From an uncultured bacterium (GTDB taxonomy: Bacteria; Omnitrophota; Omnitrophia; Omnitrophales; Aquincolibacteriaceae): a stretch of DNA of 64,000 nucleotides. Below the pieces are notes generated by a model. It did no database searches, had not been told where the DNA came from, and was given only the letters and a program-made list of their open reading frames with translations. The position numbers and the translations under genes were made by a program. Below are positions 1-64,000 of the stretch, in pieces. How positions within the stretch are numbered: the first letter of the stretch is position 1; the number at the start of each line of letters is the position of its first letter. The stretch spans positions 44,426 through 108,425 of the forward strand of contig CAYLPP010000007.1 of NCBI GenBank assembly GCA_964385615.1, read 5' to 3'.

Positions 1-890
1 GCGTCAAAAAATTCTTCAAGCGCGGCCACGGAAACCCCGCCCACAATGCCGAATATCAGCCCAAGCAATAAGTTTAGGAGCTTCTTGGGTTTCACGGGTT
101 TCAGAGGAATATGCGCCGGAGTTTGAATCCAAATATTGTTGGGCCTCAAACTTTCACGGCTAACTTGCGGACTTCCTTCTGAAGAGGAAACCAGGTCGGT
201 CCGTGAAGTATTTTGATCCCGAATCGCGATTGCAAGCTGTTCCATCTGCTCCCGCACACGAGCCCGAGCCGGAAACTTAGGCTTGTACCGCTTGGACAGC
301 TCCACTTCCTTAGACTGAAGGGACAAGTACTCATTCTTCATCAAATTCAGCGTTTCTGAACGCGTTGTCCGGGCCAGGTTTTCAGCGACAAAGACACGCG
401 CGATCTCATTAGCGAGAATCGCGGACATCTTGGGGCTCGGATCTTCAACCCGTAAAAGAACGAGGCGGGTCTGCTTCACGGGTTCAACGGACATAAGATC
501 CATCAAATTCTTAACCGGATCGTCACCCGAATTGTATTTTGGATCTTTCGCCAAATTAAGGTTTGAATAAACCAGTTCAGCGACCCGGCGGCTTTTGAGA
601 ACTTCCATCTGAGTCCTGTAATAATCCGCGTAAGTCATATAGCTGGTCTGCGCGACGGTCGCATCATCACGGCTGTTATAAATGGCCAGCAGTGTTGGAG
701 TTTCCATATCCACCGCGATTGAGACGGTTGCACGGTAAATCGGCTTTTGCAAAAATGTGCCGAAAGCCACCGCTAAAAAAATCAAAACAGCGACCGTAAT
801 GACACTTAACTTACGGCGCACGAGGAGCCGGTAAAAAGTCTGCAGCTCCTGCGAAAGGTCCAGGTTAACAGTAGGTGTAGGATTCGACAT
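1..890 (-). CDS. Polysaccharide co-polymerase / chain-length determinant (Wzz/GumC/PCP family); start ATG at 890, C-terminal part continues beyond window left edge
   Basis: Translated manually from ATG at 890 with no stop down to nt 1 (~296 aa in window). Motifs: MSNPTPTVNLDLSQELQTFYRLLVRRKLSVITVAVLIFLAVAFGTFLQKPIYRATVSIAVD (typical PCP N-terminal TM1 plus periplasmic domain), then a coiled-coil-like middle. A proline-rich segment TPAHIPLKPVKPKK is followed by a second TM helix LLNLLLGLIFGIVGGVSVAAL at the window edge, the hallmark arrangement of PCP proteins. Start lies 2 nt past the stop of the upstream Wza-like gene. Not in the ORF track because no stop is in the window. Confidence 0.7.
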   Translation of the reverse strand, partial: MSNPTPTVNLDLSQELQTFYRLLVRRKLSVITVAVLIFLAVAFGTFLQKPIYRATVSIAVDMETPTLLAIYNSRDDATVAQTSYMTYADYYRTQMEVLKSRRVAELVYSNLNLAKDPKYNSGDDPVKNLMDLMSVEPVKQTRLVLLRVEDPSPKMSAILANEIARVFVAENLARTTRSETLNLMKNEYLSLQSKEVELSKRYKPKFPARARVREQMEQLAIAIRDQNTSRTDLVSSSEGSPQVSRESLRPNNIWIQTPAHIPLKPVKPKKLLNLLLGLIFGIVGGVSVAALEEFFD

Positions 891-891
891 T

Positions 892-1518
892 TTATAACCA
901 GCTTTCCGGAACAAAAATGACATCGGCAGGCTGAACCTCGACGTCTTTGCTTTTGTTCCCTTTTTGAACGATATCCTTAGCGTTAACTTCAATCGTACGG
1001 GCACCGCCGGCTTCCGAGCGGATAATACGGACTTTATTAACCGCGGCGACTTTAGAAAACCCGCCGGCCATAGCAATGACTTCCATCATGGTTGTCGGCT
1101 TGCCGGGAGGAATTTGATAAGACCCCGGCTTATTGACAGCCCCCGTCACGGAAACCGTGCGGTTATGGTAAGACTGAATGTAAACCTGAACCTGCGGGTT
1201 GACCAGATAGTCGGCCTCAAGAAGACGGGTCAATTCCGACTGCAGTTTTGAAACACTCCATCCGCCGATGCTTAAACGCCCCAGTAGAGGAAAATCGATT
1301 TCCCCCTGAGAAGAAACCCGGACGGAAGTCGTTAATTCCGGTTCTTCATAAACGCTGATTTGAAGGACGTCATCCGGCTGAATCAGATAATCCGCGGACG
1401 GCGCCAAAACGCTGACGGCATCCATCGAAGAAGGAATCACAGGAACATCTTCAGCCGCAAGCAGCGGAAGGAACGCCATTAGCAGTAAAAACAAAATGGA
1501 AAACGTTTTCTTTTTCAT
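892..1518 (-). CDS. Wza-like polysaccharide export protein (short, ~208 aa, signal peptide)
   Basis: ORF track 892..1704. The likely true start is the internal MKKKTFSILFLLLMAFLPLLAAED signal peptide at 1518, which does not overlap the upstream gene whose stop is at 1526. The body resembles the poly_export/SLBB fold (…VSVTGAVNKPGSYQIPPGKPTTMMEVIAMAGGF…IIRSE…). Confidence 0.65.
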   Translation of the reverse strand: MKKKTFSILFLLLMAFLPLLAAEDVPVIPSSMDAVSVLAPSADYLIQPDDVLQISVYEEPELTTSVRVSSQGEIDFPLLGRLSIGGWSVSKLQSELTRLLEADYLVNPQVQVYIQSYHNRTVSVTGAVNKPGSYQIPPGKPTTMMEVIAMAGGFSKVAAVNKVRIIRSEAGGARTIEVNAKDIVQKGNKSKDVEVQPADVIFVPESWL

Positions 1519-1525
1519 ATTCACC

Positions 1526-2881
1526 TCAATAAGCCAGACTAATGTCAAAAATAAAACGGTTTTGATCATATTCGAAATCATTAAAGGTTGAAGACCGGTC
1601 GCGAAAGCGGTACCCGATACCCGTTGAAAGCCATTCCTTTGCCTGGTAGCGCAAATCAATTCCAGCGCCCCATAAATTGTCAGTACGCTCTCCCCGGACA
1701 CCATTCACAACCGCGGTTTGAGGATAGCGGTTATGCTGCCATGAAAAATGGGGCGTAAGGACCCACCGGCTGAAAAATCGCCGGCTGTAGCTGAGAACAA
1801 CACGGTCCGCTCCGTACCAAGAATTGTTCTGAAACGTAGACTGTTCCACGTCGCGCACGTAATCCACTTGAACCGCGTCACGGGGGCTGATTTTATAAGC
1901 AAGATTCGCGTCCACAACAAAACCATTATAATCCTGCTGTTCATCCTGGCCTGAAAACTCATCCAGACGGCGGGCTTGAAAACCGCCTTTAATTTCCGTG
2001 ACAAGATCTTCGGCGTATTCCCCTCGGATACCCGCCAGAATTTGCCAGAAAGCCTGGTCAGAATTCGCAACTTTGCGGTCGTAGTATGACAACCCCGCGT
2101 CATTTTGAATGATCAGGGATGTTTTCTCCCAGAAGCGGTAACCTAAAAGAACCGACATGATATCTTCTTCATAGTCATAGGGTTTGAGTCCCGGAGCGGA
2201 GTGCTCAACGGTATGATGCGTGTACCCGGGTTCGAAAATAAAACGGGCCCCTTTATATTTCGCGATAGCCTGCACGGAATTAGCGAGTAAATCATCACGG
2301 GTCGACGAAGCGTTCGTCTGGCGGGACTGCTCATTTTTAAAGGTATCTTCCAGAATCAACCGCCAATCATTGTTCGCGTAAAACTCCGCCAGTCCGTGAG
2401 CGAAGTGATTAATGGAGTTTTCTTCAGTCTGGTCGGCGAAATTGACGATTTCCATGCCGTATCCGCCTGAAATTCTAAACTTGTCATCTTTTTGAATTTC
2501 CGCGCTGAGAGCTGGAAGCTCACGGAAAATAACATCGGCTTCGCGGTCATGACGCGATAAACGGACGTTATCATCCACCTCAAATATCTGTGAAAACGCG
2601 GGATGGAGCCGCAAAATCCCAAGAGCGATTCCGGTCGCGGTATCCCCTTTGCGCACGCGAGGCAGGTTGGTGCGCCTGTCGAAATTCGTCATTCCAATCG
2701 GCGACTGCCCCCGGCGGAACTGCACGCTTTTATCATCATCATAATAATCCTCGAGGACTTTATCGTAAGTCCACCCGCGGGCGTCATCGCTGACGAACTC
2801 CGCCAGAAGACGGCCCGGCACAAGAAGCATGAATAAATAAAAGAGAGTTCCGGCAGTTTTAACTTTTGAAGTCATCATCAC
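1526..2881 (-). CDS. Outer-membrane beta-barrel protein of the EPS-locus-associated type (BBP2-like), with signal peptide
   Basis: 451 aa. N-terminal signal peptide MMMTSKVKTAGTLFYLFMLLVPGRLLAEF. Alternating amphipathic beta-strand pattern with many Y/W/F/R/D residues, and a C-terminal aromatic-ending strand …FIFDISLAY. Start overlaps the sulfotransferase stop (ATGA). Sits between the sulfotransferase and wza. Confidence 0.5.
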   Translation of the reverse strand: MMMTSKVKTAGTLFYLFMLLVPGRLLAEFVSDDARGWTYDKVLEDYYDDDKSVQFRRGQSPIGMTNFDRRTNLPRVRKGDTATGIALGILRLHPAFSQIFEVDDNVRLSRHDREADVIFRELPALSAEIQKDDKFRISGGYGMEIVNFADQTEENSINHFAHGLAEFYANNDWRLILEDTFKNEQSRQTNASSTRDDLLANSVQAIAKYKGARFIFEPGYTHHTVEHSAPGLKPYDYEEDIMSVLLGYRFWEKTSLIIQNDAGLSYYDRKVANSDQAFWQILAGIRGEYAEDLVTEIKGGFQARRLDEFSGQDEQQDYNGFVVDANLAYKISPRDAVQVDYVRDVEQSTFQNNSWYGADRVVLSYSRRFFSRWVLTPHFSWQHNRYPQTAVVNGVRGERTDNLWGAGIDLRYQAKEWLSTGIGYRFRDRSSTFNDFEYDQNRFIFDISLAY

Positions 2882-4581
2882 TTTTGCACTCCCGCGTGCT
2901 CCGGTAAATACCCAAACTGACGCAGGGAATCTCCGGAAAGTTGAACAATCAGGCTTTTCTGCTGATCCGTCAAACGCCTGATCTGGTTTTCATTAGAATC
3001 CATTCTGAAATGTTTTTGAAACTCATCAATTCCAAGCCAAACGACTTCTTTCCACTTCCGGTCGTCAACATTCTGGTGCGAACCGTCTTTATTCAGCACT
3101 TTTTTCACCTGCAGACGGACTTTGCCTTTCAAATCCGCAATATCAAGATCGGCAAGCTTGTAGATATGCTCCAACATTTCCTGCGGACGCTCCAGAATAT
3201 CTTCGTAACGGAGAATGTGATAGCGGGGAATCAAACGCGCGTCTTCTACCATGCGCTTAACCCCCATATCATAGTGACGCACAAAAGCCTCGAAATCGTA
3301 CCCGCGCCGAAGGTGCCCTTCAGCGACAGCAAAACCGTTGCGGATCAGACCAAAAAAAACGGCATCGGGGTATATCCGCGCGAGTTCCCTGGAAACAAAA
3401 ATCAAGCCGTCCAGGTTCTTACTCAGAAGCCTGGATTTACGGATATCATCATCCGTGCTTAGAACATTCTCGAATTTATAAAGGTTCTGAGTTTCATCGC
3501 GGGCACACAATTTCTCGTTATAAAAAATCCGGTCGATCCTATCCTGAGTGCTGGGACTGAAAGACTTGCGGTCGGTCCAGTCATTAAACCTGAAAATATC
3601 TGCCGCCTCCGTCAAAACAATCGGCAGATAGCGGAGATTTTTGGCGATCCTTGTCCAGATTGACTCATCCAGTTTTCCCTTAAAAACCTCATTCAATTCG
3701 CCTCTTGGAGAGCAAACCGAAGGATGAGACCTCAGCAGGTTTAGCAGGATATTAGACCCGCCATAAGCGAAAGCGGCGATGAAAATCGGTCTTTTATTGA
3801 GACGCTCGGTAGGGGCGGGCGCGGCACTGTGGGTTTTATAAAGCGCAAGTTCATGGTAAAGCGACATAACATCGCCGTCTTTCGGATAACATAGACGGTG
3901 AAGCTTCAGAATGATTTTAAAAAAAATACCTGAGACTTCCTTGCTTCGGTAAAGCTTATTATTACGGGAATCTTTCAGCGGAACGCCCATGAATTCCGAA
4001 AGACGCTGAATCATGTCCCCACCCGACATAAAATCCCGATACTGCGTGAAAAATACCGGCTGATTCGTAGTCTTTAGGATTTTCAGAATCTCAGCATTAT
4101 AGACATACCAGGCGTGAAGCGATTTCAACCCAAGTTTGATCTTGCGGATAATTTTCCACTTGCCCGGCTGATTATTGTAGTGAGACCAAAGTTCCGCGGG
4201 ATGACGGTAAATGGCTACGATCTTATGGTCAGGCAGTACTTTTCGCCAAAGATTGTAAGTCAGGCAGGTTCGAGGATCTTTAAATCCCCAATCTTTATTC
4301 AGCGCGCTCGTTTTCTCAACAAAACCGCGCAGCTTTCCCATTACCTCCGGATCCACAAGGGTATCTGATTCCATGACACGGTTGATATCAAGGCTATGCG
4401 CCTTGTAATCACAGCCGAGCACTTCAATATTCAGATCGTGGGTCTCAAGACGCTCAAACTTATTTCCCTGGTCATACCCCTTCGATTCATCAAAAGTGCC
4501 CATGGGAATATTTGATTCATGCAAAATCCGGGAAAGAAGCGTTGTGCCCGATTTATGCATACCCAACAAAATATAGATCAT
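2878..4581 (-). CDS. Tandem (two-domain) sulfotransferase family protein
   Basis: 567 aa. N-terminal domain begins MIYILLGMHKSGTTLLSRIL (PAPS 5'-phosphosulfate-binding K-S-G-T-T loop). The second half begins PIFIAAFAYGGSNILLNLLRSHP, a degenerate second 5'-PSB-like loop. Each half is about 270 aa, the size of one sulfotransferase fold. Confidence 0.6.
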   Translation of the reverse strand: MIYILLGMHKSGTTLLSRILHESNIPMGTFDESKGYDQGNKFERLETHDLNIEVLGCDYKAHSLDINRVMESDTLVDPEVMGKLRGFVEKTSALNKDWGFKDPRTCLTYNLWRKVLPDHKIVAIYRHPAELWSHYNNQPGKWKIIRKIKLGLKSLHAWYVYNAEILKILKTTNQPVFFTQYRDFMSGGDMIQRLSEFMGVPLKDSRNNKLYRSKEVSGIFFKIILKLHRLCYPKDGDVMSLYHELALYKTHSAAPAPTERLNKRPIFIAAFAYGGSNILLNLLRSHPSVCSPRGELNEVFKGKLDESIWTRIAKNLRYLPIVLTEAADIFRFNDWTDRKSFSPSTQDRIDRIFYNEKLCARDETQNLYKFENVLSTDDDIRKSRLLSKNLDGLIFVSRELARIYPDAVFFGLIRNGFAVAEGHLRRGYDFEAFVRHYDMGVKRMVEDARLIPRYHILRYEDILERPQEMLEHIYKLADLDIADLKGKVRLQVKKVLNKDGSHQNVDDRKWKEVVWLGIDEFQKHFRMDSNENQIRRLTDQQKSLIVQLSGDSLRQFGYLPEHAGVQK

Positions 4582-4835
4582 CGCGGATTTAAATGAAGGG
4601 TTCCAAGAGCCGACTTTTTAAGCGGCGTCGTCGAATACCCAAGACTCCTTATTATGGTTTTCCCGCAGTTATAGCTCCCCCAGCCCGCAGGATAATCGGA
4701 AGGCCTTTAAGATAGCTGATGGATGGCAGGCGGTCAAGTTATTCGGGAACTTTTTTTATTATCGGACTTTATTTTGTAAATGAGCGCCGTAAAAGAAGTT
4801 AAGGCTTTTTAATATAAACCGGAAAAACTTTCAAC
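4582..4835. promoter_or_regulatory. 254-bp AT-richer intergenic region: likely promoter/5' leader of the sulfotransferase–beta-barrel–wza–wzz operon (and 3' end of nnr)
   Basis: This is the largest non-coding gap in the window. It contains T-runs (ctttttttattatcggactttattttgtaaatg) and is visibly lower in GC than the flanking CDS. No specific promoter elements are called. Confidence 0.3.
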
Positions 4836-5483
4836 TTATAGCAGGAGCTGTCTTGGAAGTCCAATATCAACATTCACGATTTGCCCGGCCAAAATGGGGC
4901 CTGCACCCCTAAAAACGCCAATCTTAGGTGCCCCTAAAGAGGCCGTCACCACCGCCTTCACCGCATCGCCCAAAATCTCCCCTGTGTCACTTTGCAGTCC
5001 GGAAGGAATATCTACTGAAAGCACCGGAATCCCGGAAGTTTTCACGATGCTTATCCAGGACAAAACCTCTCCTTCAACTGGACGGCTGAGACCGGTGCCA
5101 AAGAGAGCATCAATAATCAAATCATGTTTCATAATATCGCTTAAGCACAGCGAAGAAAAGACGGGAACATTCAACTCCCTGAGCCTGGTAAAATTGGTAA
5201 GACTCTCCCCTTTCAGGGCGGAAGAATCCGCGAAAAGGCTGACGCGAACCCGCGATCCTAATTGAGTCAAATAACGGGCGCAGACAAAACCATCCCCCCC
5301 ATTATTTCCTTTTCCGCAAAGGACTAGAACCCGCGAAGGAGAGAATTTTTTCATAGCCAGCTCAGCCACACCCCGGCCGGCATTTTCCATCAGAGTAAGG
5401 GGAGAAATTGAAAAACGCTCAAACGCGAGACGTTCGAGCTCCCGCATCCGCTGGGCGGAAACGGGTTCAGGCAGGTTCGCCAA
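4836..5483 (-). CDS. NAD(P)H-hydrate epimerase (stand-alone YjeF-N domain)
   Basis: 215 aa; conserved YjeF-N motif VLVLCGKGNNGGDGFVCARYL. Start overlaps the miaB stop. Confidence 0.75.
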   Translation of the reverse strand: MANLPEPVSAQRMRELERLAFERFSISPLTLMENAGRGVAELAMKKFSPSRVLVLCGKGNNGGDGFVCARYLTQLGSRVRVSLFADSSALKGESLTNFTRLRELNVPVFSSLCLSDIMKHDLIIDALFGTGLSRPVEGEVLSWISIVKTSGIPVLSVDIPSGLQSDTGEILGDAVKAVVTASLGAPKIGVFRGAGPILAGQIVNVDIGLPRQLLL

Positions 5484-6891
5484 GAAAAGTTTCCCGGCGT
5501 AACTCCGTAAGCTTCAAACGGATGCTCCGGCCGATTTGGGAAGGCTCTCCTTTAAAGAGAACCGTTTTCTCCTGATTCAGGCGGGCTTTCATCTCTCCGG
5601 GATTTCGGGAACTTTCCGCGTCCACAAAAACCTCAAACGTGCGTCCAATCATCCGAAGATTATTTTCATCCCGAATTTTTTCTTGAATCTTTAAAAGTTC
5701 CGCCAAACGCGATTCCTTAACTTCGGAAGTCACATTATCTTTAAGTTTCGCGGCAGGAGTGCCGGGTCGGACCGAATACTTATAAACATAGGCGTCGTCA
5801 AACCGCAAACGCTCCATAGCTTTAACGGTCTCCCGGTAATCTTCTTCCGTCTCCCCCGAAAAGCCCACAATAATGTCCGTGGTCACGGAAATATCAGGAA
5901 TCAACTCGCGCATCCGGGCGATCTTCCCCGCGAACTCCTCAAAAGTGTGCAAACGCTTCATCCGCTTCAGCATCCGGTCTGAACCCGACTGAAGAGGCAG
6001 ATGAAACCGCCTGGAGATTTTCGGATTGCGGGCAATGACCTGAAAAAGTTCTTCCGTGGCATCATGCGGGTGTGAAGTGGTGAAAGAAATCTTTTCCAAC
6101 CCTTCGATACCGCAAAGACTCTCGAGAAGCTCAGCGAAATTAGAGCCTTTTCGGGCTTGCGCGCTTGGGCTTTGCGGTTCAAGTACGATTCGGGGAGCTT
6201 TCGCTGAAATCGCCTCCGAATCGTAACTGTTCACATTCTGCCCCAAAAGCGTAATCCACTTTACGCCCTCCTGAACCAGCCGGCTGGCTTCACGGTAAAC
6301 ATCCCGCGCGGGCATGGAAACTTCCTTCCCCCGGGTCGTGGGAACAATACAATAAGTGCAGGCTTTGTTACAGCCAGTCATAATCGGAAGCCACGCGTGA
6401 TGCTTGCCCCGGCGCCGGATTTGCTCCGAGTACTCGATTGAAATTCCTTCCTGGCGGATCCTGGAAACCTGCTCCCGGGACTCCAGTACTTGGTTCACAA
6501 GCGCCGGCAGTTCTTTGATATTGCGGGTTCCAACCATTAAATCGAGCGCGGGATATTTCTGGAAAAGTTTTTCACGGTGTTCTTCCACCATACAGCCCAT
6601 TAAACCAACTACCAGATTCGGATTTTTCTTCTTGGCGGCGGCAAGCATTGAAAGACGGCCAAAAACCCGCTCTTCCGCGTTTTCACGCACTGAGCAGGTA
6701 TTCATCAAAACAACATCCGCCCGGACTTCACCGCCGGCAGACGCCGGAAGCTTCATCTCTTCACCGTCCGGTTCATGAATCATTTCAAAACCGGCTTCAG
6801 ACAGGAATCCTTCCGCGACCTCCGTGTCATAGAGGTTCATCTGGCATCCGAAGGTTTTAATCGCGACTTTTAACTTTTTAGGGGAGTTCAT
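5467..6891 (-). CDS. miaB: tRNA-i6A37 methylthiotransferase MiaB (radical SAM MTTase)
   Basis: 474 aa. N-terminal MTTase motif KVAIKTFGCQMNLYDTE, radical-SAM CxxxCxxC box PIMTGCNKACTYCIVPTTRGKE, and a C-terminal TRAM-like region. Confidence 0.8.
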   Translation of the reverse strand: MNSPKKLKVAIKTFGCQMNLYDTEVAEGFLSEAGFEMIHEPDGEEMKLPASAGGEVRADVVLMNTCSVRENAEERVFGRLSMLAAAKKKNPNLVVGLMGCMVEEHREKLFQKYPALDLMVGTRNIKELPALVNQVLESREQVSRIRQEGISIEYSEQIRRRGKHHAWLPIMTGCNKACTYCIVPTTRGKEVSMPARDVYREASRLVQEGVKWITLLGQNVNSYDSEAISAKAPRIVLEPQSPSAQARKGSNFAELLESLCGIEGLEKISFTTSHPHDATEELFQVIARNPKISRRFHLPLQSGSDRMLKRMKRLHTFEEFAGKIARMRELIPDISVTTDIIVGFSGETEEDYRETVKAMERLRFDDAYVYKYSVRPGTPAAKLKDNVTSEVKESRLAELLKIQEKIRDENNLRMIGRTFEVFVDAESSRNPGEMKARLNQEKTVLFKGEPSQIGRSIRLKLTELRRETFLGEPA

Positions 6892-6935
6892 GGGGGTGAA
6901 TTATAGCAAAAAAGCGGGGGCCGGCCTACCCTTAA

Positions 6936-9900
6936 TCAGGCCGCTTTCCTCAGCCCCGGCAGGTATCCTTCCAGGACACGGATCAAGTCTTCCTTGCGCA
7001 CCGGTTTTGCCAGATAAGCGTCACAGCCCGCGGCAAAACATTCGTCCCGGTGTTCCTTCATAGCATCAGCAGTCAGGGCGACAATCACCCGGTGAAGCGG
7101 ACTCCCAGTCTCTTTAGAACGGATCAACCGCACGGCGGAATAGCCGTCCATTTCCGGCATCTGCATATCCATCAATACCAGACTGAAACTGGATTCGAGC
7201 ATTTTTTCAACGGCCTCATTTCCGTTCCGCGCCTCAGCAATTTCAACCGGGAGTTTTTTAAGAAAAGCCTGGATCAAAAGGCGGTTGTCTTCAGAATCAT
7301 CGGCCAGAAGAATTTTATAACTTCCGTTTAAATTTTGATTTTCCACGGGCGAAAACGCGGGTTTTGATTCGCCTGGAAAATCCTTCTCGGCACGCCTCTC
7401 TTCCCCGGGAAGCATCGGCAGCGTAAAAGAAAATACGGACCCCTGATGTTCATGGCTAGTCACGGCAATTTGCCCGCCCATTAACTCCACCAGACGCTTG
7501 CAGATGCTGAGGCCAAGCCCGGTGCCTCCATACTTGCGGGTCGTCGCGGAATCCGCCTGTGAAAAAGGTTTGAATAGTTTATGAAGTTTCCCAGCCGGGA
7601 TTCCAACTCCGGTATCTTCCACGGAAAACGTGACGGGAATTCTCCCGCTTCGATCGGCAGCTCCTGCCTCTAAAGAAACTTTGATTTCTCCTTTTTCCGT
7701 AAATTTCACGGCATTGTTGATCAAATTGATCAAAATCTGCTGAACCCGCGTGGAATCACCCATGACACGCTCGGGTAAATTAGGGCGGATATCGGCATGA
7801 AGGTTTATGCGCTTTTTAGCCGTTCTCTCCGTGAACATTTCAACTGTGCGCGACACCAGGTCTTGAAGCCTAAAAGGAAGACTTTCAATTTCCATGGATC
7901 CGGCTTCGATTTTTGACAAATCCAGAATATCGTTAATCAAATTCATCAAAGCGTCTCCGCCCGTCCTCAGTTTGGAAATATATTCACGCTGAGTTTCATC
8001 CAAATCCGTTTCGCCAAGCAGTTCGGCCATTCCTAAAATAATATTCATGGGAGTCCGGATTTCGTGGCTCATCGTCGCTAAAAATTCTGACTTCAACCTT
8101 GAAGCTTCCAAAGCTTCATCACGGGAACGCTGAAGGTTGATCTGAATCTGACGCTGAGCCGTCATATCGCGCGCCGTAACGGAAGCGCCTAAGAGATTCC
8201 CCTTTGAATCATGCAGCGGTGAAATCGTTAATGAAACGGGAACTTGAGTCCCGTCTTTACGCAAGCGCACCGACTCATATTGCTGAATGGAGATATCGTT
8301 TCGGATCCGGCGCATTAACTCCTCGAATTCGGCCTCCCGTCCCTCAGGGATCAAAATCGAAACCTTCTGTCCGATAATTTCATCCGCAGTATAGCCGAAG
8401 AGCTTTTCCGATCCATGGTTCCAACTCTGGATAATCCCATCCAAATCTTTACTAAAAATGGCATCCTCGGAAGACTCCACAATTGCCGCGAGTTTCGCAG
8501 TACTCTCTTCCGCCTTTTTGCGTTCTGTTAAATCCGCGGCAACTCCCAGGTACCCAGTGATTTGATTTTGACTGCCTCGAATAACCGTGACGACAAGGTT
8601 GACCGGAATTTTTGAACCGTCTTTACGCACATACGTCCATTCATGCTCATCAAATCCCTTTTGGCGGGCCTCCGCGATAAAAGTTTCAAAGCCCTGAACG
8701 GTACGGCCATACTTCACGGAAAGTTCCCGGCTGTAAGCCTCGACCTCGGAAGCCAAGTGAAATTTTGAAGGCGTCTCGATCCCGATCATTTCACGCCTGC
8801 TATACCCCAGCATTTTTTCAGCACCGGTATTGAAGAACGTAATCAGACCCTCAGGGTTTGTAGAAATCACTGAAACCTGATGCGCCGCCTGGAGCACGCT
8901 CTCCAAATCTCTCTGCGCTAAGAGAGCTTTTTCTTTCTCGCTCTTCAATTCCCCGGAAGATTCGATCAATCTTGAAACCAGCCCGGAAGCAACGATTGCC
9001 CCCAGCATCAAAAGAATCAGAAAAATCCAGAGTCCCGTTTCCTGGTGCTCCTTCATGTACCGCTCAGACGGAACCATCACGAGCGCGTAATTCCGCTCCC
9101 CGACATCAAAATAAAGCTTCTTATAAAATCCGCTGCTCTCAAGTTCGCGAACACGTTCCGCTCGGGGAAAATTAGAACTGTCAAACAGGCTCACTCCCGT
9201 CCCCTCCGAATTAGTCACGTCCAAAATCTGGAACGCGTAATAATTCAGGCTATCTCCATCAAAAACGCTTTGCAGAAAAAACGCCATTTGAATTTCCGCG
9301 GCAACATACCCCATAGGTGAAGCTCCGGGACCGGATGTATTCGTTCCTCCCTGATTGTTAAAGACCGGATAAACAAGAAGCAAAGACCACCGGTTTGATG
9401 AAAGAACGTCGGATCGGCGGACCCGTTCAGTGGCCACAATCGAGTCTTTCTTTGCCGATAATTTCAAAGCTTTTAAAACGAGCGGGTCTTCACCTCGGTC
9501 TATACCCATAAGATTCAAATTCGCGGATTGCGGTTCCACAAAAGTCACCGGATAATAAAATCCGGAATTCCCTCCCGCGTTTCCATCTGAAAACCTGATC
9601 TTGAATCCTGGGAAATTATCCGCCTCAGCAGACTGCTCAAAGATTTCTTTATTCTCCGCAGGAACTGCCGAAATCCATTCTAGATTCCGGAAGCTTTTCC
9701 CGCCGGCCAGAAGCATCTTTGTGAAGGATCGAAACTCCTCACGCTCTATCGATTTTGACCCTTCGTAAAAAGCCCTCAGCGACTTCAGGACAAGCACCGT
9801 TTGATTAAATTCACGCTTTAAAGCCGCCATTTTCTCGTGCGCGGTCGCGTTGAATTCCATCCCGGATTTTCTATATTGAACCTGACTCAGGATTTGAAGA

Positions 9901-10604
9901 ACCAAAAATGAAAGAACCACACCGATAAAAAAGACAAAAATGGCGCTCGGAAGGCTCTTTTTGTGCCGTTGAACCGCGGCCAGGAGCCCGGTACCGATTA
10001 ATAAAAAAGCGGCGGAAGTATGCAGAGCCATCCGCGTCAGAGATCCCCAGCCGTAAGTCGCTTCCGAATGGAAAAAATATCCGAGCATCGCGGCGCCGGC
10101 ATTGGCAATAATCAGTAAAGCGAGGTAATGAATGATCCCGTATTTAAAACCGCTCTTCCAAACACGGTCTGAACAAAGCGCCATTCCCGCCAGCAAGAAG
10201 CAAAGCGCGGTATTTGGCGCCGGGCGCCCCGCGTGGGAGGTTTTCGTCAATACATAAGCCTTCATGAAGAACTCATCAATTCCAAAATTGGAATTGAATA
10301 GATACTCAAGCAAAACTGCCAATGCCAGAGCCATCACCGAACTTCCAAAAATAAAAGCGAGAGAGGCGCGCTGAAAACTTAATGAAGCTAACCCTAAACC
10401 GATAAAAACCAATCCTAATGCGGTATTGAACTGCATGGGAGCAAATCCTGGAAAGACCTGAATCAGCACGGTATTATGAGTCAGCCATCCAAAAATCACT
10501 AAAACACCCAGGAAAGTAATCAGGAAAGATAAGAAGAGGGCCGTCCAAACTCCTCTGCCCCACGAACCAGAATCAAGCCGCGCGGTCATAAATAACCTCG
10601 ACAC
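6936..10604 (-). CDS. Hybrid sensor histidine kinase: multi-TM N-terminus, CHASE-like sensor, PAS domains, HisKA, HATPase, C-terminal receiver
   Basis: 1222 aa. About 7 hydrophobic helices at the N-terminus; an extracytoplasmic CHASE-like block; PAS-like repeats. H-box [12 protein letters not shown], HATPase G-boxes ([16 protein letters not shown]), and a C-terminal REC ([13 protein letters not shown]…[12 protein letters not shown]). Confidence 0.85.
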
Positions 10605-10902
10605 GGCTTAGATAATCCGATAAAGCCTTACGCGTAGATTCCACTTCAGAAGCACGTCGGTCCCGAGCGCTTTGTTCAAGCCTTAATCCGATCCGGCTTA
10701 GCTCCTCAAAGCCGTACCCCGCGCCGGCACCTTTGAGTTGATGCCCTAGGGTCTGGATCTTGCTAAATTCTTCCGCTTCCAGCCACTGCGCGATTAACGG
10801 GACCTCGTTTTTTCGTTTTTCAAGAAAAGACGGAATAAGATCCGCGAGGTCCTTGTCCGCTTTAACCAGAATTTTTCCCCCTCGAAGTTCTTCGTTCATC
10901 AC
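10573..10902 (-). CDS. Stand-alone Hpt (histidine phosphotransfer) protein
   Basis: 109 aa. CheA-P1/Hpt-type phospho-His motif GHQLKGAGAGYGF. Start overlaps the RR stop (ATGA); the 3' end overlaps the HK start, consistent with translational coupling. Confidence 0.6.
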   Translation of the reverse strand: MMNEELRGGKILVKADKDLADLIPSFLEKRKNEVPLIAQWLEAEEFSKIQTLGHQLKGAGAGYGFEELSRIGLRLEQSARDRRASEVESTRKALSDYLSRVEVIYDRAA

Positions 10903-11507
10903 GCGGCCTTTTTTATCATTTCGCTCAGACGGGCTTCAAAACGCCTGATAAAATCAATGAGTTGAGAATCCTTATAATCTTTTTCAAAGCAAGTATCCGC
11001 CCCCGCCGCCAGCATTCGCTCCACAGTCTCGCGCCCATACGCGGTCATTCCGATAATGGCAGTCGATTTAAATTTAGGATTAGACCGGATTTTCCGGCAA
11101 ATCTCTTCCCCGCTGATCCCCGGAAGACGCACATCCAGAAAAATAATATGAGGATTAAATTCATCGATTAAAAAACCAGCTGAGAAACCATCTCCGGCTT
11201 CGCGAATCTGAGATTGAGGGAAATGGCGCTGAAGTGTTACAAGCAGGATTTGACGCAGGTCAAAATCATCTTCCACGATCAGGATTTTTAAAAACGGGGC
11301 GGACGGCGCTGAGCTTTCTGTAAGTTCCGCGGATACCGGCATTCCCATTTTTTCCAACGCGAGTTTCAAATCTGAAACCGCGACACGGCTGTGCCCGCCC
11401 ATAGTCGCTGAAGCCTTAATCAGGCCGTCACGGATCCACCGCAAAATCGTTCCTCTGGAAACCTGGCAAATAACAGCCGCCTCTGAGGTCGTTAGGTAGT
11501 TTTTCAT
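10899..11507 (-). CDS. Response regulator with N-terminal excisionase/MerR-type HTH and C-terminal receiver domain
   Basis: 202 aa. N-terminus LTTSEAAVICQVSRGTILRWIRDGLIKA… (HTH_17-like). Receiver KILIVEDDFDLRQ…IIFLDVRLPGISGEEI…GMTAYG with conserved Asp. Confidence 0.7.
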   Translation of the reverse strand: MKNYLTTSEAAVICQVSRGTILRWIRDGLIKASATMGGHSRVAVSDLKLALEKMGMPVSAELTESSAPSAPFLKILIVEDDFDLRQILLVTLQRHFPQSQIREAGDGFSAGFLIDEFNPHIIFLDVRLPGISGEEICRKIRSNPKFKSTAIIGMTAYGRETVERMLAAGADTCFEKDYKDSQLIDFIRRFEARLSEMIKKAA

Positions 11508-11635
11508 CTATTTAAAAGTTAACACATTCAGTTCAATTTACAAATTTGGTGCAATTGGGGCATTTGGAGCGCTTTTAAAGAAAAGAAAACGGGCAGAGTA
11601 CGGGCGCGGAATGAAACTGAAATTGAAAGCGAAGA
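11508..11635. promoter_or_regulatory. 128-bp spacer between the 2,650-aa gene stop and the response-regulator start (candidate promoter of the phosphorelay operon)
   Basis: AT-rich stretch (tttaaaagttaacacattcagttcaatttacaaatttggtgcaattgg). No convincing intrinsic terminator hairpin. Confidence 0.25.
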
Positions 11636-14600
11636 TTAAGCGGACTGAGCCGCGCGGATTTCGGAGCGGTATTCTGTCGTCAGTTTTTTGACCAGATTCA
11701 GGAAGATAGCCAGATGTTTTTCGTCAAGAACCACGATCCGGCTTCCGTCCTGACGCACTTCAGGAAGCTGATTAACAAGACTGGTCGCCAGAAAACGAAC
11801 CATAAGAGGAAGGAATTGCGATTCCCCAACCACATTCACAAAATTTTCCTGAGCCTGAACAACGGTGTCCCCTTGTTCCCCGCCATTCTTAACGGCCAAG
11901 CGGGTTCCAACCAGAGTTTTCCGCGCATCGGGAGAAAAATTAACTTTAGACAATCGGTTTAAATCCACAGGCTGATCATTACGTGAACCTAAAGTAGCAA
12001 AAATCATCCGCATCAGCCCCGGAAGTTCTTTCGCGAAACCCATGGTTGTCTTTTCGCCCGGAGTCCCCACCGCGTAAGCTACCGCAATCGGATGCTCAGC
12101 CTCAAGGAGAACCTTCATGTAGTCCTCGTTGGCAAATGAAGCGTCAAGAACGTAACTGGTTTTACTATCCGGAGTAGCGCTCGCGAATAAATTCGCGGGC
12201 ATTTGAACGCCGTCAATCACAAGAGTACCTTTATTGGCCGTAAGAAGAGCCTGGTAACGGGTTTCAAGCTCCTTCTGATCAAGCGCGATAAATTGGGTCT
12301 GAGCTTCGGAATCGATCTGGATATTCTGCGCGGCCTGAGCCTGCTGAAGATTATAGCCAAGAATCACAGAGTTAATCACATACCGCTGAAGCTGGGCGGA
12401 AAATTTCTCCTGAAGACTTGAAGCAAAAGCCTGGCGAACTTGTTCATCGCTAAAAACCTGTTCCGCGAATGCGGATGTTAACCGGCCGATTTCCGCTTCA
12501 AATTCAGGGCTTAAAATAACCGCCGAAAGATTCTGCCCTTTTTCAACAGCCGTCCGAAGATAAGCAGAAATTCCATTTCGAATCTGTTCCTGCGCGGGTT
12601 TAATAACCGAGTCACGGCGCTGGGCTGAAATCGCGTCAAAAACCTGGCTGATTTGATTAAGGTCAGCATCACCGGAGAATTGACTCAACACCTGATTCGC
12701 GATATCCGCGATGGGGGCCAACGCGTCAATTCCCGTCGGCTGTTGAGCTGTTTCAAGAGGCGCAGTCACCGCGGCTTCCCTTTCCTGCGCCGTCGTCACA
12801 CTGATAACCGGAGCGACCGCGATAGGGGCTTCGGCAAGACGGACTTCAGACCGCGCGGGATACGCGGCGTTAAGTTTATCCAGATACTGCTGGCTTCTAT
12901 CTTTAAGATTGTTCTCTCCTAAAAATCCTGCCGGCGCGGAAGTTTCGATCCGCGCGTAAACCCGAACCGCTTCCTCGAAAAGTTTACGCGCTAAATCAAT
13001 AGTCGAAGCACTGCGTCCGGAAAGAACCGGCTTCAGATTATTTCCGTCACGCTCCACACCCGGTTGATTATTCAGAACCATCTGACTCGCCCAATCATAC
13101 AATTGATCCGCGATTTTCAGCTGAGCGTCCCAAGTGCCGGCCAAATTACTGTTGGGAGAAGTCAAACTTTGGAGAACAGGTTCTAAAGAACCCGCCGCGG
13201 TCCGGTTGAGCGATGGATTGTCCGATAGCGTAACCAGCCCTCCGGCAACATTTAAAACGGAATCTAAATTTAAAATCCCTACATCCCCGGTATTCCCAAC
13301 GCTGATCAGAGGAGCCGTAACCCGTTTCGCGGGCATTTGCAGCGGATCACTCGGCGTTATAGTGCGGACCACACCTTTAAACAGCTGATCACGCACCGAA
13401 ATCACAGGGGCGTATTGAGTCCCCACTTTAGCCAGGTACTGCTCACTGCGGGCCTGCAAATTATTATCGCCCAGGAAACCCGGTGAAATCGAGTTAATAA
13501 TCCCATAAGCCTGGACCGCGTTTGAAAAAAGGGTAAGCCCTAAATTTAGAATTTCGGATGGAAGATTTGGCTGAACCGCTTTCAGCCCGGAAGAATCGCG
13601 CGGAGCGTTATCATTAAGGAGCAGTGAGCCGGCTAAATCGTAAAGTCCATCCGCGGCTTTTAAAATGGCGGGCAATCCGCCGGCATAAGAACTGTTCGCG
13701 TCCAAAAGATCACTCACGATCACCGAAATATAACCTAAAGCCGAGCTCCTCACTTTCGCCACCCTTGCGGCATCGCCTTCAATATTGCCGGATTCCGCCG
13801 CGCGGGCAATAACAGCAAAATCCTTGAGCGCGAGAAGAATGACGTCAACATCTCCTATTTGAGTGGGAGCGCGCAAAGTCTTGGTGCCCGTTTTTCTAAC
13901 CGCGTGGTCGCGGGATGGATCAATCTGGCCAATCACCCCGCCATAAGAATTTTTTTCATAAACACGTTTAACGGCACTCGAAAGGAGTGATTCGGCGTTT
14001 TGAATTGAAACGCGTGTCTCTGAACGCGCGGCAACCGCGGTCAAATCCGCGCGAGTCTGAATGTTCTCTTGAGATTCAGGCTCGATTCTGATTTCCGCGC
14101 GGGCAGAGGCGGGATAGGCCGTTCGAATGGCAGCCGCGTATCCTTTAGCCTTTTCGAAAGCGCCGTAACCGGGCTGTCCCCGCTGCAGTTCAGCTCCGAG
14201 AGTAAAATCAAGACGGGCGATCTGATCAAAAAGATCCAAGGCAAAATCAACTCGATCCGCGGGTAGATTCGCCAAAACAACCCGGTTTTGATTCGCGTCG
14301 CGCGCTGTCGCGTCAAACATAAGCCGCAGAGCAAGATTATAGGAAGCCAGCACCGCTATTCCCTGACGCGGTACATTCGCAGGGTCCGTTAAAAGAAGTT
14401 CTTGAACTCCGCCAAAAAGATTCGTAAACGCATTACGCACCTGCGCCAACAGAGCGTCGGGAGAAAACCCGCGGGCCCGCAAATTTTCAAGCGCGACAAT
14501 CTGATTGATTAAATCGATGGATAAAATTCTTATTTCATCTGCTGAGAGAGCGCTGTATGAACCTCTCGCTCTACCGGCCTCAAGTGCCGTAAGGCGAGGA

Positions 14601-17600
14601 AGAATCCGCTGAAACCCATCATGAGCCGTAAGGAATTCTGCCGGAATAGCCAGAAAATCTCCCGCGGCATCTTCTCTTCCCGTTCTCACTTCAGACCGAG
14701 CAGCAGCCGCGGCGGCTGTATCCGACAGCTGAACAACGGAGATTTGTTTAACTTTCGCGCGCTTAAGCTCATTAAGAATCCGGGCAACATCCTTAATCAC
14801 CGCGAATCCGCGTTTATCTTTTTTAGGGTAATAAACCCGGCCATTCGCAACGATCGCGACTGTCTTTTTAAGCTCAGCCTCACTCTTCTTACTCATTGCC
14901 GGCAATTTAACATCCGTTTCATTCTCGACAACAGCGTTTAAGGCATTCAGCCTGATCTTCCCCCAGAGCACATACGTGACCCAGTCATCAAATGTAATAC
15001 CCGTTCCTTTTAATACCCCCCAACGAAGAACAGCGGCTGAGACCCCGATACCCGTCAAAAATGCCCCCAGCAAAACTAGAGCTGGTTTCAACAGAACGGT
15101 GGCACCCAACAAGCCAATAACCGTCAGGGTCAAACCCACCGCTAAAAGCACTAGTGAAAACAGCGAAACATATTTCACTAACACCGCGTAACCTGTATCC
15201 AGACTTTCCATGTAATCGTTCGCCGCCCGCAAAGAAACTCGGGCAAGCTTACGGTAAGTCGTTTCTTTCGCCGCTAAATCCTTCAATTGACGCGTGTCTC
15301 TCAGGATCGTTCCCTTCTGATCGGCTTTAAGATCAAGCGTGGTTTTCTCCGCGGACTCCAGCACACTCTTACGGAACGGAAGAGTCGCGAAGAACAGTTC
15401 AGAAAATGAATAAGGTGAATCCCCTTTGCGGAATTCAAAAACAATCATCATCGCCGGAACAGGCAAAAGAACCGCGGCGATAAGCAGTGCGACCGGAAAA
15501 ACCAGAGTCCAACCAAATAAAAACGCAGCGGCCAGATAAAGCGCGGAAAGCGCGAGAATCGCCAATGAAAGCCCCCGGGCGATCCAAACACCGGTTTTCT
15601 CATCCAGCTCAGTAAGATTCGCAAGGGTCGTTTTCTTTACCAGAGCGTCTTCCGCTTCGCTGGTTTCGTGATCCAGAATATGCCGGCCCCGATTCGCGAG
15701 TGCCCGTCCATTCACTCCGCCAAACTCGTCAGCGTCGCGGGTGTCCCGGCTAAAGCGGGCAGCGTCGGCGTTCGCTTTCGCGCGGTTAGTCTTTATCATG
15801 TCCTGGAGATAATTCGCCCAAATACCAAGTTTTGTTAATTTTTCAACATCCTCCGCATGCGAAGCCGGTAAATCGGCCCGATCAACCCCGGCGGCAGCTC
15901 TTTGAAGATGATGCCGCAGCGCTTCAACCGCGAACTGAAGACGCTCAACCCGGTCAAGCGTAATCTGGAGCGACCACTGAGCGTCATTCACATCCATCCC
16001 TTCACCATCCGCTCCGTAATCAATAAAAATATCCTGAACGTCGCTTTTCAGAGTTTCGTAATGAGTGGTCAGCACCGCCATAAGCGCGTCAAAGTTTCCA
16101 TTTTTTATGGCAGTATAAATTTCAAGCGGAGAAATCGGCTTTACGCTGGTTTTGGTTTTCTTGGTACGGGCTTCGGCGATCGCGGCTTTATTAGCCGCCG
16201 CCTGTTTCTCTTTAGCTTTAAGCGCCTTAATCAGGGCTTGGGTCGCGGCAGCAACATCACGGTCCCTTCCTTCACTTTCATTGGGAAACCTTGTGTCCGG
16301 TGAGGAAAAAGCCGGAAAAACGCCTTCCTGATAGGATTGAGCCGTGAAATGATCGTTCCCATATCCGGTACCGTCAACGCCGTCTAATTCTTCGGGAGTA
16401 TAAACCATTCCATCAACTTGAACGGGCGGCGCCGGCGCCGGCTCCCCAAACCCCGCTGATGAACGGGTTAATTCCCGATGGCGGAGGCGAAGCGCGTCAG
16501 TATTCATGGGCCTTGAAACCCCCGCGCGTATAATTTTCCGGGCTTGCGGATCTTGAAATAAAAGTTTGGCTTTTTCCGATCTTGAGCTCGTATCTCCAAT
16601 CGCCTTAGCGGCCTCAGTGACCAAGGTCAATAACTCAACCTGAAGATCATCCAGTTTGTCTTCGATACGCCCCAATTCTTTTTCCAGAGCTTTCTGCGAC
16701 TTTGGATTCGTAAAAAGGGCCGTGAGGTGCTCTTCCAGCGGAATCCGCTCCGGTCTGCCTTTCACGGGGATCCACGCGATCTTTCGATACTCCGGTGAAA
16801 CGTCGAGCAAATTATTATAAATCCCGAGAATTCTGCGGAGCTTGGATTTTAACGGCAAAGGGGTCGATTTCGCATCGAGCAACTCCTGAAGTTTTTGCTG
16901 AATCGCGTTCCCTTTAGGTTTCGCGGGCGCTTTTTTAGGAACTTTCGTCCCTCCGGCAGCGCTGGTTCCGCTCAATGGCGGAGGAGCGCCTCGAAAAGGA
17001 GGGGGCAAAACAGGTTCCGGCAGGTCCGGTAAATCGGACGGTGTGTCTCCCATTGAGCTTCCAACCGGCGTTTCCGCTCCGGTTAAATCCGGTTCAATAA
17101 CCGGCGCGGCTGTTAATTTCGCGGCACCTGTTTTAATTTTAGAAATAGCTGCTTTTAATTTTTTCGCTACGTCCGCAAAATGGTTGATTTTCCCAGTATC
17201 GGTTTTCCTACTAGCCCATCCCGAAATCACTTCATCCTCTTTAACATCAACAGCCCTAATGTTTGATAAATACTCGATATTCCCCTGAATCGCAGTCAAA
17301 GCGCCTATAAATCCAGACAGCGTTCCTTGGGTATTTAGACTATCTAAGGTTAATGCTGCGGGATCTATTTTTGAGAACTCGCGGTTCCCTTTTCCCAAAA
17401 TCCGGTCAAGAAAATTTGTAATAACAGCACTTGGCCCCCGAACAGCAACCACATCGCTGTTGTTCTTCGTTTTATCACCTGTCGTATACGCTTTTAGCAG
17501 TTTTTCGAGCGCGATAATCTCAACCATCACCTCACGGATGGCCATATCCCCGGCAACGATATCAAGACCCGGACGGGGAGCCGTGATCGCCCGGACTTCA

Positions 17601-19591
17601 GAACGGCTGGGGGTGAAAAGAGCCACGGTTCCGTCAGGACTTAATGAAGGAGGGATAGCGACCGCGGACGGCTGACCGGAAGAAACCCGCGCGTAGAGAT
17701 CTTTAATCTGAGGGAGATTCAGCTTTCCTCCGCTGGCCAATTCTTTAAAACCGCTCAAAAAAGCCTGGGATTTAATCTGAAATTTTTCAACCAGATCCGC
17801 GAGGGTTTCCTGGTTGAGTTTCTCGACTTCGTCATTGACCCCTTTAAGAATTTCGTCGTCATTTTTAACCGCGGCGTTAAAACCAAACCGGTCGGCGTAG
17901 TACCGGAAAAGCTGATCAATATACTTGGTATATTCTCCGCTCTTCTCGATCCTCCCCTGATTTGAAAGCTCGCGGATGACATCATCGCGCCAGGTCTTGA
18001 TATTCCGGCGGAAATCCGGCTCGCTCATTTCGCTGACCATTTTCAGCGAAGCGTCCTTCACGAAAGCGTCATAAAGGGTCGTTTTAAGGAACCGTTTGTA
18101 GGACAAATCCCCTTTCATCACGGGCGCGTAATTTTCGTGGCCTTCCAGGGAGTTCATTTTCGGCATGATCACCGCGTAGGAATAATGGCGCTCTCTCAAA
18201 CGCTGTTCAAAACCTTCCGCGTGAAAACCGCCGGTCAGCACGATCACACCCTTGGTTTTTTCCCGGTCCATAACCTTTTCGATCCGATCAAGGAAAACCG
18301 AGTCACGCTCCATCGCCAGTTTGTAAAACTTAAGAGCCGGCGCTAAATCCGGAAAGACACTTCCCGCGAGACTCTGAAAAGACGCTTCGTCGGCGCTGTA
18401 TTCATTAAACTGTTCACGAGTCCATTCGAGGCGCGTCAGGTCGGTTAAAACCCTCAACCGGTGATAGCGGACTGAAAGGTCTTTTTGTTCCGGGGTTTTG
18501 GCAAATTCATTTTCATAATCCGTCAAAAGCGTTTCAAGTTCTTCAAAAAGCTTGGTGCCTTTTATCATGCCGAGAGTTTCCGTCTGGCCAAGCAGTTCGC
18601 GAAGCCTGGGGGTAAGCTTGGGAGTGATATTAATTTTCTTTCCGGAATCGACCAGGTATTTCAGGAAAGTTCCCGCGTCAATCTGCCCGGTCACAAAGGT
18701 CTGATATTTCTCGTTAAATTCTTTCATATCACCGGAGGTCAGTTTGCCTTCGATCTTGGTCTTCAGGTGGTCAGCCATCCGGCGGAGCGTGACTTCAATA
18801 TTTTCATCCTGGAGCCGGTCTTCGGAAACCGCCGCTTTAAACACCGGGAAGAGATGAGGGAAACGGTTTTCAGTCAGCCGGGAACCTTGGGGGTCAAGAG
18901 TCTGAAGGAACTTCATTAGTTTAAAGAGATCCAGCTTCTCATCACGGAAAGCGGTGACTTTTTCATGAAAAGCATTAAATTCCGGCGAATAGACCGACTT
19001 CCGCTCGCGGTCAAAACCATCGCTCATTCCCTGAAAAGCCTTCAGAAGTTTTTCTTCCAAAGCGTCCGCCTGAAGGTAAGCGTCGTGATTTTCCTGATAC
19101 AGCCCCCACTGCTCCAGGCCGACATAGGTGGCCGGCATGGGGCTGAAAATCGCGGCCATTTCAGAACCGCTCAACTCCCCTTTCGCGGCGTATTCCGCGA
19201 GCACTTTCTTTTTAACGAATTCATCCGGGAAAGTTTTAAAAAGAAGCGGATCAAGATTGCTTTGCGTGCCTTCCACAGCGACAAAGCGGATGTTGAACTG
19301 CTGTTGAAAAAACTCGATCAGGGCCTGCATATTTTTCTGAGCGTCAACAATGGCGTGCGCGTCCTGAATATAAATGACAAAACGGTCGGAAGAATCCGAA
19401 TGAGAAAATTCCTGAAGGGTTCCGAGTTCCGCGGGAAAAGTCATCTTGTCGGGAATTCGGACTTCGGTGGACGTTAAATTAGAAGGACGGGCAACAGTAA
19501 CGGCGGGCTCAGCGGACACCGTTGATCCGGAAAAGCAGACCAACGTCGCCAGCGCGATTGACTTGAAATATAAGTTTTTTTTGATCTCCAT
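11636..19591 (-). CDS. Giant secreted/membrane protein of unknown function (~2,650 aa): signal peptide, TraB/GumN-like N-domain, Pro-rich linker, 4 TM helices, duplicated C-terminal module
   Basis: ORF track 11636..19606 uses a GTG start. The ATG at 19591 gives a classic Sec signal peptide MEIKKNLYFKSIALATLVCFSGSTVSA|EP. No in-frame stop for about 8 kb. Protein-like features are listed in separate entries below. Confidence 0.8.
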   Translation of the reverse strand: MEIKKNLYFKSIALATLVCFSGSTVSAEPAVTVARPSNLTSTEVRIPDKMTFPAELGTLQEFSHSDSSDRFVIYIQDAHAIVDAQKNMQALIEFFQQQFNIRFVAVEGTQSNLDPLLFKTFPDEFVKKKVLAEYAAKGELSGSEMAAIFSPMPATYVGLEQWGLYQENHDAYLQADALEEKLLKAFQGMSDGFDRERKSVYSPEFNAFHEKVTAFRDEKLDLFKLMKFLQTLDPQGSRLTENRFPHLFPVFKAAVSEDRLQDENIEVTLRRMADHLKTKIEGKLTSGDMKEFNEKYQTFVTGQIDAGTFLKYLVDSGKKINITPKLTPRLRELLGQTETLGMIKGTKLFEELETLLTDYENEFAKTPEQKDLSVRYHRLRVLTDLTRLEWTREQFNEYSADEASFQSLAGSVFPDLAPALKFYKLAMERDSVFLDRIEKVMDREKTKGVIVLTGGFHAEGFEQRLRERHYSYAVIMPKMNSLEGHENYAPVMKGDLSYKRFLKTTLYDAFVKDASLKMVSEMSEPDFRRNIKTWRDDVIRELSNQGRIEKSGEYTKYIDQLFRYYADRFGFNAAVKNDDEILKGVNDEVEKLNQETLADLVEKFQIKSQAFLSGFKELASGGKLNLPQIKDLYARVSSGQPSAVAIPPSLSPDGTVALFTPSRSEVRAITAPRPGLDIVAGDMAIREVMVEIIALEKLLKAYTTGDKTKNNSDVVAVRGPSAVITNFLDRILGKGNREFSKIDPAALTLDSLNTQGTLSGFIGALTAIQGNIEYLSNIRAVDVKEDEVISGWASRKTDTGKINHFADVAKKLKAAISKIKTGAAKLTAAPVIEPDLTGAETPVGSSMGDTPSDLPDLPEPVLPPPFRGAPPPLSGTSAAGGTKVPKKAPAKPKGNAIQQKLQELLDAKSTPLPLKSKLRRILGIYNNLLDVSPEYRKIAWIPVKGRPERIPLEEHLTALFTNPKSQKALEKELGRIEDKLDDLQVELLTLVTEAAKAIGDTSSRSEKAKLLFQDPQARKIIRAGVSRPMNTDALRLRHRELTRSSAGFGEPAPAPPVQVDGMVYTPEELDGVDGTGYGNDHFTAQSYQEGVFPAFSSPDTRFPNESEGRDRDVAAATQALIKALKAKEKQAAANKAAIAEARTKKTKTSVKPISPLEIYTAIKNGNFDALMAVLTTHYETLKSDVQDIFIDYGADGEGMDVNDAQWSLQITLDRVERLQFAVEALRHHLQRAAAGVDRADLPASHAEDVEKLTKLGIWANYLQDMIKTNRAKANADAARFSRDTRDADEFGGVNGRALANRGRHILDHETSEAEDALVKKTTLANLTELDEKTGVWIARGLSLAILALSALYLAAAFLFGWTLVFPVALLIAAVLLPVPAMMIVFEFRKGDSPYSFSELFFATLPFRKSVLESAEKTTLDLKADQKGTILRDTRQLKDLAAKETTYRKLARVSLRAANDYMESLDTGYAVLVKYVSLFSLVLLAVGLTLTVIGLLGATVLLKPALVLLGAFLTGIGVSAAVLRWGVLKGTGITFDDWVTYVLWGKIRLNALNAVVENETDVKLPAMSKKSEAELKKTVAIVANGRVYYPKKDKRGFAVIKDVARILNELKRAKVKQISVVQLSDTAAAAAARSEVRTGREDAAGDFLAIPAEFLTAHDGFQRILPRLTALEAGRARGSYSALSADEIRILSIDLINQIVALENLRARGFSPDALLAQVRNAFTNLFGGVQELLLTDPANVPRQGIAVLASYNLALRLMFDATARDANQNRVVLANLPADRVDFALDLFDQIARLDFTLGAELQRGQPGYGAFEKAKGYAAAIRTAYPASARAEIRIEPESQENIQTRADLTAVAARSETRVSIQNAESLLSSAVKRVYEKNSYGGVIGQIDPSRDHAVRKTGTKTLRAPTQIGDVDVILLALKDFAVIARAAESGNIEGDAARVAKVRSSALGYISVIVSDLLDANSSYAGGLPAILKAADGLYDLAGSLLLNDNAPRDSSGLKAVQPNLPSEILNLGLTLFSNAVQAYGIINSISPGFLGDNNLQARSEQYLAKVGTQYAPVISVRDQLFKGVVRTITPSDPLQMPAKRVTAPLISVGNTGDVGILNLDSVLNVAGGLVTLSDNPSLNRTAAGSLEPVLQSLTSPNSNLAGTWDAQLKIADQLYDWASQMVLNNQPGVERDGNNLKPVLSGRSASTIDLARKLFEEAVRVYARIETSAPAGFLGENNLKDRSQQYLDKLNAAYPARSEVRLAEAPIAVAPVISVTTAQEREAAVTAPLETAQQPTGIDALAPIADIANQVLSQFSGDADLNQISQVFDAISAQRRDSVIKPAQEQIRNGISAYLRTAVEKGQNLSAVILSPEFEAEIGRLTSAFAEQVFSDEQVRQAFASSLQEKFSAQLQRYVINSVILGYNLQQAQAAQNIQIDSEAQTQFIALDQKELETRYQALLTANKGTLVIDGVQMPANLFASATPDSKTSYVLDASFANEDYMKVLLEAEHPIAVAYAVGTPGEKTTMGFAKELPGLMRMIFATLGSRNDQPVDLNRLSKVNFSPDARKTLVGTRLAVKNGGEQGDTVVQAQENFVNVVGESQFLPLMVRFLATSLVNQLPEVRQDGSRIVVLDEKHLAIFLNLVKKLTTEYRSEIRAAQSA
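12780..13710 (-). repeat. Internal tandem duplication (~185-aa module x2) in the C-terminal part of the 2,650-aa protein
   Basis: Copy 1 …SSYAGGLPAILKAADGLYDLAGSLLLNDNAPRDSSGLKAVQPNLPSEILNLGLTLFSNAVQAYGIINSISPGFLGDNNLQARSEQYLAKVGTQYAP…. Copy 2 …NSNLAGTWDAQLKIADQLYDWASQMVLNNQPGVERDGNNLKPVLSGRSASTIDLARKLFEEAVRVYARIETSAPAGFLGENNLKDRSQQYLDKLNAAYP…. Confidence 0.75.
15000..15600 (-). other. Two TM hairpins (4 helices) in the middle of the 2,650-aa protein
   Basis: GVWIARGLSLAILALSALYLAAAFLFGWTLVFPVALLIAAVLLPVPAMMIVFEF (15430-15600) and VSLFSLVLLAVGLTLTVIGLLGATVLLKPALVLLGAFLTGIGVSAAVL (15010-15180). Confidence 0.7.
18150..19400 (-). other. TraB/GumN/Tiki-like domain candidate at the N-terminus of the 2,650-aa protein
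   Basis: After the signal peptide: …RFVIYIQDAHAIVDAQKNMQALIEFFQQQFNIRFVAVEGTQ…. About 380 aa later: …KGVIVLTGGFHAEGF…. This gives an early (D/E)…H / VEG block and a late G-G-x-H block, which is the general layout of TraB/PrgY/GumN-family domains. Confidence 0.3.
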
Positions 19592-19749
19592 AGAATCGCC
19601 GTCCACAGCCCTTTATTAAAGGCTTTTATAAAGGTGACTCTAGAAGTATAGCACCCTCTATAGGAATTTTCTAATGACAGGTAGGGCTGTGGAAGGAATG
19701 CTAGTTCTTACTAGAGAATGCTACTTTCCCCTAGGGAGCAATACCAGGC
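19592..19749. promoter_or_regulatory. Palindrome-rich, AT-richer spacer between the two giant genes (candidate promoter/RNA structure)
   Basis: An 11-bp perfect inverted repeat, tccacagccct (19602-19612) / agggctgtgga (19683-19693). Smaller palindromes tatag-N6-ctata (19647-19663), ctagt-N4-actag (19701-19714) and ccctaggg (19729-19736). On the coding strand, TAGAAA-N17-TATACT precedes the RBS region. No U-tract after the giant-gene stop. Confidence 0.3.
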
Positions 19750-22700
19750 TTAGGCGGAAATCTTGGCTTTTTGCTCAGCCAGAGCGGTCATAAGGGCTTT
19801 GACGATATTGTTTTTCAGGAACAGGTCATCCGCGTCATAACCTTCGGAAGTCATCCGAACCTCAACGAATTTTTCAAACTGCTCACGGCCTAAGACCGCC
19901 GCTAACAGACCCACCTCACCCAGTTTTTCTGTGTTGGAAACTGGGCGGTTTTCAGGCGTCTGGATTTCAGCTTTCCCGTAAACAAAGACCGTCGCCCCGC
20001 GGGAAGCCAGGAATTCCGTCAGACTCTGAGCTTTAGAATCTCCGGCGCGGATATAGAAAACCAGATGGCCGGCGGCTTTGCCAACCTGACGATGCAGAAG
20101 GTCAAAGGTTTGCGTTTCAAAATTTTCCAGATTCTCGATTGACTGAATGCCCGGAGCGTTCTGGAAATCCTTCGAAGCTTCAGAACCCAGAGCCACGCGG
20201 CGGAACTGGCCGACCATCGTGCGAATCTCAAGCAACGCCGAGCCGGACTGGAATCCCTCAAGAATATCGATGGATTTCAGTTTCAAGAATCGGGCAACGT
20301 CATACGGCTTACCGACGGTTCCGACAAGCTGTTGGGCAAGCTCGCGTTCGTTAACCGCCGTGAATTGCAGGAGCATACGGCCGATAGCAATCCGATCCGC
20401 GTAAGTTTTATTCACATCATGGGCATCGAGAATTTCCTGGATGCGGACGGTTTCTTCCCAGGCTTCCGTTTCGTTGCTCAGGCGGAGGCTGTCTTTCAGC
20501 CGGCCTTTCTCGTTCTGTTCAATATGAATACGTTCATGCCCCACGGTCACGATCAGATCGTTGAGCATACGGGCGAAGTACACAAGCTCTTCAGGCTGGA
20601 CATCTTCAATCGCCGGGCTGAATCCCGCGGCAAAGCCGTTGAGAAGTTTCTGTTTGTTAACCACGATGCTTCCGGTCTGCGGATCCGCGTAACCGAAATG
20701 ATTCTGCAGCGCGGCGTCAGAGGCCTCATCTCCCAAGAGCAAGGCGCCTTTTTCTTTGTAGGCCGCAAGCATATCGTAGTTCTGAAGAAGCCCGAACGCC
20801 TGAGCCCGGCGGGTCGCGGCCTGGAGCATCACTTCAATCGAGTTACCGCCTGAGCGCCATGACAGAACGCTTTCGGCCAGAATTCTCAAGCTTTCATCCG
20901 TTTCAAGACTGAAATCAGGAATGGCTTTCAGTTTCGCGATCAGGGATTTCAATTCAGCGCTCTCAACTCTTGATTCAGAACGCGCGGAAACTTCCACGGC
21001 CGGTTCTTCGGCGGTATTACGCGCGAATTCCGCGTCACGCTCAATGCGTTCAATCATCGCGCGGAGGTCTTCAACCGAAATACTGCGGGCGGAAAGTCCG
21101 GCTTCGAGCTGCGCCGTGAATGAATCCTGAACAGGGCTGTCAAGAGCCGCGACAACCTGATTCAGGAAAGCCAGCGCGGTCGCGATGTTTTTGAAGTCTT
21201 CTTTGGTTTTCGCTCCGGCAATTTCCCAACGGCGGGTCGCGTCCAGAATCTTTTTGACGAACTGATAGAAAATCCAGACCTTATCGACCACGTCGGAGTC
21301 CACTTCCTTCACTTTCGGAGCCAGATCCGCGAGCGGGCCCATATCCCGCAGGATTTTGCATTGAACCAGGAAGCATGAGCTGCAAGAATTCAGCAGGCCT
21401 TTGAAAACTTTATTATTGAGCTGAATGCCCGACTGATTCAGAGCATCCAGAAGTTCGGCACGGCCTTCGTTATAATCGGCTCCTTTGACCACGCCCTGAC
21501 CTTGACCATCTTCCACGAACAGCGTGCTGAGAACCTGCTCAAGTTCACTCCGGCGAGGAGGCGTCGTGGAGCGGATCAGGCGGGCAAGCCCGCTGACGTA
21601 ATTGCGTTTCACATCGCTGGAATCGCCGGCGGACGGCACTTCAGGAATCCGGATTTCAGAGCGAGCGGAACCATCTTCGCCCTGCTGAGCGCGGGCTTCC
21701 ATCATTTTCCGCAATTCCTTAAACTGATTAGCCTCCTCTTCAGCGGGATTCGCCGGAGGTTTCGGGCTCGTCAGCGCTTTGCGAAGTTCTTTCTCCGGAA
21801 GGTTACTCTTCGCGCTCTTCTTCATGAGATTCTGCGCGGCGGATTCCGGAGCGTATTCAAGAATGGTATAGGTGTCATCACTTTCGTTATAAAGAACAAC
21901 CTGCATACGCACCTTACCGCCCAAACGGTCGTAGTAAGGTCCAAGCACCTGGCCCAGCTGTTCCGGGAACGACTTATACGGATCAATTTCCGTGTGCGCG
22001 AACGCGAGAATTTCCGCTTCGTCCGGTGTGATCGGCGCGGCCGGATTTCCCGCCGCGTCAAATTTCACGGGATTTCCATCCGCGTCCAGGAAACGGACCA
22101 TCTGAGCATTGCGCTTCACATCCGCGGAAGCTCCGGCGGGAAGGCCCAGGGCTTCAAAATCACGGGCTTTCACGACCGACGCGCGGGTCACAGAACCATT
22201 TTCCGCCACCGTATAAGCCACGGCTCCCTGCCCGGCTTTCCAGGAAACCGCCGGCATACCGTCGGTGAACGACGACGGCGTAGGATCATTTTCAGGGTGG
22301 AAATGCAAACCCCGGTAAGTGTTGGAACCGACAAACTCAACACGGTCTTTGGTCGAACCCTGGAAGGAAATGAAAATCTTGCCTCCCTTTTTAATCTGAG
22401 TAATGGCCGTTTCATAACCGACAACCTGCAGGCGTTTAAGAAGCTTCTGGCCTTTCTCAGATTTAAGAAGCTCATCAAAAGCATATCCGGCCGTGACATC
22501 AGCGGCCAGATCAATACCCGTTTCCGCCAAGTCCAGTTCAAGGAAAACTTTTCCGTCTTTACGCGCCTGATCCAGGAATTCCGCCGTCACGTCATCAACC
22601 TTCACGGAAGTTTTTCCGTACCGTCCGTTAGCCTTAAGTTTAGCCAGAATGTACTCGCTTCCGGCGCGGTAACCGGCCGGCATCTCCAAATTCTCGCCGT

Positions 22701-25700
22701 CATCCACACGCTCAAGGAAGGCGGCTAATACCGAGGCCCGCTGAAGGTACATATCGGTTGAAAGAAGTTCCGTGAGACCGTCCAAATCTTTTTGGGCTTT
22801 TGCCTTCACGTCAGTATCCGCAGAACTTAAATCATTTCCAGCCAGTTCCATCAAACGGCGGACCAGATCCTTAATCAAGCGTTCACCCGCGTAGAAGTCC
22901 TTAGAGAACGCCGTGGATTCCGTCATGGGATAAGCCATCTGCAGACGTTCCAGGTAACGTTTAAGCGCGTCAGGATTCCCGCGGAATTTTTCAACATTCA
23001 GCTGCGCCCAGTCAAAGCGCGCTTCGCCATCAGCATCTTTCTTTTCTTCCTCGATTTCCAATTTCCGCTGAATAGTCAAATCATTACGCGCGCCGAATTT
23101 AGCCTTAAGCTGATCCTGAGCGGCTTTCTTTTCAGCTTCGACTCTGGCTTTCTCTTCGTCAGATCCGGTAAAAAGCGGTTTTGCGAGAGTCTGCAGAAGA
23201 CCTTCCAGTTCCACTCGCTCATCCGCGGTCAGTTTCGCTTCATCAAAACCATATTGGAGCGAAGCGCCAAGCACGAGCGAGCGGATATTCAACGCCGTTA
23301 TTTCAGCCTGCAGGGCGTCAATGGCCGGCATAATCTGTTCATTGATTTCCTTCGCCTTCTCAGCGCGCGCTTCGCGGTTCTTTTGAATCAGTCCAGGCGC
23401 GACCACGGAAGGATCATCCGTTTCCGGTCCGTTTAATTCGATCCTTCTCAGTAAAATCGCCGCCGTGAGATCTTCACGGTTCATCGTTACCATCTTTTGA
23501 AGGCGGGCAATTTCAGCATTCAGCTTGGCGAGCATTACCGGGTCTTTTATTGCCCCAACTTGCGCAGTCAACTGTGTCAAATAAGCGCTAATGGCGCCTT
23601 TGATTGTATCCACAATTTCCGGCCGGTTGATGGTACTAAGCGCCGTGGCAACATTGTTCAGCCACTCCAATTCACCTTTTAACTGTTCATGTTCCGCGTC
23701 CAGGTCTTCAGCAGAAGCCGCCGCTTCTCTCAAACGCGTCCGAAGAGGCTTCATCTTATCTTTTAGCTCTTTTTCTTTCGCGGTGATAGTTTCGGGACGG
23801 CCTTCCACAATAGCTTTCCCTTTCAAAGCGGTCTGCATTCTCTTGAAAACTTCAGCGCGCTTTTTAGCAATGCTGAGTGTTTCATCATTTTGAGCGATCT
23901 GGCTCTTAATCAATTTCGCGCGGTTCGCTTTTTGAGCCGCAGTCAACTCCAGGTTAGAATCAAGATTTCTTAACGCTGCCTCCAACTGCTGTTTGCGCTT
24001 TTGCAGCCGGTCAATCGTTCCCGCGCTGGAAGCCCCGTGAGTCTGGAACACAGACGCGCCCAGGAACCGCATCGCGCGGTAAACAACCGCGTGGGCGTAA
24101 GCCGCGGGATTTGTTTTGCGCAATTCTTCAAGCTCGTCTTTAACGTCTTCCGGCAGGAAGTTCACTAAAGTTCCCGCGATCTGATCAAACGGAGCCAGCA
24201 GTTCCTGCGTGCGGGCTTCAGAACGGGCGGAAGGGCTCATAGCCTCAAGCTCATCCAGGCCGTCAAGCGCGGATTCAAGCGCGTCAGCAATCTGATCGGC
24301 CATCTTGTCACCGTCATTCTTGCCGGTTTGAGTACGGTTAAGAACCGCCCGTCCGGCGCCGTTCAAAACTCTCTCTTCAAGGGTCACGCGGTTTCCAAGA
24401 AGTTCATCTTCCGTATCCGTCCAGGAAGTAAACTGCCACAGAACGCCCATCATGTAATTTTCCACGTAGTTCAGAACATTTTCCTGAGCTTGAGCGACTT
24501 CGTCCAAGGTCGGCCGGGTATGAGCGACTTCCAGGAGATCCAGAAGTTCCGCGGCGGCTCCGTCAGAAAGAGCCGGTTCATCCTTGGGCTTCCCGGTCTT
24601 TTCATCCAGATTTTCTTTCTGCTTGTTCTTGACCACATTGCGCGCGGCTTCGATATTGCCGTCTTCAACCGCGCGGAGGAAATCGAAGTACCAGGTAAAC
24701 ACGTTCACCTTCGAGAAATAATCATTCAGGATATGAAGCACATCTCCCATCAAGCGGAACCGCTGTTTCTGAAGGACCATAATTTCATTCAGCAGGTTTT
24801 TCTTCTCCGCTTCCGTCATCTCTTCTCCTTCAGCCAGCTTCCGATAAACTTCGATCCTGGCCCGCAGATCCGCCAGTTTATCCTGGGCTTTGGCCGCATC
24901 GGAAGGCGTCAGGAGACCGGAATCGATACCACGCTGAACGTTTTCAGCTTCCGCCGTCAGGTCGAGCTGTTTCTGCCTCATGTCGGCTTTATCTTCATCC
25001 GTGAGCTTGCCTTTGGCCGCGCGGCGAAGCACTCCGAGGCGGGCATTATTTTCCTCGAGAGCGGCACGGTTCTGGAGCCATTTCTGAACCGGGTTTTCAC
25101 GGACAATATCCATGTTGGCCGTATTGCGGTAGAACCGGATCTTTTCGCGGAAGGTTTCACCCAGCTGAACCGCGCCCCAGCGGTAACCTTCGAACGTCGC
25201 CTGAAGCTCGCTGTCATTAAGAGTCTGCATATACGCTGAAGCCACGAACTCAGCAAAGAAGTCACGGAAAATCTGGCCCTGGTAATCCGAACCCTTCGCG
25301 CCTTCCCCGTTACGGCTTCCGCCCAGATCGTTCCAATTCATGATCTGTTCCAGACGTTCCGCTTCAGCCTTCAATTTTTCAATTTTTTCTTTATCCTTAA
25401 CCGGGTCAAGCCCGTTGATTTCCTGACGGATTTTCTGGACCATGGTCTGAGTGAATTCCTTGTCATGATCGTCAATAATACTTTCCGTCGCTTCGTGCAG
25501 GAAGAACTGGCGGATCACGGCCTTGGCGGATTCGGCCGGATTGGTCCACTTGCCCGACCGGCGCAGGTGGTTCATCGTAACGAACAGGCTCTTGCTGAAG
25601 AACATCTTCTGTTTGCCCTCATTCCAGTACGCGTGCGTGTCGGCTTCCGGATCAATTCCAAATTCCATTTCACCGATGCGGCGGCCGATCTTGGCCATAA

Positions 25701-28700
25701 TGTCCGCCGGATAACCCGCGTCTTTCATCTCCTGCGGAAGATTTTCATAGCTGAGTTTGTCCACGATATCCGAGCGGACTTCCTCAATTGTTTCAGTGCT
25801 GACGCCAAGCCCGTACACAAATTCCATATCCGCGATGAACCGGCCCAGGCTGGGAGCGGCTTCAAAAGCCTTATCAAGATACCGATTCGCGGCTTCAAGC
25901 GCGTTCGCGTTCGCGCGGCGGACGCTTTCAGCCGTCAGATCCGCCTGAAGAATCCAGAATTCTTTGCCATTTTCATCGATCGCCGGCAGGCTTCCGTCAC
26001 CCCATGAGGTCGACGAATCTTGAATCATGATCGCCAGAGTTTCATCATCCATCCCGGCCAGATGCGCGTCAACCTTGGGCGAGGAAAACGAGGGAACCGG
26101 TCTACGGCTATTGAGCGCGTCCATAGCCTTATGAATGAAGACACGGCCTAAGGCGAGTTTCAGCGAGCGGACAAGGTCCGCTTTATCTTCCGAATGAGCC
26201 CGAACTCCCATCGCTTTTCTAATCAGGACGTCATAGGCGTCTTCCGGGTTATCCTGCATCCCGTCAATACCTTCCGTTTTCATGAACTGATAAAGCTCAG
26301 CGGCGTTGTTTAAACCATAAATAGGCATCAATCCCCCAAAGTTGATCAGGAGACGGGCCTGCGTAAAATCAATATCCGTTGTCCGGCCGAATTGACCGGC
26401 GAAGAACACCAGCATCTGTTCATTGATCCACGGGAATTCCTCAGCAAGTTTCGCGAGCTCCAGATCCGAAACCGTTCTGAAAGAACCGTCCGGATTGCGG
26501 AGCTTATCACGCAGATACGACGCGGCTTTACCGGCCGTTTTCATCTGTTCCAGATTCATGCCCGCGAAAGTCTCGGCGGGAATCTGCGACAGCATCGGTT
26601 CATCCGGAATTCCCGGATCCAGCATTTTGGCGATTTCGAGTTCCTTACCCGTAAAGCCGTGATCCGCGGCCAGCTTTTGAAGATTCCGTCCGGTCAGCTC
26701 ACCCAATTTCAAGCCGTCGGTCAATTTTTCAGTTTCACGCGCCAAAGCGTAATATCTCTTCAGCTTATCTCCAAGATCAGCACCGAAGAATTCAACAAAA
26801 AGACCATCCATAAAACCTTCGCCGACGCGGTCGAGATCTTCCTTCAGCTTTTTGGCTTTTGCCTGAATTTCAGCTTTCTTTTTCGGATTCTGATTCTCAG
26901 GCTTCTTGAACTCTTCATTGAGATCCGCGATGTCTTTCTTGTATTTTTCATAGGCATCCGTGCGCATTTTGACAAAGGCCGCGCCATCCGCTTTTTCGGT
27001 GAAGCCGGCAAGCTTGATCAGCATCTCATCGCTCATACCCGGAATCGCGGCCTGGAGCGCGCCGAGAACCTTCGCAAGGGCTTTATCCCCGCGGCCCGCG
27101 TTGGTCTTGGCCAACTGAGCCACACGGGCTTCAAGAGCCGCGCGGAGAAGGCTATTCGGAACAAACCCGCGGAAGAACGTATTCTGCTGGAGACCGATCA
27201 GCCAGCGTCCGACCGTAGCCGGCGTTTGAGCCAGACGAACCTTTTCACGAAGCTTTTCAAGCTCCGCTTTCTTAGCCGGAAGTTCCGGGCTCTTCTGCTT
27301 TTCAAGATCCGCGACTTCTTTCTGGAGATCTTCCGTGCGCAGTGCGTCAATCTTCGCCCGGAGTTCTTTAGCCGCCGGCGTATCTTCCTGTTTCTTTTCA
27401 ACAAACTCTGTCTGATAACGTTCACTCAGATGCTTCTGATGCTCCTTATAATCGTAAGCACCATCACTGTTGATCAGTTTCTTCAAACCGAAAATACCCA
27501 CCCCGATAGCGAGACCTAATAGGGCCCAGCCGGAGAGAACCCCCGCGAATGCCAACCCAATTCCAAGAACCGGCAGAGCCACGGCGGCCGCGAAACCTAA
27601 TTTCCGATTCACGGACCAAAGCTTTTCAATTCCCAGCCCGATTACCGCCCCAAGCGCGCCATAGGTCATTCCGACAAAAGTCATGGTAATCATACCGGCG
27701 ATACTAAAAACAGACGTCTTCTGGAAGAAGGCCTTGGTTGTCTCCCAGGTGCTCGCGCTCTTTTTAAGCGGTTTCGCGTGTTCATCTCCGAGCACGAAGC
27801 GCAGGAGTTTCGCGGCACCCGTAATGAGGCCCCAGCCGGTCGGAAGATTGATAATCATCATCGCTATTTTCTGGGTTAAGGGAACTCTTCCGACGGCAGC
27901 GTTATAAGCCTTCCAAACCAAGTTTTTGTCAGCAGGTTTCAATTCATCAATAATCACCGGCTGCTGAAGTTTTTTGAGTTCTTCGGCGGTTTTGAAGAGC
28001 TCTTCAACCGTCATGCGGCTGAAAACTCTTTCACCGAGCCCCTGGCGAATCACCTGCAGACTGTCCATCATTTTCTGAATCTGCTGAAGACCGGCCTGCG
28101 GGTGGAAGGCCATCAGACGTTCCACAAAAACCTGCCGGTGAACTTCGTTAGTGAACGGATCAAAAGCAGGATTGTCAGCCCTGAAAGTATCCAAAATATT
28201 CTCAACGGAATCCGCGCGGCGCGCGACGAAAAGGTTCAGCACCGTTCCAATAACCGGCATGGCGTAAATCGCTCCGCCGCGGATCTTCTCAACCATCGCG
28301 GGAATTCCCTGAGTGACCATCGGCATCCAGCGGGACCGGGCAACCACCGCCGCGACCACACCCACCGCCGGAAGCGCGACTAAAAGAGCCGCGGTGAAAC
28401 TAACCGCGACGACCGCGGCCGCAACCGCCGCTGCAGCGGCGGAAAGCCCCACAATAGCACCCGCAATGGTCCAGCCGTCAGTCTGCGTCATCGGTTTGGT
28501 TTCATCAAAAGTGCCCCAGGCAAACGCGTGGAACTGATATTTCAGATAGGAATAACTGGTCACGCGCACCCAAAGTGCGTTGAAGGTCTGCTTGAAATTA
28601 GTCAGATTCTGCCAGACCCCCTGCATGAAACCTGAGAATCCCCGGCCAAGCACGGGATATTTGAAGAAGCCTTTCTTGAATTCAAGGACTTCATTCTTGT

Positions 28701-31700
28701 GCAATTCCATCTCATTGAGCTGGCGGGCACGGGCAGACTGCACTTTGGCCATCTCGCGCTGAGCCGCCGCGTCCTTCCAATGTTTCTGGAAGGTTGTAGT
28801 CACGCTGTTGTAAAAAACGCGATCCCGATGATCATCTGAAAGCAGGTAAGCCCGATTCTGGCGGGCGAAATAAGCGCCCAAGTCAGCCTGGAAGCTGTTG
28901 GAATTCAGGAGCAATGAAAGATCCGTCTGATCAAACCGGGGAGGAAGCCCGATAGAAGTCTGAGTTCCCTGGAAGCTCTGCGCGCGGGACAGCAGGCCGT
29001 TCATCGCGCTCACGGCCGGTGAAGCCAAACCATAACGGCCGGCCGCCGAACAGGACTCGCAGCCTTTTCCATAAAGGGCTTCCACCGCGCGGCGGAGCCG
29101 GTAGCTCATCTGCTGAGACTGTCCGACAGCTTTCATCACTTCGGCCGCTCTGCGGGAATTGGCGGCATGCGTTTCCGCGGTTTCAGTGCCGAGGCGCTGA
29201 TCGCGCTGAGCCGCCGCGAGGTTATAGCTGAGCACGTTAAGCACCGCGTTGTAAGCGGACTGTTCATCCGTGATCGTAAATCCGGTCAGCTGAGTTGAAG
29301 GCGGAAGTCTTCTTCCCCCGCCGAGTGCAACCTGAATATCTTCCATATCTCTTCTCTGATCAAAACCACGGCTCATCTGGGTCACTTCGCCGATCGAAAG
29401 AAGACGCTGAGCAAGATCTCCGGCGCCGTCACCGTCAAAATGGCCTTGTCTTTCAAGATGCAGGGCCGCGGCGATGACCGCTTTACGGATATCATCCTGA
29501 GTCGAAGACGCCGCGTTCACGTTAAAGGCGGAATTGCCGGTAGCCTCATAAAGGGCCTGCAGACCGCTCATCAGATTGGCGGAATAAATGCTTCCTGAAA
29601 GCATGGCCGTAACGAAGCGGTACATGTTGTAGCCCTTCTGGGTCGCGTAGCGGTCGCCGATCACGCCGATCCGCTTGAGCTGGCCCACAAAACCTTCCGC
29701 CTGGGCGCCCAGATTGGAGCTATTGCTCAAATCATCCGCGATCTTTTCAGGATTATTCAAAAGGTTAGCCAGACTCGCGCTGCTCTGCTCTCTCTTTTCC
29801 GTGGAGAGACGGCGGGTTTCACGCGTCGTCAAAATATATTCGCCAAACAGAACCGCCGTCTGCACAAACTGAATCAACAGAGGATTGCGGGTCTGATTGC
29901 CGGAAGTGCGGGCATAAGAGAACGCGCCGTCTTCATAGCCTTCGGATTTCTTGATATTTTCAAGACGGAAAAGACCGTTTCCGGATTCCAGCGCGGATTC
30001 AACGCTAAACACTTCTTCCGCGTTGAACGCTTCAAAAATATCCGCTTTTGAAATCCCCGCCTGCTCCAGTTTGGCCTGCAGAGTCAAAGTGGTCGTACGG
30101 CTTCCGTCGCCCATCTTACTTCCAAAAATCTCATTGATGATATTGCGCACTTCACCGCGGACGAATTCATCCCCCGTCACGCCCTTCTTTCCGCGGGTGA
30201 TTTCGGTATCATTAATTTTGCCTTCTTCCATGTCCGCGATAATTTTGCGGAGCGCGTCAGCCTTGGGCCCATTCTTGGCGTTCTTCTCAAGCAATTTCAC
30301 CAGATTCTTGGTAATCATTTCGTCACGCAGAAGCGTGGTCACGGCAAAGCGCGCGGCATTGGACTGCAGGCTGGCTTCCCGGAATTCAAAGTTCAAAGTC
30401 ATGAGGTCGAGAAGGTTCGGCGCGTTATCCGTCAGGATGGTTTCCTTGCCGGCGATCGCCGTTTCATAGATCTGATTGAATTCTTCGTCAAATCCCTTAT
30501 TGCGGTCCGCTTTGAACAGACGCTCAACCAATTTAATCATATTCTTGATATCCACAACCCGCTGACGGTACAGACTCACGATATTCTGCTGTTCGGGAAC
30601 CGTGGACTGGCCATAAATCTTTTCCGCGGTCGCGGCCTGCGCTTCCGCGTCTTCAAGACGGCGTTCCAGGGTCGTTTTAAAGCTGTCATAGCCGACATCT
30701 CCCGCGGCTTCGCGCAGGCTTTCACGAAGTTTTACCTTATCGGCAAAGAGACGGATCTGACCGCTGTTACTACGGTCACGGCCGAGGGTCTGAGCGATCA
30801 GGCTGGATTCAAACAATGAAATTCCGATACCGATGACATGAGTCGCCACGTCTATTTTTCCGCCGTCCGCGGTATTATCCAGTACGTTCAAACGTTTCAA
30901 GTCGAAGGCTTGGGCGATACGCCGGCTTCCAATCACGATCTGACGTTTACCGCTTCCTGACTTAGCAATCGTGGTGACTTCTTCCGCGCTGCTTCCCAGC
31001 TGGACTTTATTCAGATTAAAGGTTTCGCTCTGACCAGCTTCATCCAAAGCCAATTCTTCGCGAACCGCGCGCTCCACTAATTCCTGCTGTTTCACGCTGT
31101 CCGTGATGAAAACAAAGTTACCGTCACCCTTTTCTCCGCGCAGGATTTCACGAACCGCTTTGCGCATGGTCGTCACAAAGCTTCTTTCACCCGCCGCCGT
31201 TGAGGTATCCATCAGCGTATCGACCTGGAGACGGCCCTTGGAGCGCAGGTAGCGCAAATCCGCCTGACTCTGACCTAACTCAACACGCTCATTGCCGGTG
31301 AAAAGCTTGATGAAATCAGGAAGGGTCGCGGAAACCGCCACAACCCCCTGCATAAACATACGCTGAATCGGAGACCCAATCTTGGTTTCAAGACGTCCGA
31401 TCGTGTCCAGATCGTACCAGGTACGGATTTTGGCCATATCCAGAGAGTTCATCTCCATTTTGCCTTCCGCGGTGAACTTGACACCTTCCATCAGGGTGCC
31501 CGCGTCCACCTGAACACCATCCACGTCCGAGGGTTTGTTGCTCCGATGCGTCCGGCCTTTTTCAGATTCATAGAAGCGGAGCTTGGCAGCCAGATCCGCG
31601 TTGTCACCCACCCGGCGGCCGCCCTTTTCGCCGACCATACGGCGCAAGAAGCTGAAGGTAAAAGCGATTTGAAGCGCGATATCTCCGGACTGCTGATCTT

Positions 31701-34700
31701 CATGGATCGCGTTGCTGTCGGCAGGCTTGAGAACCACTTTGCCGTCCAGCACGGTTTCCTTCATCCGAATGCCTTCCGTGTAGTAGAGACCCGTCAGGAA
31801 TGACTCAAATTCACGGAAAAACTTGAAGCCGAAAGTCGCACCCTCAGCCTTCAACAGCTCAATAGCTTTCTTATTAAAGAGAACCTTACCGTCTTGCGTA
31901 ATATGGAACGCCGCTTGGGAATTCAGGTTTTTGTCATCTTTGAAATCAGCAAATTTCTCGTCGAATTCCTTACCGTCTTCCACTTTCGTCAGCCGTTTTT
32001 CTTCGCCGACCAGTTCCAGAATGCGGTTCATGAATTCAAAACCGTTGCGGATGGTCGCGTCACCGGCAAACTGCGGGCGGGCGCCGTTGGCGATAATGGC
32101 TTTAATCTGCTGATAAGCGGAAATCTGGGCTTCGTCGACGATGGTCCGTGAAAATTTTGAGGCGATCGTTTCCAACAGTTCACGGGCAGCCACATTATCC
32201 CGGTTATTTTCAAGATGCGTCCGGCTGAACACGTCACTGACCAGCACCGCGTTAGGCTTGCTGTTAATCGCGTTTAAGAGGCCCGTAAAATCACTCTTAC
32301 CGTCTTTCAGGAAGGTATTCGCGTCAATGAAATCCACGCCCGCCGCACGGCCAACGACCTGGAAGCTGGCATTCATGTCGCCTTCTTTATGGGTTACATC
32401 TACATACTTAATCGAGCTATCCGGGCTTTCCAAGAGAAGCTGAACGCGTTTGCCCGGGTGATTCGCTTGATAGAAGATAGCGCCCAGAACCTGACCGCGG
32501 GACTTACCGATACCGGTACCGGCGGAAACGTCAAACCCATAATCCACGGCCAGGCCGATCATAAAGTTAGAATCACCGCGGCCGAACAAGTCTGAAGGCG
32601 GACGGTCCGTGCGGTCGCCCCGGCCTTCGCCAAAAACGTTACGCTTAGCTTCAGAACGGTTCAGAGATAATTCATAAATCGTGCCGAGCAGAACATAATT
32701 GAGCAGACGCTTGCTCGCGGACTTAAACCCTTCTGAGTTTTCATGAACTTCCATGGTTCTCTGCAATTCAGCCAGAGCCGGTTTAGCGCCTGAAGCCGCG
32801 GGATCGATCAAATCATTAATCACCGTTTCATTTCCGTCACGCACGGCTTTAGCCAAACGTTCAGCCTGTTCACCGGTCAACTTACCGAAAATATTGAACT
32901 TCGCCGCCAGGTGGAAACCCAGGCTGGCATCCGAAAGATTACCGCGGGCTCCCATCAGAGAATTGAAAATTTCAGTCGCCGCGCGGTTAAATTCAGCCGC
33001 GGCTTCCATTTTTTCGGCGTGAGTCGCGCTTTTGTTATCCAGAACGCTTCTAAACGCTTCAAGCGCGCCGTCGCTTTCCGTCAAACGGGAAACAAACGCG
33101 TCATAAAGTTCGCGGATCTGCTTACCAACCCCTTCCTTCCCTGTCTGCTCAAGAAGGTAGCTGTGCAGGAGGTCGGTCATCAGTTTTTTGGACGGATCCA
33201 CTTTTCCGACCAGCTGGGCCAGATCCGAATAAAGCTCCTTACGGCCCGATTGCCCGTTGGTCAATTCCGATTTGCGCAGACCGATTTCATTCTGCAAATT
33301 CAGCAGCTGTTCACGCAGAATCTGAACCTGCTTCTGTTTCGCTGAGCGTTCAGCATTGTATTCCGCGCGCTGATGGTCGAACCTGAAAACAAACCGCAGG
33401 AGATTCCAAAACCGGTCCGGATTCTTGGATTCGGTTCTCTGCAATTCCGCTTCCGCCTGCTTAACTTCGTTCAGCTTCGCGGCCGCCTGTTCATTCAAAC
33501 GGGCCAGATCCTCATTGGTGCTTTCCCGCGCGTCAAGAGACGCATCTTCGACTTTTTCACTCTTGGCAAGATCAAGCGTATTGATCAGGTTCTCAGCCGC
33601 GGGCTGGAGGCTCTTGTATTCCGCCTCTGAAAGCTTAATCACTACGCGCTCGCCGTTAATCGTGACGCCGAAATAATGATCTCCCTTCCCCGTCTTCGCC
33701 GCTTCAATAATCTGTTCGGCAAACGCGCGGGCCCGGGCTCTTTGTTCCATCTTCTCCTGGGCTTTTTTGTACGCTTGAGATTCTTGTCTGTAGGAAAGCT
33801 TCCCGTCTTTATTTCCGGCTTCAGCCTTAATTTCAGCCAAAACTTCACGCTCAATCTGAGCGTCACTCTTGTAGGCTTCTTTGAAAAGGGCTTCGAGGTA
33901 TTTCGCGCCGGCAGCACCCTGCTTGACCATTGCCGGATCCCCCATCGAGAAGTGTTCCACGCCCGCGCCGGAGTGAAGGGTGAAATGACCGGCTCTTCCG
34001 CCAAGTTCAGGCACAATACCCAGACGCGCGAATTCCGCGTTCAAGGCTTCAAGAGCTTCCACCCCGCGCGCCGCGCCCGTGCATCCCGCCGCGCAAACGA
34101 AGTGATTCGCTTCTTCCCAAAGAAGGAGGGTGTTTGAATCCAAACGCTCAATGCCTCTGAAAACTTCAACCGCGGACTCAATAAAAGCGTCCGCGTTATC
34201 CCGGCCGGCCTCGGTTCTCTCAAAAATCTCGCTTAATTTTTCAAACTGCACCTGGGCTTTGCTTTTCCCCGCAGGCACAGTCACGTCTTTGCCGTAGATC
34301 ACGTCAGCGATATCGATAATGTCTTCCATGCCCAGATTGGCTGAATCCAGCTTCTGAGACAATTTCACGATAATGTCCTGGCTGATATCCGATTCACCGC
34401 CGATTCTCCGGCGGGTTTCTAAATGAATTTCAGCCGTCCGAAGATGGTTCATGGCCGTTTCCATGTGACTGCCGTAAAATTCCGCCATCGTCCGAAGAGC
34501 CCCGCCGTCCGCGGTTGAAATTTCAGACAAGGCGCGCTTGCCCGCGCGGATGGATGAGGCCCAATCCATGGCCGTCTGAATGAATTCCGCCTTAAAGGTC
34601 TCGATATCGGATCCTTTCGCGATCGGCTTACCATTGAAAGAGCCGGATTCCCAGGCTTGTGTCGCGGAAATATCCGCGTAGCGCCCGGCGGCTTCAGTCC

Positions 34701-37700
34701 AGATATCGTTGAAATCGAGAATCAAACCGTCATTATTCCAAAGCTCACTGCGCTTACCGTTTTCACGAATACCCAGAATGTCCGCCAGCGCCTGTTTTTC
34801 AGCGACCTTGCCTCCGCCGAATTTCTGATTGGTGAACGCGCCCAGGTAAATCGCGATAATATCTCCCTTTTCAATTCCCCAGACTTCTTTCACTCCATCC
34901 AGAACATTCTGATTGCGGAAACGGATCTTTTCGCCCGTCTTCGGATTAGTTTTTTCAATCACCAGATTCAAACGTCCCTTGGCCGGGGCTTTTTGCCAGG
35001 TGATCCAGCTCTTCAGAGTTCCGGCAAGGCCCGGACCCGGAAGGTCGACTTCCATCGAATCCTGACGATTACGGAGCGCTGAGATGAAAGCGCCTTCATG
35101 AGAACGGGTGGTCAAAATATGACGGATCAGGTAACTGCGTAAGCGTGATCCGGCGCTGCCCATATCGGAGAAGAAATCTTTCGGACCGGCGGCGGCCTCA
35201 GTGCTTTCAGGAGCTTTTTCCTTACCCGTTGAAGCCTCCGCTTTCGCCGGAGCCTGCTTCGCGGGAGCATTCGCGGCCTGACGAAATACCGGTTCACCTT
35301 CAACAGGTGACGTCGAAGCGGGTTCTTTTCCGCTCATCACGGCATCCACGGCATCTTTAAGTTCACTGCGCCGGCGCGCGATATCCGCTTTCGAACCCGC
35401 GAATTCGGCCCCGCGTCCGACAAACGGCAGACCGCCGGAAAGCCCAGCTTTCGCCGCCGCCTCTTCCTTCGCCGCGAGGCTTTCTTTCGCGTTTGAAAGT
35501 TCACGGGATTTGGCCAGAAGGGCTTCCACTTTTTCCTGAGACAATCCGGCAAGTTTCGCCAGAACATTGATCAGATTCTCACGGGCCTGCTCAATGCGTT
35601 CCGCGCGTTCCTGGCGGGTGCCCGTAGTATCGGCAAGCGCGCGCCGGTAAGCATCCCGAGCCTGGACCGCTATTTCATATTGAGCATCAACACGATTCGT
35701 TCCACCGGCCACATCTGTGGTAGTAGATTCCGTTTCCAGCTGTTTCCAAGCCGCGTCACTCGCGGGAACGTCCTCACCCAGAATTTCTTCTTCAATGACT
35801 TTTCTGGCGGTTTGACCCTGACTGCTCTCCGATTGCTCTTTAACCGCCTGCGGGCTATCCTCTTTCAGCAGAGTCTCAGCACTGCCGGTTTCTCTCAATT
35901 GTTTTGCGATCAGACGGGCCCGCGCGGCTCCCGCGAAATCACCCTGCTGATAACGCTCCGCGGCTTTCGCGTCATACTCATCCGCTAAAATCTTCGCTTC
36001 CGTCCGGCGCTGAAGTTCCTTTGCCTCATTAATCTTTTTCTTCAAGGCGCCTGAAGTCGATTCCGCGGTGTTAGAACTCCAAACCTGGGTATCTTTACCT
36101 TCTTCACGGAAAGGAGCCACGAGACCTTCCGCGACTTCAAGAAGCCGGAGCGCGCCCTCAAGATCTCCGCGGCTGAACGCGTCCCGAGCGGCCTCAAGTT
36201 TTTTCTTGCCGGCGGCTTCCGCTTCAGCGGCAAACTGCTTGCGGAACTGCTTCACACCCATTGAATTTGAAATCGTCATTTCAACGCCGTCAAGACCTGT
36301 CACCTTAATACTGCCCATCTCGCCGATTTCGGCCAGAAGCGCTTCGGCGCTGGTCAGAAGATCCAGGAATTCCTGAAGTCCTTCCTCTTTCCCATTGCCG
36401 GACTTCCACAGTTCCACCGCGCGCTGAAGCTTGGTCTGCGCGTATTCTCTCTTGACGATATCTCCCGATTTCGCCAAATCAACTTCGTAACCCTGAACCT
36501 TGACGCGAGGCTGGCCGTTCTTGGTGCTGACGGCTTCATTCATTAAATCCTGTGCTTCCTTATAGAACTTGAGTTTATCAGCGGAGGTCGTCGCGCTGCG
36601 GGCCTTGGCCAATGCGGCCTGCGCCTGTTCATACTTGGTGACCTGGGTATGCGCGGCTTCATTCTGCTGAACCTTTTCAGACTGGGCCCGGCGGTAAGCG
36701 CCCAAATCGACCGCGTCTTTACCCGGAACTTCGACAGAGTCAAATTTTCCGCCCTGCGCGGCTTCGCCCGCGAGCCTTTCAGCTTCCGCGTATTTCTGCG
36801 CGGCCGTCTGATAGTCACCGGCTTCTTCGGCCTGTTCGGCTTCCTGGCGGAGCTGTTCAGCACGTTTGAAGGAGCTCTCGCTTTTCTGCCGGGCAATTCC
36901 AAGTTCTTTCTGACGGGTCACTTCAGCAACGATCGCTTCACGAGTCACTAAAATTCTTACACCGTTTACCGTTATTTCCACGACTCCGGTCCGGGAAGCC
37001 GCAGATTCAAGGGCTTGAAGCTCAGCCGAAGACTGCTTCTTCAGGTGCTCCGTCGCAAGATCATTGCGCCGGGCGACTTCAGCATCCACCGCTTCTTTGG
37101 AAATAACGACTTCTTCCCCGTTAACCACCCGGCGCGTTTCATTTTTGAATCCGTTGTGAGTGCCAGCGGTTTCCGCTTCATAAGCGGCCATTTCAAGTTC
37201 TTCCGGCGTCATATCCCGAAGAATTTCAGATTCACGGGTCACGACAGGCGCCTTCGCGGATTTCGGAGCCGGCGCGGTTGCCGTTGAAGGCGTTCCTTCC
37301 GGACCATCCACAACCTCGGAACGTTCACCTGAAATCCGGTCACCCTTCGCGGGCTCAACATTGTTCAGTTTGTCGAGAATTTCCTGAGTGGTCATACCGG
37401 TTTCAGCCAGGAATTCAAAAACACCGGACTCATTAAATTTATAAGCCGCCAGGTCGCCGAATTTCTCAATATTGATACCGGCCAATTCCGCGGCCTGCGC
37501 GAAAGTCAGCTGTCCCATTTCACGGACCAGCGCGGCCGCGCTTTTTCCGGGATTTGAAGCGCGATGAATCCGGAAGACAAGAACCATTTCCGCGCCGATC
37601 TGAATGGTTCCGCCGTTTTTAAGTTTGATGGTCAGCGGTCCACGGGTGCCGTTCTGCAGTTCGCGGGCCAAAATCTCAAGTTCCGCATGGGTCATTTTCG

Positions 37701-40700
37701 CAAGCGCTTCAAAACCTTCCCGCACGCCCGCGCCCGCGCGCAGTAATTTAAAAATGTCGTCAGCCTTCACGCCCTGAGCTTCCAGCGTGAAGCGCACTTT
37801 CATGGCGGCTAAACGTTCGGCGGCGTTCAGGTATAAGGCGGCAGGCGTATCTCCGTGAGCGCCAAGAACATCCATGAGGAAGAAAATATCGTAATTCTCA
37901 GCCAAATATTTGGCGACCTGCTCCTGATGATCCAAAGTAGCCGTTTTACGCCGGCCATACTCTGTTTTAACCAGTGAAGAAGGAATCAATTCAAAAACGC
38001 CGGGCTTCGTTTCGACCCAGATCATTTCATGGCCGTCCACGTTTTCACGCGTTCCTTCCGTCAAAGCCTCCTCTAAGGTTTCCGTTGAGCTCTCTAAGAC
38101 AGCCGTTTCTTCCGCGGCCCGGTTCGAACGTGATCTCCAGGACTGGAGTTCAGAAAGAGCCGAAGCTTCATGTCCGGTGGGCGGAGGCAGATTCGCGAGA
38201 TCCGCTTCGCTCATGGAATTCAGACGGTCCAGAGCCGCGCGGTAACGGGCGGCGAACTTTTCATTTTCAGCCCGTGTTTTCTCAGGATTCTGCTGACGGC
38301 GGGCCCGTTCACGGCTGATATCTTCCTTACGGACCTCAATATTTTCTCCGAAATATTTACGGTTAACACCGTCCCGGTCTTTCTGAGAACGCGATTCTTT
38401 TTCCAGGCGGTCCAATTTCCCTTCACTCTGAGTCTCAAGGAAACGGCGGACGCGTTCACGGCGGATCGCTTCACGCGACACCAGCATTCTCTCACCCCGT
38501 GAATTACGCACCCAGACATAACCGTTCGGACCGTCGTGAGCGGGATGAGAATCGATCCGGGTCAGCTCTCCGTGCGACAACTCACCAAGGAATTCTCCCT
38601 GAAGCCGTTCCAATTCCGCTCTCGCGGCTTCTGGAGAAATTTCATAACCTTCAGAAGTCACGTTCTTAGGCCCATCCTTAGTACCGTCGGCAGGTTTCTC
38701 GTTGGCAATCCGGTGAAGTTCAACAAGCCCCGCGTCGCCCCGTTCGGAGGTCCGCCGGGCGGCATCCGCTTCTTTGGCTTTGCGCGCTTCTCTCGCAAGA
38801 TCCTTGGACACGTCAGGATGCTTTCCGCCCTGTTCAATTTCTGAAAGTTCCCGATGCGTCAGGTCCAGAGCGCTCCGGCCTTCGGGACGGCGGGCAATTT
38901 CATCACGGATAGCCTGACGCTGTGCCGGATCCGTCGTTTTATTCAGCAGTTCGAAAAGTTCCGTGGTGTTACGTCCGGCCAGCGCGGCATGCTCATCCGA
39001 AACTTCCGGCGATTCCTTAAATTCCTTGCCGGGCTCAACATTCGCTTCCGCTTCACTGACCGCTTTCTTGGCCATTTGCTTCGGATTCATGTGCTGAGGA
39101 AGCATCATGAAAAGTAAATCCTGCGCGAGCATATGCATCTGCTCTTCACTCAGGTGGGTCCAGCCGATCATGTTCGTAAAGCGCAGAATCGGCATCGTCA
39201 GATTTTCACTCAGTATCGGCATCAATTCCATCACCGCCCATGAAGAGCTCAGGAAATAAGCGGGATTCGTCAGCGGGTTAAGCGCGTGGGCGAGAATATG
39301 GTTATTTCTCATGAACCGGGCAACCGTTGACGGCCGGAGACCGAAGATGCTGAGGAAACTGGTAATACCCACCTCAGAAAAGACCTGAGCGCGTCTCTGC
39401 GTCGCGCCGGCAACGATATTTTCAATCCACTTGGCCGGACCCGCAAGCAGATCCTTAATCAAGCTTTCACCCGTGCTCCCCACTTTTTGCATTCCCGTGT
39501 TTCCGAAGACCGCGAGCGCCGGGCCCATGCGCACGCCCATCCAGAAAGCGCCGACTACGCCTTCACCGGCTTCTTCATCCAATTTTTCATCGCCGTGTTC
39601 AGCCCGCTGTTCACGCATGGACAAATGCGATTTGGAGCCGAACCAGAATGAGCGTTTGAAAGGACTTTCGCCTTTGATCAGGATGCGCATCGCGATATCA
39701 AACTGCGCCCACTGAAGACCGGTAACAATCCCCTTCTCTCCAAAAACCAGCGTGATGTTCCAAAGCTTGGCAAAAAATCCTTTGTACTGACTGCCGAACA
39801 TAAACCGGTGAACCCACAATTCCGCGTCTTTCGCCGCTTCGCGGGACACGAACACCTGAGCGTTTTTAGCGATATTCGAAAAATCCATCCATTTTCCGAA
39901 TCCCTTGGATGGATCCTTGTTAATCAGCGCGAATGCCTTGGTCAGGAAAAGCCTCATCACACCGACACCGAGGATAATCAGACCGAAATAGAAGAACATA
40001 CTGGCCATCGTGCCTTCTTTACTGCTCTTGTATCCGCCCAACAGGTACCCGGTAAGAGTCGCGCCCGCGCCGACACCCAAAATGATGGAGGTCAAAGTAA
40101 CTGAGGCGATCTGGCTCTGAACTTCAGCCTGAAGAGCTCCTTCAATCGGTTTGGGGAACGCGCGGGCCAGAGCCGTATGTATCAAAACCATAATCGCAGC
40201 GGCAATCAGCACGCCAAGCACTGTCGCCGCGATATCACGCATCGCGTCATTGCCTGTGTAACCCGCGTAAAGATAAACACCGAACGCAGTGCCGAGCGCG
40301 AAACTCGATCCAAGAATCTTCACAGCTTGCCCCGTGCGAAGCATGATACCGCCCGCCATGAAACGAAGGGCGATGCTCAGGCCAAAAGCCAGCATCAACC
40401 CAGCGCCCGCGGCTTTTAAGAATTCATTGCCCGTCTTATCGCCATACCAGTAAAGAGCGGTAGAAACCGCGAACCCGCCGGTCAAATACATCATCAGGCG
40501 GAAATTTTGGAGCATGAATTTCTTCGCGCTTTCACGCACGGTTGATAAAACATAGTTCTTAAAGAACGATGACGCGAGACGGCTAAAGATAACCACGCCG
40601 ATAATAACCCCAATCACGACCGCCGTAGCTTCAAGAACACCCCGGACCTGCTCAAAGACCTCCGCGGTAATTCCAAACACATCCAGGATGACACTTTTCA

Positions 40701-43700
40701 CGGCGGCTCCGACAACGCTTGCAATCGATGAAACCAGGGTTATAAAATTCGAAACCGCGGTCACGACTGTCTGCACAATCGGCGCGATAAAGGCCTTATA
40801 CACCTCAACCACGACCCGGCCAACGATATAAGCGGCGACCGCCACTACAGTCACTGCGGCAAGCGCGTAACCCGCCAGTGAAACCAGTGAAACGATTTTG
40901 CTGATCAAAGTCTTAGCATGCCAATTGGCGAAACCAAGACCGGTCAAAAAGTTGGAAGAAGCCGCGAGACGGTTCATCAAATTTCCGAAAGAACCTTTCA
41001 GGAAATTCCGGTATTGAATGCGCCAGAAAGCGGCGGTATGCAGAAGCGAGCGCTGAACCGCTTTCGGCAGGAAAACCCAGACGCCGGCCAGCGGTGAAAG
41101 CACAACCTGGCCTACCCCATAAACCAGCTGAACCGCGCCGAGCGCGATCGAACGCGCCACCCCGGCAAACCCTGTCCCCAGGCCGACTACAATGTTCCGG
41201 ATGCCGGTCGCGAAAATTTGAGCGCCGGTCGCATTGGCGCCCGCGTGGAAAAGAAGTTTACCGACGGCGGAAGTTCCAACCCCCCTGACCATAACTCCTG
41301 TGAAAGCCGCTCTCAGAATAAACGCGGACCCGATAATCAGGAACGCGGCCAGCCCGATGCCTTTAAGGATGTCACTATCCAGGAGATGACCGATAACGGC
41401 CACCGCGAGCGCGGCCGTAAGACTCGCCGCCCAGGCGTTTCGGACAAGGAAAGCTCCAACGTGGTAAACCGCGAAAACAGGCGCCGTCACCAGCACAGCG
41501 AAAACGCGTCCAATCACGCTCTTGGGCACCCATCCGCCGAACAGGAGTTTCATAAAACCATTTTGAGCGGCGAATTTTTGAAGCGGCAAAATAACATTTT
41601 TGAAAATCCAGGTGCCAATAACTTTCAAGACCGCCAGGGCGCGGGTACCGAGGGCGACCATGGCCGGAATGATTCTGGGGCCCAGGATCACCAACGCGAC
41701 CGTGATAAAAATCTGAGTTAACCCGACAAGCAGGGGCGGTACCAAAACCGCGGTCATGGCAATAAAGGAGCTGATCCGGAAAACACTGCCGAGAATCGAA
41801 GTAAACGCGGCGGTCGGCGCCCATCCTGTGAAAAAGATGGCCATATAGCTCTTCAGCAGGTCCTTAACTCCCACTGGGAACGTCGTGGTAAACACTTCAA
41901 CCGCGAACGCGGCAATCACGCGCGCCGCCCCAACAATCGCCCGGATAACAAAAGGCGCCGCGACAACCAAAAGGACGGCAACCGCGACCGCGGCTAAAAC
42001 GGCAACCGCGACCCCCACGGTTCCGGCAATCGCGAAGAAGACACCGACCGAGACTGCCGTGATTACACTTATCGTCGCGACAAAGGCGGTCACGATTAAA
42101 ATCTGTGTCACCAAACCGTGCGCCGCGAAACCCGTAAAGAACGTGTTAAAGAACTTAAGTGCCGTATTTTTAAAGAACGTGGCAATTTTCGTTACGGCAA
42201 AAATAGCGGCGTTCAGCAGCTGCATTCCGCCGTTAGCCGCCATAAGAGCAAGACCGGCGATCACCTGCCCGAAACCGTAGAAAATTTGCACAAGAGCCAT
42301 TCCGACACTCTTGACGCTGCCCCAGATCGCCGTTTGGAAGACAGCCTTGAAAACCGTAACGACTCCCCTTACCGCCATCGCCGCCATGGCAGTGATGGCC
42401 GCGGGAATTTTAACGAAAATAAACCGGAGAGCCGCGCCGACGTTAAACATGACAATCGACGTGGCTGAAAGCATGGCCAGGAAGAGGCCGTCCACAAACG
42501 CCGAGGCTTTATCCTTTTCATTTCCAGTCGCCAGACTGAACCCGCTTCCAAAAATCTCAAAAGGCACCAGAAGAATTCCACCGACCATCTGAACGCCCAT
42601 GACCACGTATTTACCAATGGAGGTTTCCGCGATGCTCGAGAGAAGGCCTTTCAGGCCTGTCACTTCGAGAACCACGATAAGCGCCGCTACAAACAACCTG
42701 GCGATCCCTGACACAAGATTTTTAACGAAACGGCCGAAGGCATTATCGAGGACCGATTCATAAAGCATGCCGGTCACAAAACCCGCGGTATAAAGAATCG
42801 TTCCTATAATGGCCGCCTTGGCCACAAAAGTCAGCTGAGCCACAATAATCGCGCTGGCCAACTGCGCCGCGGTCAAACTCGCCACAGCACCCGTCGCGCC
42901 GGAAGCCGCGCCCGCGGCAGCAGCACTGCCGCCGCCGCCCAAACCACCGCCCGCCGTTAACTGCGCCGCCGCCGCAATAATACCGATCGCCATGACGGCA
43001 ACACCAATCGCCTTGATCGTATCGCTGCCCACCGCGTAACCAATTCCGACAATCGCCAAACCCACCAGGACAAAAAACGCGGCGCCGGCTAACACAGCGG
43101 CCGTCACGCTAGTCGTCGCGATTCCCAACCCCGCGAGAATCGCCGTTCCGACACCCGCGGTGAAAACCGTAATCGCGATCACAAGCGCGATCACTAAAAC
43201 AACCGCCGCGACCTTCGCGATCACCGGCAAACTGCTCCACCATGTTTTGAAGTCGGTCACGATAATCTGAGCGACGCTCGTCTTGGAGTATTGGCTCATC
43301 TGCATGACACCGCGCGCATCCGCCGTGAAACCTTTCGACTCCAGCTCCGTACTGGCGCCAAAAATCCACTTAGAAACAAAACGGTCTTCCGACTTGCTCT
43401 TGACGGTACCGTCGGCTTTGTAAGTCCAGGTCATACGGGTTTCGTCGCTGGGCTTGCCGATGCGGATATCAATCAGGCGGCCGAATTTATCCACCTGAAT
43501 ATAGGTGCGGTCCGTTTCATCCTGCTTGTACTGATTGATTTTCATGGCATCAACCAGATTTCCGTCTTTATCAAACGTAAACGAGTGCGTCTGGCCCGGC
43601 ATCCGTTTAACGTCAGCCATGTCAATTTCCCCATGACCGCGGACCGTGAATCTCCTGACCGTGCCGGGCCGGTTCAAATAAAATTCAATACTGCTGAAAC

Positions 43701-46700
43701 GCTTGCCGATCTGAGAATCAGAATTAAACAGAGCCACATACGACATAACAGGCACATGATCACCATTCGGCAGACGGTCATACTGACTCTGAAACTTCAC
43801 AAGCATGGTGGCGCCCATTTTCCGCTCTTCTTCATTGGCCGGAGTGTGCAAAGGCACCATTTCAACCGCGTCTTGTTCAGAAAAGCTGACTTTGGCTTTG
43901 GATCCGTCAAACACATACTGTTCACCCAGATGGTTGTTGAACAGAACCGGCTTTTCGACCTTATGCATCTGGTCGTCTTTGGCCAGCCAGTATTCAAAGT
44001 GAATCAATTTATTATTTTTATCGCGGATGGTGTTCCTCATGGTTTTTTCATCCCAGCTGACACCGATAAACGAGGTGTGATAAGTTTCTCTAGATGAAAC
44101 GGAACCATCCACATGGTAGACATTTTCTTTGTAAATCTTGGACGTTTCGTCGCGCGCTCCACGGGTGTAGGTAAGATCACCCTTGCCGGTCATGGCGAAA
44201 TACTGATCACCAACCTTATAGAAGACGGAATTTTCAATATCTACTTTGTTGTGAGCGTCTTGAGCCGACTCCATATAACTGCGCGCTCTCGAAAAACCAA
44301 CCGTGTCGTCACCAAAGGCGAAATAGGCCGTGGGAGAAATGACAGCCAGCAGAATATTTTTAGCGGTCGAATTCGTTCTTTCTTTATCGATATCCTTAAG
44401 CTTCGTGCCTTCGATTACTTTTCCGTCTTTATCCACAACCTTCTGGACGCCGCCGCCGTGCATACTGACATAAATCGCGCCATCCTTATTTCCGCCTTCA
44501 GGAAGCCTGCGGATGACTCTTCCCTTGTCATAATCACGTGTGTCGGCCGTGTAAACTCGTTTATCCCCATCACCCGTATACCGGGTGATGACCCGGCCTG
44601 AAGAATCGAGCGCGATCGTTTCGCCGTTTACTTTAATTTTCTGGGAGGTAAAGACCCCATTATCGCCGGCTTCGATTTTCGCGTTGCTGTCCGTCAAAGC
44701 CGTCCAGAAAGTCATGTCTTTAGGACCGCCTCTGTTAAAGTGCGACTCCCCATCGTCTTCCGGTTTTTCAATTTTGGCGCAGAAGCCCGTGCACCGGCCG
44801 ATCACAAAGTTTCCGCTCAAATCGCTGACAATATATTCACCTGAGGTCGAAGGAATCCCCTGATTTTCACCCGCCCAGATCATGCGGTTGTTTGCATAAT
44901 CCCTGATATGGGTGGCCCAACCGCCGGCAAGAGGCTGACGGAAATTTCCATTGAAGAAACTCTGCATATTCGCTTCCGTGAACCGCGGGTTTACGGCTTG
45001 GCGCCAGGCAGCGACAAACCGGCCATTGTGGAAATACCCGGTCAGTACAGATCCGTCTGACATCACGCTTGCGAAATTTGTAATCTGATTCGAGGCGCCG
45101 CCCAGGAAATTTTTATTCGCCGCGTCGAAGTAAACAATGTTCCCATTATTTCCCAACTGGCCCAAGTACTTCCCGCTGATCATGGATTTCACATAAAACC
45201 CGCTGACCATGATGGAACTTCCGCCATCCGTGCGGTCCTGACCTGTCTGATAAATCCGGGAATTCGCGTGATCATTAACATCCATGGAATACTGCACTCT
45301 GCCGTTCTTATCGGTAAACCAGGAAGTGATCAGGTCGTAGCCTTCTTTTGAATTCCCATTAAGCTTAATGCTGTGCTTAACCCCTTTTTCATCCGTCAAT
45401 TCAATGAAAGCATTGCCTTTTACCCATAAGGAGTTACTCTCACCCGCGGACGGCAGTTTAAAGACTCCATCTTCACGGTATCCCGTAATCTTGTGCGTAT
45501 CCTGATCTTCGATCAGGTATTTGTTTCCCGCAACCTGGGAACCGCCTTGATCATTTCGAAAACTATCCATGACCCGGTAAATCTGGCGAGTCTCATGGTT
45601 AACAACATTCAAGGCGTACCTGGTCCCAAGCCCTTGCTCAGGAGATTCAAAAATGCGGGCCGTCACGATAAATCCGGCTTCGTTGACCATCACATCCACG
45701 GCCTGACCGCTTCCGGTGTGGGTATAGGCCGCGTAAGGATGACTGACTCCTTCACTTGAAGCATGACGTCCGCCGACGTGCTGGAGCGGAGCAATCGGTT
45801 TACCCCACCCCTGATTAACACCAATCACCCGGCCGCCGTTCAATTCCGCGACCAAAGCTTCCCGCAGTTTGCCGCTGCCGACCCCAGAAGCTGAAAGGTA
45901 AACACGGCCGGAAGAATAATCCGTCAGGTTGGTCAGCATCACACCGTCGCGGGAATACCCCATCAAATCTCCGCTGGAGGTCAGGTACATTTTGTACTTG
46001 CCCTTATCGGTTTCATCCGTGCTGGTGAACTCGATAGTATGCCCAATCATTAACAGTTCGGGCAGACCGTCAAGCTCTGAATACCCCCCGCGGAATTTGT
46101 CACTATTCAATGAAGTGTAAGTCTCATCGCCCGGAAGACGGATTCCCGTAATTTTTCCCGTGTAAAGATCGCGGACAACCACTTGTTTCGCGAACCTCGC
46201 GACTCCGCCGTTATTTTGATGCGCGGGAAGTTTCTGATGGATATCGTAAATAACCCCATTCGTGTAGTCCGTCGCGCCCATAATGGGCACCACACCTCTA
46301 TCATTCTTATCTTCTTTTCCGTAAGCACCGACCAAACGGTTATCATCGTCAAAGTAGAAAATGGCCGTTCCCGCGGCAGAAGCGCCTTTAACCGTCATGC
46401 CGGTTACAGCCTTATCGGTCCCAATGGCACCCGGGACTTGATTCCCCTGAGCATCCAGTAAGTACCGCATGGTGAAGTTCGAGATCGGGTTCTTCGGATC
46501 CGAATTACTGGCGCTGAAGGAATAAAAGACACCGTCTTTAATCACACCTTCGTACTGGAAGCTGTCGCCGATACGTACCGGGCGGATCCCTTCAATCTGC
46601 TTGCCGTCCGGGGTAATCATCATGTAGACCCGGCCGGTTTTATAGTCGGTCATGTTTGAGAGGAATGTGGTTGAGCGGTCACGGCCCTGGAGCATTTCAC

Positions 46701-49700
46701 CCATGACATAGCCGTTTTCATCCAGATACGTCGTCACATACCGTCCGCTGTCGCCGTCTCTTCCGCGTTCCCGACTGACATAAAAGGAACTTGCCGTCAG
46801 ACCATTCGCGCCGGGAATCTGCGCGTACTGCGCGTTGGTGCCGGTAAACAGCCGAAGCGCCGCGAAGCCGTCCGTTTGATTCCAGGTACCGATCATCCGG
46901 CCAGGATCCGTCATATCGGCAACACCGACATTCCAGCCGGTCATCCCTCCGCGCTGACCGAACATCAGAATTCTTTGGTTCGCGTTGTCATAGACATTGC
47001 CCAGAATTACTTTATTTTCCGTCTGAGCGTCACGGGTCATGACAAACCGGCCCGCTTCATCAAAGTAAAGAAGGCGGTCATTGACTTTGTCTCCGAAAGG
47101 CTTGTCCGTCTGGTAATAACTCATGGCGCTCATTTCATATTCGGTGCTCACACCGCCGGCGTCAGGATGGGGCGTTGGACCGGTATGACGGGCGCCATCC
47201 ATATAGAACCTCCCGCGTTCATCTAATTTTTCCCGCAGAGGGTTAAGCAATCTCTGGCCGGCAGGATCCACGTAGTTAAAAACCGTGTTTGTATCGTAGC
47301 TGAAAATTTTCCGGACACTGTCATTACGCTTATAGTCGCCTTCACCGACAACCAAAAGCCGGTTTTGATTGTCTAAAATCAAATACTCAGAGCCGGGAGT
47401 TCCCCCAATGCCGTCGTGAACCAGTTCCAGGAAAGTAACACCCGTATAGCCGTGGCGCCCGCGAAGCATAGGCTGAAGCATGTCATTAATGACTGGGCAA
47501 AGTTTGTCGTCACCGAAACGCTTGTCAAGAGCCAGAGGAACACGGGCTCCGTAAATATCATCACGGTAAACTCCCTCACTGCGGCGAACTCTGACGCCGG
47601 CCTGAAGCGCGATTCCGGTAATCTCACCAGTCACCATACTCTTCACCTGGATCGCGAAACCGTTGGTATCTCCATAAGGCTGATACAAGGTCTTGGTCGT
47701 ATAGTTGGCACCGTAGGTAATCTTGGCGTTTTTAATGACTGCGGCGAGAGCCTTGGCATCACCCTTCGCGGCGGTAAACCCGGCCGTAAACGCTTTCCCG
47801 GCCAGAGAGACCCGGTTCTGCTTATCAAGCGTGATGAACTCCGTCTCACCCTTGCCGCCCGGAATCACACGGCGGAACGATCTCACGCTTTCAACAACGA
47901 CGGCAGGATGGTTCTTATCTTTTGATTTGCGTTCGGCCTCCTTCGAATCCACTTTCTCTTCAACCAGTTTCGCGCCGGTATACGCGTCAACCGCCGTCAC
48001 AAAATCACCGGAAGACAATTCGAATTGAAGCAAAATGCCCTGCGAACCCTGCGCCAGCGACCACTGCTTATTCGCGCTGATATTCAGGGCCCAAGTAATC
48101 TTGTTGTTTGGTTTGGCCGCGAAGAAATTCTGACTCGTCCCGGCCAGCACCTGGCGGTTGAGCGCGTCCAGACCGATAAATTGGCCTTCATATTCATAAA
48201 TGGTGGCCGGACCCACGAAAACTTCCCCTGAAGACGGATTGGCGGAAAAGCGTCCGGTCACTTTTTTACCGAGTTCGTTATAAACATCCGTAAAAGAACC
48301 GGTGGAAATCTTGGAAGAAATGAACAGTTTGTCAGCGTTTTGGGCCGCGGACCACTGCTGATCCGTCTTGTAATTGGCCGCGTAAGAGACTCTCAAAGAG
48401 GTTTTAAAATCACCGGTACCCCGAAGCACGACACGGTCTTCGGCATCCAGCGCGATGAATTCATTTTCCAGAGTCGACGGATTTTTACGGATGAAAACAA
48501 TCCGGCTTTCCGTTTTAATATCTCCGCGTTTGATATCTTTCGCGGTATCATCCGTTACGGTTCTATCGGGCGCTTTGCCGGTATGCGCGTCGAGCATATT
48601 CACGCGCAGACCCGAGTCCATGTTCGTTATCTTCATAAATCCGCCGATCGCGGACCCGGAAATTCTCTTTTCATAATCCGCGAAATACGTCAGGCTGAAA
48701 GCCGGTAATTCCTGCTTCTTCAAATCACCGTTACCAATCGCGAGCACCCGGAACTTTGTATCCAGGACCAAAAACTCTCCGGTCTCAATATCATCGCCGA
48801 CCGGGATTCTCCGGACGGTCTGAACCGTTTCATCTTTTTTACCCAGCTCCATGTCGCCGACCTTCAGATTCTGATCGGTTCCAATAGTCAGGCTCGTTCC
48901 GCGCTGAGCATCGTAGACGCCGAAGCGCAAGCCGGTGTCCATATGACTCATCATCAGGAAACCGCTGCTCTGAATCCGGTTCCATTCGACACCCGTTTCG
49001 AAATTGGCGGCAAAATCAATAAAGAAGTTCTTCGTTCCGGGCCGGAGATAATCCCCCTGACCTGACAGCACGGTGCGGTTCTGCGCGTCCAGGGCCACGA
49101 ACTCGCTGGTTCCGTCAAGACCGACACGGGCGTAAACCGCGGTGCTCTTGGTTGAAATCCCGTTGGTTCCGAAAGAAATATTCTGTTCAGCCTTGTCCGT
49201 CTTGGGCTTAATTTCCGTTCCGCGCTGAGCGTCATACATACCCTTGAATTCCCCGGTCGAATTCGTCACCGCGCGCAGAATTCCGCGTTTGTCACGTGAC
49301 CACATCATGTTAACCATCGGGTCAAAGTTGACCGCGAAGGTGATCATCGCGTTGACATCCGTGCCCAGCTTCGTCCAATCCCCGTTACCGCTCATGACGA
49401 CTTCATTATTCGCGTCCAGCGCGATGAAGGTCTGAGACCCGTCATGACCTTTAGTCACATACACAACGGAGGATTTGGTTTTAATGTCTCCCTTGCTGAC
49501 ATTTTTAGTCGAAGCATTATCAATCTTTTCAAGTTCACTGCCGGTGCGGGAGCTGAAGATTCCTTTAAATTCACCGGTCTGCATGGAAACGGCTTTCAGG
49601 AAACCATCCGCCGCCGCGCTCCAGGTCATTTTCGTCGCGTAGTTGGCCGCGTAAGTAATATTAAACATGGGAGCCGTGGGCTTCGTAAAATCACCCGTTC

Positions 49701-52700
49701 CCGTCAGGCTTACGCGAAGTTCACCGTCAAGCATCAGGAATTCAGAAGGCGAAGCGTCTTTACCGGAGGTTTTAACGTACACGCGCCGGCTTTCAGTCGT
49801 CACCGTGCTTGCCGCTTTGGGATCACGCTTTTTATTCAGCGCGTCAATTTCAGCCTTTGTCATATCCCGGCCGGCGATGACATTTCCAGTATTGGAATCA
49901 CGGACTTCATCCAGACGTTCACCTGAAGAAATAACGCTGGTTACCAGGAAGCTGGCGGATCCGGCGGCCCGGGACCAGACACGGTCACGTTCATAGTCCG
50001 CGGCGAAGCTGATAAGGAGGCTTGACCCCTGGACATTCGAGCTCCCCCAAAGATCACGGTAATTGCCCGTTCCCAGCAGGACGACGCGATTCTCAAGATC
50101 AAGAGCCAGGAACTGGGAACGTCCACCCGACAGAGGGGTACGGGAGTAAAAATTCTCAGCGGCAATTTCATTATCTTTCCCGGTGCCCAGCTTGATTTTT
50201 CCCGCAGTCGGAGATCTTTGAGGCTTGATTTCATCGCCCGTTTGACCGTCAAAAACACCCACAAACGCGTTGGCCGAAATTTTCTGCCCCAGCATGAAGC
50301 CTTCTCCAGCGTTGGACCACCGCATATCAACCGCGGCATTGTAGTTGGCAACCAGACTCAGCTGGCGGAGCAGAGGTTCTTTAAAGTTTCCGTTACCGGC
50401 CAGGACCAGACGGTTTTCCGCGTCAAACGCGATAAATTCCATCTTGTGGCCTTCAGGAGAAAGCCGGGTGTAAACAGCCACGCTCTCCGTTTTCATCTGG
50501 CCAATCTTGATATTTTTCGCGGCGTCAGTTGTATCCGCTTTGAGTTCAGCCCCGGAATGAGCGTCATAAACGCCGAATTTCTCGCCCGTCGCGGTACTGC
50601 TCATCCGCATAAACCCGCGGCTGACCAGTGTCAGCTGGCGCTCAAGCGTATAGTTCGCGGCAAAAGTTAATTCAAACATGGCGGAGCTCGGATGGAGGAA
50701 ATCACCGCGCCCGGCGAGAACAATGCGGTCTTCCCCGTCAAGGGCCACAAAGTTGGTCTGCTTTGAATCAGGATGCTCGATCACATAAAACTTCTTGGAT
50801 TCCGTTTGAAAATCGCCGACCTTCATATTATTGACACCGCCGGCGTGCGCCGCGACTTCCTTACCGGTATAAGGATTAAAAACACCTTTAAACGCGCCGG
50901 TGTCCATATGAGTTGAATAAAGCGCGCCGTTACGGTTCACCCATATCTGACGAACCGCCGGGTCATAATTCGCGGCATACATAATCTGGAGGACGGTGCC
51001 CTTACGGCCGTTCTTGCTCATATCGCCCAGAACATAAAGAGACTCACGGCCTTCAGAATCAAAGAAAACGTTTTCCAGTTTCCCTTCACGGTTCTTAACG
51101 GTCCAGCCTGATTTTGACTGAGTCTTCACGCCTTCAATATTGGCGTAAGCGGTCACGTCAGCATCCGTCAGTTTCTTTCCGGTGATTCCCTTCTGGTTCA
51201 ATACGGCAACCAGTGTATTGTCGGAAAGTTTGCGCACAATCAGGGCTTCACCCGTGCGGCTGGCGGTCCAGCTTCGGTCCTGCTCAAAATTAACCGCGTG
51301 CATAATCGTAATGTCAGCAGGATGGCTGATAATATCGCCGGAAGCGACCAGCGTAATCCGGCCTTGGTCGTCATACAGATAGCTTTCACTCGGTCCGTCA
51401 TGAGAGCTGACCACGGCCGCGTGAGTCGCGTTGACGGTAACCGCCCCGCGGTTATAACCGCGGATATCCTGAACTTTGATACGGACATTTTTGGAGGGAC
51501 TGACAAACCCAAGCAGGTCGCCGGTAAAAATACTGCGTTTAATCAGCGCTTCTCCGCCCTCACGCTGATAAATAAAGCCGTTCGCGCTATCCATCGCGTA
51601 GAAGACCTTCTCCATTTTCCCGGAGCTGGTGACCGCGCAAAGTTTCAGGTTGGCGTCAAAATGAACCACAACCTCACCTTCTATTTTTCCGTCCACAAGC
51701 GTTTTGACTTTCCGGCTGTAAACAGACTTAATCGTATCCGTTCCCTGATTGCTGTTAAATTTAATGGCCTGATTGTTCGCGGCCAATGCTTCGAGATCGC
51801 CGGCACCGTCCCAGAAGCCGATCAAATCACCGCCCATGGTCATAACCGGGAAATGGCCGTCCACAATTTGACCGCCGCCTTGGACAAGAACACCAAAAAC
51901 CACATTGTTCTTGCGGTCAATAATGTTGGAGTAATACTTCAGGGTCGGACCCATTTTTTCTTTGGATGAAGTCGTGACATGCTGGCCGTCATCCGTCAGG
52001 TGGATAATCCGGGGACCATCCGGCATTTCGAGCTGAATGTAGGCGCTGGTGCTGACTCCGGTTGACTCATGCACCGTGGGAACAGCTGAAATTGAAACAC
52101 CGGTCTTAACACCCTTCGAACTGATACTTCCAAGCATACGCCCGGTGTCCATGCTGGAATAAGCCGCCGGTCCTTTCAAATCTTTGAAAGAAACCCCCTG
52201 CAGGGTCGTGTGAATAATCGTCCGGTCTCTGAAATTAAAAATATCCAATGAATAAGCTTTCGCGGGATCGGACATATTTCTGGCCGTCGCGACACGGCAG
52301 CCGAATGAGCAGTCCAGGAAAACGGTGTGGTTCTGTCCTCCGTCGGTCTGAACCCCTTCAAGAATCGCGTCCGTTTTGACGCCGCCGAAATGCGTGGCAG
52401 AAAACGTGGTGACGCTCTGAAGACCTTCAAAAGCATTCCATTTCCCAATGATGACACCGCGTTCCGTATCCTCAACCAGGACATTGTTCGAAACCCCGCC
52501 GAACATGGTCATCATGTAACGGCGATGATTGGTATGATCCATCAGATCAATCACGTGGTGAAGAACCGGCTGACCGTCCTTGCGGACCTGCCCCGTATTA
52601 AAGGTGCCGCCGACCAAACGGCCCATGCTATCAAGATAAATCGTGATCGGTTTTCCCGCGCCTTCCTTGCCGATAACGCCCTCAATGACCATCGCGCTTG

Positions 52701-55700
52701 AGAACGCGCTTCCGGTTCCCGAAAGCCACTGCACCTGTTTAACCTTGGCGGCAACAATCTTACTGCCGTCCCACGAACCGAGAATACGCTGTGTCCGGAT
52801 ATCCATCACCGGAACATTGGCTTCCAAACCGCCGGCCAGTGTCACCATGTAGCTGATGCCCTTCGTGTGATCCGTAATATCCGTGATGAATTGAACGTTT
52901 TTAGTGCCGTCGGCTTTAAACTGGAATTTTTCTCCAAAAACCAGTTCCGCTCCGACAAAACGGCTCATGGAATCAAAATGCATGGTCACCGCTCCGCGGT
53001 TGCGGTCAACAACCTGCAGTTCTCCGGCAGCAGCCACGGAAATATCGTTCATCTTCACGGTGTGAAGGGTTTTCTGGATCGCCACCATCTTCCCGTTCTG
53101 CATCACTCCAAGCATATTTCCGGAAGCGATTGAACGGATAAAATAAGAGCCCGCCGCAAGACTGACTCCTTCCGACTGGGTGTGGAAAGACATCATCCGC
53201 GCGTGATCAAAAATAGTGGAGTCCCGGCCAATATGGGTGCTGACCAGCGGGTGATTGCTTCCCATATTCAGGTAGATCGCGACTTCCTTGCCCCCTTCAG
53301 GACCGGAACCGACGCTGGTGCCGGAAAGAACCGTATTATAGGAAAGAGTGGATCCTCCGTCCGGAGTCGTTTCGGTACCGGTTCCGCTCATGAACTGGAA
53401 ATTTTCACCGATCCGGATATCAAAAATGTGCGTGAATCCAGCCGTCAGCATTTGGGTGCCGTTCATCTTCGTCACGTCAGTATTTTGACGGGCATGGCCC
53501 ACGGCGGCAGCGTAACTGTTAACCGTTAATTCCAAACCTTCGGAGTCGGTAAATTTAAAAACCGGCGGACGGCCTTGCCCATAAATCGCCGTGGCTTTCG
53601 ACGTAATGGGGATTTCGGTCATCTTCCCGTTAAGCATTCCCTTTATCGAACCTTGATAGTAAACACGCTCCACGGTTTTCGTTTTGGTTTTTTCATTGTA
53701 AGAAATAAAGCTCGTGCTCTTGTCTCTGTGAGTGATCGCGACACGCAAAACTTTTCCGGCGGCATTCAAATACACCACACGGTTACGGCGGTTTGTATCC
53801 ACACGAACGACCGTCGGAGAGAGGTTGTGCTCAACGGAAAGCGTCTGATAGTTCACATTCGCGAGACTGACTGTCGTACGCCGGCTGAAATACTGGGTAT
53901 ACATGGAAGTGGAGATATAAACGCCGGTACCGACGATACCTTCCGTTGACAGGCTGACAACCCCCCACTTATCAAAGAAGGTCCAGGAAACACGTACGGC
54001 CGATTCCGGGAAAAGCTGCCCTATCTGACCGACGACACCGCCGAAAGCAAACCCTTTAACATCAAGCTTCGGATTCGCGGGAAGCTTCAGCCCCGTACTC
54101 AATGTGCCTAACCCGATAATTTTTCCAACCAATTTCATCAGAGTGGTGGAGATAAGACCAAAGTTCACACCGCCCATCAACGCGTTATAAAGCTTGGAAA
54201 CAATTGTTCCGGTTCCGGGCCCTCCGCCGGTAAGCGGATTCATGTTTTTTGAAGCCAGGTACTGCTGGACACCATAAATCAGCTGAACGGCGGAATGCTT
54301 TCCTCCGGTAGTCAGATCCGCGAAAAATCCGCGCATCAGCCCTGTCAGCGCGGCCGCGTCATTAATGGTCAGAGAATCCTGGCCCATGAACATCACCGCG
54401 CCGATCACGGAGGCCGAAATCGCTTCGCTGTTTCCGGTTTTGAAAATATCAAGCAGAGGCGCGAACAATTCAGGACGGCTTTCAACCTGCTTGCCAAAAG
54501 CCTCGACACGGTTAATAAGAACCCCGAAATCGAGCTGGGAGAATTTAAAAATCTGAACCCGGACATTGTGCGGAGTCGCGAAGAAATTACGGATAAAATT
54601 AACCGTCGTGGCTGAGACTGTCGGATTCAGGCTGTTGAGTTTCGGTGAAGATCCGGCGAGATCTACAGCTTCCAGAAACAGCTGTCTTACATCATTAAGA
54701 TTCAGATCCAGGCCTTCGGCCAGAGTCTTGGGAAGGTTCGGGTTTTTCTGGATCAGGATCGGATAAATGAAAGCGATCGTCGCTCCGCGCAAACGCTGGG
54801 TCGCCGCCGCGTCCAAACCGCCCGACTTAGTCGCTACTTCTAAAAGCGAGCCGAGAATCGCGGCCTGATCCGCTGAGGTCAATTTGTCAAATTTATCAGG
54901 ATTTTCAAAAATAGCGTTAATAACATTCGTCGCGAGCTCGGCATTGCCCACCAGATTCAGATTTTTGAGTATCTGAGGCGCGACCGCGAACCGGTCTTCC
55001 ACACCCAGCGCGAGAAACGCGTTCTTCGCTTCCCGAGAAAGCGAGCGGACAGCAGCCGCGACAACAAAAGCCGGTAAAGTGGGGTCATTCGCCTTCACTT
55101 TTCCAAGGAATTCAAGCAATTGCCCCGCCTGCTGAACCGCGACCTTGTTATCCCCCGCTTTGACCAGGTCTTCAACGACCGTCACACCTTTGCTTACGAG
55201 GTCTCTGCGCACATCCTGAGTCAGATTCGGAAGCTGAAGGTAGGCCGTAATCAAGTTCCCGTGCGTTTCAAGCGTGAGACCCGCCGGACGGACGGGCGCC
55301 AGCACGATATCCGTAATAATTTTGTGAAGTTTTTCAGTCTGAGCCGCGGCTCCGCCTCCCGCGCGCAGAACAAGAATCGCCGTCGCGGCTTTATCTCCGA
55401 GATCCGTAATACTGTCCACTGCCGCGGTCAGTTTTTCAATGATGGCTCTTTTAGCAACCGGATCGGTGAACTTCAAAAGCGCCAAACCGTTTTGCACAAA
55501 GGTTCTTCTTTCACCGTCATTGGCGAACGCGGGAGGATTAAGAATCTGCGCGGAAAGGAACTGAACCGCTTCAATACGCTGAGCGCCCGTAAGGAGATAA
55601 ACGGCGTCAATATTCTGGAAAAGTTCAGGAATCGTCAGCGTGCCTTCCCCCTTGAAAACAATCGCCAACCGGGCGGTCAGGGCCTGCTGCTGATCCTCGT

Positions 55701-58700
55701 TAAGATTCCGGACCAGCAATCGGGCGTTTTGAGCGATCGCTTTATCCACAAATCCAGTCTCGATCGCTTGTACAACCCGGTTCCCGATAAATTCCGTAAG
55801 ATCTTTGTCAATCGTTCCTCCGCCCGCGTTGAAAAACGCGATCGCGGCGTCAACCCGAAGCTGGGCTGTGGCGGCTTCAGGATTGGGTCCGCCGATCACA
55901 ATCAGGTTTGAAAACGCTTCTTTAATATCCGCGACCACGGCCGCCTTTAAATCGAGCAGATTAAAACGATTCGCGTAACGGGCGACCTGAGCTCCAATTT
56001 GAAAGTCCGTAGGCGTCACATTTCCCGTCGACAGGACTTTTGCCTGAACCAGCTTGCTAATTAAATTCCGGACAAAATCAGTATCATTTTTAGTATTTAA
56101 ACCTCCCAGCCCGACCGTAACGGCCACTTGAAGCTGGGTTTTCTTATCCAGGAAAGTCGAAAGGCCCTGATCCGCCGCCTTAAGGATATTGACAAGCAGG
56201 TTGTTGGCCTGTTTCTTGAGGTCTGAGTTGGTAAACGGACTTTGAACTTTTTGCGCCAGCAGAACCGTCAACGCCGCGCGCTGCTGGTCAAGCGTTCCGC
56301 CCGCTTCAAAAATCTTCTGAATATCTTTGTTATTTTCCGCCGCTTTCTTGATCAGATCCTGAAGTTCAGCCGCGGTAGGAGCTTTGATGCCCAAAGCTTT
56401 CAAAAGAGCCTGAATCGCGGGGTTGGCCGCGAAATCCCCCATGTTCAGCAGAGCGACCAATTCCAGCAGCTGCTTGGTTTCTTTATTGTGTTTCTCTTTC
56501 TCAATCGCGGCCTTGCGGGCTTCTTCCAGTTTCTTTTTATCTACCGGCTTGGCGTCCCGGCGCTTGATGCCGGATTTGTTCAGAGCCGCTTCTTCAGCCG
56601 CTTTCTTATCCGCCAACGCTTTCTGCTCGCGCTGAACTTCTTCAAACGTCCTGACCGTCCAGCGGGGCTTCTTGCCCATCATTTCATAAACCTGTTCCTG
56701 GCCGTAACGGGCGACATCAAAGAGAATCGACATCAGGTAAATCACGATCGCGGAATTACTTTCACCGGACGCCGGATCCACACTGCCAAGCTTGACTTTC
56801 AGCTGGGCCAGTTTAGTTTGATAACGCTGTTTCGCGTCTTTTAGACGGGTATCCCGGATATTGACCAGGTTGTTGGGGTCGTCAGGCGCCGGGCCTTCTT
56901 CCGGAGTAGGCGAAGCATTCGGGTTATTTTTGTCGTAATCGGTGTCAAGCGGGAACGAGTCCTTGTCTTCAGCCCAGCCGTCAGCCAATTCTTCAAGATC
57001 ATCACTAAGCGCTTCAGACAGATCGTGAACCCCTTCATGATAGGTGCGCCAAATGACATGCCAGTGTCCTTCGATCCAAACTTGACCTTCCGCGTCCCAG
57101 TGCCCATACATGTATTCAAAGTAAGCATTGTAATCGTCATTGCGCTGAGTGCAGGAACCGTCCAGAGGCTCATAGCACCCGCCTGAACCAATGAGAATAT
57201 ATTTTCCAAGAAGGGTGCTTTCATCCGCCCAGGCATCGGTACGGGCCGTGTGGTATATCTCAAGAATGTCATAGTAGAACTGAACTTTCGCGTCTACATA
57301 GGCGTTGGTATAGGTTTCCATCCGGCTGCGCAATTCTTTCGCGTTGAAGAGCGCGTTTTCGTAAATCCCAATGCGCATATCAAACTCAGCCGCGTGTTCA
57401 AAAAACATCCGGGACATCCGGGCCATGAATTCAGGAACATTGAAAGAAAGCATCGCGATATTGGCGAAAAACATCCGCTGAGCCTGAATATACCAACGGC
57501 CGGCAACTTTGGAAGCCGTGCGGAGCTTTTTATAAACATAGAGATCTTCACGGATATTGCCGATCCCGGGAACCGTGATCGACATAAAGTCGTCAAACAT
57601 GGCCTGCGCGCCGTTCGCGGTTGTACCGCCGAGAATATCGTCACGGATGTGCTTGTACTTCTCCATCCGGTCTTCATCAATCTTGTCGAGCATCTCGTAG
57701 AAGCCGTCACCGCCGTTCAAACTGGTGTTGAGGGCTTCAAAAACAGCGCTCACATGATCTCTGAAAAAGGTGATCTGGGATTCATAATAATCTTCGCGCC
57801 GAAGGTCAGTATCATCTTCAAGCTTGTGCGCAAGATCCGCTTCTTTCTTGGTGTGATAGTTCTCACGAGTCGGACGCGGACCAATCAGCGAGAAGCCGTT
57901 TGGCCAGACCCCAGCCCAAACCGAATGCCAGTTCAGCGTAATGCTGTGATTTTCACCCTGATCAACCACAACCCCATCCCTGGTATGAACCCAGCTGGTT
58001 CTCCAGGCATTTCCAATTTCCGCATTCCACCACTCATTGGTCCAGGTTTCAACATGGTGCGCGCCAGGATGATAAATAAATTGTCCGCCCGCGCCACCTT
58101 CCACGACCACAGGCCCCTCTGGTCCCGGCGGCATGGGGCCAGGATTGTCCGGAACCCATTCCCAGGTACCTTCTTCATCCCATTCGTTAGTCCAAGTATC
58201 CGTGTTATAAGTCGCAGCAGCACTGGGAATCGCGTCAATTTGCTGCTGATAAGAGTTATCGATCTGCTCATTAAGATTCTGTTCAATGTCATCAATATCT
58301 TCGGTAATCTTGGCTTTCATCAATTCATAATCACTGCCCTCGCCGACCTTACGTTCGTCTCCTTCCCAAAAAATCAGTTTAGAAACGTAGTCGTCACGGA
58401 TTGCTTTGAGTTCCATAATCAGATCATCTTTAATCCCGGGAATCACATTCTGGAAAAGATCATCAACCTCACTCACAATATCATCGTGATAACCCTGGAA
58501 ATTGCTTTCCGGGCCAAACTCAGCTCCCTCCCACGCCGCGCGGGAGGCATTGATAGCGTTATTGGCATCATTTTCGGCGTTCATAATATCCGTCGAAAAT
58601 TTGTTGTAAGCGTTGTTGATCCGTTCCCAATAACTATTCTGAAGCTCTAAATTGGTTTGATAGTCTTCCTGCTCCTGCTTGTAACGGTCCCATTCTTTTC

Positions 58701-61700
58701 CCCGGTCTGAAGAATAGGTCTTGGCAAGATCATGCGTGCTAAGAAGGTAGTCTTTGCGGGCTTTCACCAAATTGAAACGCTCTTCCGCGCCCAGATAATC
58801 GAGATTATTCGAGCCATTCGAGGCCATGCCGTCAACCCCTCGCTGCTCCGGCTGAATCACCGCGTATTCAGGAGGAACTCCCAGATACGGAGGGGTCATT
58901 CCCGCTTCACCATAACAGCCAGGTTCGTAGTAGGTGTAGCACCCGTAACCGCCGTAGGTGTTGTACCAATATCTCCAAGGCATCCAGGGAACTTCTCCGG
59001 GGCCGGGATTATTGTGTTCATAGGGGTAGTAGCCATAACCGTAAACATCAAACGGGTTATAGTAATAATAGTAGTTGTAACAGTAATAACCGCAATAACC
59101 GTAGTTGTAATACGGATCAGAAACACTGGCCGGCGTAATCTGGAAAACACCTTTGGCTCCGCCCCGGATATTCAAAATGTTTTTCATTTTGGTGGAAGCG
59201 GCATCCGTTGCGGTTTTCAGCTGTTTCTCGAGGTCAATTTTATTCGCGGCAAACGCCTGCGCTTTACGCTGAATCACGGAAGTCCAGACACCGTAGCAGC
59301 CGAATTCGTTCTGAGGACAATCCGTAGTGCCCGGGTCAAGAAGAGTCGCCATCAAATCGTCAAGTTCAGCCCGGTAATCATAAAGCCCATAGCTTTCAAT
59401 TCCGTCCGCGTTCACGTACCCGCCGCCGTCCATCATATTTTCAAACTCAGTCATTTGAGCTTCCATGAAATCGCCGATCCAAACTCCATAGGTGCCGTAA
59501 AAATCATCGTAGGGGCCGTAGATTTGCTTAATCCCTTTAAGATTGTGAGCTCCGATGGCGGCGGCAATATCAGCCTCCGCGGTAACATCCCCGTCGGTCG
59601 TGTCAAAAAGCATCGCCTGAATCGCGGCCCAGCGTTTGACCCGCTTTTCATAGTTGGCGTCAAGACCGCTTTCTTCCTGAACATTGACGCCGTATTCAAT
59701 CGTATTATTTTGAAGGTCGGTCAAAAGAGCCGATTGATACGTATAGAGTTTTTGTTTATCAAAACCAGCCTTAAGATCAGCGTGATTGCAGGCATAACCG
59801 CTGTTAGCCAGGCACGCGTTGAAAAGGATATACAACGCGCTGTTCCCGCCGAACAACCACCACCAATTTTGATAGCCGTCCGGGATCGCACGGTCATTTG
59901 TGTTTATAATTTTTACGGCCGCGTCAAGAATCTTGCGGGAGTAATCGATGCTGTTTTGATATTTACGGTCAATGACCGTCAACTTCAAAGCGATCAGACT
60001 GAAGCCGTGGGTGTAGTAAGCCTGGACTTCCTTCTCAATATCTTCCTGGTATTCATCATATTGAGTTCCCAAGGCGTCGATATAATCCTGGTGAATCTTT
60101 TCCAGGGTTTTGGTCACTTCCGCCGTATAGTTCCCCATGGTCGCCAGAGGAAGCGATAATCTCTTGTCCAGCAAGGTCGTCTGCGTTGCCACAGTATCCG
60201 CATAGACACTGTCATTTCGATTGATCCGGTCGGCTGAAAAGATATCATTCATCGCGGCCCCGAGACTGCTAAAACGGATCGCCATGTCCCATTCCTGCAC
60301 GTACACATACCCGCCGGCCGTCATGACAAGACCTTCCGCATTTTTCTGGTAATCGCAAATCTGGGCGGGGCCGCAGTTTCTATTGAACGGAGCTACGTTA
60401 AAAATCGGCTTATCAACATAATTAAGGAAAATATTACCGACAGATGATTTATAGTCGGAGAACGCAAAATCAAACCGGAACCAGAAATCATCGCTGGAGG
60501 ATTCCATATCAGACCGGTAATTAGGCATAAAACCGTCGATATCCCCCTTCAGCGCGGTCTCTGCCGCGGTCGCTGACGCGTTGTAAGCCGCTTCCGCCGC
60601 GACATAGTCGTTCCAGACGCCATCCATCCGGGCGAGAACATCATCCGGCGTATCCCCGACAGCCGGATCCGCGGGCGGATATTTCACGGTCGCGTCATAG
60701 TCCAGCGCTTCTGAGAAAACAAATTTCGCTTTTCCGATCCTGGAGTCAAAATCTGCGAAAGCAATCGTCTGAGACGCGAGATAAATCCGCCGCTCAACGC
60801 TCTTGTCTGTTTTGAGCGGGAAAGAGTGGTTTCTGTAAAAGTCATAATCGGAACGCGATCCCCGGTCATTGGCAATGATCGCCATCTGAGCGGCATACCC
60901 CTGGGTCATCGTCGCGGTATTCAGTTCAGCCGCGATTTTAGCGTAGTCGGTAATATGAGAAATCAGAGTCTTGAGATTTTTCTCCATCCGGTTGAAATAA
61001 TTGGCCGTGGATTCTTTTTTAACTTGACCGGCATTGTCAGGGTCCCAGTAGGCGACAACATTTCCACCTTGAATTTTAGGCTTGGGAATCTGCATGCTCT
61101 GCTGATTGATGTAAACCGCCGCGCCGTTGACTGATGTGAATTCCGGCACCAGCTTGTCCTTATCGACATATTCATAAAGTTTTGATTTAAGCTGCTGTCC
61201 AAGCGCGTTATTCTCGTCACCCTTACCGTAAGCCTCAAAAAGCTCTTCGAGCTTATCCTTCACGCTCAAAGCGCCGAAGGCGTTCGGCTTCGAAATATCA
61301 ACGTCCTTGTTGTACTGATCAACCGCGTCTTTAACGTCCTGCTTGTAGGTTGTATACGCCTGATCTTCGGCATTACCCGCGTTCAGAGCATTTTTATACT
61401 TGTCAGCCGCGGCTTTGACCGCGTTCACTAAGGTCGTCTTCGCCTGATTGATGGTGTTCGTATAAGCCGTCAGAACCGGATTCAAAGCGGCTAGAAGCGC
61501 GGCTTCAGAAATGCCCAGCTGATTGGTCAGGTTGGTGTAATTCGCATTGTCAGGCCAATAACCGCCGTTAAAGAGCGCGTCATCCACTTTATCCGCAGCC
61601 ATGTTCATAAAAGTCTTGTATCCGGTCAGCAGCTTGGGGCGAAGAGACAAACCCGGGGTTTCGTATTTATCCGTACCCGCGTCATCCCAGGTGAAATCAG

Positions 61701-64000: not shown

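Follow-up and report, generated by a model that had tools for sequence, protein, structure and literature searches.

To our knowledge, sulfated bacterial polysaccharides are rare and few of the biosynthetic systems have been characterised, among them synechan and some marine capsules. Such polymers are sought as heparin-like and antiviral biomaterials. In the synechan (xss) cluster of Synechocystis sp. PCC 6803, two sulfotransferases, XssA and XssE, are encoded within a Wzx/Wzy cluster, and the product, which was shown experimentally to be sulfated, carries two sulfates per eight-sugar repeat (PMC8205485). Synechan has also been the subject of heterologous expression, in Synechococcus (PMC13125312). 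As for export, an OPX protein of the short D1D2 type requires an adjacent beta-barrel (PMC9601211). As for the enzymes, the Lys or Arg of the 5'-phosphosulfate-binding (PSB) loop has been described as catalytic (PMC11625862). No description of a fusion between two bacterial sulfotransferases was found in the literature searched. Here, such a gene, located at the head of a polysaccharide-export operon of an uncultured bacterium, is described and compared with these systems. Giant ORFs are the one hint that the bacterium may belong to the Omnitrophota. Throughout this paper, "the window" refers to the whole stretch of 64,000 nucleotides that was analysed; coordinates are positions in the window, and all the features described lie on its minus strand (-).

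The fused gene and its origin

The fused sulfotransferase-sulfotransferase gene (2878..4581) is a single open reading frame of 567 amino acids with an ATG start. The Pfam family Sulfotransfer_3 (PF13469) matches the whole 567-aa protein in two stretches (E=3.9e-21). An earlier note on this DNA had read two sulfotransferase domains in the protein and proposed a profile search of each half. Scanned separately, the N half scored 39.8 bits (E=7.9e-10) and the C half 35.1 bits (E=2.1e-8); as both are above the gathering cut-off of 27 bits on their own, the match is not a chance one, and the two-domain reading was borne out. NCBIfam has no model for either half, and the databases searched give no functional name to any member of the N-type or C-type family. 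Profiles were required to reach the PDB relatives of either half, and phmmer searches of the PDB with the single sequence of each half were insufficient, returning chance matches only (retron HNH, BbvCI).

The full-length AF2 model has a pLDDT of 90.8 and a pTM of 0.61, at which the inter-domain packing is not confidently predicted. When this model was used for a fold search of the PDB, sulfotransferases alone were among the top matches, with TPST2 and TPST1 leading (target TM-scores 0.60-0.62, the aligned half being taken from the C-family profile), and NDST (8ccy) was also among the matches. Neither a transmembrane segment nor a signal peptide was detected in the protein (maximum 19-residue Kyte-Doolittle hydropathy 1.48). 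The two domains are joined by the linker HSAAPAPTERLN (residues 251-262; 3796..3831), which has a block pLDDT of 56 and matches the stop of the N gene and the start of the C gene in L001/L004, the closest relative found in a genome.

The fusion was found in one 50%-identity cluster only, among 1.84 billion cluster representatives. The suggestion that a tandem sulfotransferase is unusual was borne out, with the refinement that two distinct families are fused and not one domain duplicated. Four further full-length orthologues from other assemblies, with 60-70% identity, have the same fused architecture, which shows that the fusion is not an assembly artefact. Each half belongs to its own large family of stand-alone proteins (about 240-260 aa for the N type and about 300 aa for the C type), and the two families together are matched by 243 cluster representatives at E<=1e-30 and by 4,139 at E<=0.001. 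What has been joined in the gene, by natural fusion, are members of two distantly related families that otherwise occur as a recurring gene pair. In L001/L004 the separate N and C genes overlap by 7 nt (ATGTTAA) at the position of the linker, and in L041 they are likewise adjacent or overlapping; in seven Chloroflexota loci a single gene separates them (Wzy in L029), and in L040 they are divergent. The Chloroflexi loci have both types placed between Wzz, Wzy, and Wzx genes, and the Nitrospirota loci have them among GT4-like genes.

Predicted active sites of the two domains

The N-type domain (residues 1-250; 3832..4581), modelled alone with AF2, reached a pLDDT of 88.4 and a pTM of 0.88, and its top Foldseek matches were the CurM and OLS sulfotransferases, TPST2, Stf9, and Stf0. 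Its PSB loop, GMHKSGTT (residues 7-14; 4540..4563), contains the catalytic-type Lys10, is invariant from G7 to T14 across a 13-sequence N-type alignment, and aligns with the P-loops of Stf9 and SULT1A (KSGTT); it is thus as canonical as the earlier note had described it. The 3'-phosphate-binding (3'-PB) strand-turn-helix corresponds to YRHPAELWSHY (residues 125-135; 4177..4209), in which R126 is invariant in the same alignment and aligns with the HRDPYKATGS region of Stf9 and the 3'-PB region of SULT1A3. Compared with the pattern RxxxDxxxS, the Arg is present, Glu stands at +4, and a conserved His (His134) takes the place of the Ser at +8. Thr105 is found at the position aligned to the His of Stf9 KMPSH. 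Glu43 is also invariant in the N-type alignment and starts the helix after the PSB helix, topologically like the Glu of TPST and HS-ST, and may be regarded as an acidic candidate for the catalytic base. The first half thus keeps both a 3'-PB-type Arg and an invariant candidate base, and its active site (Lys10 loop, Arg126) is canonical in its predicted form. Elsewhere, N-type domains occur in fusions with GT92, GT1, and Wzx flippase domains.

The C-type domain (residues 263-567; 2881..3795) is TPST-like. In addition to its own Pfam match, the profile of its family matched TPST1 in the PDB (E=6.2e-6), and also the CurM/OLS sulfotransferase and TPST2, so that the second half is sulfotransferase-like as well. 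Neither of the two outcomes that the earlier note had named as refuting it, a second half unlike sulfotransferases or a first half without the 3'-PB motif and base, was observed. Its PSB loop, AYGGSN (residues 272-277; 3751..3768), which had been suspected of being degenerate, is indeed non-canonical: Tyr273 occupies the usual Arg position, and the loop has no PSB Lys or Arg, while the Gly-Gly-Ser backbone portion is kept. Among 75 members of the C-type family, the residue at this position is Arg in 56, Tyr in 16, His in 2, and Phe in 1, and the alignment places the family Arg on the P-loop Arg of TPST1 (GVPRSGTT). The Arg of this loop normally stabilises the transition state. The variants without a basic residue have at least three separate origins, with about three independent lineages in the tree, and no column with a compensating basic residue is shared among them in the 75-member family. 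Judged from the family alignment, AYGGSN is a clade-specific Arg-to-Tyr change inside an otherwise strongly conserved family.

The remaining active-site elements of the C-domain are well preserved. Gly294-Glu295 (3697..3702), the candidate catalytic base, is invariant in the C-family alignment A2 (G37, E38), is conserved in nearly all of the 36 genome loci, and aligns with the GEE of TPST1, the Glu of which is the catalytic base reported in the TPST2 structure paper. The 3'-PB region LIRNGFAVAEGHLRRG (residues 412-427, with R414, G422, R425, and R426; 3301..3348) aligns with VRDGRASVHSMISR of TPST1, and R414 matches the 3'-PB Arg of that enzyme; the invariant positions of A2 in this region are R157, G159, E164, G165, R168, R169, and G170. 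The position of the PB Ser is an invariant Gly (Gly422) throughout the C-type family, and the invariant R425/R426 that follow it could act as a stand-in for the Ser. The Tyr variants retain all the other invariant residues (Glu295, K388, R414, and R425/R426) with no exception. Because the TPST-like Glu295 and the 3'-phosphate Arg414 are kept, the C-domain most likely still binds PAPS/PAP, as far as its residues can indicate. Conservation was gauged by per-domain identity, synonymous sites being saturated at 60-70% protein identity; among the fused orthologues it was 69-74% for the C-domain versus 53-72% for the N-domain.

The polysaccharide-export operon

The sulfotransferase gene is preceded by a 254-nt non-coding spacer (4582..4835), which is the one large gap in this row of genes and a probable operon start. 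A promoter scan of this spacer gave one weak sigma-70-like match at 4737-4709, which was no better than the shuffle level, so a promoter was not demonstrated. Downstream of the sulfotransferase gene lies a gene for an outer-membrane beta-barrel of 451 aa (1526..2881; Pfam BBP2_2, 46.9 bits), with sub-threshold NCBIfam matches to the PEP-CTERM-associated OMP/EpsL. In AAGTGATGATGA the sulfotransferase stop codon overlaps the start of the barrel gene, which confirms the coupling proposed earlier; the barrel stop is about 10 nt from the ATG (1515) of an OPX gene, and the OPX stop is 1 nt from the ATG (890) of a PCP gene. The OPX gene (892..1515) encodes 207 aa from MKKKTF and has only Poly_export and SLBB in Pfam, and its NCBIfam matches, below cut-off, are to the short exporters pepcterm_export/EpsE/EpsY. 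The "Wza-like exporter" of the earlier note is therefore an OPX protein, but of the short D1D2 type and not a full Wza; its beta-barrel and PCP neighbours were recognised correctly. The PCP gene, of which the 5' part lies in the window (1..890) and the rest beyond the left edge, matches Wzz (34.4 bits) and GNVR (28.2 bits) in Pfam, and its orthologues in L001/L002 are 590-602 aa long with a C-terminal BY-kinase-type ATPase.

For the region beyond the left edge, which cuts through the PCP gene, a syntenic orthologous locus, L002, served as a proxy. There, PCP/BY-kinase is followed by Wzy, Wzx, two GT4 genes, and a gene for a WecG-type glycosyltransferase; these Wzy, Wzx, GT4, and WecG genes were seen in L002 and L001 alone. 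The order sulfotransferase-barrel-OPX-PCP is conserved in L001, L002, and L005. Combined, the window and L002/L001 contain the genes for a predicted Wzx/Wzy-dependent EPS pathway with a composite OPX/beta-barrel translocon. PAPS-synthesis genes (sat/cysDN, cysC) were detected neither within the 64-kb window, which is occupied by other genes, nor in L001/L002, and an APS kinase gene is present in one distant C-type cluster, L023.

Proposed function and comparison with known systems

The position of the fused sulfotransferases at the head of a polysaccharide-export operon makes it probable that the cell makes a sulfated slime. In the reading that we prefer, with a probability of about 0.6, the gene is a natural two-enzyme fusion heading a Wzx/Wzy EPS operon, and its product sulfates the lipid-linked repeat unit with both domains acting. 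The soluble, cytoplasmic protein would sulfate the undecaprenyl-diphosphate-linked repeat unit in a PAPS-dependent reaction before flipping by Wzx; the sulfated product would next be polymerised by Wzy and the PCP and exported through the translocon of short OPX and beta-barrel. Both domains would modify one repeat unit, probably at two positions, with the fusion fixing their 1:1 stoichiometry and proximity. The site of action and the activity of the C-domain are what we infer, as are the donor and the acceptor, which are drawn from family-level homology and context because neither family has a characterised member. Observations that weigh against this reading are the C-domain without the catalytic PSB Lys/Arg or a compensating basic residue, the inter-domain packing that the model does not predict with confidence, the family-wide Gly at the 3'-PB Ser position, the PAPS-synthesis genes missing from the window and L001/L002, and the L040 pair, which lies outside a polysaccharide context.

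A possible but unlikely alternative is that the C-domain is a pseudo-sulfotransferase, which would transfer nothing, bind PAPS/PAP or glycan, and serve as an obligate non-catalytic partner that positions the substrate for the canonical N-domain, acts on it allosterically, or stabilises it; each repeat unit would in that case receive a single sulfate. Tyr273 replaces a residue described as catalytic (PMC11625862) with no compensating basic column, and fusion and overlapping genes imply a physical association. Most of the sampled non-basic C-type genes are, moreover, fused, adjacent, or within about 2 kb of an intact-loop sulfotransferase, as in the query clade (N type), L003 (a different RSGTT-type sulfotransferase), and the Nitrospirota loci L025, L027, and L030. 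However, L023 and the second copy in L027 are exceptions, and this association is not established, because about half of the Arg-loop members likewise have another sulfotransferase nearby and because only about three independent lineages are involved. Dead enzymes usually relax catalytic positions, whereas the Tyr variants keep theirs without exception and the C-domain is conserved at least as much as the N-domain. It is rather doubtful that the Tyr/His/Phe-loop variants in general are recurrently evolved pseudo-sulfotransferases, binding PAPS/PAP and glycan as dedicated non-catalytic subunits of canonical polysaccharide sulfotransferases; if they are, the fusion in the window would be Rosetta-stone evidence for a complex and the pair would be the first enzyme/pseudoenzyme pair described in bacterial glycan sulfation.

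It is improbable that the acceptor is something other than an exported polysaccharide (a glycolipid, lipopolysaccharide core, a small metabolite, or protein tyrosines) and that the export genes are nearby incidentally. The solved relatives closest to the C-domain are protein-tyrosine sulfotransferases, and the L040 pair lies among dehydrogenase, TPP-enzyme, fatty-acid desaturase, and methyltransferase genes, not polysaccharide genes. The TPST similarity is weak, however (13-18% identity), and was also found with polyketide and glycolipid sulfotransferases; against this alternative also stand the stop-start overlap with the barrel gene, the gene order kept in L001, L002, and L005, the Chloroflexi and Nitrospirota settings described above, and the fusions of N-type domains to glycosyltransferase and flippase domains. 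A frameshift in sequencing or assembly by which two genes were merged, or a single sulfotransferase gene simply duplicated in tandem, would be the most improbable origin. In its favour, L001/L004, the closest genome relative, has two overlapping genes and nests within the fused group in the NJ tree. Five fused sequences from different assemblies, with 60-100% identity and a linker of 10-15 residues that varies in sequence, are uninterrupted, and these independent fused orthologues effectively refute a frameshift or assembly artefact. Tandem duplication was rejected, as the halves, each with its own stand-alone family, have no significant similarity to each other (BLASTP E=0.13; hhalign probability 2.5%).

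With its relatives, the locus defines two families of sulfotransferases, both uncharacterised, that accompany each other in the Wzx/Wzy clusters of many uncultured phyla. This pairing suggests that glycan sulfation is far more widespread among bacteria than the cultured record indicates, and the fusion is direct genetic evidence of the two enzymes working together. The Arg-to-Tyr loop variants provide a clean test case for the indispensability of the "catalytic" PSB residue. These results do not change a paradigm; they offer a lead for enzymologists and for the mining of sulfation tool enzymes.

Like the xss cluster (PMC8205485), the locus combines sulfotransferases from two distinct subfamilies with a PCP and an OPX in a Wzx/Wzy EPS cluster, and the lipid-linked repeat unit is proposed to be modified at the cytoplasmic face. 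In contrast to xss, in which the sulfotransferases are encoded by separate, non-adjacent genes, both are in one polypeptide, of which one domain has no PSB basic residue, and the host is an uncultured diderm and not a cyanobacterium; XssA and XssE are likened here by description, not by sequence. The 207-aa OPX (Poly_export and SLBB) beside a barrel of about 450 aa and a PCP resembles EpsY/EpsX of Myxococcus xanthus (PMC9601211), but the EpsY, EpsE, and EpsL NCBIfam scores are below the curated cut-offs, so that the export system, known here from its genes, is a distant analogue and not an orthologue.

TPST1 and TPST2 (PDB 5wri, 3ap1; Sulfotransfer_3) are the best profile and fold matches of the C-domain, and the alignment with them covers the PSB strand-loop-helix, the Glu that follows the loop helix, and the Arg of the 3'-PB. 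They share 13-18% identity with it and differ from it in the PSB Arg, which is Tyr here, in the PB Ser, which is Gly across the C-type family, and in context, which is protein modification in the secretory pathway versus glycan biosynthesis. The CurM/olefin-synthase sulfotransferases (PDB 4gbm, 4gox) and the mycobacterial Stf0/Stf9, the best fold matches of the N-domain (TM-scores ~0.5), act on acyl-ACP or trehalose/glycolipid acceptors, and none carries a second sulfotransferase domain, although CurM/olefin synthase is a precedent for bacterial sulfotransferase domains fused to other biosynthetic domains. The heparan sulfate N-deacetylase/N-sulfotransferase NDST resembles the fused protein in having two glycan-modifying activities, successive on one glycan, in one polypeptide. 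It is, however, a eukaryotic enzyme of the Golgi that combines a deacetylase with one sulfotransferase, and its architecture is not homologous.

Composition and rarity of the fused sulfotransferase gene

Positions 2878-4581 on the minus strand of the window form one single ORF of 567 aa with the start MIYILLGMHKSGTT, and neither a signal peptide nor a transmembrane segment was found in its product. The Pfam family Sulfotransfer_3 (PF13469) matched the whole protein in two stretches (E=3.9e-21). The two halves, an N-domain (residues 1-250) and a C-domain (residues 263-567), scored 39.8 and 35.1 bits when scanned apart, both above the curated threshold of 27 bits. The earlier note had described two sulfotransferase domains in one protein, and the separate scans confirmed this, including the sulfotransferase similarity of the second half; the loops it named, GMHKSGTT in the first domain and AYGGSN in the second, were located at residues 7-14 and 272-277. 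The full-length AlphaFold2 model (33-sequence alignment) had a mean pLDDT of 90.8 and a pTM of 0.61, with low confidence in the linker around residues 251-260; each domain is therefore well folded in the model, while their relative orientation is uncertain. Its top 45 Foldseek matches in the PDB were all sulfotransferases, including TPST2, TPST1, Stf1, the CurM and olefin-synthase (OLS) sulfotransferases and HS 3-OSTs. The N-domain modelled alone (pLDDT 88.4, pTM 0.88) first matched the CurM and OLS sulfotransferases, TPST2, Stf9 and Stf0.

No similarity between the two halves was detectable (BLASTP E=0.13; profile-profile probability 2.5%), which rules out tandem duplication of one sulfotransferase and indicates, at the level of sequence, that members of two distantly related sulfotransferase families, here called N-type and C-type, were joined. 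The earlier description of an unusual tandem sulfotransferase thus held for the two domains and their rarity, but not for a repeat of one domain. Among 5.8 billion proteins, only five full-length matches were found: the query itself plus four orthologues (60-70% identity). The remaining matches covered one half only: about 18 were stand-alone C-type proteins of 311-342 aa and about 17 were N-type proteins, some of them fused to a GT92, GT1, nucleotide-diphospho-sugar transferase or Wzx flippase domain. In an exhaustive HMMER search, 243 of 1.84 billion cluster representatives matched at E<=1e-30; among the best 150 of these, both halves were spanned by one representative, P0002, the closest to the query, and the others were single-domain proteins of N-type (~250 aa) or C-type (~300 aa).

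Active-site residues and the variant loop

The hallmarks of the sulfotransferase fold are a Lys or Arg in the 5'-phosphosulfate-binding (PSB) loop, an Arg and a Ser in the 3'-phosphate-binding (3'-PB) region, and a His or Glu base (PMC11625862). The N-type alignment is invariant at G7-T14 including Lys10, E43/R44, WGFKDPRT (98-105) and R126. R126 aligned to the 3'-PB Arg of Stf9 and SULT1A, and eight residues after it stands a conserved His, the usual Ser being absent. Where Stf9 has its His ('KMPSH'), the N-domain has Thr105, which makes Glu43 the likelier candidate for the catalytic base of the N-domain. When the C-type family profile was compared with TPST1, the loop Arg aligned to the Arg of 'GVPRSGTT' and R414 to the TPST1 3'-PB Arg; in place of the 3'-PB Ser there is an invariant Gly422, and R425/R426, likewise invariant, come after it. 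The invariant G294-E295 aligned to the TPST 'GEE', which we take to be the catalytic base.

The query C-domain carries Tyr273 in place of the loop Arg. Among 75 non-redundant C-type sequences, this residue is Arg in 56, Tyr in 16, His in two and Phe in one. The non-basic variants fall into at least three separate groups on an unbootstrapped NJ tree (the query clade, a Nitrospirota/Thermodesulfovibrionales clade, and the cluster representative P0048). They keep all other invariant C-type residues, and no compensating basic column common to them was found. An intact-loop sulfotransferase is fused, adjacent or within ~2 kb of most non-basic variants, but about half of the Arg variants also have one that close, so the association is suggestive, not established.

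Gene neighbourhoods in the window and in relatives

Directly downstream of the sulfotransferase gene, on the minus strand, lie genes for a 451-aa outer-membrane beta-barrel (BBP2_2 match), a 207-aa Wza-kind exporter (OPX) with Poly_export and SLBB domains only, and a Wzz-type co-polymerase (PCP; Wzz and GNVR), which leaves the window at its left edge. The sulfotransferase stop and the barrel start overlap in AAG-TGA-TGA-TGA, the barrel starting at GTG (4-nt overlap) or ATG (1-nt overlap); the OPX gene starts 10 nt past the barrel and the PCP gene 1 nt past the OPX stop. The coupling to barrel, exporter and co-polymerase previously proposed is thus borne out. Against NCBIfam, the barrel matched the PEP-CTERM-associated OMP and EpsL models below threshold; the OPX protein came closest to pepcterm_export, EpsE and EpsY, which are short exporters, with scores under their cut-offs.

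Upstream, a 254-nt spacer without a convincing promoter match separates the gene from a stand-alone YjeF_N protein (215 aa, NAD(P)HX epimerase-type; 4836-5483, minus), whose gene overlaps the end of a MiaB-like radical-SAM methylthiotransferase gene (5467-6891, minus) by 17 nt. Next come phosphorelay genes (6936-11507, minus) with overlapping or abutting reading frames, which have the EPS operon on one side and the giant genes on the other and could regulate either. They encode a 1,222-aa CHASE-PAS-HisKA-HATPase-REC hybrid histidine kinase, an Hpt protein of 109 aa and a response regulator whose N-terminal domain is HTH_17. About 52 kb of the window consists of two giant ORFs, leaving no room for PAPS-synthesis or glycosyltransferase genes, and none was found within the 64 kb. 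The larger ORF (19750-63987, minus) encodes 14,745 aa uninterrupted. Its first and last 5,000 aa gave no Pfam match above threshold (a sub-threshold PDZ lies near aa 250), and it has no tandem DNA repeats. Most reports of genes this large concern Omnitrophota (bioRxiv 10.1101/2023.11.21.568195). An AT-skew spike of 0.27 at 40-44 kb corresponds to an internal stretch (40501-43500, minus) of ~900 extremely hydrophobic, Ala/Val/Gly/Ile-rich residues that looks like dozens of consecutive transmembrane helices. Directly downstream, the 2,656-aa ORF (11636-19606, minus) had no Pfam match at E<=0.001 and by eye contains hydrophobic segments and Pro/Ala-rich linkers. All credible genes of the window share the minus strand. 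All 2-kb bins have a negative GC skew, and the cumulative skew declines monotonically to -2.67, a pattern that fits a single replichore with strong co-orientation.

The fused orthologue on Logan contig L002 keeps the MiaB-YjeF_N-sulfotransferase order and is followed by barrel, OPX, PCP/BY-kinase, Wzy, Wzx, two GT4 and WecG-type GT genes. In the closest genome relative (locus L001, identical to L004), N-type and C-type are two separate genes, the start codon of the C-type gene overlapping the N-type stop (ATGTTAA), and the genes that follow are again those for barrel, OPX, PCP/BY-kinase, Wzy and Wzx-GT. At locus L041, 1 nt separates the end of the N-type gene from the C-type gene, and the cluster also encodes WecG, Bac_transf and a Pel9A-like beta-helix protein. 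Both types also occur within one cluster at seven Chloroflexota loci and one Cyclobacteriaceae locus, for example in the order Bac_transf-GT4-Wzz-Ntype-Wzy-Ctype-Wzx-GT4-GT4 (L029). These pairs and the L002 synteny identify the N/C pair as a recurring module of Wzx/Wzy polysaccharide clusters, which in one narrow clade became a single polypeptide with a variable linker of 10-15 residues. The fusion provides a Rosetta-stone argument that N-type and C-type proteins cooperate.

Several further features of these loci were observed. In the Chloroflexi clusters with both types, the Wzz-type PCP carries a fused GGDEF diguanylate-cyclase domain (L029, 6622-7746), an unusual direct link from c-di-GMP synthesis to chain-length control. 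A 995-aa ORF without Pfam match immediately follows the pair in the L041 EPS cluster (2223-5210), and an unannotated 990-aa ORF lies near the sulfotransferase genes of JGI metagenome contig L003. There, a C-type protein with a loop His is paired with a different canonical sulfotransferase (2873-4816), and a sulfatase (PF00884) two genes downstream places sulfate-adding and sulfate-removing enzymes in one neighbourhood. The only PAPS-pathway gene in any cluster examined is an APS kinase (PF01583, 75.8 bits; L023, 10344-10871) in a Thermodesulfovibrionales MAG, where a Tyr-loop C-type protein lies among GT4-like genes.

Proposed function and known systems

PAPS is a cytoplasmic metabolite, and to our knowledge neither family has a characterised member. 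The fused protein would sulfate a lipid-linked repeat unit on the inner side of the cytoplasmic membrane; Wzx would then flip the sulfated unit, Wzy would polymerise it under PCP/BY-kinase control, and the OPX/beta-barrel pair would export the polymer. Being fused, the two domains would act in equimolar amounts and at the same place. We put the probability of this overall picture at roughly 0.6; its models are the Wzx/Wzy scheme and the synechan system (PMC8205485).

Three other explanations were considered. The C-domain may be a non-catalytic partner, which we regard as unlikely. Among fused orthologues it is no less conserved than the N-domain (69-74% vs 53-72% identity); we conclude that strong selection acts on it and that PAPS/PAP binding is probably retained. 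A sulfate acceptor other than an exported polysaccharide is improbable; the TPST-like fold speaks for it, as do the divergent N-type and C-type neighbours at locus L040 (7030-8997), surrounded by alcohol and aldehyde dehydrogenase, TPP-enzyme, fatty-acid desaturase and methyltransferase genes with no polysaccharide genes, a context suggesting that the acceptor in some lineages may not be a glycan. The five full-length fused sequences come from different assemblies, and there is hardly any chance that the fusion is an artefact.

Under the favoured reading, sulfation of an exported polysaccharide, the fold, chemistry and export machinery are of kinds already known. What is new is that N-type and C-type genes are recognised as a widespread pair, so far unnamed, that the C-type family has lost its PSB Arg repeatedly, and that the two types are covalently fused, as found in one 50%-identity cluster among the best 150 of 243 matches; no description of a bacterial sulfotransferase-sulfotransferase fusion was found in the literature searched. 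Records of sulfated capsules and EPS also exist for some marine bacteria and for Pontiella. In Myxococcus, a short D1D2-type OPX beside an outer-membrane beta-barrel forms the composite translocon EpsY/EpsX (PMC9601211), and the 207-aa OPX gene of the window likewise adjoins a beta-barrel gene. In the synechan system, one Wzx/Wzy cluster encodes two sulfotransferases that belong to different subfamilies (PMC8205485), and the present locus resembles it in its two families and Wzx/Wzy context, but here the two are covalently fused.

Follow-up and report, generated by a model that had tools for sequence, protein, structure and literature searches.

The gene analyzed here, which lies within a window of 64,000 nucleotides of an uncultured Omnitrophota bacterium, encodes an exported, membrane-anchored member of a very large and undescribed family of Omnitrophota proteins. 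Found here only in Omnitrophota, its members are constant at both ends and vary in between. The N-terminal cap shows a Tiki/TraB/Ere-superfamily fold; its [D/E]-x-H...E...H site is intact, and a helical insertion of ~285 aa is specific to the family. The modules between the caps are set apart by a short motif, which reads R[SA]E[VIL]R in this gene product and [GA][AS]SLG in some other genomes. The recurrence of this five-residue motif at module boundaries suggests that bacterial long proteins may be cut like viral polyproteins. Omnitrophota are noted for the longest predicted proteins, and the question on which this gene bears is whether such proteins act as a single chain or are cut, and where.

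The minus-strand ORF spans positions 11636 to 19606, and the product from its first ATG is identical to the public protein P0001 (2,651 aa). The secreted protein of ~2,650 aa that a first-pass annotation of the window had placed next to a giant gene is genuine (Table 1). An assembly or gene-calling artefact was ruled out, since the full architecture is common to four orthologues from independent assemblies. Searches of the full protein against Pfam and NCBIfam retrieved nothing meaningful.

Table 1. Features of the 2,651-aa gene and its upstream neighborhood, in window positions; residue numbers refer to the 2,651-aa protein unless otherwise stated.
Feature	Residues	Position	Strand	Basis or remark
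CDS, 2,651-aa protein	1-2651	11636..19591	-	ATG at 19591, stop 11636-11638, alternative GTG at 19606; P0001
Sec-type signal peptide (ending STVSA, then EP)	1-27	19511..19591	-	rule-based call on sequence
Tiki/TraB/Ere-superfamily-like hydrolase domain, N-terminal	28-662	17606..19510	-	
D77-A-H79 (IQDAHA), first catalytic-type motif	77-79	19355..19363	-	invariant or near-invariant; corresponds to RRSP E3900-x-H3902 (PMC6254334)
E107 (VAVEG), 28 residues past H79	107	19271..19273	-	invariant
All-helical insertion (~285 aa) splitting the alpha/beta core	162-444	18260..19108	-	secondary structure of the model
H457 (GGFHAEG), second catalytic-type His	457	18221..18223	-	invariant
Motif 1, RSEVR	663-667	17591..17605	-	end of N-terminal domain
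Pro-rich linker PDLPEPVLPPPFRGAPPPLSG	855-875	16967..17029	-	sequence
TM hairpin 1	1333-1385	15437..15595	-	hydropathy; module shared and duplicated in P0003/P0004
TM hairpin 2	1477-1522	15026..15163	-	hydropathy
Motif 2, RSEVR	1632-1636	14684..14698	-	BLAST homology segments to P0003/P0004 stop here
Motif 3, RAEIR	1831-1835	14087..14101	-	
Motif 4, RSETR	1856-1860	14012..14026	-	
Internal repeat, copy 1	1950-2067	13391..13744	-	pairwise BLASTP
Internal repeat, copy 2	2131-2251	12839..13201	-	BLASTP; ends in motif 5, RSEVR (12839-12853)
Family-wide C-terminal domain	2445-2651	11639..12259	-	includes motif 6, RSEIR (11654-11668), and the -QSA carboxy-terminus
Co-oriented giant gene	about 14,745-14,749 codons at least	19750..64000	-	open at window edge; stop 19750-19752
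Conserved C-terminal module of the giant	last 637 aa of giant	19753..21663	-	starts at its only RSEIR (21649-21663); invariant HExxH (20524-20538); ends -ISA
Extended -10-like element TGcTATACT		19645..19653	-	kept as TGCTATAAT in three orthologous loci
Conserved 11-mer CTTTATAAAAG		19623..19633	-	downstream of -10-like element; invariant in four loci
TAGCATTC, two direct copies 20 bp apart		19696..19723	-	upstream of -10-like element; partly conserved in orthologous loci

Several architectural elements named in the first-pass annotation were recovered. The signal peptide, MEIKKNLYFKSIALATLVCFSGSTVSA followed by EP, has a basic n-region, a hydrophobic core of 10-12 residues and V-S-A at positions -3 to -1, and a comparable N-terminus is present in at least 56 of 75 relatives. 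The Pro-rich linker and the four hydrophobic helices are present as well, and the two predicted TM hairpins hold the Sec-exported protein in the inner membrane. Use of the predicted signal peptide would place every large part of the protein on the non-cytoplasmic side. The internal duplication is also real (39% identity across 121 aa, pairwise E 3e-22), but it is not C-terminal as had been claimed, since a region of ~400 aa (residues 2252-2651) comes after it, the last ~210 aa of which form the conserved C-terminal domain.

The N-terminal domain defines a family of 10,048 cluster representatives. It is N-terminal in every case; the proteins measure 0.5-8 kaa and differ strongly in their middle parts, and many paralogues occur per genome. 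The 45 genome loci are all from Omnitrophota except for one mis-binned contig. Like its relatives, the 2,651-aa protein combines a signal peptide followed by a domain of ~560-630 aa, a recurrent pentapeptide between modules and a C-terminal domain of ~215 aa, detected at residues 2445-2651 (hmmsearch E 7.6e-74) with the protein ending in -QSA. The C-terminal domain is Rossmann-like alpha/beta with a long terminal helix ending in -[AS]A-COOH; it has no conserved polar residues and its fold matches are only generic. The modules carried by relatives include methyltransferase, HATPase, GNAT, HAD, starch synthase and GT1 domains of Pfam, as well as normally cytoplasmic ones, namely sigma-70, SecA and kinases.

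The fold and the active-site pattern support the idea that the N-terminal domain is related to Tiki, TraB and GumN, whereas sequence profiles do not. AlphaFold2 models the domain with confidence (pLDDT 87.4, pTM 0.78), and the model displays a central parallel beta-sheet with flanking helices. The motifs quoted in the first-pass annotation are all present and fall on the invariant family columns H79, E107 and G454/G455/H457. Furthermore, D77-x-H79, E107, E160, R429 and H457 ("DHEERH") are kept in 182 of 195 members at an overall identity of 20-65%. Judging from the sequence, the domain appears to possess the 2His/2Glu constellation of the superfamily (E-x-H, a Glu ~28 residues on and a second His; PMC6254334), with the first acid being Asp instead of Glu. 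The same spacing of 28 between His and Glu occurs in Bcr135 (H85/E113) and RRSP (H3902/E3930) (PMC6254334). The similarity expected of profile methods did not materialize. Neither the full protein, which had no hit, nor any of the members scanned reached the Pfam gathering threshold for TraB_PrgY_gumN (PF01963) or Cofac_haem_bdg (PF04187), the best E-values in the member scans being 0.004-0.03. The sub-threshold matches cluster on the ChaN (5/31 and 4/23) and TraB (3/31 and 2/23) families. In addition, an hhalign comparison of the core profile with E. coli YbaP of the TraB family was not significant (probability 0.65%), Foldseek found nothing in the PDB at E <= 0.001 for the model, and HMMER profiles of the whole domain and of its core had no matches among PDB sequences. 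The domain thus has no significant profile match to any family of the Tiki/TraB/PrgY/GumN/ChaN/erythromycin-esterase superfamily (PF01963, PF04187, PF05139; structures 2qgm, 2rad, 2g5g, 6xcq, 5t09 and 8bqs_DQ). It further differs from these in the insertion that splits its core, in its location behind a signal peptide and in its fusion to variable modules that run to thousands of residues, and its family was found here only in Omnitrophota.

A pentapeptide of the R[SA]E[VIL]R type occurs six times in the 2,651-aa protein, once as RSETR, while 0.04 occurrences are expected and none of 20,000 shuffles reached this number. Family ORFs contain it 1.26 times per 1,000 aa, compared with 0.016 times for the ordinary ORFs of these loci. 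It is found on either side of Pfam domains and not inside them, it directly follows the N-terminal domain in many members, and homology breakpoints fall at its sites. The flanks are unconserved save for small residues. A nucleotide-level signal was ruled out, as synonymous codons vary freely, and selection therefore acts on the peptide. Some genomes carry [GA][AS]SLG in its place; the two types are mutually exclusive, with one type per genome, as expected of a co-evolving recognition site. A cut just before the first Arg of the motif, which would give a natural-looking -[AS]A end, was also considered and rejected, because only ~22% of the sites have Ala at -1.

We tentatively propose, with slightly less than even confidence, that a site-specific endopeptidase resides in the N-terminal domain, with the motifs as its cleavage sites, and that the protein is a modular polyprotein processed in cis or in trans. 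The domain would act in the manner of RRSP and Tiki, both enzymes of the Tiki family. Cleavage at the motifs would divide the polyprotein into about six pieces after export, and the same activity may also free the 637-aa C-terminal module of the upstream giant, which starts at RSEIR. The conservation of "DHEERH", the enrichment of the motif, its placement at boundaries and the genome-exclusive motif types count in favor of this proposal. On the other hand, a linker motif that recurs in this way could serve for binding or as the target of another enzyme, and the Tiki superfamily also comprises esterases (Ere) and non-enzymes (ChaN, PMT C1/C2). Moreover, there are members with an intact active site and neither motif type (for example P0051, P0054 and P0055) as well as long ORFs with the motif and no visible N-terminus, and the HExxH in the giant's C-terminal module marks a rival candidate protease. 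An exported location is also a poor fit for the normally cytoplasmic modules of relatives. In a broader version, which we regard as doubtful, thousands of long Omnitrophota proteins would be true polyproteins, in which the Tiki-type cap cuts at RSEVR or GASLG after Sec export. Methyltransferases, kinases, glycolytic enzymes and even sigma-factor-like and SecA-like modules would then be freed outside the cytoplasm or into prey, the C-terminal domain and its -[AS]A tail would be a common handling or sorting signal, and the same sites would be the cleavage points of the giants.

The genomic context bears on a different explanation, according to which the protein serves the upstream megaprotein as a dedicated accessory or processing factor, such as a maturing protease or esterase, being made with it and acting on it. 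The giant's ORF is open to the window edge and its N-terminus lies outside, so its length is a lower bound; its product has about 30 TM helices and almost no Pfam matches. In the window and in three close orthologous loci (4/4), a very long gene of the same orientation lies upstream at a distance of 158-240 bp. The giants of these loci have only the last ~637 aa in common, a part starting exactly at RSE[IV]R, and the hydrolase-type site of the N-terminal domain appears intact from its sequence. The gap of 143 bp given in the first-pass annotation is correct when measured to the GTG and is 158 bp to the ATG, and, as had been stated, it contains no terminator-like site. The hint of co-transcription is nevertheless weakened by the -10-like element conserved at four loci, which points to separate transcription. 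Likewise, the proposed synteny holds for the close orthogroup but not family-wide: a giant-type neighbor occurs at only ~5-6 of 30 other loci (~24 have none, nor does P0014), and adjacent long genes are often tandem paralogues of the family itself. Given also that the family has thousands of members with several paralogues per genome, and that the giant has one motif in at least 14,749 aa (not significant alone, P ~0.16) against six in the 2,651-aa protein, we consider a dedicated partnership unlikely. The giant of the window shares just the -SA ending with the family, the C-terminal domain itself not being detected in it. Its C-terminal module had no match in either of two metagenome scans.

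It is likewise improbable, in our view, that the N-terminal domain works as an Ere-like esterase on compounds of the envelope or the prey surface, displayed on a membrane-anchored stalk, with the motifs read by another protease (such as the HExxH module of the giant) or by a secretion or assembly factor. The motif is indeed found in long ORFs without a visible N-terminal domain, one type per genome would also fit a single trans-acting factor, and the giant's module has, besides its invariant HExxH, a weak match to the DUF6782 metallopeptidase. However, the motif is ~80-fold enriched in proteins with the N-terminal domain, its first copy is usually right behind that domain, and family-wide no candidate trans factor was found. 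Finally, it is very improbable that both terminal domains merely cap the chain for export, folding or anchoring, with no catalytic role, and that the motifs are structural linkers of an uncut chain. The lack of conserved polar residues in the C-terminal domain would fit such a role, but the six conserved polar residues of the N-terminal domain are difficult to account for unless they serve catalysis or bind metal, and a five-residue motif with unconserved flanks and two exclusive genome-specific variants is atypical of a structural element.

The polyprotein proposal can also be viewed against known systems. RRSP (DUF5) is a sequence-specific Tiki-family endopeptidase inside the autoprocessed multi-effector MARTX toxin (PMC6254334). 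Cutting in MARTX is the task of a cysteine protease domain, with RRSP as cargo, whereas in the Omnitrophota family the Tiki-like domain forms the constant N-terminal cap and would itself carry out the processing; neither RTX/glycine-rich repeats nor an inositol-hexakisphosphate-activated cysteine protease domain was found in the protein with Pfam and NCBIfam. The protein resembles viral polyproteins in its single long ORF, its short degenerate boundary motif with small flanking residues and a protease-like domain in the chain, but it is cellular, exported and membrane-anchored, and its cleavage is proposed from sequence. With the Omnitrophota giants (10.1101/2023.11.21.568195; 10.64898/2026.06.07.730766) it shares the phylum, the topology class of signal peptide plus TM helices and the Pfam content of relatives, and its gene adjoins that of a giant. 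At 2,651 aa and with no C39 or S8 match, it is itself not a giant in the sense of West-Roberts et al., its neighbor being the giant. These authors proposed cleavage of the giants at unknown points, suggested C39/S8 peptidase domains and noted that the missing cleavage points blocked structure-based analysis (10.1101/2023.11.21.568195). A term search, which did not specifically target the C-terminal domain or [AS]A tail, found no mention of a TraB/Tiki/GumN domain in either study, and a literature search with the motif strings returned only unrelated papers.

The family with its 10,048 representatives shares a simple set of rules, comprising a Tiki-type cap, a five-residue boundary motif in two variants and a common C-terminal domain with its tail. 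Should the motifs prove to be cleavage sites, modules of long and giant proteins could be delimited in silico for structure prediction, and processing becomes testable with synthetic peptides and existing metaproteomes. For cytoplasmic-type enzymes behind signal peptides, a concrete hypothesis would be that they are cargo for export or delivery. A new and very large branch of the Tiki superfamily without a Pfam model merits description even should the cleavage proposal fail. Among the features that go beyond the first-pass annotation, the punctuation motif, the C-terminal domain with its tail and the size of the family are the most telling for mechanism.

The gene directly downstream of the giant gene, and co-oriented with it, encodes from its first ATG at 19591 the 2,651-aa public protein P0001 (hereafter the target), for which Pfam and NCBIfam scans returned no match. 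The layout read by the first-pass annotation was recovered: a Sec-type N-terminus (...STVSA/EP), the motifs IQDAHA, VAVEG and GGFHAEG, a Pro-rich linker (aa 855-875), two TM hairpins formed by four hydrophobic helices (aa 1333-1385 and 1477-1522) and an internal duplication (aa 1950-2067 against 2131-2251, 39% identity, E 3e-22). A database search with the target retrieved 75 relatives, the named ones being from Omnitrophota MAGs; only the first ~560-660 residues are common to all, while the middle and C-terminal modules are shared by the close orthologues P0002-P0004 only. Searched with a profile, 1.84 billion cluster representatives yielded 10,048 family proteins at E <= 0.001 (7,048 at E <= 1e-30). 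In nearly all of the best 150 of these 10,048, which are 536 to 7,984 aa long, the N-domain (aa 28-662 of the target) has its start at about residue 30-50, and most family members carry a typical N-terminal signal peptide. When one genome per species was scanned, 45 family loci came up, all from Omnitrophota MAGs except for a 1.2-kb contig labelled Pacearchaeota. The finding exceeds a single accessory gene and leads to a very large undescribed family and to a candidate rule for the subdivision of Omnitrophota long proteins.

The N-domain had also been likened to TraB/GumN/Tiki proteins, which held for fold and active-site pattern and failed for sequence profiles. A 31-sequence alignment revealed invariant H79, E107, G158/E160, Y165, F422/Y423, R429, G454/G455/H457 and P477 (alignment numbering +27). 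The AlphaFold2 model built from it was confident (pLDDT 87.4, pTM 0.78), with a ~285-residue helical insertion interrupting the alpha/beta core. Listed with this model were two Ere-like 'succinoglycan biosynthesis' proteins (2qgm, 2rad), the HopBA1 effector, a TraB-family protein, ChaN and EreC; a Foldseek search with it against PDB gave no match at E <= 0.001. The superfamily catalytic 2His/2Glu set is E3900, H3902, E3930 and H4030 in RRSP, whose structure paper also names the H85/E113 pair of Bcr135 (PMC6254334). D77-x-H79 and E107 of the target have spacings (H-2 and H+28) identical to those of RRSP, H457 is the second His of the pattern, and 182 of 195 family members retain the six residues D, H, E, E, R, H, the others showing conservative substitutions. 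Per-member Pfam scans were sub-threshold only, though concentrated on the ChaN and TraB families, N-domain profiles found no match among PDB sequences, and hhalign against E. coli YbaP was not significant. By fold and active-site pattern, the N-domain likely belongs to the Tiki superfamily; it is not placed in Pfam TraB_PrgY_gumN. It would be a new branch of this superfamily, capping long modular proteins.

Beyond the N-domain, members diverge into methyltransferase, FHA, metallophosphatase, GNAT, kinase, HATPase, glycosyltransferase, glycolytic enzyme and even sigma-70 and SecA modules, the Pfam content reported for Omnitrophota long proteins in a 2026 preprint (10.64898/2026.06.07.730766). 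Neither that preprint nor West-Roberts et al. (bioRxiv 10.1101/2023.11.21.568195) mentions a Tiki/TraB/GumN domain, as far as a term search of both shows. A short motif, R[SA]E[VIT]R, occurs six times in the target, compared with 0.04 times on average after shuffling (six reached in 0/20,000 shuffles), and 276 times in the 246,006 aa of the 75 relatives. In the fetched loci its density was 1.26 per 1,000 aa in N-domain ORFs vs 0.016 in ordinary 400-1,000-aa ORFs. In the form R[SA]E[VILM]R it recurs where modules meet in long Omnitrophota proteins (target and relatives among P0002-P0195), ~80-fold commoner than in ordinary proteins of the same loci. The flanks lack conservation except for small residues preceding the motif, and its synonymous codons vary freely, so that selection acts on the peptide. 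It falls outside Pfam domains, bracketing them, often follows the N-domain directly and coincides with homology breakpoints. Forty of the 195 members lack it, about twenty of which have [GA][AS]S[LM]G instead (0.76 vs 0.05 per 1,000 aa; P0090, P0117, P0121, P0106; loci L010, L012, L014, L037, L045). This string and RSEVR are mutually exclusive, all long paralogues of one genome having one type. A literature search with the motif strings gave no relevant paper, and the cleavage points of Omnitrophota giants are stated as not known (West-Roberts et al.). We regard R[SA]E[VILM]R as a candidate site of cleavage or recognition.

The N-domain may be a site-specific peptidase for which the punctuation motifs would be the cleavage sites; the target would be processed after export, possibly along with the C-terminal module of the giant. 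The main weaknesses of this model are the weak backing of the fold assignment by sequence, the members without a motif and the cytoplasmic-type modules behind signal peptides, which it leaves unexplained. Such motif-bracketed modules in P0068 (aa 828-1050, 2610-3144), P0051 and P0012 comprise a complete sigma-70 (regions 2-4), a SecA motor, a glycolytic enzyme, a methyltransferase and a phosphatase. Alternatively, the N-domain could be an esterase-type enzyme, the motifs being read by another factor.

A further alternative is that the N-domain and the C-terminal domain are both non-catalytic caps. An iterative search aligned a ~215-aa domain to the extreme C-terminus of at least 30 members, including the target; its model was moderate (pLDDT 71.8) and matched generic Rossmann-like folds only, and no conserved polar residues were found in it. 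The ending -[ASM]A is present in 152/195 members, and -[AS]A in 27 of 31 long ORFs vs 5 of 407 ordinary ORFs of the family loci. Its role could lie in sorting, PDZ binding or recognition by a protease. An amphipathic helix precedes it in long proteins, and the giant also ends in -ISA, though without the family C-terminal domain.

Coordinates of features in the window
Feature	Position	Strand	Basis
Target ORF, 2,656 codons	11636..19606	minus	ORF scan of window
Motif aa 663	17591-17605	minus	target translation
Motif aa 1632	14684-14698	minus	target translation
Motif aa 1831	14087-14101	minus	target translation
Motif aa 1856	14012-14026	minus	target translation
Motif aa 2247	12839-12853	minus	target translation
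Motif aa 2642	11654-11668	minus	target translation
-[AS]A tail codons	11639-11644 (target), 19753-19758 (giant)	minus	C-termini
Conserved giant-target intergenic region	19623-19723	minus	comparison of four loci
Conserved C-terminal module of giant, last ~637 aa	19753-21663	minus	54-56% identity in giants of three orthologous loci
Invariant HExxH in this module	20524-20538	minus	alignment of giants

The target might instead be a dedicated partner of the giant, and the adjacency put forward earlier did hold in its orthogroup: a co-oriented very long gene cut by the contig end precedes each of the P0002, P0003 and P0004 genes, at a distance of 174-240 bp. Family-wide it was the exception, a very long gene being directly upstream in 3/30 loci (not in the P0014 locus), with two more nearby and one divergent; adjoining long genes often belong to the family as well. 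The frame of the window giant (stop at 19750-19752) extends to the window edge (63988-64000, minus) without interruption, which gives this giant a length of at least 14,749 codons and puts its N-terminus, where the same Tiki-like cap could be present, beyond the window. The giants of the three orthologous loci match the window giant over the last ~637 aa only, starting exactly at its single RSEIR motif; the preceding sequence is unrelated. This module has a gluzincin-like look (invariant GHERxH, then NETEAWEE) and weakly matches DUF6782, a putative metallopeptidase family (E 0.028, 1/4). Pfam matches are nearly nil over the giant's 14.7 kaa, the exception being a sub-threshold PDZ-like stretch (ORF aa 236-290). 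About 27 TM helices are predicted in a dense block in its middle (aa 6926-8015; about 39,940-43,210, minus), and three more at aa 11854-12172 (27,430-28,430, minus).

Between giant and target gene no terminator-like site was found, as had been claimed. The four loci share an extended -10 of TGnTATAAT type (TGcTATACT in the window) and an invariant CTTTATAAAAG, and the window has two direct TAGCATTC copies 20 bp apart. Given these conserved elements, the target gene is probably transcribed from a promoter of its own, accompanied by an operator.

Elsewhere in the family, the P0012-like orthogroup has a conserved neighbourhood, with a 961-968-aa transaldolase/phosphoglucose-isomerase fusion about 2.5-5 kb upstream of the family gene (L018, L025, L028-L031, L034, L044) and a small KTSC-domain protein directly upstream (L003, L018). 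In L027 the family gene (9809-14146) looks split: its end is overlapped by a 1,326-aa ORF, from 14047, that has five motifs as well as the family C-terminal domain. A frameshift or an error in the assembly of this MAG is the probable cause. Downstream of the target (4836-11507, minus) lie an HTH_17/receiver regulator, a CHASE-PAS hybrid histidine kinase, a MiaB-like radical SAM enzyme and YjeF_N. The last two are also directly downstream in the orthologous locus L051 (21982-24074), from which the two-component genes are missing, so that the latter are probably not part of the target's unit.

Follow-up and report, generated by a model that had tools for sequence, protein, structure and literature searches.

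A 64,000-nucleotide stretch of DNA (the whole stretch analysed, here called the window) carries on its minus strand a reading frame of more than 44 kb. The question that it raises is whether this frame is a single gene and, if so, what kind of protein it encodes. The 'Dockerin-type' and 'Archaeovorin' proteins are Omnitrophota giants with SecA-like domains (West-Roberts et al. 2023, bioRxiv 10.1101/2023.11.21.568195); in giants described there, the SecA-like domains come after TM anchors and are devoid of scaffold and wing domains. A later survey catalogued 5,761 proteins that reach 10 kaa or more and found that 24–28% of the Omnitrophota contigs in some samples bear one (Nielsen and Lui 2026, bioRxiv 10.64898/2026.06.07.730766), and the claim in the first-pass annotation that such giants are very rare therefore fails within this phylum.

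The reading frame, its features and its relatives

A frame scan of the window yielded a minus-strand frame (19753..63999) of 14,749 codons with no stops, or 14,745 aa when counted from the first in-frame GTG as in the ORF listing. The first-pass description of a single frame of more than 44 kb, free of stops and open at the window edge, was correct. The frame is still open at position 64000, and the N-terminus and any signal peptide lie beyond the window; because the gene is located on the minus strand, the visible part is the C-terminal part and it is the N-terminus that is missing. Each of the remaining five frames has 174–1,114 stops there, the window's second-longest run without a stop measures 7,974 nt, and the chance of 14,749 codons being free of stops is about 1e-302 under an iid model. 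A reassigned stop codon was also considered and was rejected since all three stop codons are absent in frame. The 44-kb frame is a real gene, present as its 3' part and coding for the C-terminal 14,749 residues of a still larger membrane protein. Its features and the downstream partner gene are as follows.

19750..63999, minus strand: giant reading frame, its last 14,749 codons and the stop codon at 19750-19752
63097..63282, minus strand: PDZ domain, residues 240-301 (Pfam, borderline)
62779..62811, minus strand: poly-Gly tract, residues 397-407 (read from the sequence)
58900..59118, minus strand: Tyr/Gly/Pro-rich low-complexity tract, residues ~1628-1700 (read from the sequence)
54100..56802, minus strand: Ala/Leu-rich, presumably helical region, residues ~2400-3300 (composition and sequence)
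52390..53214, minus strand: beta-repeat family 1, residues 3596-3870, period ~112 aa, 29% identity (self-BLAST)
47320..51192, minus strand: beta-repeat family 2, residues 4270-5560 (self-BLAST)
43300..47319, minus strand: beta-rich region without repeats, bearing YD-like hairpin motifs, residues 5561-6900 (sequence)
39940..43224, minus strand: polytopic TM block of ~23 hydrophobic segments, residues 6926-8019 (hydropathy scan)
38980..39939, minus strand: conserved juxtamembrane region, residues ~8020-8340 (alignment to relatives)
33400..38979, minus strand: charged Glu/Ala/Arg/Lys-rich linker, residues ~8341-10200 (composition, alignment)
30700..32607, minus strand: SecA-like SF2 ATPase, residues 10465-11100 (alignment A1, AF2 model, Foldseek)
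29380..30699, minus strand: conserved helical region after the motor, residues 11101-11540 (colinear HSPs in all long homologues)
28342..28458, minus strand: TM hairpin 1, residues 11848-11886 (hydropathy scan)
27472..27591, minus strand: TM hairpin 2, residues 12137-12176 (hydropathy scan)
25000..25902, minus strand: family hallmark domain, residues 12700-13000 (tentatively a zincin-like fold)
22150..22965, minus strand: JAMM-like motif domain, residues 13679-13950 (alignment A5, motif level only)
19753..20862, minus strand: C-terminal domain, residues 14380-14749 (alignment A2)
11636..19606, minus strand: partner ORF of 2,656 aa, downstream of the giant

Most of the modules that the first-pass annotation had listed, from the PDZ domain through to the helical C-terminal region, are present and in the order given there, and these include the second TM cluster, now placed at residues 11848-12176, and the two beta-repeat families, recovered by self-BLAST at residues 3596-3870 and 4270-5560. 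Some labels required adjustment. The TM block reaches the ~1,380 aa claimed for it when the conserved juxtamembrane part is included and is otherwise about 1,100 aa long, and the terms alpha-solenoid and acidic coiled coil reflect composition alone.

An exhaustive HMMER search of 1.84 billion (1.84e9) representatives produced 12 relatives, the best at 47% identity. All the named ones are Omnitrophota MAGs, as the suggested link to this phylum had implied, and the closest is GWA2_52_8 with 46% identity. Related loci number 13 in GTDB genomes and one in metagenomes, and in each of the 14 the frame is open to the 5' end of the retrieved DNA (contig end or 10-kb flank limit). The relatives are colinear with residues ~7,900-14,749 of the giant, and the colinear module common to the family consists of the end of the TM block, the ATPase, two TM hairpins, the HExxE domain, the HExxH...E domain and the RSE[VL]R motif. 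In one relative, on a 73.8-kb contig of ENA ERZ1426847, a TM/motor protein (P0014, 4,213 aa) begins 16 nt past a 19,359-aa gene, and at another locus (L005) the ORF stops soon after the post-motor region. For the giant as a whole, Pfam (5,000- and 1,000-aa tiles), NCBIfam and a phmmer search of PDB detected the PDZ domain only.

The account that we prefer, and consider somewhat probable, is that this is a giant of an Omnitrophota-like diderm which joins an N-terminal contact region to a conserved C-terminal module with membrane, SecA-like motor and peptidase-like parts. The N-terminal part (at least 6,900 aa) would comprise the PDZ domain, low-complexity tracts, helical stretch, ~110-aa beta repeats and YD-like hairpins. 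The second part (~7,800 aa) would comprise the TM block, charged linker, motor, membrane-dipping hairpins and the domains carrying HExxE, JAMM-like and HExxH...E motifs, with the peptidase-motif domains lying in the cytoplasm.

The C-terminal module

Three domains of the module carry peptidase-type motifs. The family hallmark domain has the invariants DPxAD, H12835-E-x-x-E12839 and GQIFRDFFAE and is tentatively considered zincin-like. Its AF2 model, for which the alignment rows were taken from the protein-search sequences, gave weak zincin-like scores and a Foldseek result that was not significant. Set against the zincins (the minigluzincins selecase, jannalysin and abylysin; M13, M48 and Wss1), the domain has Glu as its putative second zinc ligand (HExxE); no sequence family matches it and the predicted likeness is weak. 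The JAMM-like motif reads 'RVEFxG...HF[HR]PxxxPxPSSxTD', and its second His is not invariant. In the C-terminal domain an HExxH motif (H14488-H14492) is followed by an invariant Glu ~18 residues downstream; the Glu and second His of the motif are themselves invariant and the first His is missing in two of ten members. A terminal Ala is family-wide and most members end in -SA. Searches of PDB sequences with profiles of the hallmark and C-terminal domains gave no match.

The family contains 24 copies of the motif RSE[VILATS][RK] where 0.73 would be expected, commonly in Pro/Ala-rich interdomain linkers, and in the giant the motif is confined to the sequence after the TM block. It is conceivable, if rather unlikely, that the giant is a polyprotein, translated as one chain but working as several proteins cut at RSE[VL]R by the built-in metallopeptidase-like domains, the frame then being operon-like. 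The abundance and linker location of the motif would agree with this, as would the presence of up to three peptidase-type motif domains in the giant and the encoding of the same parts as separate genes in relatives (the 19,359-aa gene with P0014, and L005); a polyprotein-like processing role was also proposed for peptidase domains of types C39 and S8 in other giants (West-Roberts et al., 10.1101/2023.11.21.568195). However, the N-terminal 6,900 aa would remain in one piece because RSE-type motifs are absent there, the zincin assignment is weak and the HExxE site may be catalytically dead, and RSE[VL]R would fit a docking or phosphorylation site equally well. Processing of this kind is compatible with our preferred account rather than exclusive of it, and there too polypeptide might be processed by the peptidase-like domains, perhaps where RSE[VL]R motifs lie in linkers.

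The first-pass annotation had also pointed to an SF2-like NTPase, and at the level of predicted fold this is borne out, with SecA as the nearest likeness. The motor carries a Walker A motif GTGIGKS (K10499), DEAQ (D10622/E10623), SAT at ~10891 and GRDRS (R11074/R11076), and its motifs II and III are separated by an insertion of ~265 aa. Across the ten sequences of alignment A1 (30–51% identity), DxSAxTGxGK, DExQ, [ST]AT and QxxGRDRSxxG are invariant, the invariant columns being K35, D158, E159, Q161, R610 and R612, and the giant has K10499, D10622, E10623, R11074 and R11076. An AF2 model of the motor (pLDDT 73.5) shows alternating beta and alpha elements. Compared with PDB by Foldseek, it is led by SecA (2ibm, 3jv2, 3iqy, 4ys0, 3jux, 5eul) and SecA2 (6t4h, 4uaq), at E-values of 6e-10 to 1e-6 and with a probability of 1.00 for these leading matches. 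The alignments to SecA span ~650 columns at TM-scores of only ~0.28. Altogether there were 97 PDB matches at E<=1e-3, and the best 50 of the 97 are all SecA or SF2-type helicases or translocases. A second Walker-A-like match, at residue 13790, was rejected: it has no conserved context, and chance alone should produce the pattern about twice, as estimated from the size and residue frequencies of the giant.

Sequence comparisons fail to register this likeness. Whether 1000-aa tiles or the ten aligned motors were searched, SecA_DEAD (PF07517) and PF01043 gave no Pfam or NCBIfam match up to E 0.5, and Pfam DEAD matches one of the ten at E 0.26; hhalign of the motor profile against E. coli SecA gave a probability of 6%, and neither the motor family profile nor phmmer found a match among PDB sequences. 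The motor is seen only through structure prediction because Pfam misses SecA_DEAD here. By its predicted structure it is an SF2 fold with two RecA-like domains, for which SecA is the best match and to which sequence profiles are blind. With SecA and SecA2 it shares the predicted two-RecA SF2 fold and the invariance of the Walker A Lys, of DE(x)Q and of the arginine fingers; its large insertion after motif II falls at the site of the preprotein cross-linking domain of SecA. It differs from both in the absence of sequence-profile similarity, and from SecA, a soluble protein of ~900 aa that docks on SecYEG, in being embedded between TM segments of a chain of at least 14.7 kaa.

Could the motor instead be a nucleic-acid helicase or translocase, so that the module would act on nucleic acid (DNA or RNA), perhaps during uptake, injection or defence? 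MDA5, DinG, UvrB, XPD and RIG-I follow close behind SecA in the Foldseek results (E 1e-7 to 1e-5) and likewise have domains inserted into RecA1, motif III is SAT as in DEAD-box proteins, and the profile comparison with SecA failed. Nevertheless, we consider this improbable. Seven of the top ten Foldseek places and the best E-values belong to SecA or SecA2, TM segments flank the motor on both sides, Pfam and NCBIfam revealed no nucleic-acid-binding domain in the giant, and the published giants of the phylum have a Pfam-recognised SecA_DEAD domain at the position that the motor occupies here (10.1101/2023.11.21.568195).

The C-terminal end of the TM block is conserved in relatives, the juxtamembrane region shows 27–35% identity to P0002-P0004 and to L003, L007, L010 and L011, and the charged linker is partly conserved with P0001 and L003; the second TM cluster consists of four hydrophobic segments. 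The TM segment count of the block varies between 14 and 28 with the threshold and therefore does not settle on which side of the membrane the N-terminal region lies, and the charge bias of the loops around the block is uninformative for topology.

In the preferred account the motor would be cytoplasmic and would grip and push polypeptide at the membrane, driven by ATP, in the manner of SecA; its substrates might be further giant copies, the partner of 2,656 aa or different cargo. Several points weigh against that account. The motor is C-terminal to the exported region and can therefore give no help in cis to its co-translational export, and the link between motor and SecA is absent from every sequence method applied. 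The low Foldseek TM-scores, with nucleic-acid helicases close behind SecA, and the threshold-dependent topology count against it as well. A more ambitious version, which we regard as doubtful, makes the ~7,800-aa C-terminal module a self-contained, SecYEG-independent translocation machine in which the TM block would be the conduit and the fused motor would push, with the N-terminal region as an extracellular track or contact device facing prey or host and with the partner, other giant copies or effectors as cargo. If true, a single gene would encode a secretion system of a new type.

The N-terminal region and the continuity of the frame

Recognisable domains are few in the first 6,900 residues. 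On a 1000-aa tile the PDZ domain scores 23.9 bits for PF00595 (cutoff 23.2) and 27.0 for PF17820 (cutoff 27), on a 5000-aa tile both models fall under the cutoff, and the region has weak NCBIfam matches to the PDZ regions of Prc, DegP and RseP. Beta-repeat family 2 is composed of ~12 divergent tandem units of ~105–115 aa each with 25–38% identity, and it shows no repeats at the DNA level. Relatives of the at least 6,900 aa preceding the TM block were not detected, and the N-terminal-most 600 aa of the visible protein have no relative in GTDB genomes. A word-indexed homologue search also returned nothing for three regions of the giant, the ectodomain among them, and found no relatives of beta-repeat family 2; its negatives weigh little, for the ectodomain as well, because homologues of 47% identity exist in the same collection.

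This region is probably displayed outside the cell. It would then lie outside the cytoplasmic membrane and could serve in contact with, or adhesion to, other cells or surfaces. To our knowledge, the RTX/LapA-type and Apilactobacillus giants are secreted or cell-wall-anchored passengers without a polytopic TM block, an ATPase or a large cytoplasmic region. What the giant shares with such adhesins (RTX/LapA-type ice or biofilm adhesins and the Apilactobacillus 'Giant' proteins, PMC12863079) is diverged tandem beta units extending over several thousand residues. By analogy, surface exposure and an adhesion role of the beta region are plausible.

A motif of the YD type ([FY]xDxxG[RK][LV]) occurs six times in residues 3301-6900 against 0.3 expected. 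The YD-like label of the first-pass annotation stands as far as this enrichment goes and fails at the level of a Pfam RHS match: RHS_repeat and related Pfam models are silent to E 0.5 on 1000-aa tiles, and NCBIfam likewise gave no RHS/YD match. At the sequence level the long beta-rich region with its recurrent hairpin motifs would resemble the shells of RHS/YD and teneurin-type proteins.

That the frame arose by chimeric assembly, or by consensus errors removing stops from what are several ordinary genes in the organism, is highly improbable. Some relatives do carry the parts as separate ORFs, and the source contig was absent from the collections searched: an exact 40-mer near the window edge (63,921-63,960) matched no metagenome contig, and for the MiaB-like neighbour an exact-protein look-up gave no record. 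On the other hand, errors in sequencing introduce stops much more frequently than they abolish them, two of the off-frames hold 607 and 1,114 stops where the giant frame has none, and the C-terminal part (7,800 aa) is colinear with 14 independent loci. Each 2,000-aa tile has a codon usage like that of the genes nearby (cosine 0.90–0.94 against ~0.70 off-frame), and DNA repeats above ~32 nt, which might mediate a chimeric join or cause misassembly, were not found in the ORF; both results uphold the earlier view of one continuous, modular megaprotein. Equally remote is a polymorphic toxin of the RHS type, with a YD-like beta shell around a toxin domain delivered to neighbours, for which the enriched hairpin motif and the length and beta-rich character of the region would speak, since the RHS models are silent and the beta region is followed by the ~23-segment TM block and 6,700 further residues instead of an RHS core or toxin tip.

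Genomic context, known systems and significance

The visible neighbours of the giant gene are the partner, a phosphorelay and a polysaccharide-export cluster. The partner ORF has a signal-peptide-like N-terminus and contains a TM cluster as well as five copies of RSE[VIT]R. Its N-terminal domain (~600 aa) is common to P0008 and P0009, where it is fused to the motor, and its C-terminus shows no similarity to the terminal domain of the family. A Tiki/ChaN-like reading of the N-terminal domain was set aside as a single weak match (PF04187, E 0.009, one of three members), and a Sec62 match (E 0.005) was judged to be due to chance. Besides the partner, the 19.7 kb downstream encode REC-HTH, Hpt, CHASE hybrid kinase, MiaB-like, YjeF_N, sulfotransferase, BBP2 porin and Wza-like exporter proteins. 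No tRNA genes or Rfam families were found in the 64-kb window, and a promoter and terminator scan remained at chance level.

The giant belongs, as a new and very divergent representative, to a group already known from Omnitrophota, giant membrane proteins that carry SecA-like domains, and the kind of system is not new. It resembles the proteins of West-Roberts et al. in its very long TM-free N-terminal region followed by TM anchors, a SecA-like ATPase and further intracellular sequence, in its extreme divergence, with few recognisable domains, repeats diverged at the DNA level and peptidase-type domains, and in its Omnitrophota lineage, as judged from relatives. It differs in that SecA_DEAD is undetected by Pfam and in that no dockerin, TSP3, discoidin, glycosyl-hydrolase, transferase, methyltransferase, C39 or S8 domain was detected; instead it has motifs of the zincin type (HExxE, HExxH), RSE[VL]R in its linkers and the terminal -SA. 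Genes for type II secretion or carbohydrate import are often, not always, located near the published giants (10.1101/2023.11.21.568195), whereas the visible neighbours here are not type II secretion genes and neither kind was found in the 19.7 kb downstream. The visible length, at least 14.7 kaa with the N-terminus off the window, exceeds 10 kaa and falls short of the class of more than 30 kaa on which West-Roberts et al. focus.

As to overall function, we infer a surface-contact region mounted on an ATP-driven polypeptide-handling module, and the protein may conceivably be the surface-to-cytoplasm machine for adhesion, predation or injection that the first-pass annotation suggested. In small Omnitrophota genomes, giant genes account for a sizeable fraction of the sequence, and a function has been demonstrated for none of them. 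The present case illustrates that a giant with almost no Pfam matches is open to dissection; it emerges here as a member of a small family with a common membrane-plus-cytoplasmic module, unrelated N-terminal regions and parts that are sometimes separate genes. Because the motor can escape sequence HMMs, SecA-like motors are probably more frequent among 'dark' giants than has been estimated. The domain boundaries, together with the invariant catalytic residues, define expressible, testable fragments of 300–1,100 aa and provide a practical first biochemical handle on these proteins.

An uninterrupted giant frame

The giant gene lies on the minus strand, where the frame at 19753-63999 holds 14,749 codons with no stop and reaches the window edge without closing, so that the visible part must be the C-terminal portion of a larger protein. 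This bears out the first-pass annotation, which had described a stop-free frame of more than 44 kb running off the edge, and its figure of 14,745 aa is matched by the ORF listing, which counts from the first in-frame GTG. The remaining five frames across the same 44 kb carry 174-1,114 stops each, and the chance of such a stop-free frame, under an iid model, is about 1e-302. In each 2,000-aa tile, codon usage in the frame is close to that of the ordinary genes nearby (cosine 0.90-0.94; off-frames about 0.70), with an RSCU correlation of 0.82. A search for direct and inverted DNA repeats yielded nothing beyond chance matches of 30-32 nt and a single 33-nt tandem, and the sequence therefore offers nothing in favour of a repeat-mediated chimera. 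A search for the contig in sequence collections gave no match. As judged from sequence, the gene is a single continuous coding frame.

Long open frames also occur antisense within the gene, among them 57187-58647 and 58711-60156 (+), reaching up to 487 codons, and one antisense frame carries just 174 stops over the 44 kb. These are shadows cast by the giant's coding frame, and gene callers might take them for genes.

Features of the giant (residue i lies at window position 63999-3(i-1))
Residues 240-301 (-): PDZ domain (Pfam, borderline)
Residues 397-407 (-): poly-Gly (sequence)
Residues ~1628-1700 (-): striking Tyr-rich tract (sequence)
Residues ~2400-3300 (-): Ala/Leu-rich stretch
Residues ~3300-6900 (-): beta-rich region
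Residues 3596-3870 (-): tandem repeat family 1, diverged
Residues 4270-5560 (-): tandem repeat family 2, diverged, ~12 units of ~110 aa, 25-38% identity
Residues 6926-8019 (-): hydrophobic (TM) block, ~23 segments (hydropathy)
Between TM block and ATPase (-): charged region
Residues 10465-11100 (-): ATPase
Residues 11848-11886 (-): TM hairpin 1 (hydropathy)
Residues 12137-12176 (-): TM hairpin 2 (hydropathy)
After hairpin 2, to the C-terminus (-): final ~2,570 aa, mostly helical
Residues ~13885-13913, within window 22150-22965 (-): JAMM/MPN-like motif, conserved in five family members
Window 19750-19752 (-): stop codon (frame scan)

HMM searches with Pfam (5,000- and 1,000-aa tiles) and NCBIfam recovered the borderline PDZ domain and no other, and phmmer against PDB added nothing. 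The YD-like region described in the first-pass annotation stands in so far as hairpin motifs are enriched in the beta-rich region (six observed against 0.3 expected), but RHS models gave no match to it. The JAMM/MPN-like motif reads 'RVEFxG...HF[HR]PxxxPxPSSxTD', with the second His replaced by Arg in one member and a spacing that exceeds the classical motif by one residue; no JAB model matches it.

Relatives and the conserved module

Word-indexed protein searches with regions of the giant were empty three times, giving '8000 candidates, none scored' although that collection contains relatives at 47% identity, and their negatives are unreliable for very long or unusual proteins. With residues 10430-11450 as the query, exhaustive HMMER searching across 1.84 billion representatives found 12 proteins of 2.8-5.8 kaa (top identity 47%), the three named ones each being 'Candidatus Omnitrophota bacterium'. 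Profile scanning of GTDB species representatives yielded 13 loci, of which all those named are Omnitrophota or Omnitrophica and the nearest is GWA2_52_8 (46%), and JGI metagenome contigs added one further locus. At every GTDB and JGI locus the frame that contains the match stays open to the 5' end of the available DNA, and several relative proteins fill their entire contigs; the lengths given are therefore lower bounds.

From where the TM block ends to the C-terminus, the relatives run colinear with the giant, in blocks at residues ~7,900-8,340, 10,200-11,540, 12,700-13,200 and 13,680-13,950, and one of them, P0001, as far as the last residue. In three others (P0002, P0003 and P0005) the sequence N-terminal to the TM block does not match the pre-TM region of the giant, and nothing matches residues 1-6,900, with the proviso that word-indexed negatives are unreliable. 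Given the conserved C-terminal part and the unmatched N-terminal part, the giant reads as a lineage-specific N-terminal region fused to a conserved module of ~7,800 aa. The relative P0014 (ENA ERZ1426847, 73.8-kb contig; 4,213 aa, comprising a short beta region, TM block, motor and C-terminal domains) begins 16 nt beyond the end of a gene for 19,359 aa; two adjacent ORFs of this genome thus appear to correspond to the giant N-terminal part and the membrane/motor module. The frame at locus L005 stops shortly past the post-motor region. The parts of the system thus occur both fused and split.

The motor and the linker motif

Helicase motifs are discernible by eye in the ATPase segment, or motor (I SAGTGIGKS, II VDEAQ, III SAT, VI GRDRSNSG), and motifs II and III are separated by an insertion of ~265 aa at the place occupied in SecA by the preprotein cross-linking domain. 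An alignment of 10 motor sequences (30-51% identity) shows no variation at the Walker A Lys, DE-x-Q or either arginine, which argues for a working ATPase. Alignment with E. coli SecA by hhalign gave a probability of 6%, the family profile matched none of the PDB sequences, and Pfam DEAD matched one family member (E 0.26). Structure prediction covered two regions, and AlphaFold2 yielded a usable motor model from the family alignment (pLDDT 73.5). Foldseek against PDB gave 97 matches at E<=1e-3, headed by SecA/SecA2 (2ibm at 6e-10, 6t4h, 4ys0, 3jv2, 3iqy, 3jux, 5eul and 4uaq) and followed by MDA5, DinG, UvrB and XPD, with TM-scores that are low (~0.28), as expected with a multi-domain model. The predicted model establishes an SF2 fold and, with the invariant catalytic residues, supports the SF2-like NTPase of the first-pass annotation; 'SecA-like' is the best reading of the Foldseek ranking, in which the match is not exclusive.

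A further common element is RSE[VILATS][RK], with 24 occurrences across the giant, the ORF downstream of it (the partner ORF) and eight homologues against 0.73 expected, typically as A-[AS]-R-S-E-[VL]-R within Pro/Ala-rich linkers. In the giant it is found exclusively after the TM block (residues 9544, 10448, 13259, 14113 and 14340), and may serve in processing, docking or phosphorylation.

Neighbourhood, topology and kinship

Genes downstream of the giant
11636-19606 (-): partner ORF, 2,656 aa, 143-nt gap after the giant
10899-11507 (-): HTH_17+REC regulator
10573-10902 (-): Hpt protein
6936-10604 (-): hybrid kinase CHASE-PAS-HisKA-HATPase-REC, 1,222 aa
2878-4581 (-): protein with two sulfotransferase domains
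1526-2881 (-): BBP2-type beta-barrel porin
892-1704 (-): Wza-like Poly_export/SLBB protein

Every gene in the window is on the minus strand. The partner ORF opens with what resembles a signal peptide and contains a TM cluster (residues ~1340-1530) and five RSE[VIT]R motifs; no Pfam domain was found in it. Its first ~600 aa (YIQDAHA...EG...TGGFHAEG) share 27-29% identity with the N-terminal ends of the relatives P0008 and P0009, two proteins that join this domain to the same motor and C-terminal domains, and on this sequence evidence the ORF belongs to the giant's system as its partner. One member of the N-domain type weakly matches the Tiki/ChaN superfamily (PF04187, E 0.009).

Directly downstream lies a complete phosphorelay (6936-11507, -), possibly a regulator of the giant-gene locus, followed by a MiaB-like radical-SAM enzyme, YjeF_N, the double sulfotransferase, the porin and the Wza-like exporter. 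The envelope polysaccharide cluster at 892-4581 (-) suggests export of a sulfated polysaccharide and shows the organism to be a diderm. GC skew is negative throughout the window, with a monotonically declining cumulative skew, and neither tRNA genes nor Rfam families at gathering score were found across it.

The topology was derived from hydropathy alone. Since the ATPase must face the cytoplasm, residues ~8,020-11,847 would be cytoplasmic, as would the C-terminal 2,570 aa, because the two tight hairpins bring the chain back to the same side. The N-terminal 6,900+ aa would lie outside provided that the chain crosses the membrane an odd number of times in the TM block; the count ranges from 14 to 28 depending on threshold, and the charge bias is flat. 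The N-terminal content (PDZ, beta repeats, YD-like hairpins, low-complexity tracts and Cys, with 24 Cys against seven in the cytoplasmic part) would suit extracytoplasmic contact or adhesion. Beyond an SF2 ATPase with intact catalytic residues, we infer that the conserved module may anchor the N-terminal region, while the SecA-like motor would handle polypeptide at the membrane and peptidase-like domains would process it. As the motor is C-terminal to the exported region, it could not export that region co-translationally in cis, and any translocation would be post-translational or in trans, for instance on further copies, on the partner protein or on different cargo.

Omnitrophota giants described by West-Roberts et al. 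carry TM anchors near the C-terminus, then divergent SecA_DEAD and preprotein-binding domains without the scaffold and wing, and were suggested to act in adhering to prey and digesting cell walls (10.1101/2023.11.21.568195). The present gene matches them in architecture and lineage but fails the HMM-level SecA test and lacks dockerin, TSP3 or glycosidase content, and we file it as a very divergent addition to the documented Omnitrophota giants. Nielsen and Lui catalogued 5,761 proteins that reach 10 kaa or more, 80% of them singletons at 30% identity; among 916 with architectures, TM helices or a signal peptide occur in 94%, 15% lack a domain match and 20 form a PF07517 (SecA_DEAD) cluster (10.64898/2026.06.07.730766). 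The size alone would not surprise a specialist; what is usefully added is the cryptic motor, a conserved module whose invariant residues are named, the linker motif and evidence of fusion and fission.

Follow-up and report, generated by a model that had tools for sequence, protein, structure and literature searches.

A divergent SF2 ATPase module, most recognisably related to the SecA motor, predicted within a giant Omnitrophota membrane protein

When analyzing a 64,000-nucleotide stretch of Omnitrophota DNA (the window), we found a module that is, on balance, probably a catalytically competent SF2 (DEAD-type) ATPase with the SecA motor as its nearest recognisable relative, embedded in a membrane protein of more than 14,700 aa and acting on polypeptide. 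It combines strictly conserved motifs with an SF2 fold, a SecA-type domain order, and flanking hydrophobic regions. The giant protein and its surroundings are arranged on the minus strand as follows.

19750 to 63987, minus strand: giant ORF, 14,745 aa, its frame still open at the window edge
39940 to 43212, minus strand: upstream polytopic membrane region, aa 6926-8016, ~25 hydrophobic helices by hydropathy scan
30658 to 32625, minus strand: SF2 / SecA-like ATPase module, aa 10455-11110, consisting of lobe 1, an inserted domain, and lobe 2
28438 to 30720, minus strand: family-specific conserved region, aa 11090-11850, from the motor to the next membrane helices
27532 to 28428, minus strand: downstream membrane helices, aa 11854-12152, ~4 helices by hydropathy scan
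11636 to 19606, minus strand: adjacent orphan ORF, 2,656 aa

Because the frame of the giant ORF runs open to the window edge, its N-terminus probably lies beyond the window. The protein is non-repetitive (internal repeats were looked for and none were found), and a Pfam scan left nearly all of it unrecognised, with a sub-threshold PDZ match only. Scans of the giant protein, the module, and its homologs against NCBIfam, PHROGs, and PADLOC gave nothing relevant. The motor occupies a loop of ~3,800 aa between the ~25-helix and ~4-helix regions, in agreement with an earlier note on this DNA that had described a module embedded in a membrane megaprotein, and across the family it is covalently fixed between two membrane regions. 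Conservation of the upstream membrane region is partial (homologs P0002, P0004, and P0005). From motif VI to the downstream membrane helices there are 789 aa in the window protein, and 609 to 789 aa to the equivalent helices when the seven homologs that are long enough are included; P0004, whose sequence stops before that point, was left out of this range. The region of aa 11090-11850 that bridges this distance is conserved in all homologs and was judged from its sequence to be mostly helical. Elsewhere in the same protein, a second Walker A string at aa 13786 was rejected as a chance occurrence, and a JAMM-like motif at aa 13894 was unsupported by PDB sequences.

Within the module, the motifs and domains are placed as follows.

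32068 to 32574, minus strand: N-terminal part of RecA-like lobe 1, aa 10472-10640, starting at the pre-motif-I helix and reaching motif II and the "KAIIAxG" strand
32500 to 32532, minus strand: motif I / Walker A, DVSAGTGIGKS, aa 10486-10496
32125 to 32142, minus strand: motif II / Walker B, IVDEAQ, aa 10616-10621, with D, E, and Q invariant
31411 to 32082, minus strand: inserted domain between motifs II and III, aa 10636-10859, ~225 aa
31318 to 31332, minus strand: motif III, SATLP, aa 10886-10890, with A and T invariant and S or T in first place
30721 to 31263, minus strand: RecA-like lobe 2, aa 10909-11089, beta-alpha-beta repeats
30898 to 30945, minus strand: motif V-like segment RQIVIGSRRIAQAFDL, aa 11015-11030, in which the arginine at aa 11023 is invariant
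30760 to 30795, minus strand: motif VI, AQTLGRDRSNSG, aa 11065-11076

The three motif strings named in the earlier note are all present in this one minus-strand ORF, and their positions were verified: VSAGTGIGKS spans aa 10487-10496 (nt 32500-32529), DEAQ aa 10618-10621 (nt 32125-32136), and QTLGRDR aa 11066-11072 (nt 30772-30792). The spacing of motifs I and II is also as claimed, with 123 aa from the GKS lysine to DEAQ. Motif III had been overlooked. The second lobe, which had been taken to be extended, is of normal size at about 180 aa and contains motif IV-, V-, and VI-like elements; the extra length is an insertion of 247 to 285 aa in lobe 1.

We aligned first 10 and later 11 homologous modules, which share 28 to 51% identity. 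Motifs I, II, III, V, and VI occur in canonical SF2 order and are conserved over the 11 modules, with D-[VI]-S-A-x-T-G-x-G-K-[ST], [ILV][IL]-D-E-[AV]-Q, and A-Q-x-x-G-R-D-R-S invariant and with the consensus [ST]AT[LM][PT] for motif III and I[IL]/[AG][ST]xRxAxGxD (invariant R) for motif V. No homolog departs from D, S, A, T, G, G, K, and [ST] in motif I or from A, Q, G, R, D, R, S, and the closing G in motif VI. The GKS and DEAQ residues, whose conservation among homologs had been proposed as a check, thus proved invariant. Further invariant elements are an IG..xT..G.P.Q..F stretch just before motif III and, in the inserted domain, KP and QxS.D (family consensus KPAD and QQSSD).

The structure predicted with AF2 is an SF2 fold with two tandem RecA-like alpha/beta lobes, which together with the invariant GKS, DEAQ, and GRDR bears out the two-lobe RecA-fold NTPase proposed earlier. 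Lobe 2 shows secondary structure with pLDDT of about 75 to 90 and the first half of the inserted domain has pLDDT of about 85; prediction from the single sequence was unusable (pLDDT 37). The top Foldseek matches to the module model are SecA and SecA2. With hhalign, lobe 1 aligned to SecA NBD1 at a probability of 85.6% (P 5.6e-6, 128 columns), compared with P 0.17 to 0.18 for the reversed control; with 11 sequences the probability was 74% (P 2.8e-5, 70 columns). These values favour SecA over a generic DEAD-box lobe 1, though both probabilities fall short of the customary 95%. Lobe 2 gave P 0.036 to 0.005 against SecA NBD2. The inserted domain interrupts lobe 1 between motif II and motif III, where SecA has its PPXD, and the spacing of these motifs is 247 to 285 aa here and 163 to 273 aa in 14 SecA/SecA2 proteins. 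The analogy with SecA drawn in the earlier note is upheld by the Foldseek matches, the NBD1 alignment, and the position of the insertion, and SecA is the best-supported specific relationship of the module.

Beyond NBD1, profile comparison with SecA gave little. The inserted domain against the PPXD profile yielded P 0.25 to 0.31, equal to the reversed control, the 520 aa that follow motif VI yielded P 0.56 (reversed control 0.42) when compared with SecA 560-835, the scaffold and wing domains including the two-helix finger, and the stem/motif III segment gave no signal against SecA. Against the single E. coli SecA sequence, the hhalign probability was 6%, and a low-stringency full-length hhalign alignment to SecA was unreliable past NBD1. 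Alignments to SecA made by eye (RRWSDGLHQA/QQSSDVALQIA and QNYF...TGT/QxxF...SAT) were discarded, profile tests of these regions giving no signal.

The motor is too divergent for the standard domain databases. The window module matched no Pfam or NCBIfam family at E<=1, including ResIII, DEAD, Helicase_C, SNF2, and SecA_DEAD, and the only match among 10 members was DEAD at E 0.19, in a single member. Neither the module nor any homolog reached the gathering threshold of SecA_DEAD (PF07517), and the inserted domain had no match to SecA_PP_bind in Pfam. The label "ResIII-like" has to be dropped, as Pfam gave no match to ResIII (PF04851) in the module or its homologs. Searches of PDB sequences with phmmer and with a profile (hmmsearch, E<=10) returned nothing. 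Of the two findings that were together to refute the NTPase assignment, lack of a match to any P-loop family and lack of a RecA-like fold, only the first was obtained: the sequence match is absent, but the fold is predicted, and the assignment is not refuted. An identity as a defence-system helicase was rejected, PADLOC giving single weak matches only.

Like SecA and SecA2, the module is a two-lobe SF2 motor with a large domain between motifs II and III. Unlike them, it has no HMM-level match, and its motifs II, III, and VI read DEAQ, SAT, and GRDRS instead of the DEVD, TGT, and GRSGRQG of SecA. The PPXD, HSD, HWD, and C-terminal tail of SecA are not detectable in the window protein by profile comparison, and while SecA is soluble and peripheral, the window motor forms a covalent part of a membrane protein. 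Truncated SecA-like proteins that consist of the SecA motor only are found in Methylosinus (plasmid pMSC49a, WP_244635385.1) and Mesorhizobium (WP_164752926.1). They match SecA residues ~13-651 and have no HSD/HWD, and their genes adjoin genes for PqqD-family, HlyD-type adaptor, and TolC proteins. These stand-alone examples show that SecA motors occur without HSD/HWD and in non-Sec export contexts. They differ from the window module in being ~40% identical to SecA and readily recognisable, ~640 aa long, and separate proteins of Alphaproteobacteria, outside any giant membrane protein.

The principle is not new, the concept having been published in 2023. The earlier note had called such a module unexpected, but giant membrane proteins of Omnitrophota were already known to carry divergent SecA_DEAD domains (West-Roberts et al. 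2023, bioRxiv 10.1101/2023.11.21.568195), and a PF07517 architecture cluster is reported in bioRxiv 10.64898/2026.06.07.730766. The published modules are recognised by the Pfam HMMs for SecA_DEAD and SecA preprotein binding, fall in a long-branch clade, have no detectable SecA scaffold or wing domains, and were interpreted as serving export (West-Roberts et al. 2023). The window family resembles them in its Omnitrophota origin, in the giant many-TM protein with a motor adjoining TM regions, in the absence of detectable scaffold and wing domains, and in high divergence. It differs in lacking any Pfam match and any detectable similarity to PPXD. The Archaeovorin and Dockerin types of West-Roberts et al. 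carry enzyme or dockerin domains, whereas the window host is "Pfam-dark" and has none of these.

We propose that the loop with the motor is cytoplasmic, because an ATPase needs ATP. Binding and hydrolysis of ATP at the lobe interface would open and close the lobes, this cycling would move the inserted domain, and the work would be exerted on a polypeptide. Such a motor would resemble a SecA held permanently at the membrane by a covalent link, without scaffold or wing domains.

Another reading, which we consider unlikely, has the module as a helicase or translocase (DEAD/DExH-like) that is anchored in the membrane and acts there on RNA or DNA rather than on polypeptides.

The module shares with DEAD-box RNA helicases the motif I pattern xTGxGK[ST], the SAT of motif III, and the SF2 fold. 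By hhalign, lobe 1 matched the DEAD-box profile at P 2.6e-4, over 21 columns and in the P-loop only; motif III aligned with the DEAD-box SAT region (P 7e-4), and lobe 2 was weakly similar to the DEAD-box motif V-VI region (P 3.8e-4). Unlike them, it has no Q-motif, its motif II is DEAQ or DEVQ, a Pfam match to DEAD or Helicase_C is absent, and motifs II and III are 31 to 33 aa apart in DEAD-box helicases compared with the 247 to 285 aa here.

We also hold it improbable that the module serves the giant protein itself as an ATP-driven conformational switch or assembly factor, with no threading of a polymer. In such a case, the membrane domain might be gated or an extracellular part remodelled through the TM helices. 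Consistent with a switch are the covalent fixation of the motor between two membrane regions in the family, the family-specific conserved region that joins it to the next TM helices, and the absence of detectable PPXD and scaffold two-helix finger, the elements of SecA that contact substrate and SecY. However, the conservation of an inserted domain where SecA has its PPXD points to a clamp that binds a ligand, and related modules are read in the literature as serving export.

An extension of our polypeptide-motor reading is doubtful: the giant protein may be a self-contained single-polypeptide translocon, in which its own ~25-helix conduit and the SecA-like motor would carry out SecYEG-independent export of its own multi-thousand-residue segments or of the 2,656-aa neighbour. 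A new clamp domain would then replace the PPXD, and a new helical region would replace the scaffold and finger. 

The 2,656-aa neighbour has no Pfam match. Over its first ~600 aa it is homologous to the N-terminal ends of P0008 and P0009 (E 1.7e-73 and 8e-67), which bear the same motor further along their chains. This fusion/fission link suggests joint action of the two genes.

That the module is a degenerate SF2 relic without catalytic activity, kept as a structural scaffold, is very improbable. Motif VI, QxxGRxR, is one residue short of the canonical QxxGRxxR, the arginine of motif V is shifted from its place in the ARG(T/I)D of SecA and DEAD-box proteins, and no HMM recognises the domain, all of which would suit a relic. 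Against this, the Walker A lysine and S/T, the Walker B D-E, SAT, and the Q and two arginines of motif VI are invariant at 28 to 51% identity, and invariance of catalytic residue classes at such low identity is a signature of purifying selection on catalysis.

Chance matches within a very long protein are refuted by the invariance of the motifs in every homolog and by the predicted SF2 fold; the other Walker A string in the protein is not conserved. In favour of chance, the strict Walker A ([AG]xxxxGK[ST]) is uninformative alone, because it is seen 2 times with 1.8 expected in composition-preserving shuffles, and there is no database match. A Walker A followed 60 to 220 aa on by a DExx-type box arose in ~3% of shuffles, a pattern set after the motifs had been seen, and we take conservation to be the decisive evidence that the motifs are real.

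Embedded SecA-like motors are the sole mechanistic lead published so far on how bacteria insert and export proteins tens of thousands of residues long. Standard annotation (Pfam, NCBIfam, and PADLOC) entirely misses the present subfamily of such motors, so the share of giant proteins with a SecA-like domain, published as "most", may be an underestimate. The catalytic motifs and the succession from membrane region through motor and conserved region to membrane helices are conserved while all else diverges, which defines a compact unit of ~650 to 1,400 aa amenable to expression and testing. The 2,656-aa neighbour, which other genomes encode as a fusion with the same motor, is a candidate partner or substrate.

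Relatives of the module are few. A word-indexed search of 5.8 billion proteins missed them, both with the single sequence and with the alignment; since relatives sit in that collection, this reflects the sensitivity limit of the tool, not absence. Scanning genome contigs with the module found no relatives, and scanning metagenome contigs with the alignment found only one further relative. Among 1.84 billion representative proteins, there were just 12. The named homologs are proteins of Omnitrophota MAGs. For a neighbouring MiaB-like gene, the named organisms among the best matches (52 to 66% identity) are likewise all Omnitrophota.

The window holds a giant ORF whose frame is unclosed at the window edge, so its true N-terminus lies beyond the window. 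All three motif strings on which the earlier note based a helicase-like NTPase occur in this single ORF.

19750-63987 (-): giant ORF, 14,745 aa
aa 6926-8016 of the giant ORF: upstream membrane region, about 25 hydrophobic helices
30658-32625 (-): the ATPase module, aa 10455-11110
aa 10487-10496: VSAGTGIGKS
aa 10618-10621: DEAQ, 123 aa past the P-loop lysine
aa 11066-11072: QTLGRDR
aa 11854-12152: downstream membrane region, about 4 hydrophobic helices
11636-19606 (-): orphan ORF, 2,656 aa, directly downstream of the giant gene

The helices, located by a hydropathy scan, place the module within a loop of about 3,800 aa between two membrane regions. Self-BLAST showed no internal repeats, and Pfam and NCBIfam searches over the entire protein returned nothing except a sub-threshold PDZ_6 match near the N-terminus, its sole Pfam signal (aa ~236-290, window 63118-63282, minus strand; E 1.5e-5, 25.1 bits versus a cut-off of 27).

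Taken alone, the motifs are no better than chance: a strict Walker A was seen twice in the giant protein versus 1.8 expected from shuffles, and about 3% of shuffles contained a Walker A with a DExx-type box behind it, a pattern fixed after the motifs had been seen. What decides the matter is conservation. When 1.84 billion representative proteins were searched exhaustively with HMMER, 12 relatives came up (E 2e-199 to 6e-5), all of them large proteins or pieces thereof; those with a named source are hypothetical proteins from Candidatus Omnitrophota MAGs. A further relative was obtained from 241 million metagenome records. A word-indexed protein search gave no matches for the module or the alignment, yet nine homologs that we looked up are cluster representatives of that collection, so "no hit" there is not evidence of absence for such sequences. 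Among 10 aligned modules (28-51% identity), 57 columns are invariant, including elements of motif I (D-[VI]-S-A-x-T-G-x-G-K-[ST]), motif II (D-E-[AV]-Q), motif VI (A-Q-x-x-G-R-D-R-S), a classical motif III overlooked in the earlier note ([ST]-A-T-[LM]-P), and the arginine of a motif V-like segment (I-[AG]-[ST]-x-R-x-A-x-G-x-D). With the GKS and DE-Q elements invariant at such divergence, chance matching can be dismissed for the module. A second perfect Walker A, ANGRYGKT (aa 13786-13793, window 22609-22632, minus strand), is not conserved in the homologs, P0001 and P0002 included, and is most simply explained as a chance occurrence.

Whether tested as a single sequence, as a profile, or member by member, the module was not recognized by Pfam (SecA_DEAD, SecA_PP_bind, DEAD, Helicase_C, ResIII, and SNF2 included), NCBIfam, PADLOC, PHROGs, or PDB sequences; nothing supports the earlier label "ResIII-like". 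Because no sequence model recognizes it, reference profiles were built from real sequences, one from 14 SecA, SecA2, and SecA-like proteins (E. coli K-12 chromosome and a plasmid/chromid collection) and one from five E. coli DEAD-box helicases, and segments were compared with them by local hhalign.

Local hhalign comparisons of query segments with reference profiles (probability, P value, columns). NBD1 and NBD2, SecA motor lobes; insert, domain in lobe 1 between motifs II and III (aa 10636-10859); PPXD, preprotein-binding domain; HSD/HWD, helical scaffold and wing domains.
Lobe 1, SecA NBD1: 85.6%, 5.6e-6, 128
Lobe 1, reversed SecA NBD1 (control): 0.4%, 0.17, 14
Lobe 1, DEAD-box: 42.4%, 2.6e-4, 21
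Lobe 1 (11 sequences), SecA NBD1: 74.2%, 2.8e-5, 70
Lobe 2, DEAD-box (motif V-VI): 35.8%, 3.8e-4, 61
Lobe 2, SecA NBD2: 1.4-6.8%, 0.036-0.005, 31
SAT segment, DEAD-box motif III: 26.0%, 7e-4, 19
Insert, SecA PPXD: 0.2%, 0.25-0.31, 12-14
520 aa after motif VI, SecA 560-835 (HSD/HWD): 0.1%, 0.56, 14

The lobe 1 alignment with NBD1 superimposes the two Walker A motifs and continues as far as the Walker B region. The distance separating motif II from motif III, a comparison independent of the weak hhalign scores, is 247-285 aa in the module family and 163-273 aa in SecA/SecA2 versus 31-33 aa in DEAD-box helicases, so the module has in common with SecA the unusual insertion of a whole domain at that point. 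This insertion explains the length that had been ascribed to an extended second lobe; lobe 2 (aa ~10909-11089) is predicted to be a normal-sized, Helicase_C-like beta-alpha-beta domain.

AlphaFold2 gave an unusable model from the single module sequence (pLDDT 37), and with the 10-sequence alignment a mean pLDDT of 66, the two lobes and half the insert scoring 70-90. Foldseek against the PDB returned 33 matches at E<=1e-3, almost every one a two-lobe SF2 ATPase, led by Bacillus subtilis SecA (E 2.2e-6) and Clostridioides difficile SecA2 (1.2e-5) and including Mycobacterium tuberculosis SecA2 and Thermotoga maritima SecA; with TM-scores of about 0.2, how the model arranges its domains relative to one another is not to be relied on. 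The earlier analogy to SecA was essentially right. The module is very probably an SF2 ATPase, with a conserved core in which each catalytic residue class is invariant and with a domain order of the SecA type, and a specific relationship to SecA is probable. The HMM matches and accessory domains that define the SecA family were looked for and not found, and we do not count the module as a member.

SecA_DEAD and SecA preprotein-binding domains lacking scaffold and wing domains have been described adjoining TM regions in giant Omnitrophota proteins, with export of those giant proteins or of accessory proteins as the proposed role (West-Roberts et al., bioRxiv 10.1101/2023.11.21.568195), and a 2026 preprint on complete Omnitrophota genomes (bioRxiv 10.64898/2026.06.07.730766) records 137 "Pfam-dark" long proteins and a PF07517 architecture cluster of 20 proteins. 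This kind of module is therefore already known and, contrary to the earlier note, not unexpected. Whereas the published modules were found by HMMs, the present one is invisible to them, and we regard it as a strongly divergent new variant among the SecA-like motors known from giant Omnitrophota proteins. It thereby widens what has been published, and supplies a unit small enough to test, along with a candidate partner; a new principle would follow only if the giant protein proved to be a self-contained translocon.

The stretch of the giant protein with the strongest homology to its relatives is aa ~10455-11540, the motor and a region downstream, with further common blocks at aa 7958-8313, 12350-13200, and 13674-14733. 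In the window protein, and in the seven homologs that are long enough, hydrophobic helices lie 609-789 aa past motif VI, and all of these proteins except P0006 also have hydrophobic helices upstream, the last of which stops only ~50 aa before motif I in P0008 and P0009; membrane helices at its borders thus characterize the module throughout the family.

The loop carrying the module would be cytoplasmic, as an ATPase requires ATP; a positive-inside count on the flanking TM helices gave no clear orientation. Driven by ATP, the two lobes would open and close and so shift the inserted domain, and the work would act on a polypeptide. As for related modules, the most plausible use would be export or insertion of parts of the giant protein or of its 2,656-aa neighbor, and by this analogy we tentatively propose a translocation function. 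Its rivals are a membrane-anchored nucleic-acid helicase and a pure conformational switch, both less likely, and a dead relic or chance, both very unlikely.

The neighboring ORF has no Pfam match. Over its first ~600 aa it shows homology to the N-terminal ends of P0008 and P0009 (E 1.7e-73 and 8e-67), in which the same SecA-like motor follows farther along, and this fusion/fission link suggests that the adjacent genes act together. About four hydrophobic helices lie near its aa 1340-1504.

Giant proteins as commonly described are repeat-rich or enzyme-rich. The window protein is not of that sort, and neither are P0004, P0005, P0008, and P0009, the four homologs scanned over their whole length; all are almost Pfam-dark. 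The homologs gave just three matches: in P0009 a partial Peptidase_M48 upstream of its motor (aa 1092-1139; E 1.8e-5, 25.1 bits, cut-off 20.3), in P0005 GNAT at 20.3 bits (cut-off 20.7), and in P0004 a sub-threshold Lactococcin match. A conserved LHFHPENDPTPSSFTDG (aa 13894-13910, window 22258-22308, minus strand), also in P0001 and P0002, resembles the JAMM/RadC-type metalloprotease signature HxHPxxDPxPSxxD, so an autoprocessing peptidase may lie here; neither Pfam nor PDB sequence searches bear this reading out.

The remaining genes are bacterial housekeeping and envelope genes, lying downstream on the same strand (892-11507, minus strand): an HTH and receiver response regulator, a CHASE/PAS hybrid histidine kinase, a MiaB-like radical-SAM enzyme, YjeF_N, a protein with a double sulfotransferase domain, a BBP2 porin, and a Wza-like polysaccharide exporter. 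The MiaB-like gene has 74 related loci, 64 of them at 52-66% identity. All organism-naming records among the 64 are Candidatus Omnitrophota and the others read just "uncultured bacterium", which places the window in an Omnitrophota lineage without a close representative genome.

A truncated SecA homolog that stands alone (~640 aa) is found on Methylosinus sp. C49 plasmid pMSC49a (L010, 2920-4836) and in L011 and H35. It matches residues 24-651 of E. coli SecA at 43% identity, lacks scaffold and wing domains, and is annotated, probably wrongly, as "prepilin peptidase" or "DEAD/DEAH box helicase". Its operon partners are a PqqD-family protein, two HlyD-type adaptor proteins, and TolC, and it may power an export system other than Sec.

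What the first reader, a model, noticed from the sequence alone, without database searches (positions are those of the whole stretch)
39100..43230. About 1,380 aa of nearly continuous transmembrane helices inside the giant protein
Dozens of consecutive hydrophobic helices rich in A/V/I/L/G are separated by very short loops, and no soluble domain interrupts them. This exceeds the membrane domain of any characterised transporter. The block lies between an extracytoplasmic-looking beta-repeat/YD region and a coiled-coil plus NTPase region. That placement would fit a very large channel or translocon-like conduit, or a membrane-remodelling anchor. No family is recognisable by eye.
Basis: seen in the sequence. 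Interest (0 to 1): 0.8.

Follow-up and report, generated by a model that had tools for sequence, protein, structure and literature searches.

The report
Orphan ~30-helix membrane block in giant protein
A roughly 1,100-residue stretch of an Omnitrophota giant protein (at least 14,745 aa) is made almost entirely of membrane-helix-like segments with no detectable relative anywhere, and it is most likely the membrane anchor already described in general terms for such giant proteins.

Summary
The window holds a giant minus-strand ORF (19750..63987, 14,745 aa, cut at its 5' end). Residues 6926-8022 (nt 39922..43212) form a 1,097-aa hydrophobic block. It has 27 Kyte-Doolittle segments and 30 'certain' TopPred-style segments, 23 of which score above anything in the ~13,000 soluble residues. 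Hydrophobic moments are low, and charge-free runs reach 70 aa. The last ~275 aa of the flagged range are not TM-like.

Nothing recognisable was found. Pfam, NCBIfam, PHROGs and PDB gave no hit. Neither did 5.8 billion clustered proteins, 1.84 billion representatives, phages, plasmids, GTDB genomes or JGI metagenomes. There is no internal repeat. AlphaFold2 gave pLDDT 41.

MiaB places the window in Omnitrophota, where giant ORFs with many predicted TM helices are already published (42 in the V. archaeovorus ORF; mean 22 for proteins of 10 kAA or more; up to 331). Piezo has 38 TM helices, so "exceeds any characterised membrane domain" fails.

The best reading is a polytopic inner-membrane anchor of an orphan giant envelope protein. 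Topology and any channel role are unresolved. The flanking "YD" and "NTPase" calls were not confirmed. Two oddities remain: the helices are Ala/Val/Gly-rich and Leu-poor, and there is no clear positive-inside bias.

The parts
19750..63987 (-). Giant ORF, 14,745 aa within the window, 5'-truncated by the window end
   Evidence: single ORF with no in-frame stop up to base 64000. No Pfam domain except a PDZ. No internal repeats.
39922..43212 (-). Hydrophobic block, aa 6926-8022: about 23-33 TM-helix-like segments. This is the real core of the finding.
   Evidence: No homologue in any collection searched.
39100..39921 (-). Juxtamembrane region, aa 8023-8296. Mixed composition (28 K/R, 25 D/E) with 2-3 marginal hydrophobic segments. 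It lies in the flagged range but is not TM-like.
42850..42963 (-). Gly/Ala low-complexity linker inside the block (aa 7009-7046, QLTAGGGLGGGGSAAAAGAASGATGAVAS...). More likely a flexible loop than a helix.
   Evidence: The TopPred-style score of 1.44 comes only from the Ala content.
41506..41646 (-). Basic, aromatic-rich loop 1 inside the block (aa 7448-7494; 7 K/R, 0 D/E)
40894..41064 (-). Basic, aromatic-rich loop 2 inside the block (aa 7642-7698; 8 K/R, 0 D/E)
27466..28428 (-). Second, small hydrophobic cluster of the same protein (aa 11854-12174, 4-6 TM-like segments)
30748..32529 (-). Candidate P-loop / SF2-like region (aa 10487-11080). By eye: GTGIGKS, IVDEAQ, SAT, FVFITDSVKQQELV. Not confirmed.
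   Evidence: Searches show the motifs. Negative or non-significant results.
63118..63282 (-). PDZ domain (aa ~236-290), the only Pfam match in the giant protein
   Evidence: PDZ_6 at 27.0 bits (cut-off 27), PDZ at 23.9 bits (cut-off 23.2). Also.
11636..19606 (-). Downstream 2,656-aa ORF, 143 nt after the giant gene. It has a signal-peptide-like N-terminus and 4 TM segments (aa 1346-1527), and no Pfam family.
   Evidence: Weak N-terminal relatives in two Omnitrophota loci.

Best explanation
The block is a polytopic alpha-helical inner-membrane domain of roughly 23-33 helices in ~1,100 aa. It serves as the main membrane anchor of a sequence-orphan giant envelope protein of an Omnitrophota bacterium.

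Mechanism, inferred: as the ribosome reaches codon ~6926, the hydrophobic segments are captured by SRP and inserted co-translationally through SecYEG/YidC. This fixes the giant polypeptide in the cytoplasmic membrane. It also separates a polar N-terminal part of at least 6,900 aa, which carries paired cysteines, from a charged, largely alpha-helical C-terminal part of 6,700 aa. That C-terminal part re-enters the membrane once more at aa 11854-12174.

The very small-residue-rich (Ala/Gly/Val) helices would pack tightly into a large, inert, load-bearing raft. They do not look like a substrate pathway.

Shown: the hydrophobic, non-amphipathic, helix-length character of the segments; the absence of any known family or repeat; the Omnitrophota origin.
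Inferred: actual membrane insertion, the anchor role, and which side faces out.
For: - Hydrophobicity is far beyond anything else in the same protein. Hydrophobic moments are low. Charge-free runs have TM length.
- Density is ~36 aa per helix, as in compact polytopic proteins.
- The flanks differ in composition. The N part is 43.6% N/Q/S/T/G/Y/D, holds 24 of the protein's 31 Cys (22 of them as 11 pairs 3-10 residues apart), and has a PDZ domain. The C part is 44.3% E/K/R/L/A and has a heptad signal at aa 9000-10500.
- MiaB in the window is 59-66% identical to Omnitrophota MAGs.
- Giant Omnitrophota ORFs are published as poorly conserved and domain-poor, with many predicted TM helices read as membrane anchors: 42 TM in the 39,678-aa V. 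archaeovorus ORF (PMC10066038); 'numerous transmembrane regions' and 'transmembrane anchor domains' (10.1101/2023.11.21.568195); mean 22.2 TM helices at 10 kAA or more, with 94% membrane-targeted (10.64898/2026.06.07.730766).
- There are no conserved polar or charged intramembrane signatures, no transporter family hit and no internal duplication.
Against: - No trained TM predictor could be run.
- AF2 gave only pLDDT 40.8, so no fold is known.
- Straightforward segmentations show no positive-inside bias: K+R of 28 vs 30, 31 vs 32 and 31 vs 34 on alternate sides. A bias of 44 vs 17 appears only after picking among 1,024 subsets. A normal polytopic protein usually shows this bias clearly.
- Several predicted helices are separated by only 1-3 residues, and three charge-free runs are 63-70 aa long. 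This is unusual for canonical helix-loop-helix topology.
- Thirty helices are far more than anchoring needs.
- Segment composition differs strongly from ordinary Omnitrophota TM segments: A+G+V 48% vs 30%, Leu 12.5% vs 21%.
- No expression evidence exists.
Confidence: 0.6

Rival explanations
1. Self-export conduit. The block forms a dedicated channel or insertase that, driven by a downstream divergent SecA-like ATPase in the same polypeptide, helps move the giant extracytoplasmic part (or partner proteins such as the adjacent 2,656-aa secreted protein) across the inner membrane.
For: - West-Roberts et al. propose that SecA-like domains next to TM regions export the giant protein itself.
- By eye, aa 10487-11080 carry SF2/SecA-like motifs in the right order.
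- DDX1, DDX41 and UvsW appear among the top Foldseek hits at probability 0.4-0.6.
- The helix count is far above what an anchor needs.
- The gene immediately downstream encodes a signal-peptide protein.
Against: - Pfam SecA_DEAD, DEAD and Helicase_C are not detected even at E<=10.
- PDB phmmer finds nothing.
- The AF2 model has pLDDT 37.9 and no Foldseek hit is below E=0.39.
- Walker A matches are at chance level.
- The candidate motor lies about 2,500 aa from the block.
- The N-terminal part is synthesised before the block, so the block cannot be its co-translational channel.
- No polar pore-lining pattern is seen.
Confidence: 0.13
2. Prey-directed membrane-insertion module. The hydrophobic, Ala/Gly/Val-rich block is delivered into the membrane of a host or prey cell, like the hydrophobic translocation regions of large toxins. 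There it forms a pore or an anchor during episymbiotic or predatory attachment.
For: - Composition is atypical and fusion-peptide-like, unlike resident TM helices of Omnitrophota.
- There is no clear positive-inside bias.
- Omnitrophota giant ORFs have been proposed to act in attachment and predation, and comparable ORFs in Patescibacteria and Nanohaloarchaeota have been proposed to form pores (PMC10066038).
Against: - About 1,100 aa of uninterrupted hydrophobic sequence in mid-protein would be captured by SRP and inserted into the producer's own membrane.
- No chaperone, cocoon (Rhs/YD) or secretion-system gene is detected nearby.
- No similarity to any toxin translocation domain was found.
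Confidence: 0.07
3. Membrane-shaping scaffold. Over-long hydrophobic hairpins wedge into one leaflet, as in reticulons or oleosins, and bend or organise the membrane beneath a giant surface coat.
For: - Some hydrophobic runs are too long for one pass and lack polar turns: 29-33 aa four times, 40 aa once, 63-70 aa three times.
- The two basic, aromatic-rich loops look interfacial.
- No positive-inside alternation is seen.
Against: Of 24 charge-free runs of 15 aa or more, 16 are 16-26 aa, i.e. ordinary single-pass length. No homology to any membrane-shaping family. No structural evidence.
Confidence: 0.05
4. Not a functional membrane domain. The region is a rapidly drifting, compositionally biased hydrophobic filler in a giant ORF that may be poorly expressed or not expressed at all.
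For: - Total absence of homologues for three separately queried regions of the protein, in several very large collections.
- Low-complexity tracts such as VGVAVAVLAAVAVAVLLVVAA and GGGLGGGGSAAAAGAAS.
- AF2 finds no confident fold.
Against: - An open frame of 44 kb with 1,377 stop-free codons in the flagged part cannot be chance. For random sequence the probability is about (61/64)^1377, roughly 1e-29 (inference).
- No tandem DNA repeats that would indicate slippage.
- Segment lengths and loop charges look organised in the C-terminal two thirds of the block.
- Peptides from the V. archaeovorus giant ORF have been detected (PMC10066038).
Confidence: 0.07

Closest known systems
Giant ORF of Velamenicoccus archaeovorus LiM (39,678 aa, 42 predicted TM helices) and other Omnitrophota giant ORFs (Seymour et al. 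2023, PMC10066038)
   Same: Same phylum. Giant single ORF with few or no annotated domains, poorly conserved, with many predicted TM helices.
   Different: No detectable sequence similarity. Here about 30 helices are packed into one contiguous 1,100-aa block of a 14.7-kAA protein. That is roughly 2 helices per 1,000 aa overall, against about 1 per 1,000 aa in the V. archaeovorus ORF.
Archaeovorin-type and Dockerin-type giant proteins (West-Roberts et al. 2023, bioRxiv 10.1101/2023.11.21.568195)
   Same: Architecture of a large, presumably extracellular N-terminal part, then TM anchor helices, then a C-terminal intracellular part. The TM regions were left unannotated and excluded from structure prediction.
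   Different: None of their hallmark domains is detected here by Pfam: SecA_DEAD, SecA preprotein-binding, dockerin, TSP3, C39 or S8 peptidase, discoidin. No type II secretion genes lie next to the gene in the 19 kb downstream.
Catalogue of 916 long Omnitrophota proteins with DeepTMHMM topology (Nielsen & Lui 2026, bioRxiv 10.64898/2026.06.07.730766)
   Same: Proteins of 10 kAA or more with a mean of 22 (median 16) TM helices. 94% are membrane-targeted, and 'TM-only' and 'SP+TM' classes are read as inner-membrane-anchored.
   Different: That catalogue reports TM residues at about 2% of length. Here it is about 4-5% and concentrated in one block. I could not compare sequences with that catalogue.
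Piezo mechanosensitive channels (38 TM helices per subunit; PMC10095409)
   Same: A characterised protein with a comparable or larger number of TM helices in one chain.
   Different: No sequence similarity. Piezo is built from repeated 4-TM units separated by sizeable loops, whereas no internal repeat is detectable here. Piezo is eukaryotic.

Membership tests
Omnitrophota giant membrane-anchored proteins (descriptive class; Seymour 2023, West-Roberts 2023, Nielsen & Lui 2026) | Encoded in an Omnitrophota genome | tested here: met
   The window's MiaB is 55-66% identical to MiaB of dozens of Omnitrophota MAGs, and at most 38% identical to other phyla. yjeF-MiaB synteny is shared.
Omnitrophota giant membrane-anchored proteins (descriptive class; Seymour 2023, West-Roberts 2023, Nielsen & Lui 2026) | Single ORF longer than 10,000 aa | tested here: met
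   14,745 aa within the window, 5'-truncated.
Omnitrophota giant membrane-anchored proteins (descriptive class; Seymour 2023, West-Roberts 2023, Nielsen & Lui 2026) | Numerous predicted TM helices | tested here: met
   27-33 segments in block 1 and 4-6 in block 2, by three scale-based methods. DeepTMHMM was not available.
Archaeovorin / Dockerin-type giant proteins (West-Roberts 2023) | Divergent SecA_DEAD / SecA preprotein-binding domain after the TM anchor | tested here: inconclusive
   Motifs are visible by eye at aa 10487-11080. Against this: no Pfam hit at E<=10, no PDB sequence hit, no homologues, AF2 pLDDT of 37.9 with best Foldseek E=0.39, and Smith-Waterman z of 2-2.6.
Archaeovorin / Dockerin-type giant proteins (West-Roberts 2023) | Hallmark domains (dockerin/TSP3, discoidin, C39 or S8 peptidase, glycolytic-enzyme-like domains) | tested here: not met
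   Pfam scans of the whole protein in chunks of 1,000 aa or less returned only a PDZ domain.
Archaeovorin / Dockerin-type giant proteins (West-Roberts 2023) | Sequence homology to a published member | tested here: not met
   Zero hits for aa 6900-8296, 9800-11800 and 10440-11120 among 5.8 billion clusters. Zero hits for aa 6900-8099 among 1.84 billion representatives. The N-terminal 6,900 aa were not searched.
   No hit at E<=1 for the chunk aa 6951-7925. No NCBIfam or PHROGs hit. No PDB hit.
   BLASTP self-comparison found nothing. The best Smith-Waterman pair has z=4.8 (aa 7225-7327 vs 7612-7729), marginal after 28 tests. Halves give z of 2-2.9.
Rhs / YD-repeat proteins (for the N-terminal flank) | Multiple YD repeats (Pfam RHS_repeat) forming a shell | tested here: not met
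   No RHS_repeat hit, even for aa 6400-6920 at E<=10. Only 4 loose YD-like motifs occur in 14,745 aa.
Reticulon/oleosin-like membrane-shaping hairpins | Hydrophobic segments of ~30-35 aa (or ~70 aa with a central knot) that do not span the bilayer | tested here: inconclusive
   Distribution of the 24 charge-free runs of 15 aa or more: 16 runs of 16-26 aa, 4 of 29-33, 1 of 40 and 3 of 63-70. Sidedness is not testable in silico here.

The most novel reading that the evidence does not exclude
The block is an autonomous, family-less membrane machine of 30 or more helices. It is built from unusually Ala/Val/Gly-rich helices without canonical positive-inside topology. It would work either as a self-translocon coupled to a cryptic ATPase in the same polypeptide or as a module that inserts into a prey cell's membrane. 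Either way it would be a new class of very large membrane domain specific to giant proteins of episymbiotic bacteria.
Probability: 0.12. Interest if true: 0.75.

Novelty: new member of a known kind. Interest (0 to 1): 0.35.

Why it matters
Giant ORFs take up several percent of the small genomes of Omnitrophota, yet their functions are unknown. The published studies deliberately skipped the TM regions, because predictors disagreed and the regions were excluded from structure prediction. This window offers a clean example: one compact block of about 30 helices, no repeats and no homologues. On this example, the membrane topology of a giant protein could be mapped experimentally (which 6-7 kAA half is outside?). 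That is the key unknown for every proposed function, whether coat, adhesin or predation device. As it stands, the finding adds one orphan member and two small oddities (helix composition, missing positive-inside bias). It does not establish a new principle.

Tried and rejected
1. Homology searches, all empty:
- The search for homologous proteins with aa 6900-8296, 9800-11800 and 10440-11120.
- phmmer of aa 6900-8099 against 1.84 billion representatives.
- tblastn against phages and plasmids.
- GTDB genome contigs.
- JGI metagenome contigs with two different segments.
- PDB sequences.

2. Family libraries. Pfam was run on the whole protein in chunks of 4,915, ~1,000 and 200-700 aa. NCBIfam and PHROGs were run on aa 5001-14745. 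The only hit was a PDZ domain.

3. Exact-sequence look-up of the window's MiaB found nothing on record, so the source genome is not in that collection.

4. Synteny. tblastn of all window proteins against 74 Omnitrophota MiaB loci found no giant-gene relative. A 15-TM, 2,038-aa ORF in L050 is unrelated.

5. Structure. The AF2 single-sequence model of the block has pLDDT 40.8. It was judged meaningless and not fold-searched. The AF2 model of the candidate ATPase has pLDDT 37.9 and its Foldseek search against PDB was non-significant.

6. SecA hypothesis. No SecA gene in the loci could be used to build a profile. The hypothesis is kept only as an unconfirmed lead.

7. Small-xxx-small and GxxxG packing motifs are not enriched over shuffles.

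8. Positive-inside topology assignment gave no unique solution.

9. RNA and repeat checks of the window found no Rfam family, no tRNA and one trivial tandem repeat.

Full report
**What is in the window.** One minus-strand ORF runs from 63987 down to 19750, giving 14,745 aa. There is no in-frame stop between its first possible start codon and the end of the window, so the gene is cut at its 5' end and the protein is longer still. In this report, aa number = (63987-nt)//3+1. The flagged range 39100-43230 is therefore aa 6920-8296.

**Checking the observation.**
- Per 200 aa, the mean Kyte-Doolittle value rises from about -0.4 to between +1.1 and +1.4 across aa ~6900-8000. Charged residues fall to 6-9%.
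- Greedy picking of non-overlapping 19-mers with KD>1.6 gives 27 segments between aa 6926 and 8015. The other ~13,600 residues give none, apart from 5 in a second small cluster at aa 11854-12172.
- A dynamic-programming segmentation gives 31 segments in aa 6926-8022.
- My implementation of the TopPred procedure (GES scale, trapezoid window) gives 30 'certain' and 3 'putative' segments. Of these, 23 score >=1.45, above the best score in the soluble parts (1.42).
- On Eisenberg's criteria, 32 of 36 candidate segments fall in TM classes and their hydrophobic moments are low. They are not amphipathic surface helices.
- There are 20 charge-free runs of at least 18 aa. Seven are at least 30 aa and the longest is 70 aa.
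- At the DNA level, the block shows as an AT-skew excursion on the + strand.

So the hydrophobic block is real and far beyond chance. It is, however, 1,097 aa long (nt 39922..43212), not ~1,380 aa. The last 274 residues of the flagged range (aa 8023-8296) carry 28 K/R and 25 D/E and only two or three marginal hydrophobic segments. The block is also not wholly continuous. It contains a 38-aa Gly/Ala low-complexity linker (aa 7009-7046) and two loops of 47 and 57 aa with 7 and 8 K/R and no acidic residue. All these calls come from scale-based scripts of my own. No trained topology predictor was available.

**What it is not.**
- It does not resolve into a known family. Pfam finds nothing at E<=1 in the chunk covering aa 6951-7925. 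NCBIfam, PHROGs and PDB sequences also find nothing.
- It has no detectable relative in any collection I could search: 5.8 billion protein clusters, a filter-free phmmer run against 1.84 billion representatives, phage and plasmid records, one genome per GTDB species and JGI metagenome contigs.
- It is not a tandem array. BLASTP self-comparison is empty. The best Smith-Waterman pair among 28 has z=4.8 and the halves give z of 2-2.9.
- AlphaFold2 without an alignment gave an all-helical model with mean pLDDT 40.8, which cannot be interpreted.

**The rest of the protein.** The whole giant protein is almost completely dark.
- Scans in chunks of 1,000 aa or less give a single PDZ domain at aa ~236-290.
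- There are no internal repeats.
- Two further regions (aa 9800-11800 and aa 10440-11120) have no homologues.
- The 'NTPase' rests on two Walker-A matches where about 1.8 are expected by chance (the expectation is computed from composition).
- By eye, aa 10487-11080 carry SF2/SecA-like motifs in order: GTGIGKS, IVDEAQ, SAT, FVFITDSVKQQELV.
- No test supports that reading. Pfam at E<=10 finds nothing, and PDB phmmer finds nothing. The AF2 model has pLDDT 37.9. Foldseek gives nothing better than E=0.39, with a few DEAD-box helicases at probability 0.4-0.6. I keep this only as an unconfirmed lead.
- A heptad (3.5-residue) periodicity is enriched at aa 9000-10500, not directly after the block.

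**Context.** The window's MiaB is 55-66% identical to MiaB of many Omnitrophota MAGs and at most 38% identical to other phyla, so the organism is an Omnitrophota bacterium without a close sequenced relative. Downstream of the giant gene, on the same strand, lie:
- a 2,656-aa ORF with a signal-peptide-like N-terminus and four TM segments;
- a response regulator and a CHASE-PAS hybrid histidine kinase;
- MiaB and a YjeF_N epimerase;
- a double sulfotransferase, a beta-barrel porin and a Wza-like polysaccharide exporter.

No secretion-system genes were seen. None of the 74 Omnitrophota MiaB loci carries a relative of the giant gene.

**Comparison with what is known.** Giant ORFs are a published hallmark of Omnitrophota.
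[quoted passage not shown] They report 42 predicted TM helices for the 39,678-aa V. archaeovorus ORF (PMC10066038).
[quoted passage not shown] They describe 'transmembrane anchor domains' followed by SecA-related domains. They also note that TMHMM and DeepTMHMM disagree, and they excluded TM regions from structure prediction.
- Nielsen and Lui report a mean of 22.2 (median 16) TM helices for proteins of at least 10 kAA. They find 94% membrane-targeted and up to 331 TM helices in one chain.
- Piezo channels have 38 TM helices per subunit (PMC10095409).

The claim that this block exceeds any characterised membrane domain therefore does not hold. At ~36 aa per helix its density is that of ordinary compact transporters (own knowledge). 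The specific points here are that about 30 helices sit in one contiguous block, and that neither the block nor the other two regions searched has a detectable relative.

**Most likely mechanism.** I read the block as the main polytopic inner-membrane anchor of an orphan giant envelope protein, inserted co-translationally by SRP/SecYEG/YidC. This step is inferred from the established biology of hydrophobic nascent chains. The block separates two compositionally different halves:
- The N part is 43.6% N/Q/S/T/G/Y/D.
- The C part is 44.3% E/K/R/L/A.

Which half faces outward is not settled.
- The paired cysteines (see Oddities) and the PDZ domain hint that the N part is extracytoplasmic.
- The best-scoring positive-inside solutions instead put the N-terminal side of the block in the cytoplasm. 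Those solutions are cherry-picked from 1,024 combinations. Straightforward segmentations show no bias at all: 28 vs 30, 31 vs 32 and 31 vs 34 K+R.

**Oddities that remain unexplained.**
- The hydrophobic segments are Ala/Val/Gly-rich and Leu-poor compared with 414 TM-like segments from Omnitrophota loci: A+G+V 48% vs 30%, Leu 12.5% vs 21%. In 5,000 bootstrap samples none reached these values. The other membrane proteins in the same window have ordinary Leu-rich helices. The higher G+C of the giant gene may contribute.
- Several helices are separated by only 1-3 residues, and three charge-free runs are 63-70 aa long.
- The positive-inside rule is not evident.
- Cysteines pair up. Of 31 Cys in the protein, 29 have another within 11 residues, against 1.3 expected (maximum 10 in 5,000 permutations). 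Eleven pairs lie in the N part and none in the block.

These points keep alive, at low probability, the readings as self-translocon, prey-membrane insertion module or membrane-shaping scaffold.

**Verdict.** Novelty: a new, sequence-orphan member of a known kind (TM-rich giant proteins of Omnitrophota). Interest is moderate to low (0.35). A specialist would not be surprised by many TM helices in such a protein. The compact, repeat-free block could still be a convenient handle for settling giant-protein topology experimentally.

Noticed in passing
window 19750-63987 (-), whole giant protein: Cysteines come almost only in close pairs. Of 31 Cys, 29 have a partner within 11 residues (Cx2-10C), against 1.3 expected by permutation. 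Eleven pairs lie in the N-terminal 6,400 aa, none in the TM block, and there are CxxxC, CxxC and CxxCxxxxC groups in the C part. This suggests short disulfide loops or metal sites and could indicate which half is extracytoplasmic.
   Followed up: partly
window 39922-43212 (-): The hydrophobic segments of the block are Ala/Val/Gly-rich and Leu-poor compared with 414 TM-like segments from Omnitrophota loci (A+G+V 48% vs 30%, Leu 12.5% vs 21%). The TM helices of the neighbouring histidine kinase and of the 2,656-aa protein in the same window are ordinary Leu-rich helices.
   Followed up: partly
window 19750-63987 (-): A protein of 14,745 aa with no internal repeat detectable by BLASTP at E<=1e-3. 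It has only one Pfam domain (PDZ, aa ~236-290; nt 63118-63282). Most very long bacterial proteins are repeat arrays, so this is unusual.
   Followed up: partly
window 27466-28428 (-): A second cluster of 4-6 TM-like segments at aa 11854-12174, about 3,800 aa after the main block. The chain therefore returns to the membrane, and the last ~2,570 aa may lie on either side.
   Followed up: no
window 30748-32529 (-): By eye, ordered SF2/SecA-like motifs are present: SAGTGIGKS, IVDEAQ, SAT, FVFITDSVKQQELVERAV, ESSLIAQTLGRDRSNSG. Pfam, PDB phmmer, AF2 (pLDDT 38) and Foldseek give no significant support. DEAD-box helicases appear only at probability 0.4-0.6.
   Followed up: yes
window 11636-19606 (-): A 2,656-aa ORF lies 143 nt downstream of the giant gene. 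It has a signal-peptide-like N-terminus (MEIKKNLYFKSIALATLVCFSGSTVSA), four central TM segments and no Pfam family. Its first ~480 aa have weak relatives (23-33% identity) in Omnitrophota loci L015 and L040.
   Followed up: partly
window 892-4581 (-): An envelope-polysaccharide gene set lies at the low end of the window: a Wza-like Poly_export/SLBB protein, a PEP-CTERM-associated beta-barrel porin (BBP2_2) and a 567-aa protein with two sulfotransferase domains. This hints at a sulfated exopolysaccharide.
   Followed up: partly
window 6936-11507 (-): A hybrid histidine kinase (7 TM segments, CHASE, two PAS, HisKA, HATPase_c, receiver) and an HTH_17-receiver response regulator sit between the giant-gene pair and MiaB. 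They might regulate those genes.
   Followed up: no
window 20001-44000 vs 1-12000: The giant gene is about 4 points richer in G+C (0.52-0.56) than the housekeeping genes at 1-12 kb (0.48-0.50).
   Followed up: no
window ~62780-62810 (-), aa ~393-400: A run of at least eight glycines (GNGGGGGGGG) follows the PDZ-containing N-terminal region. It is probably a flexible hinge.
   Followed up: no
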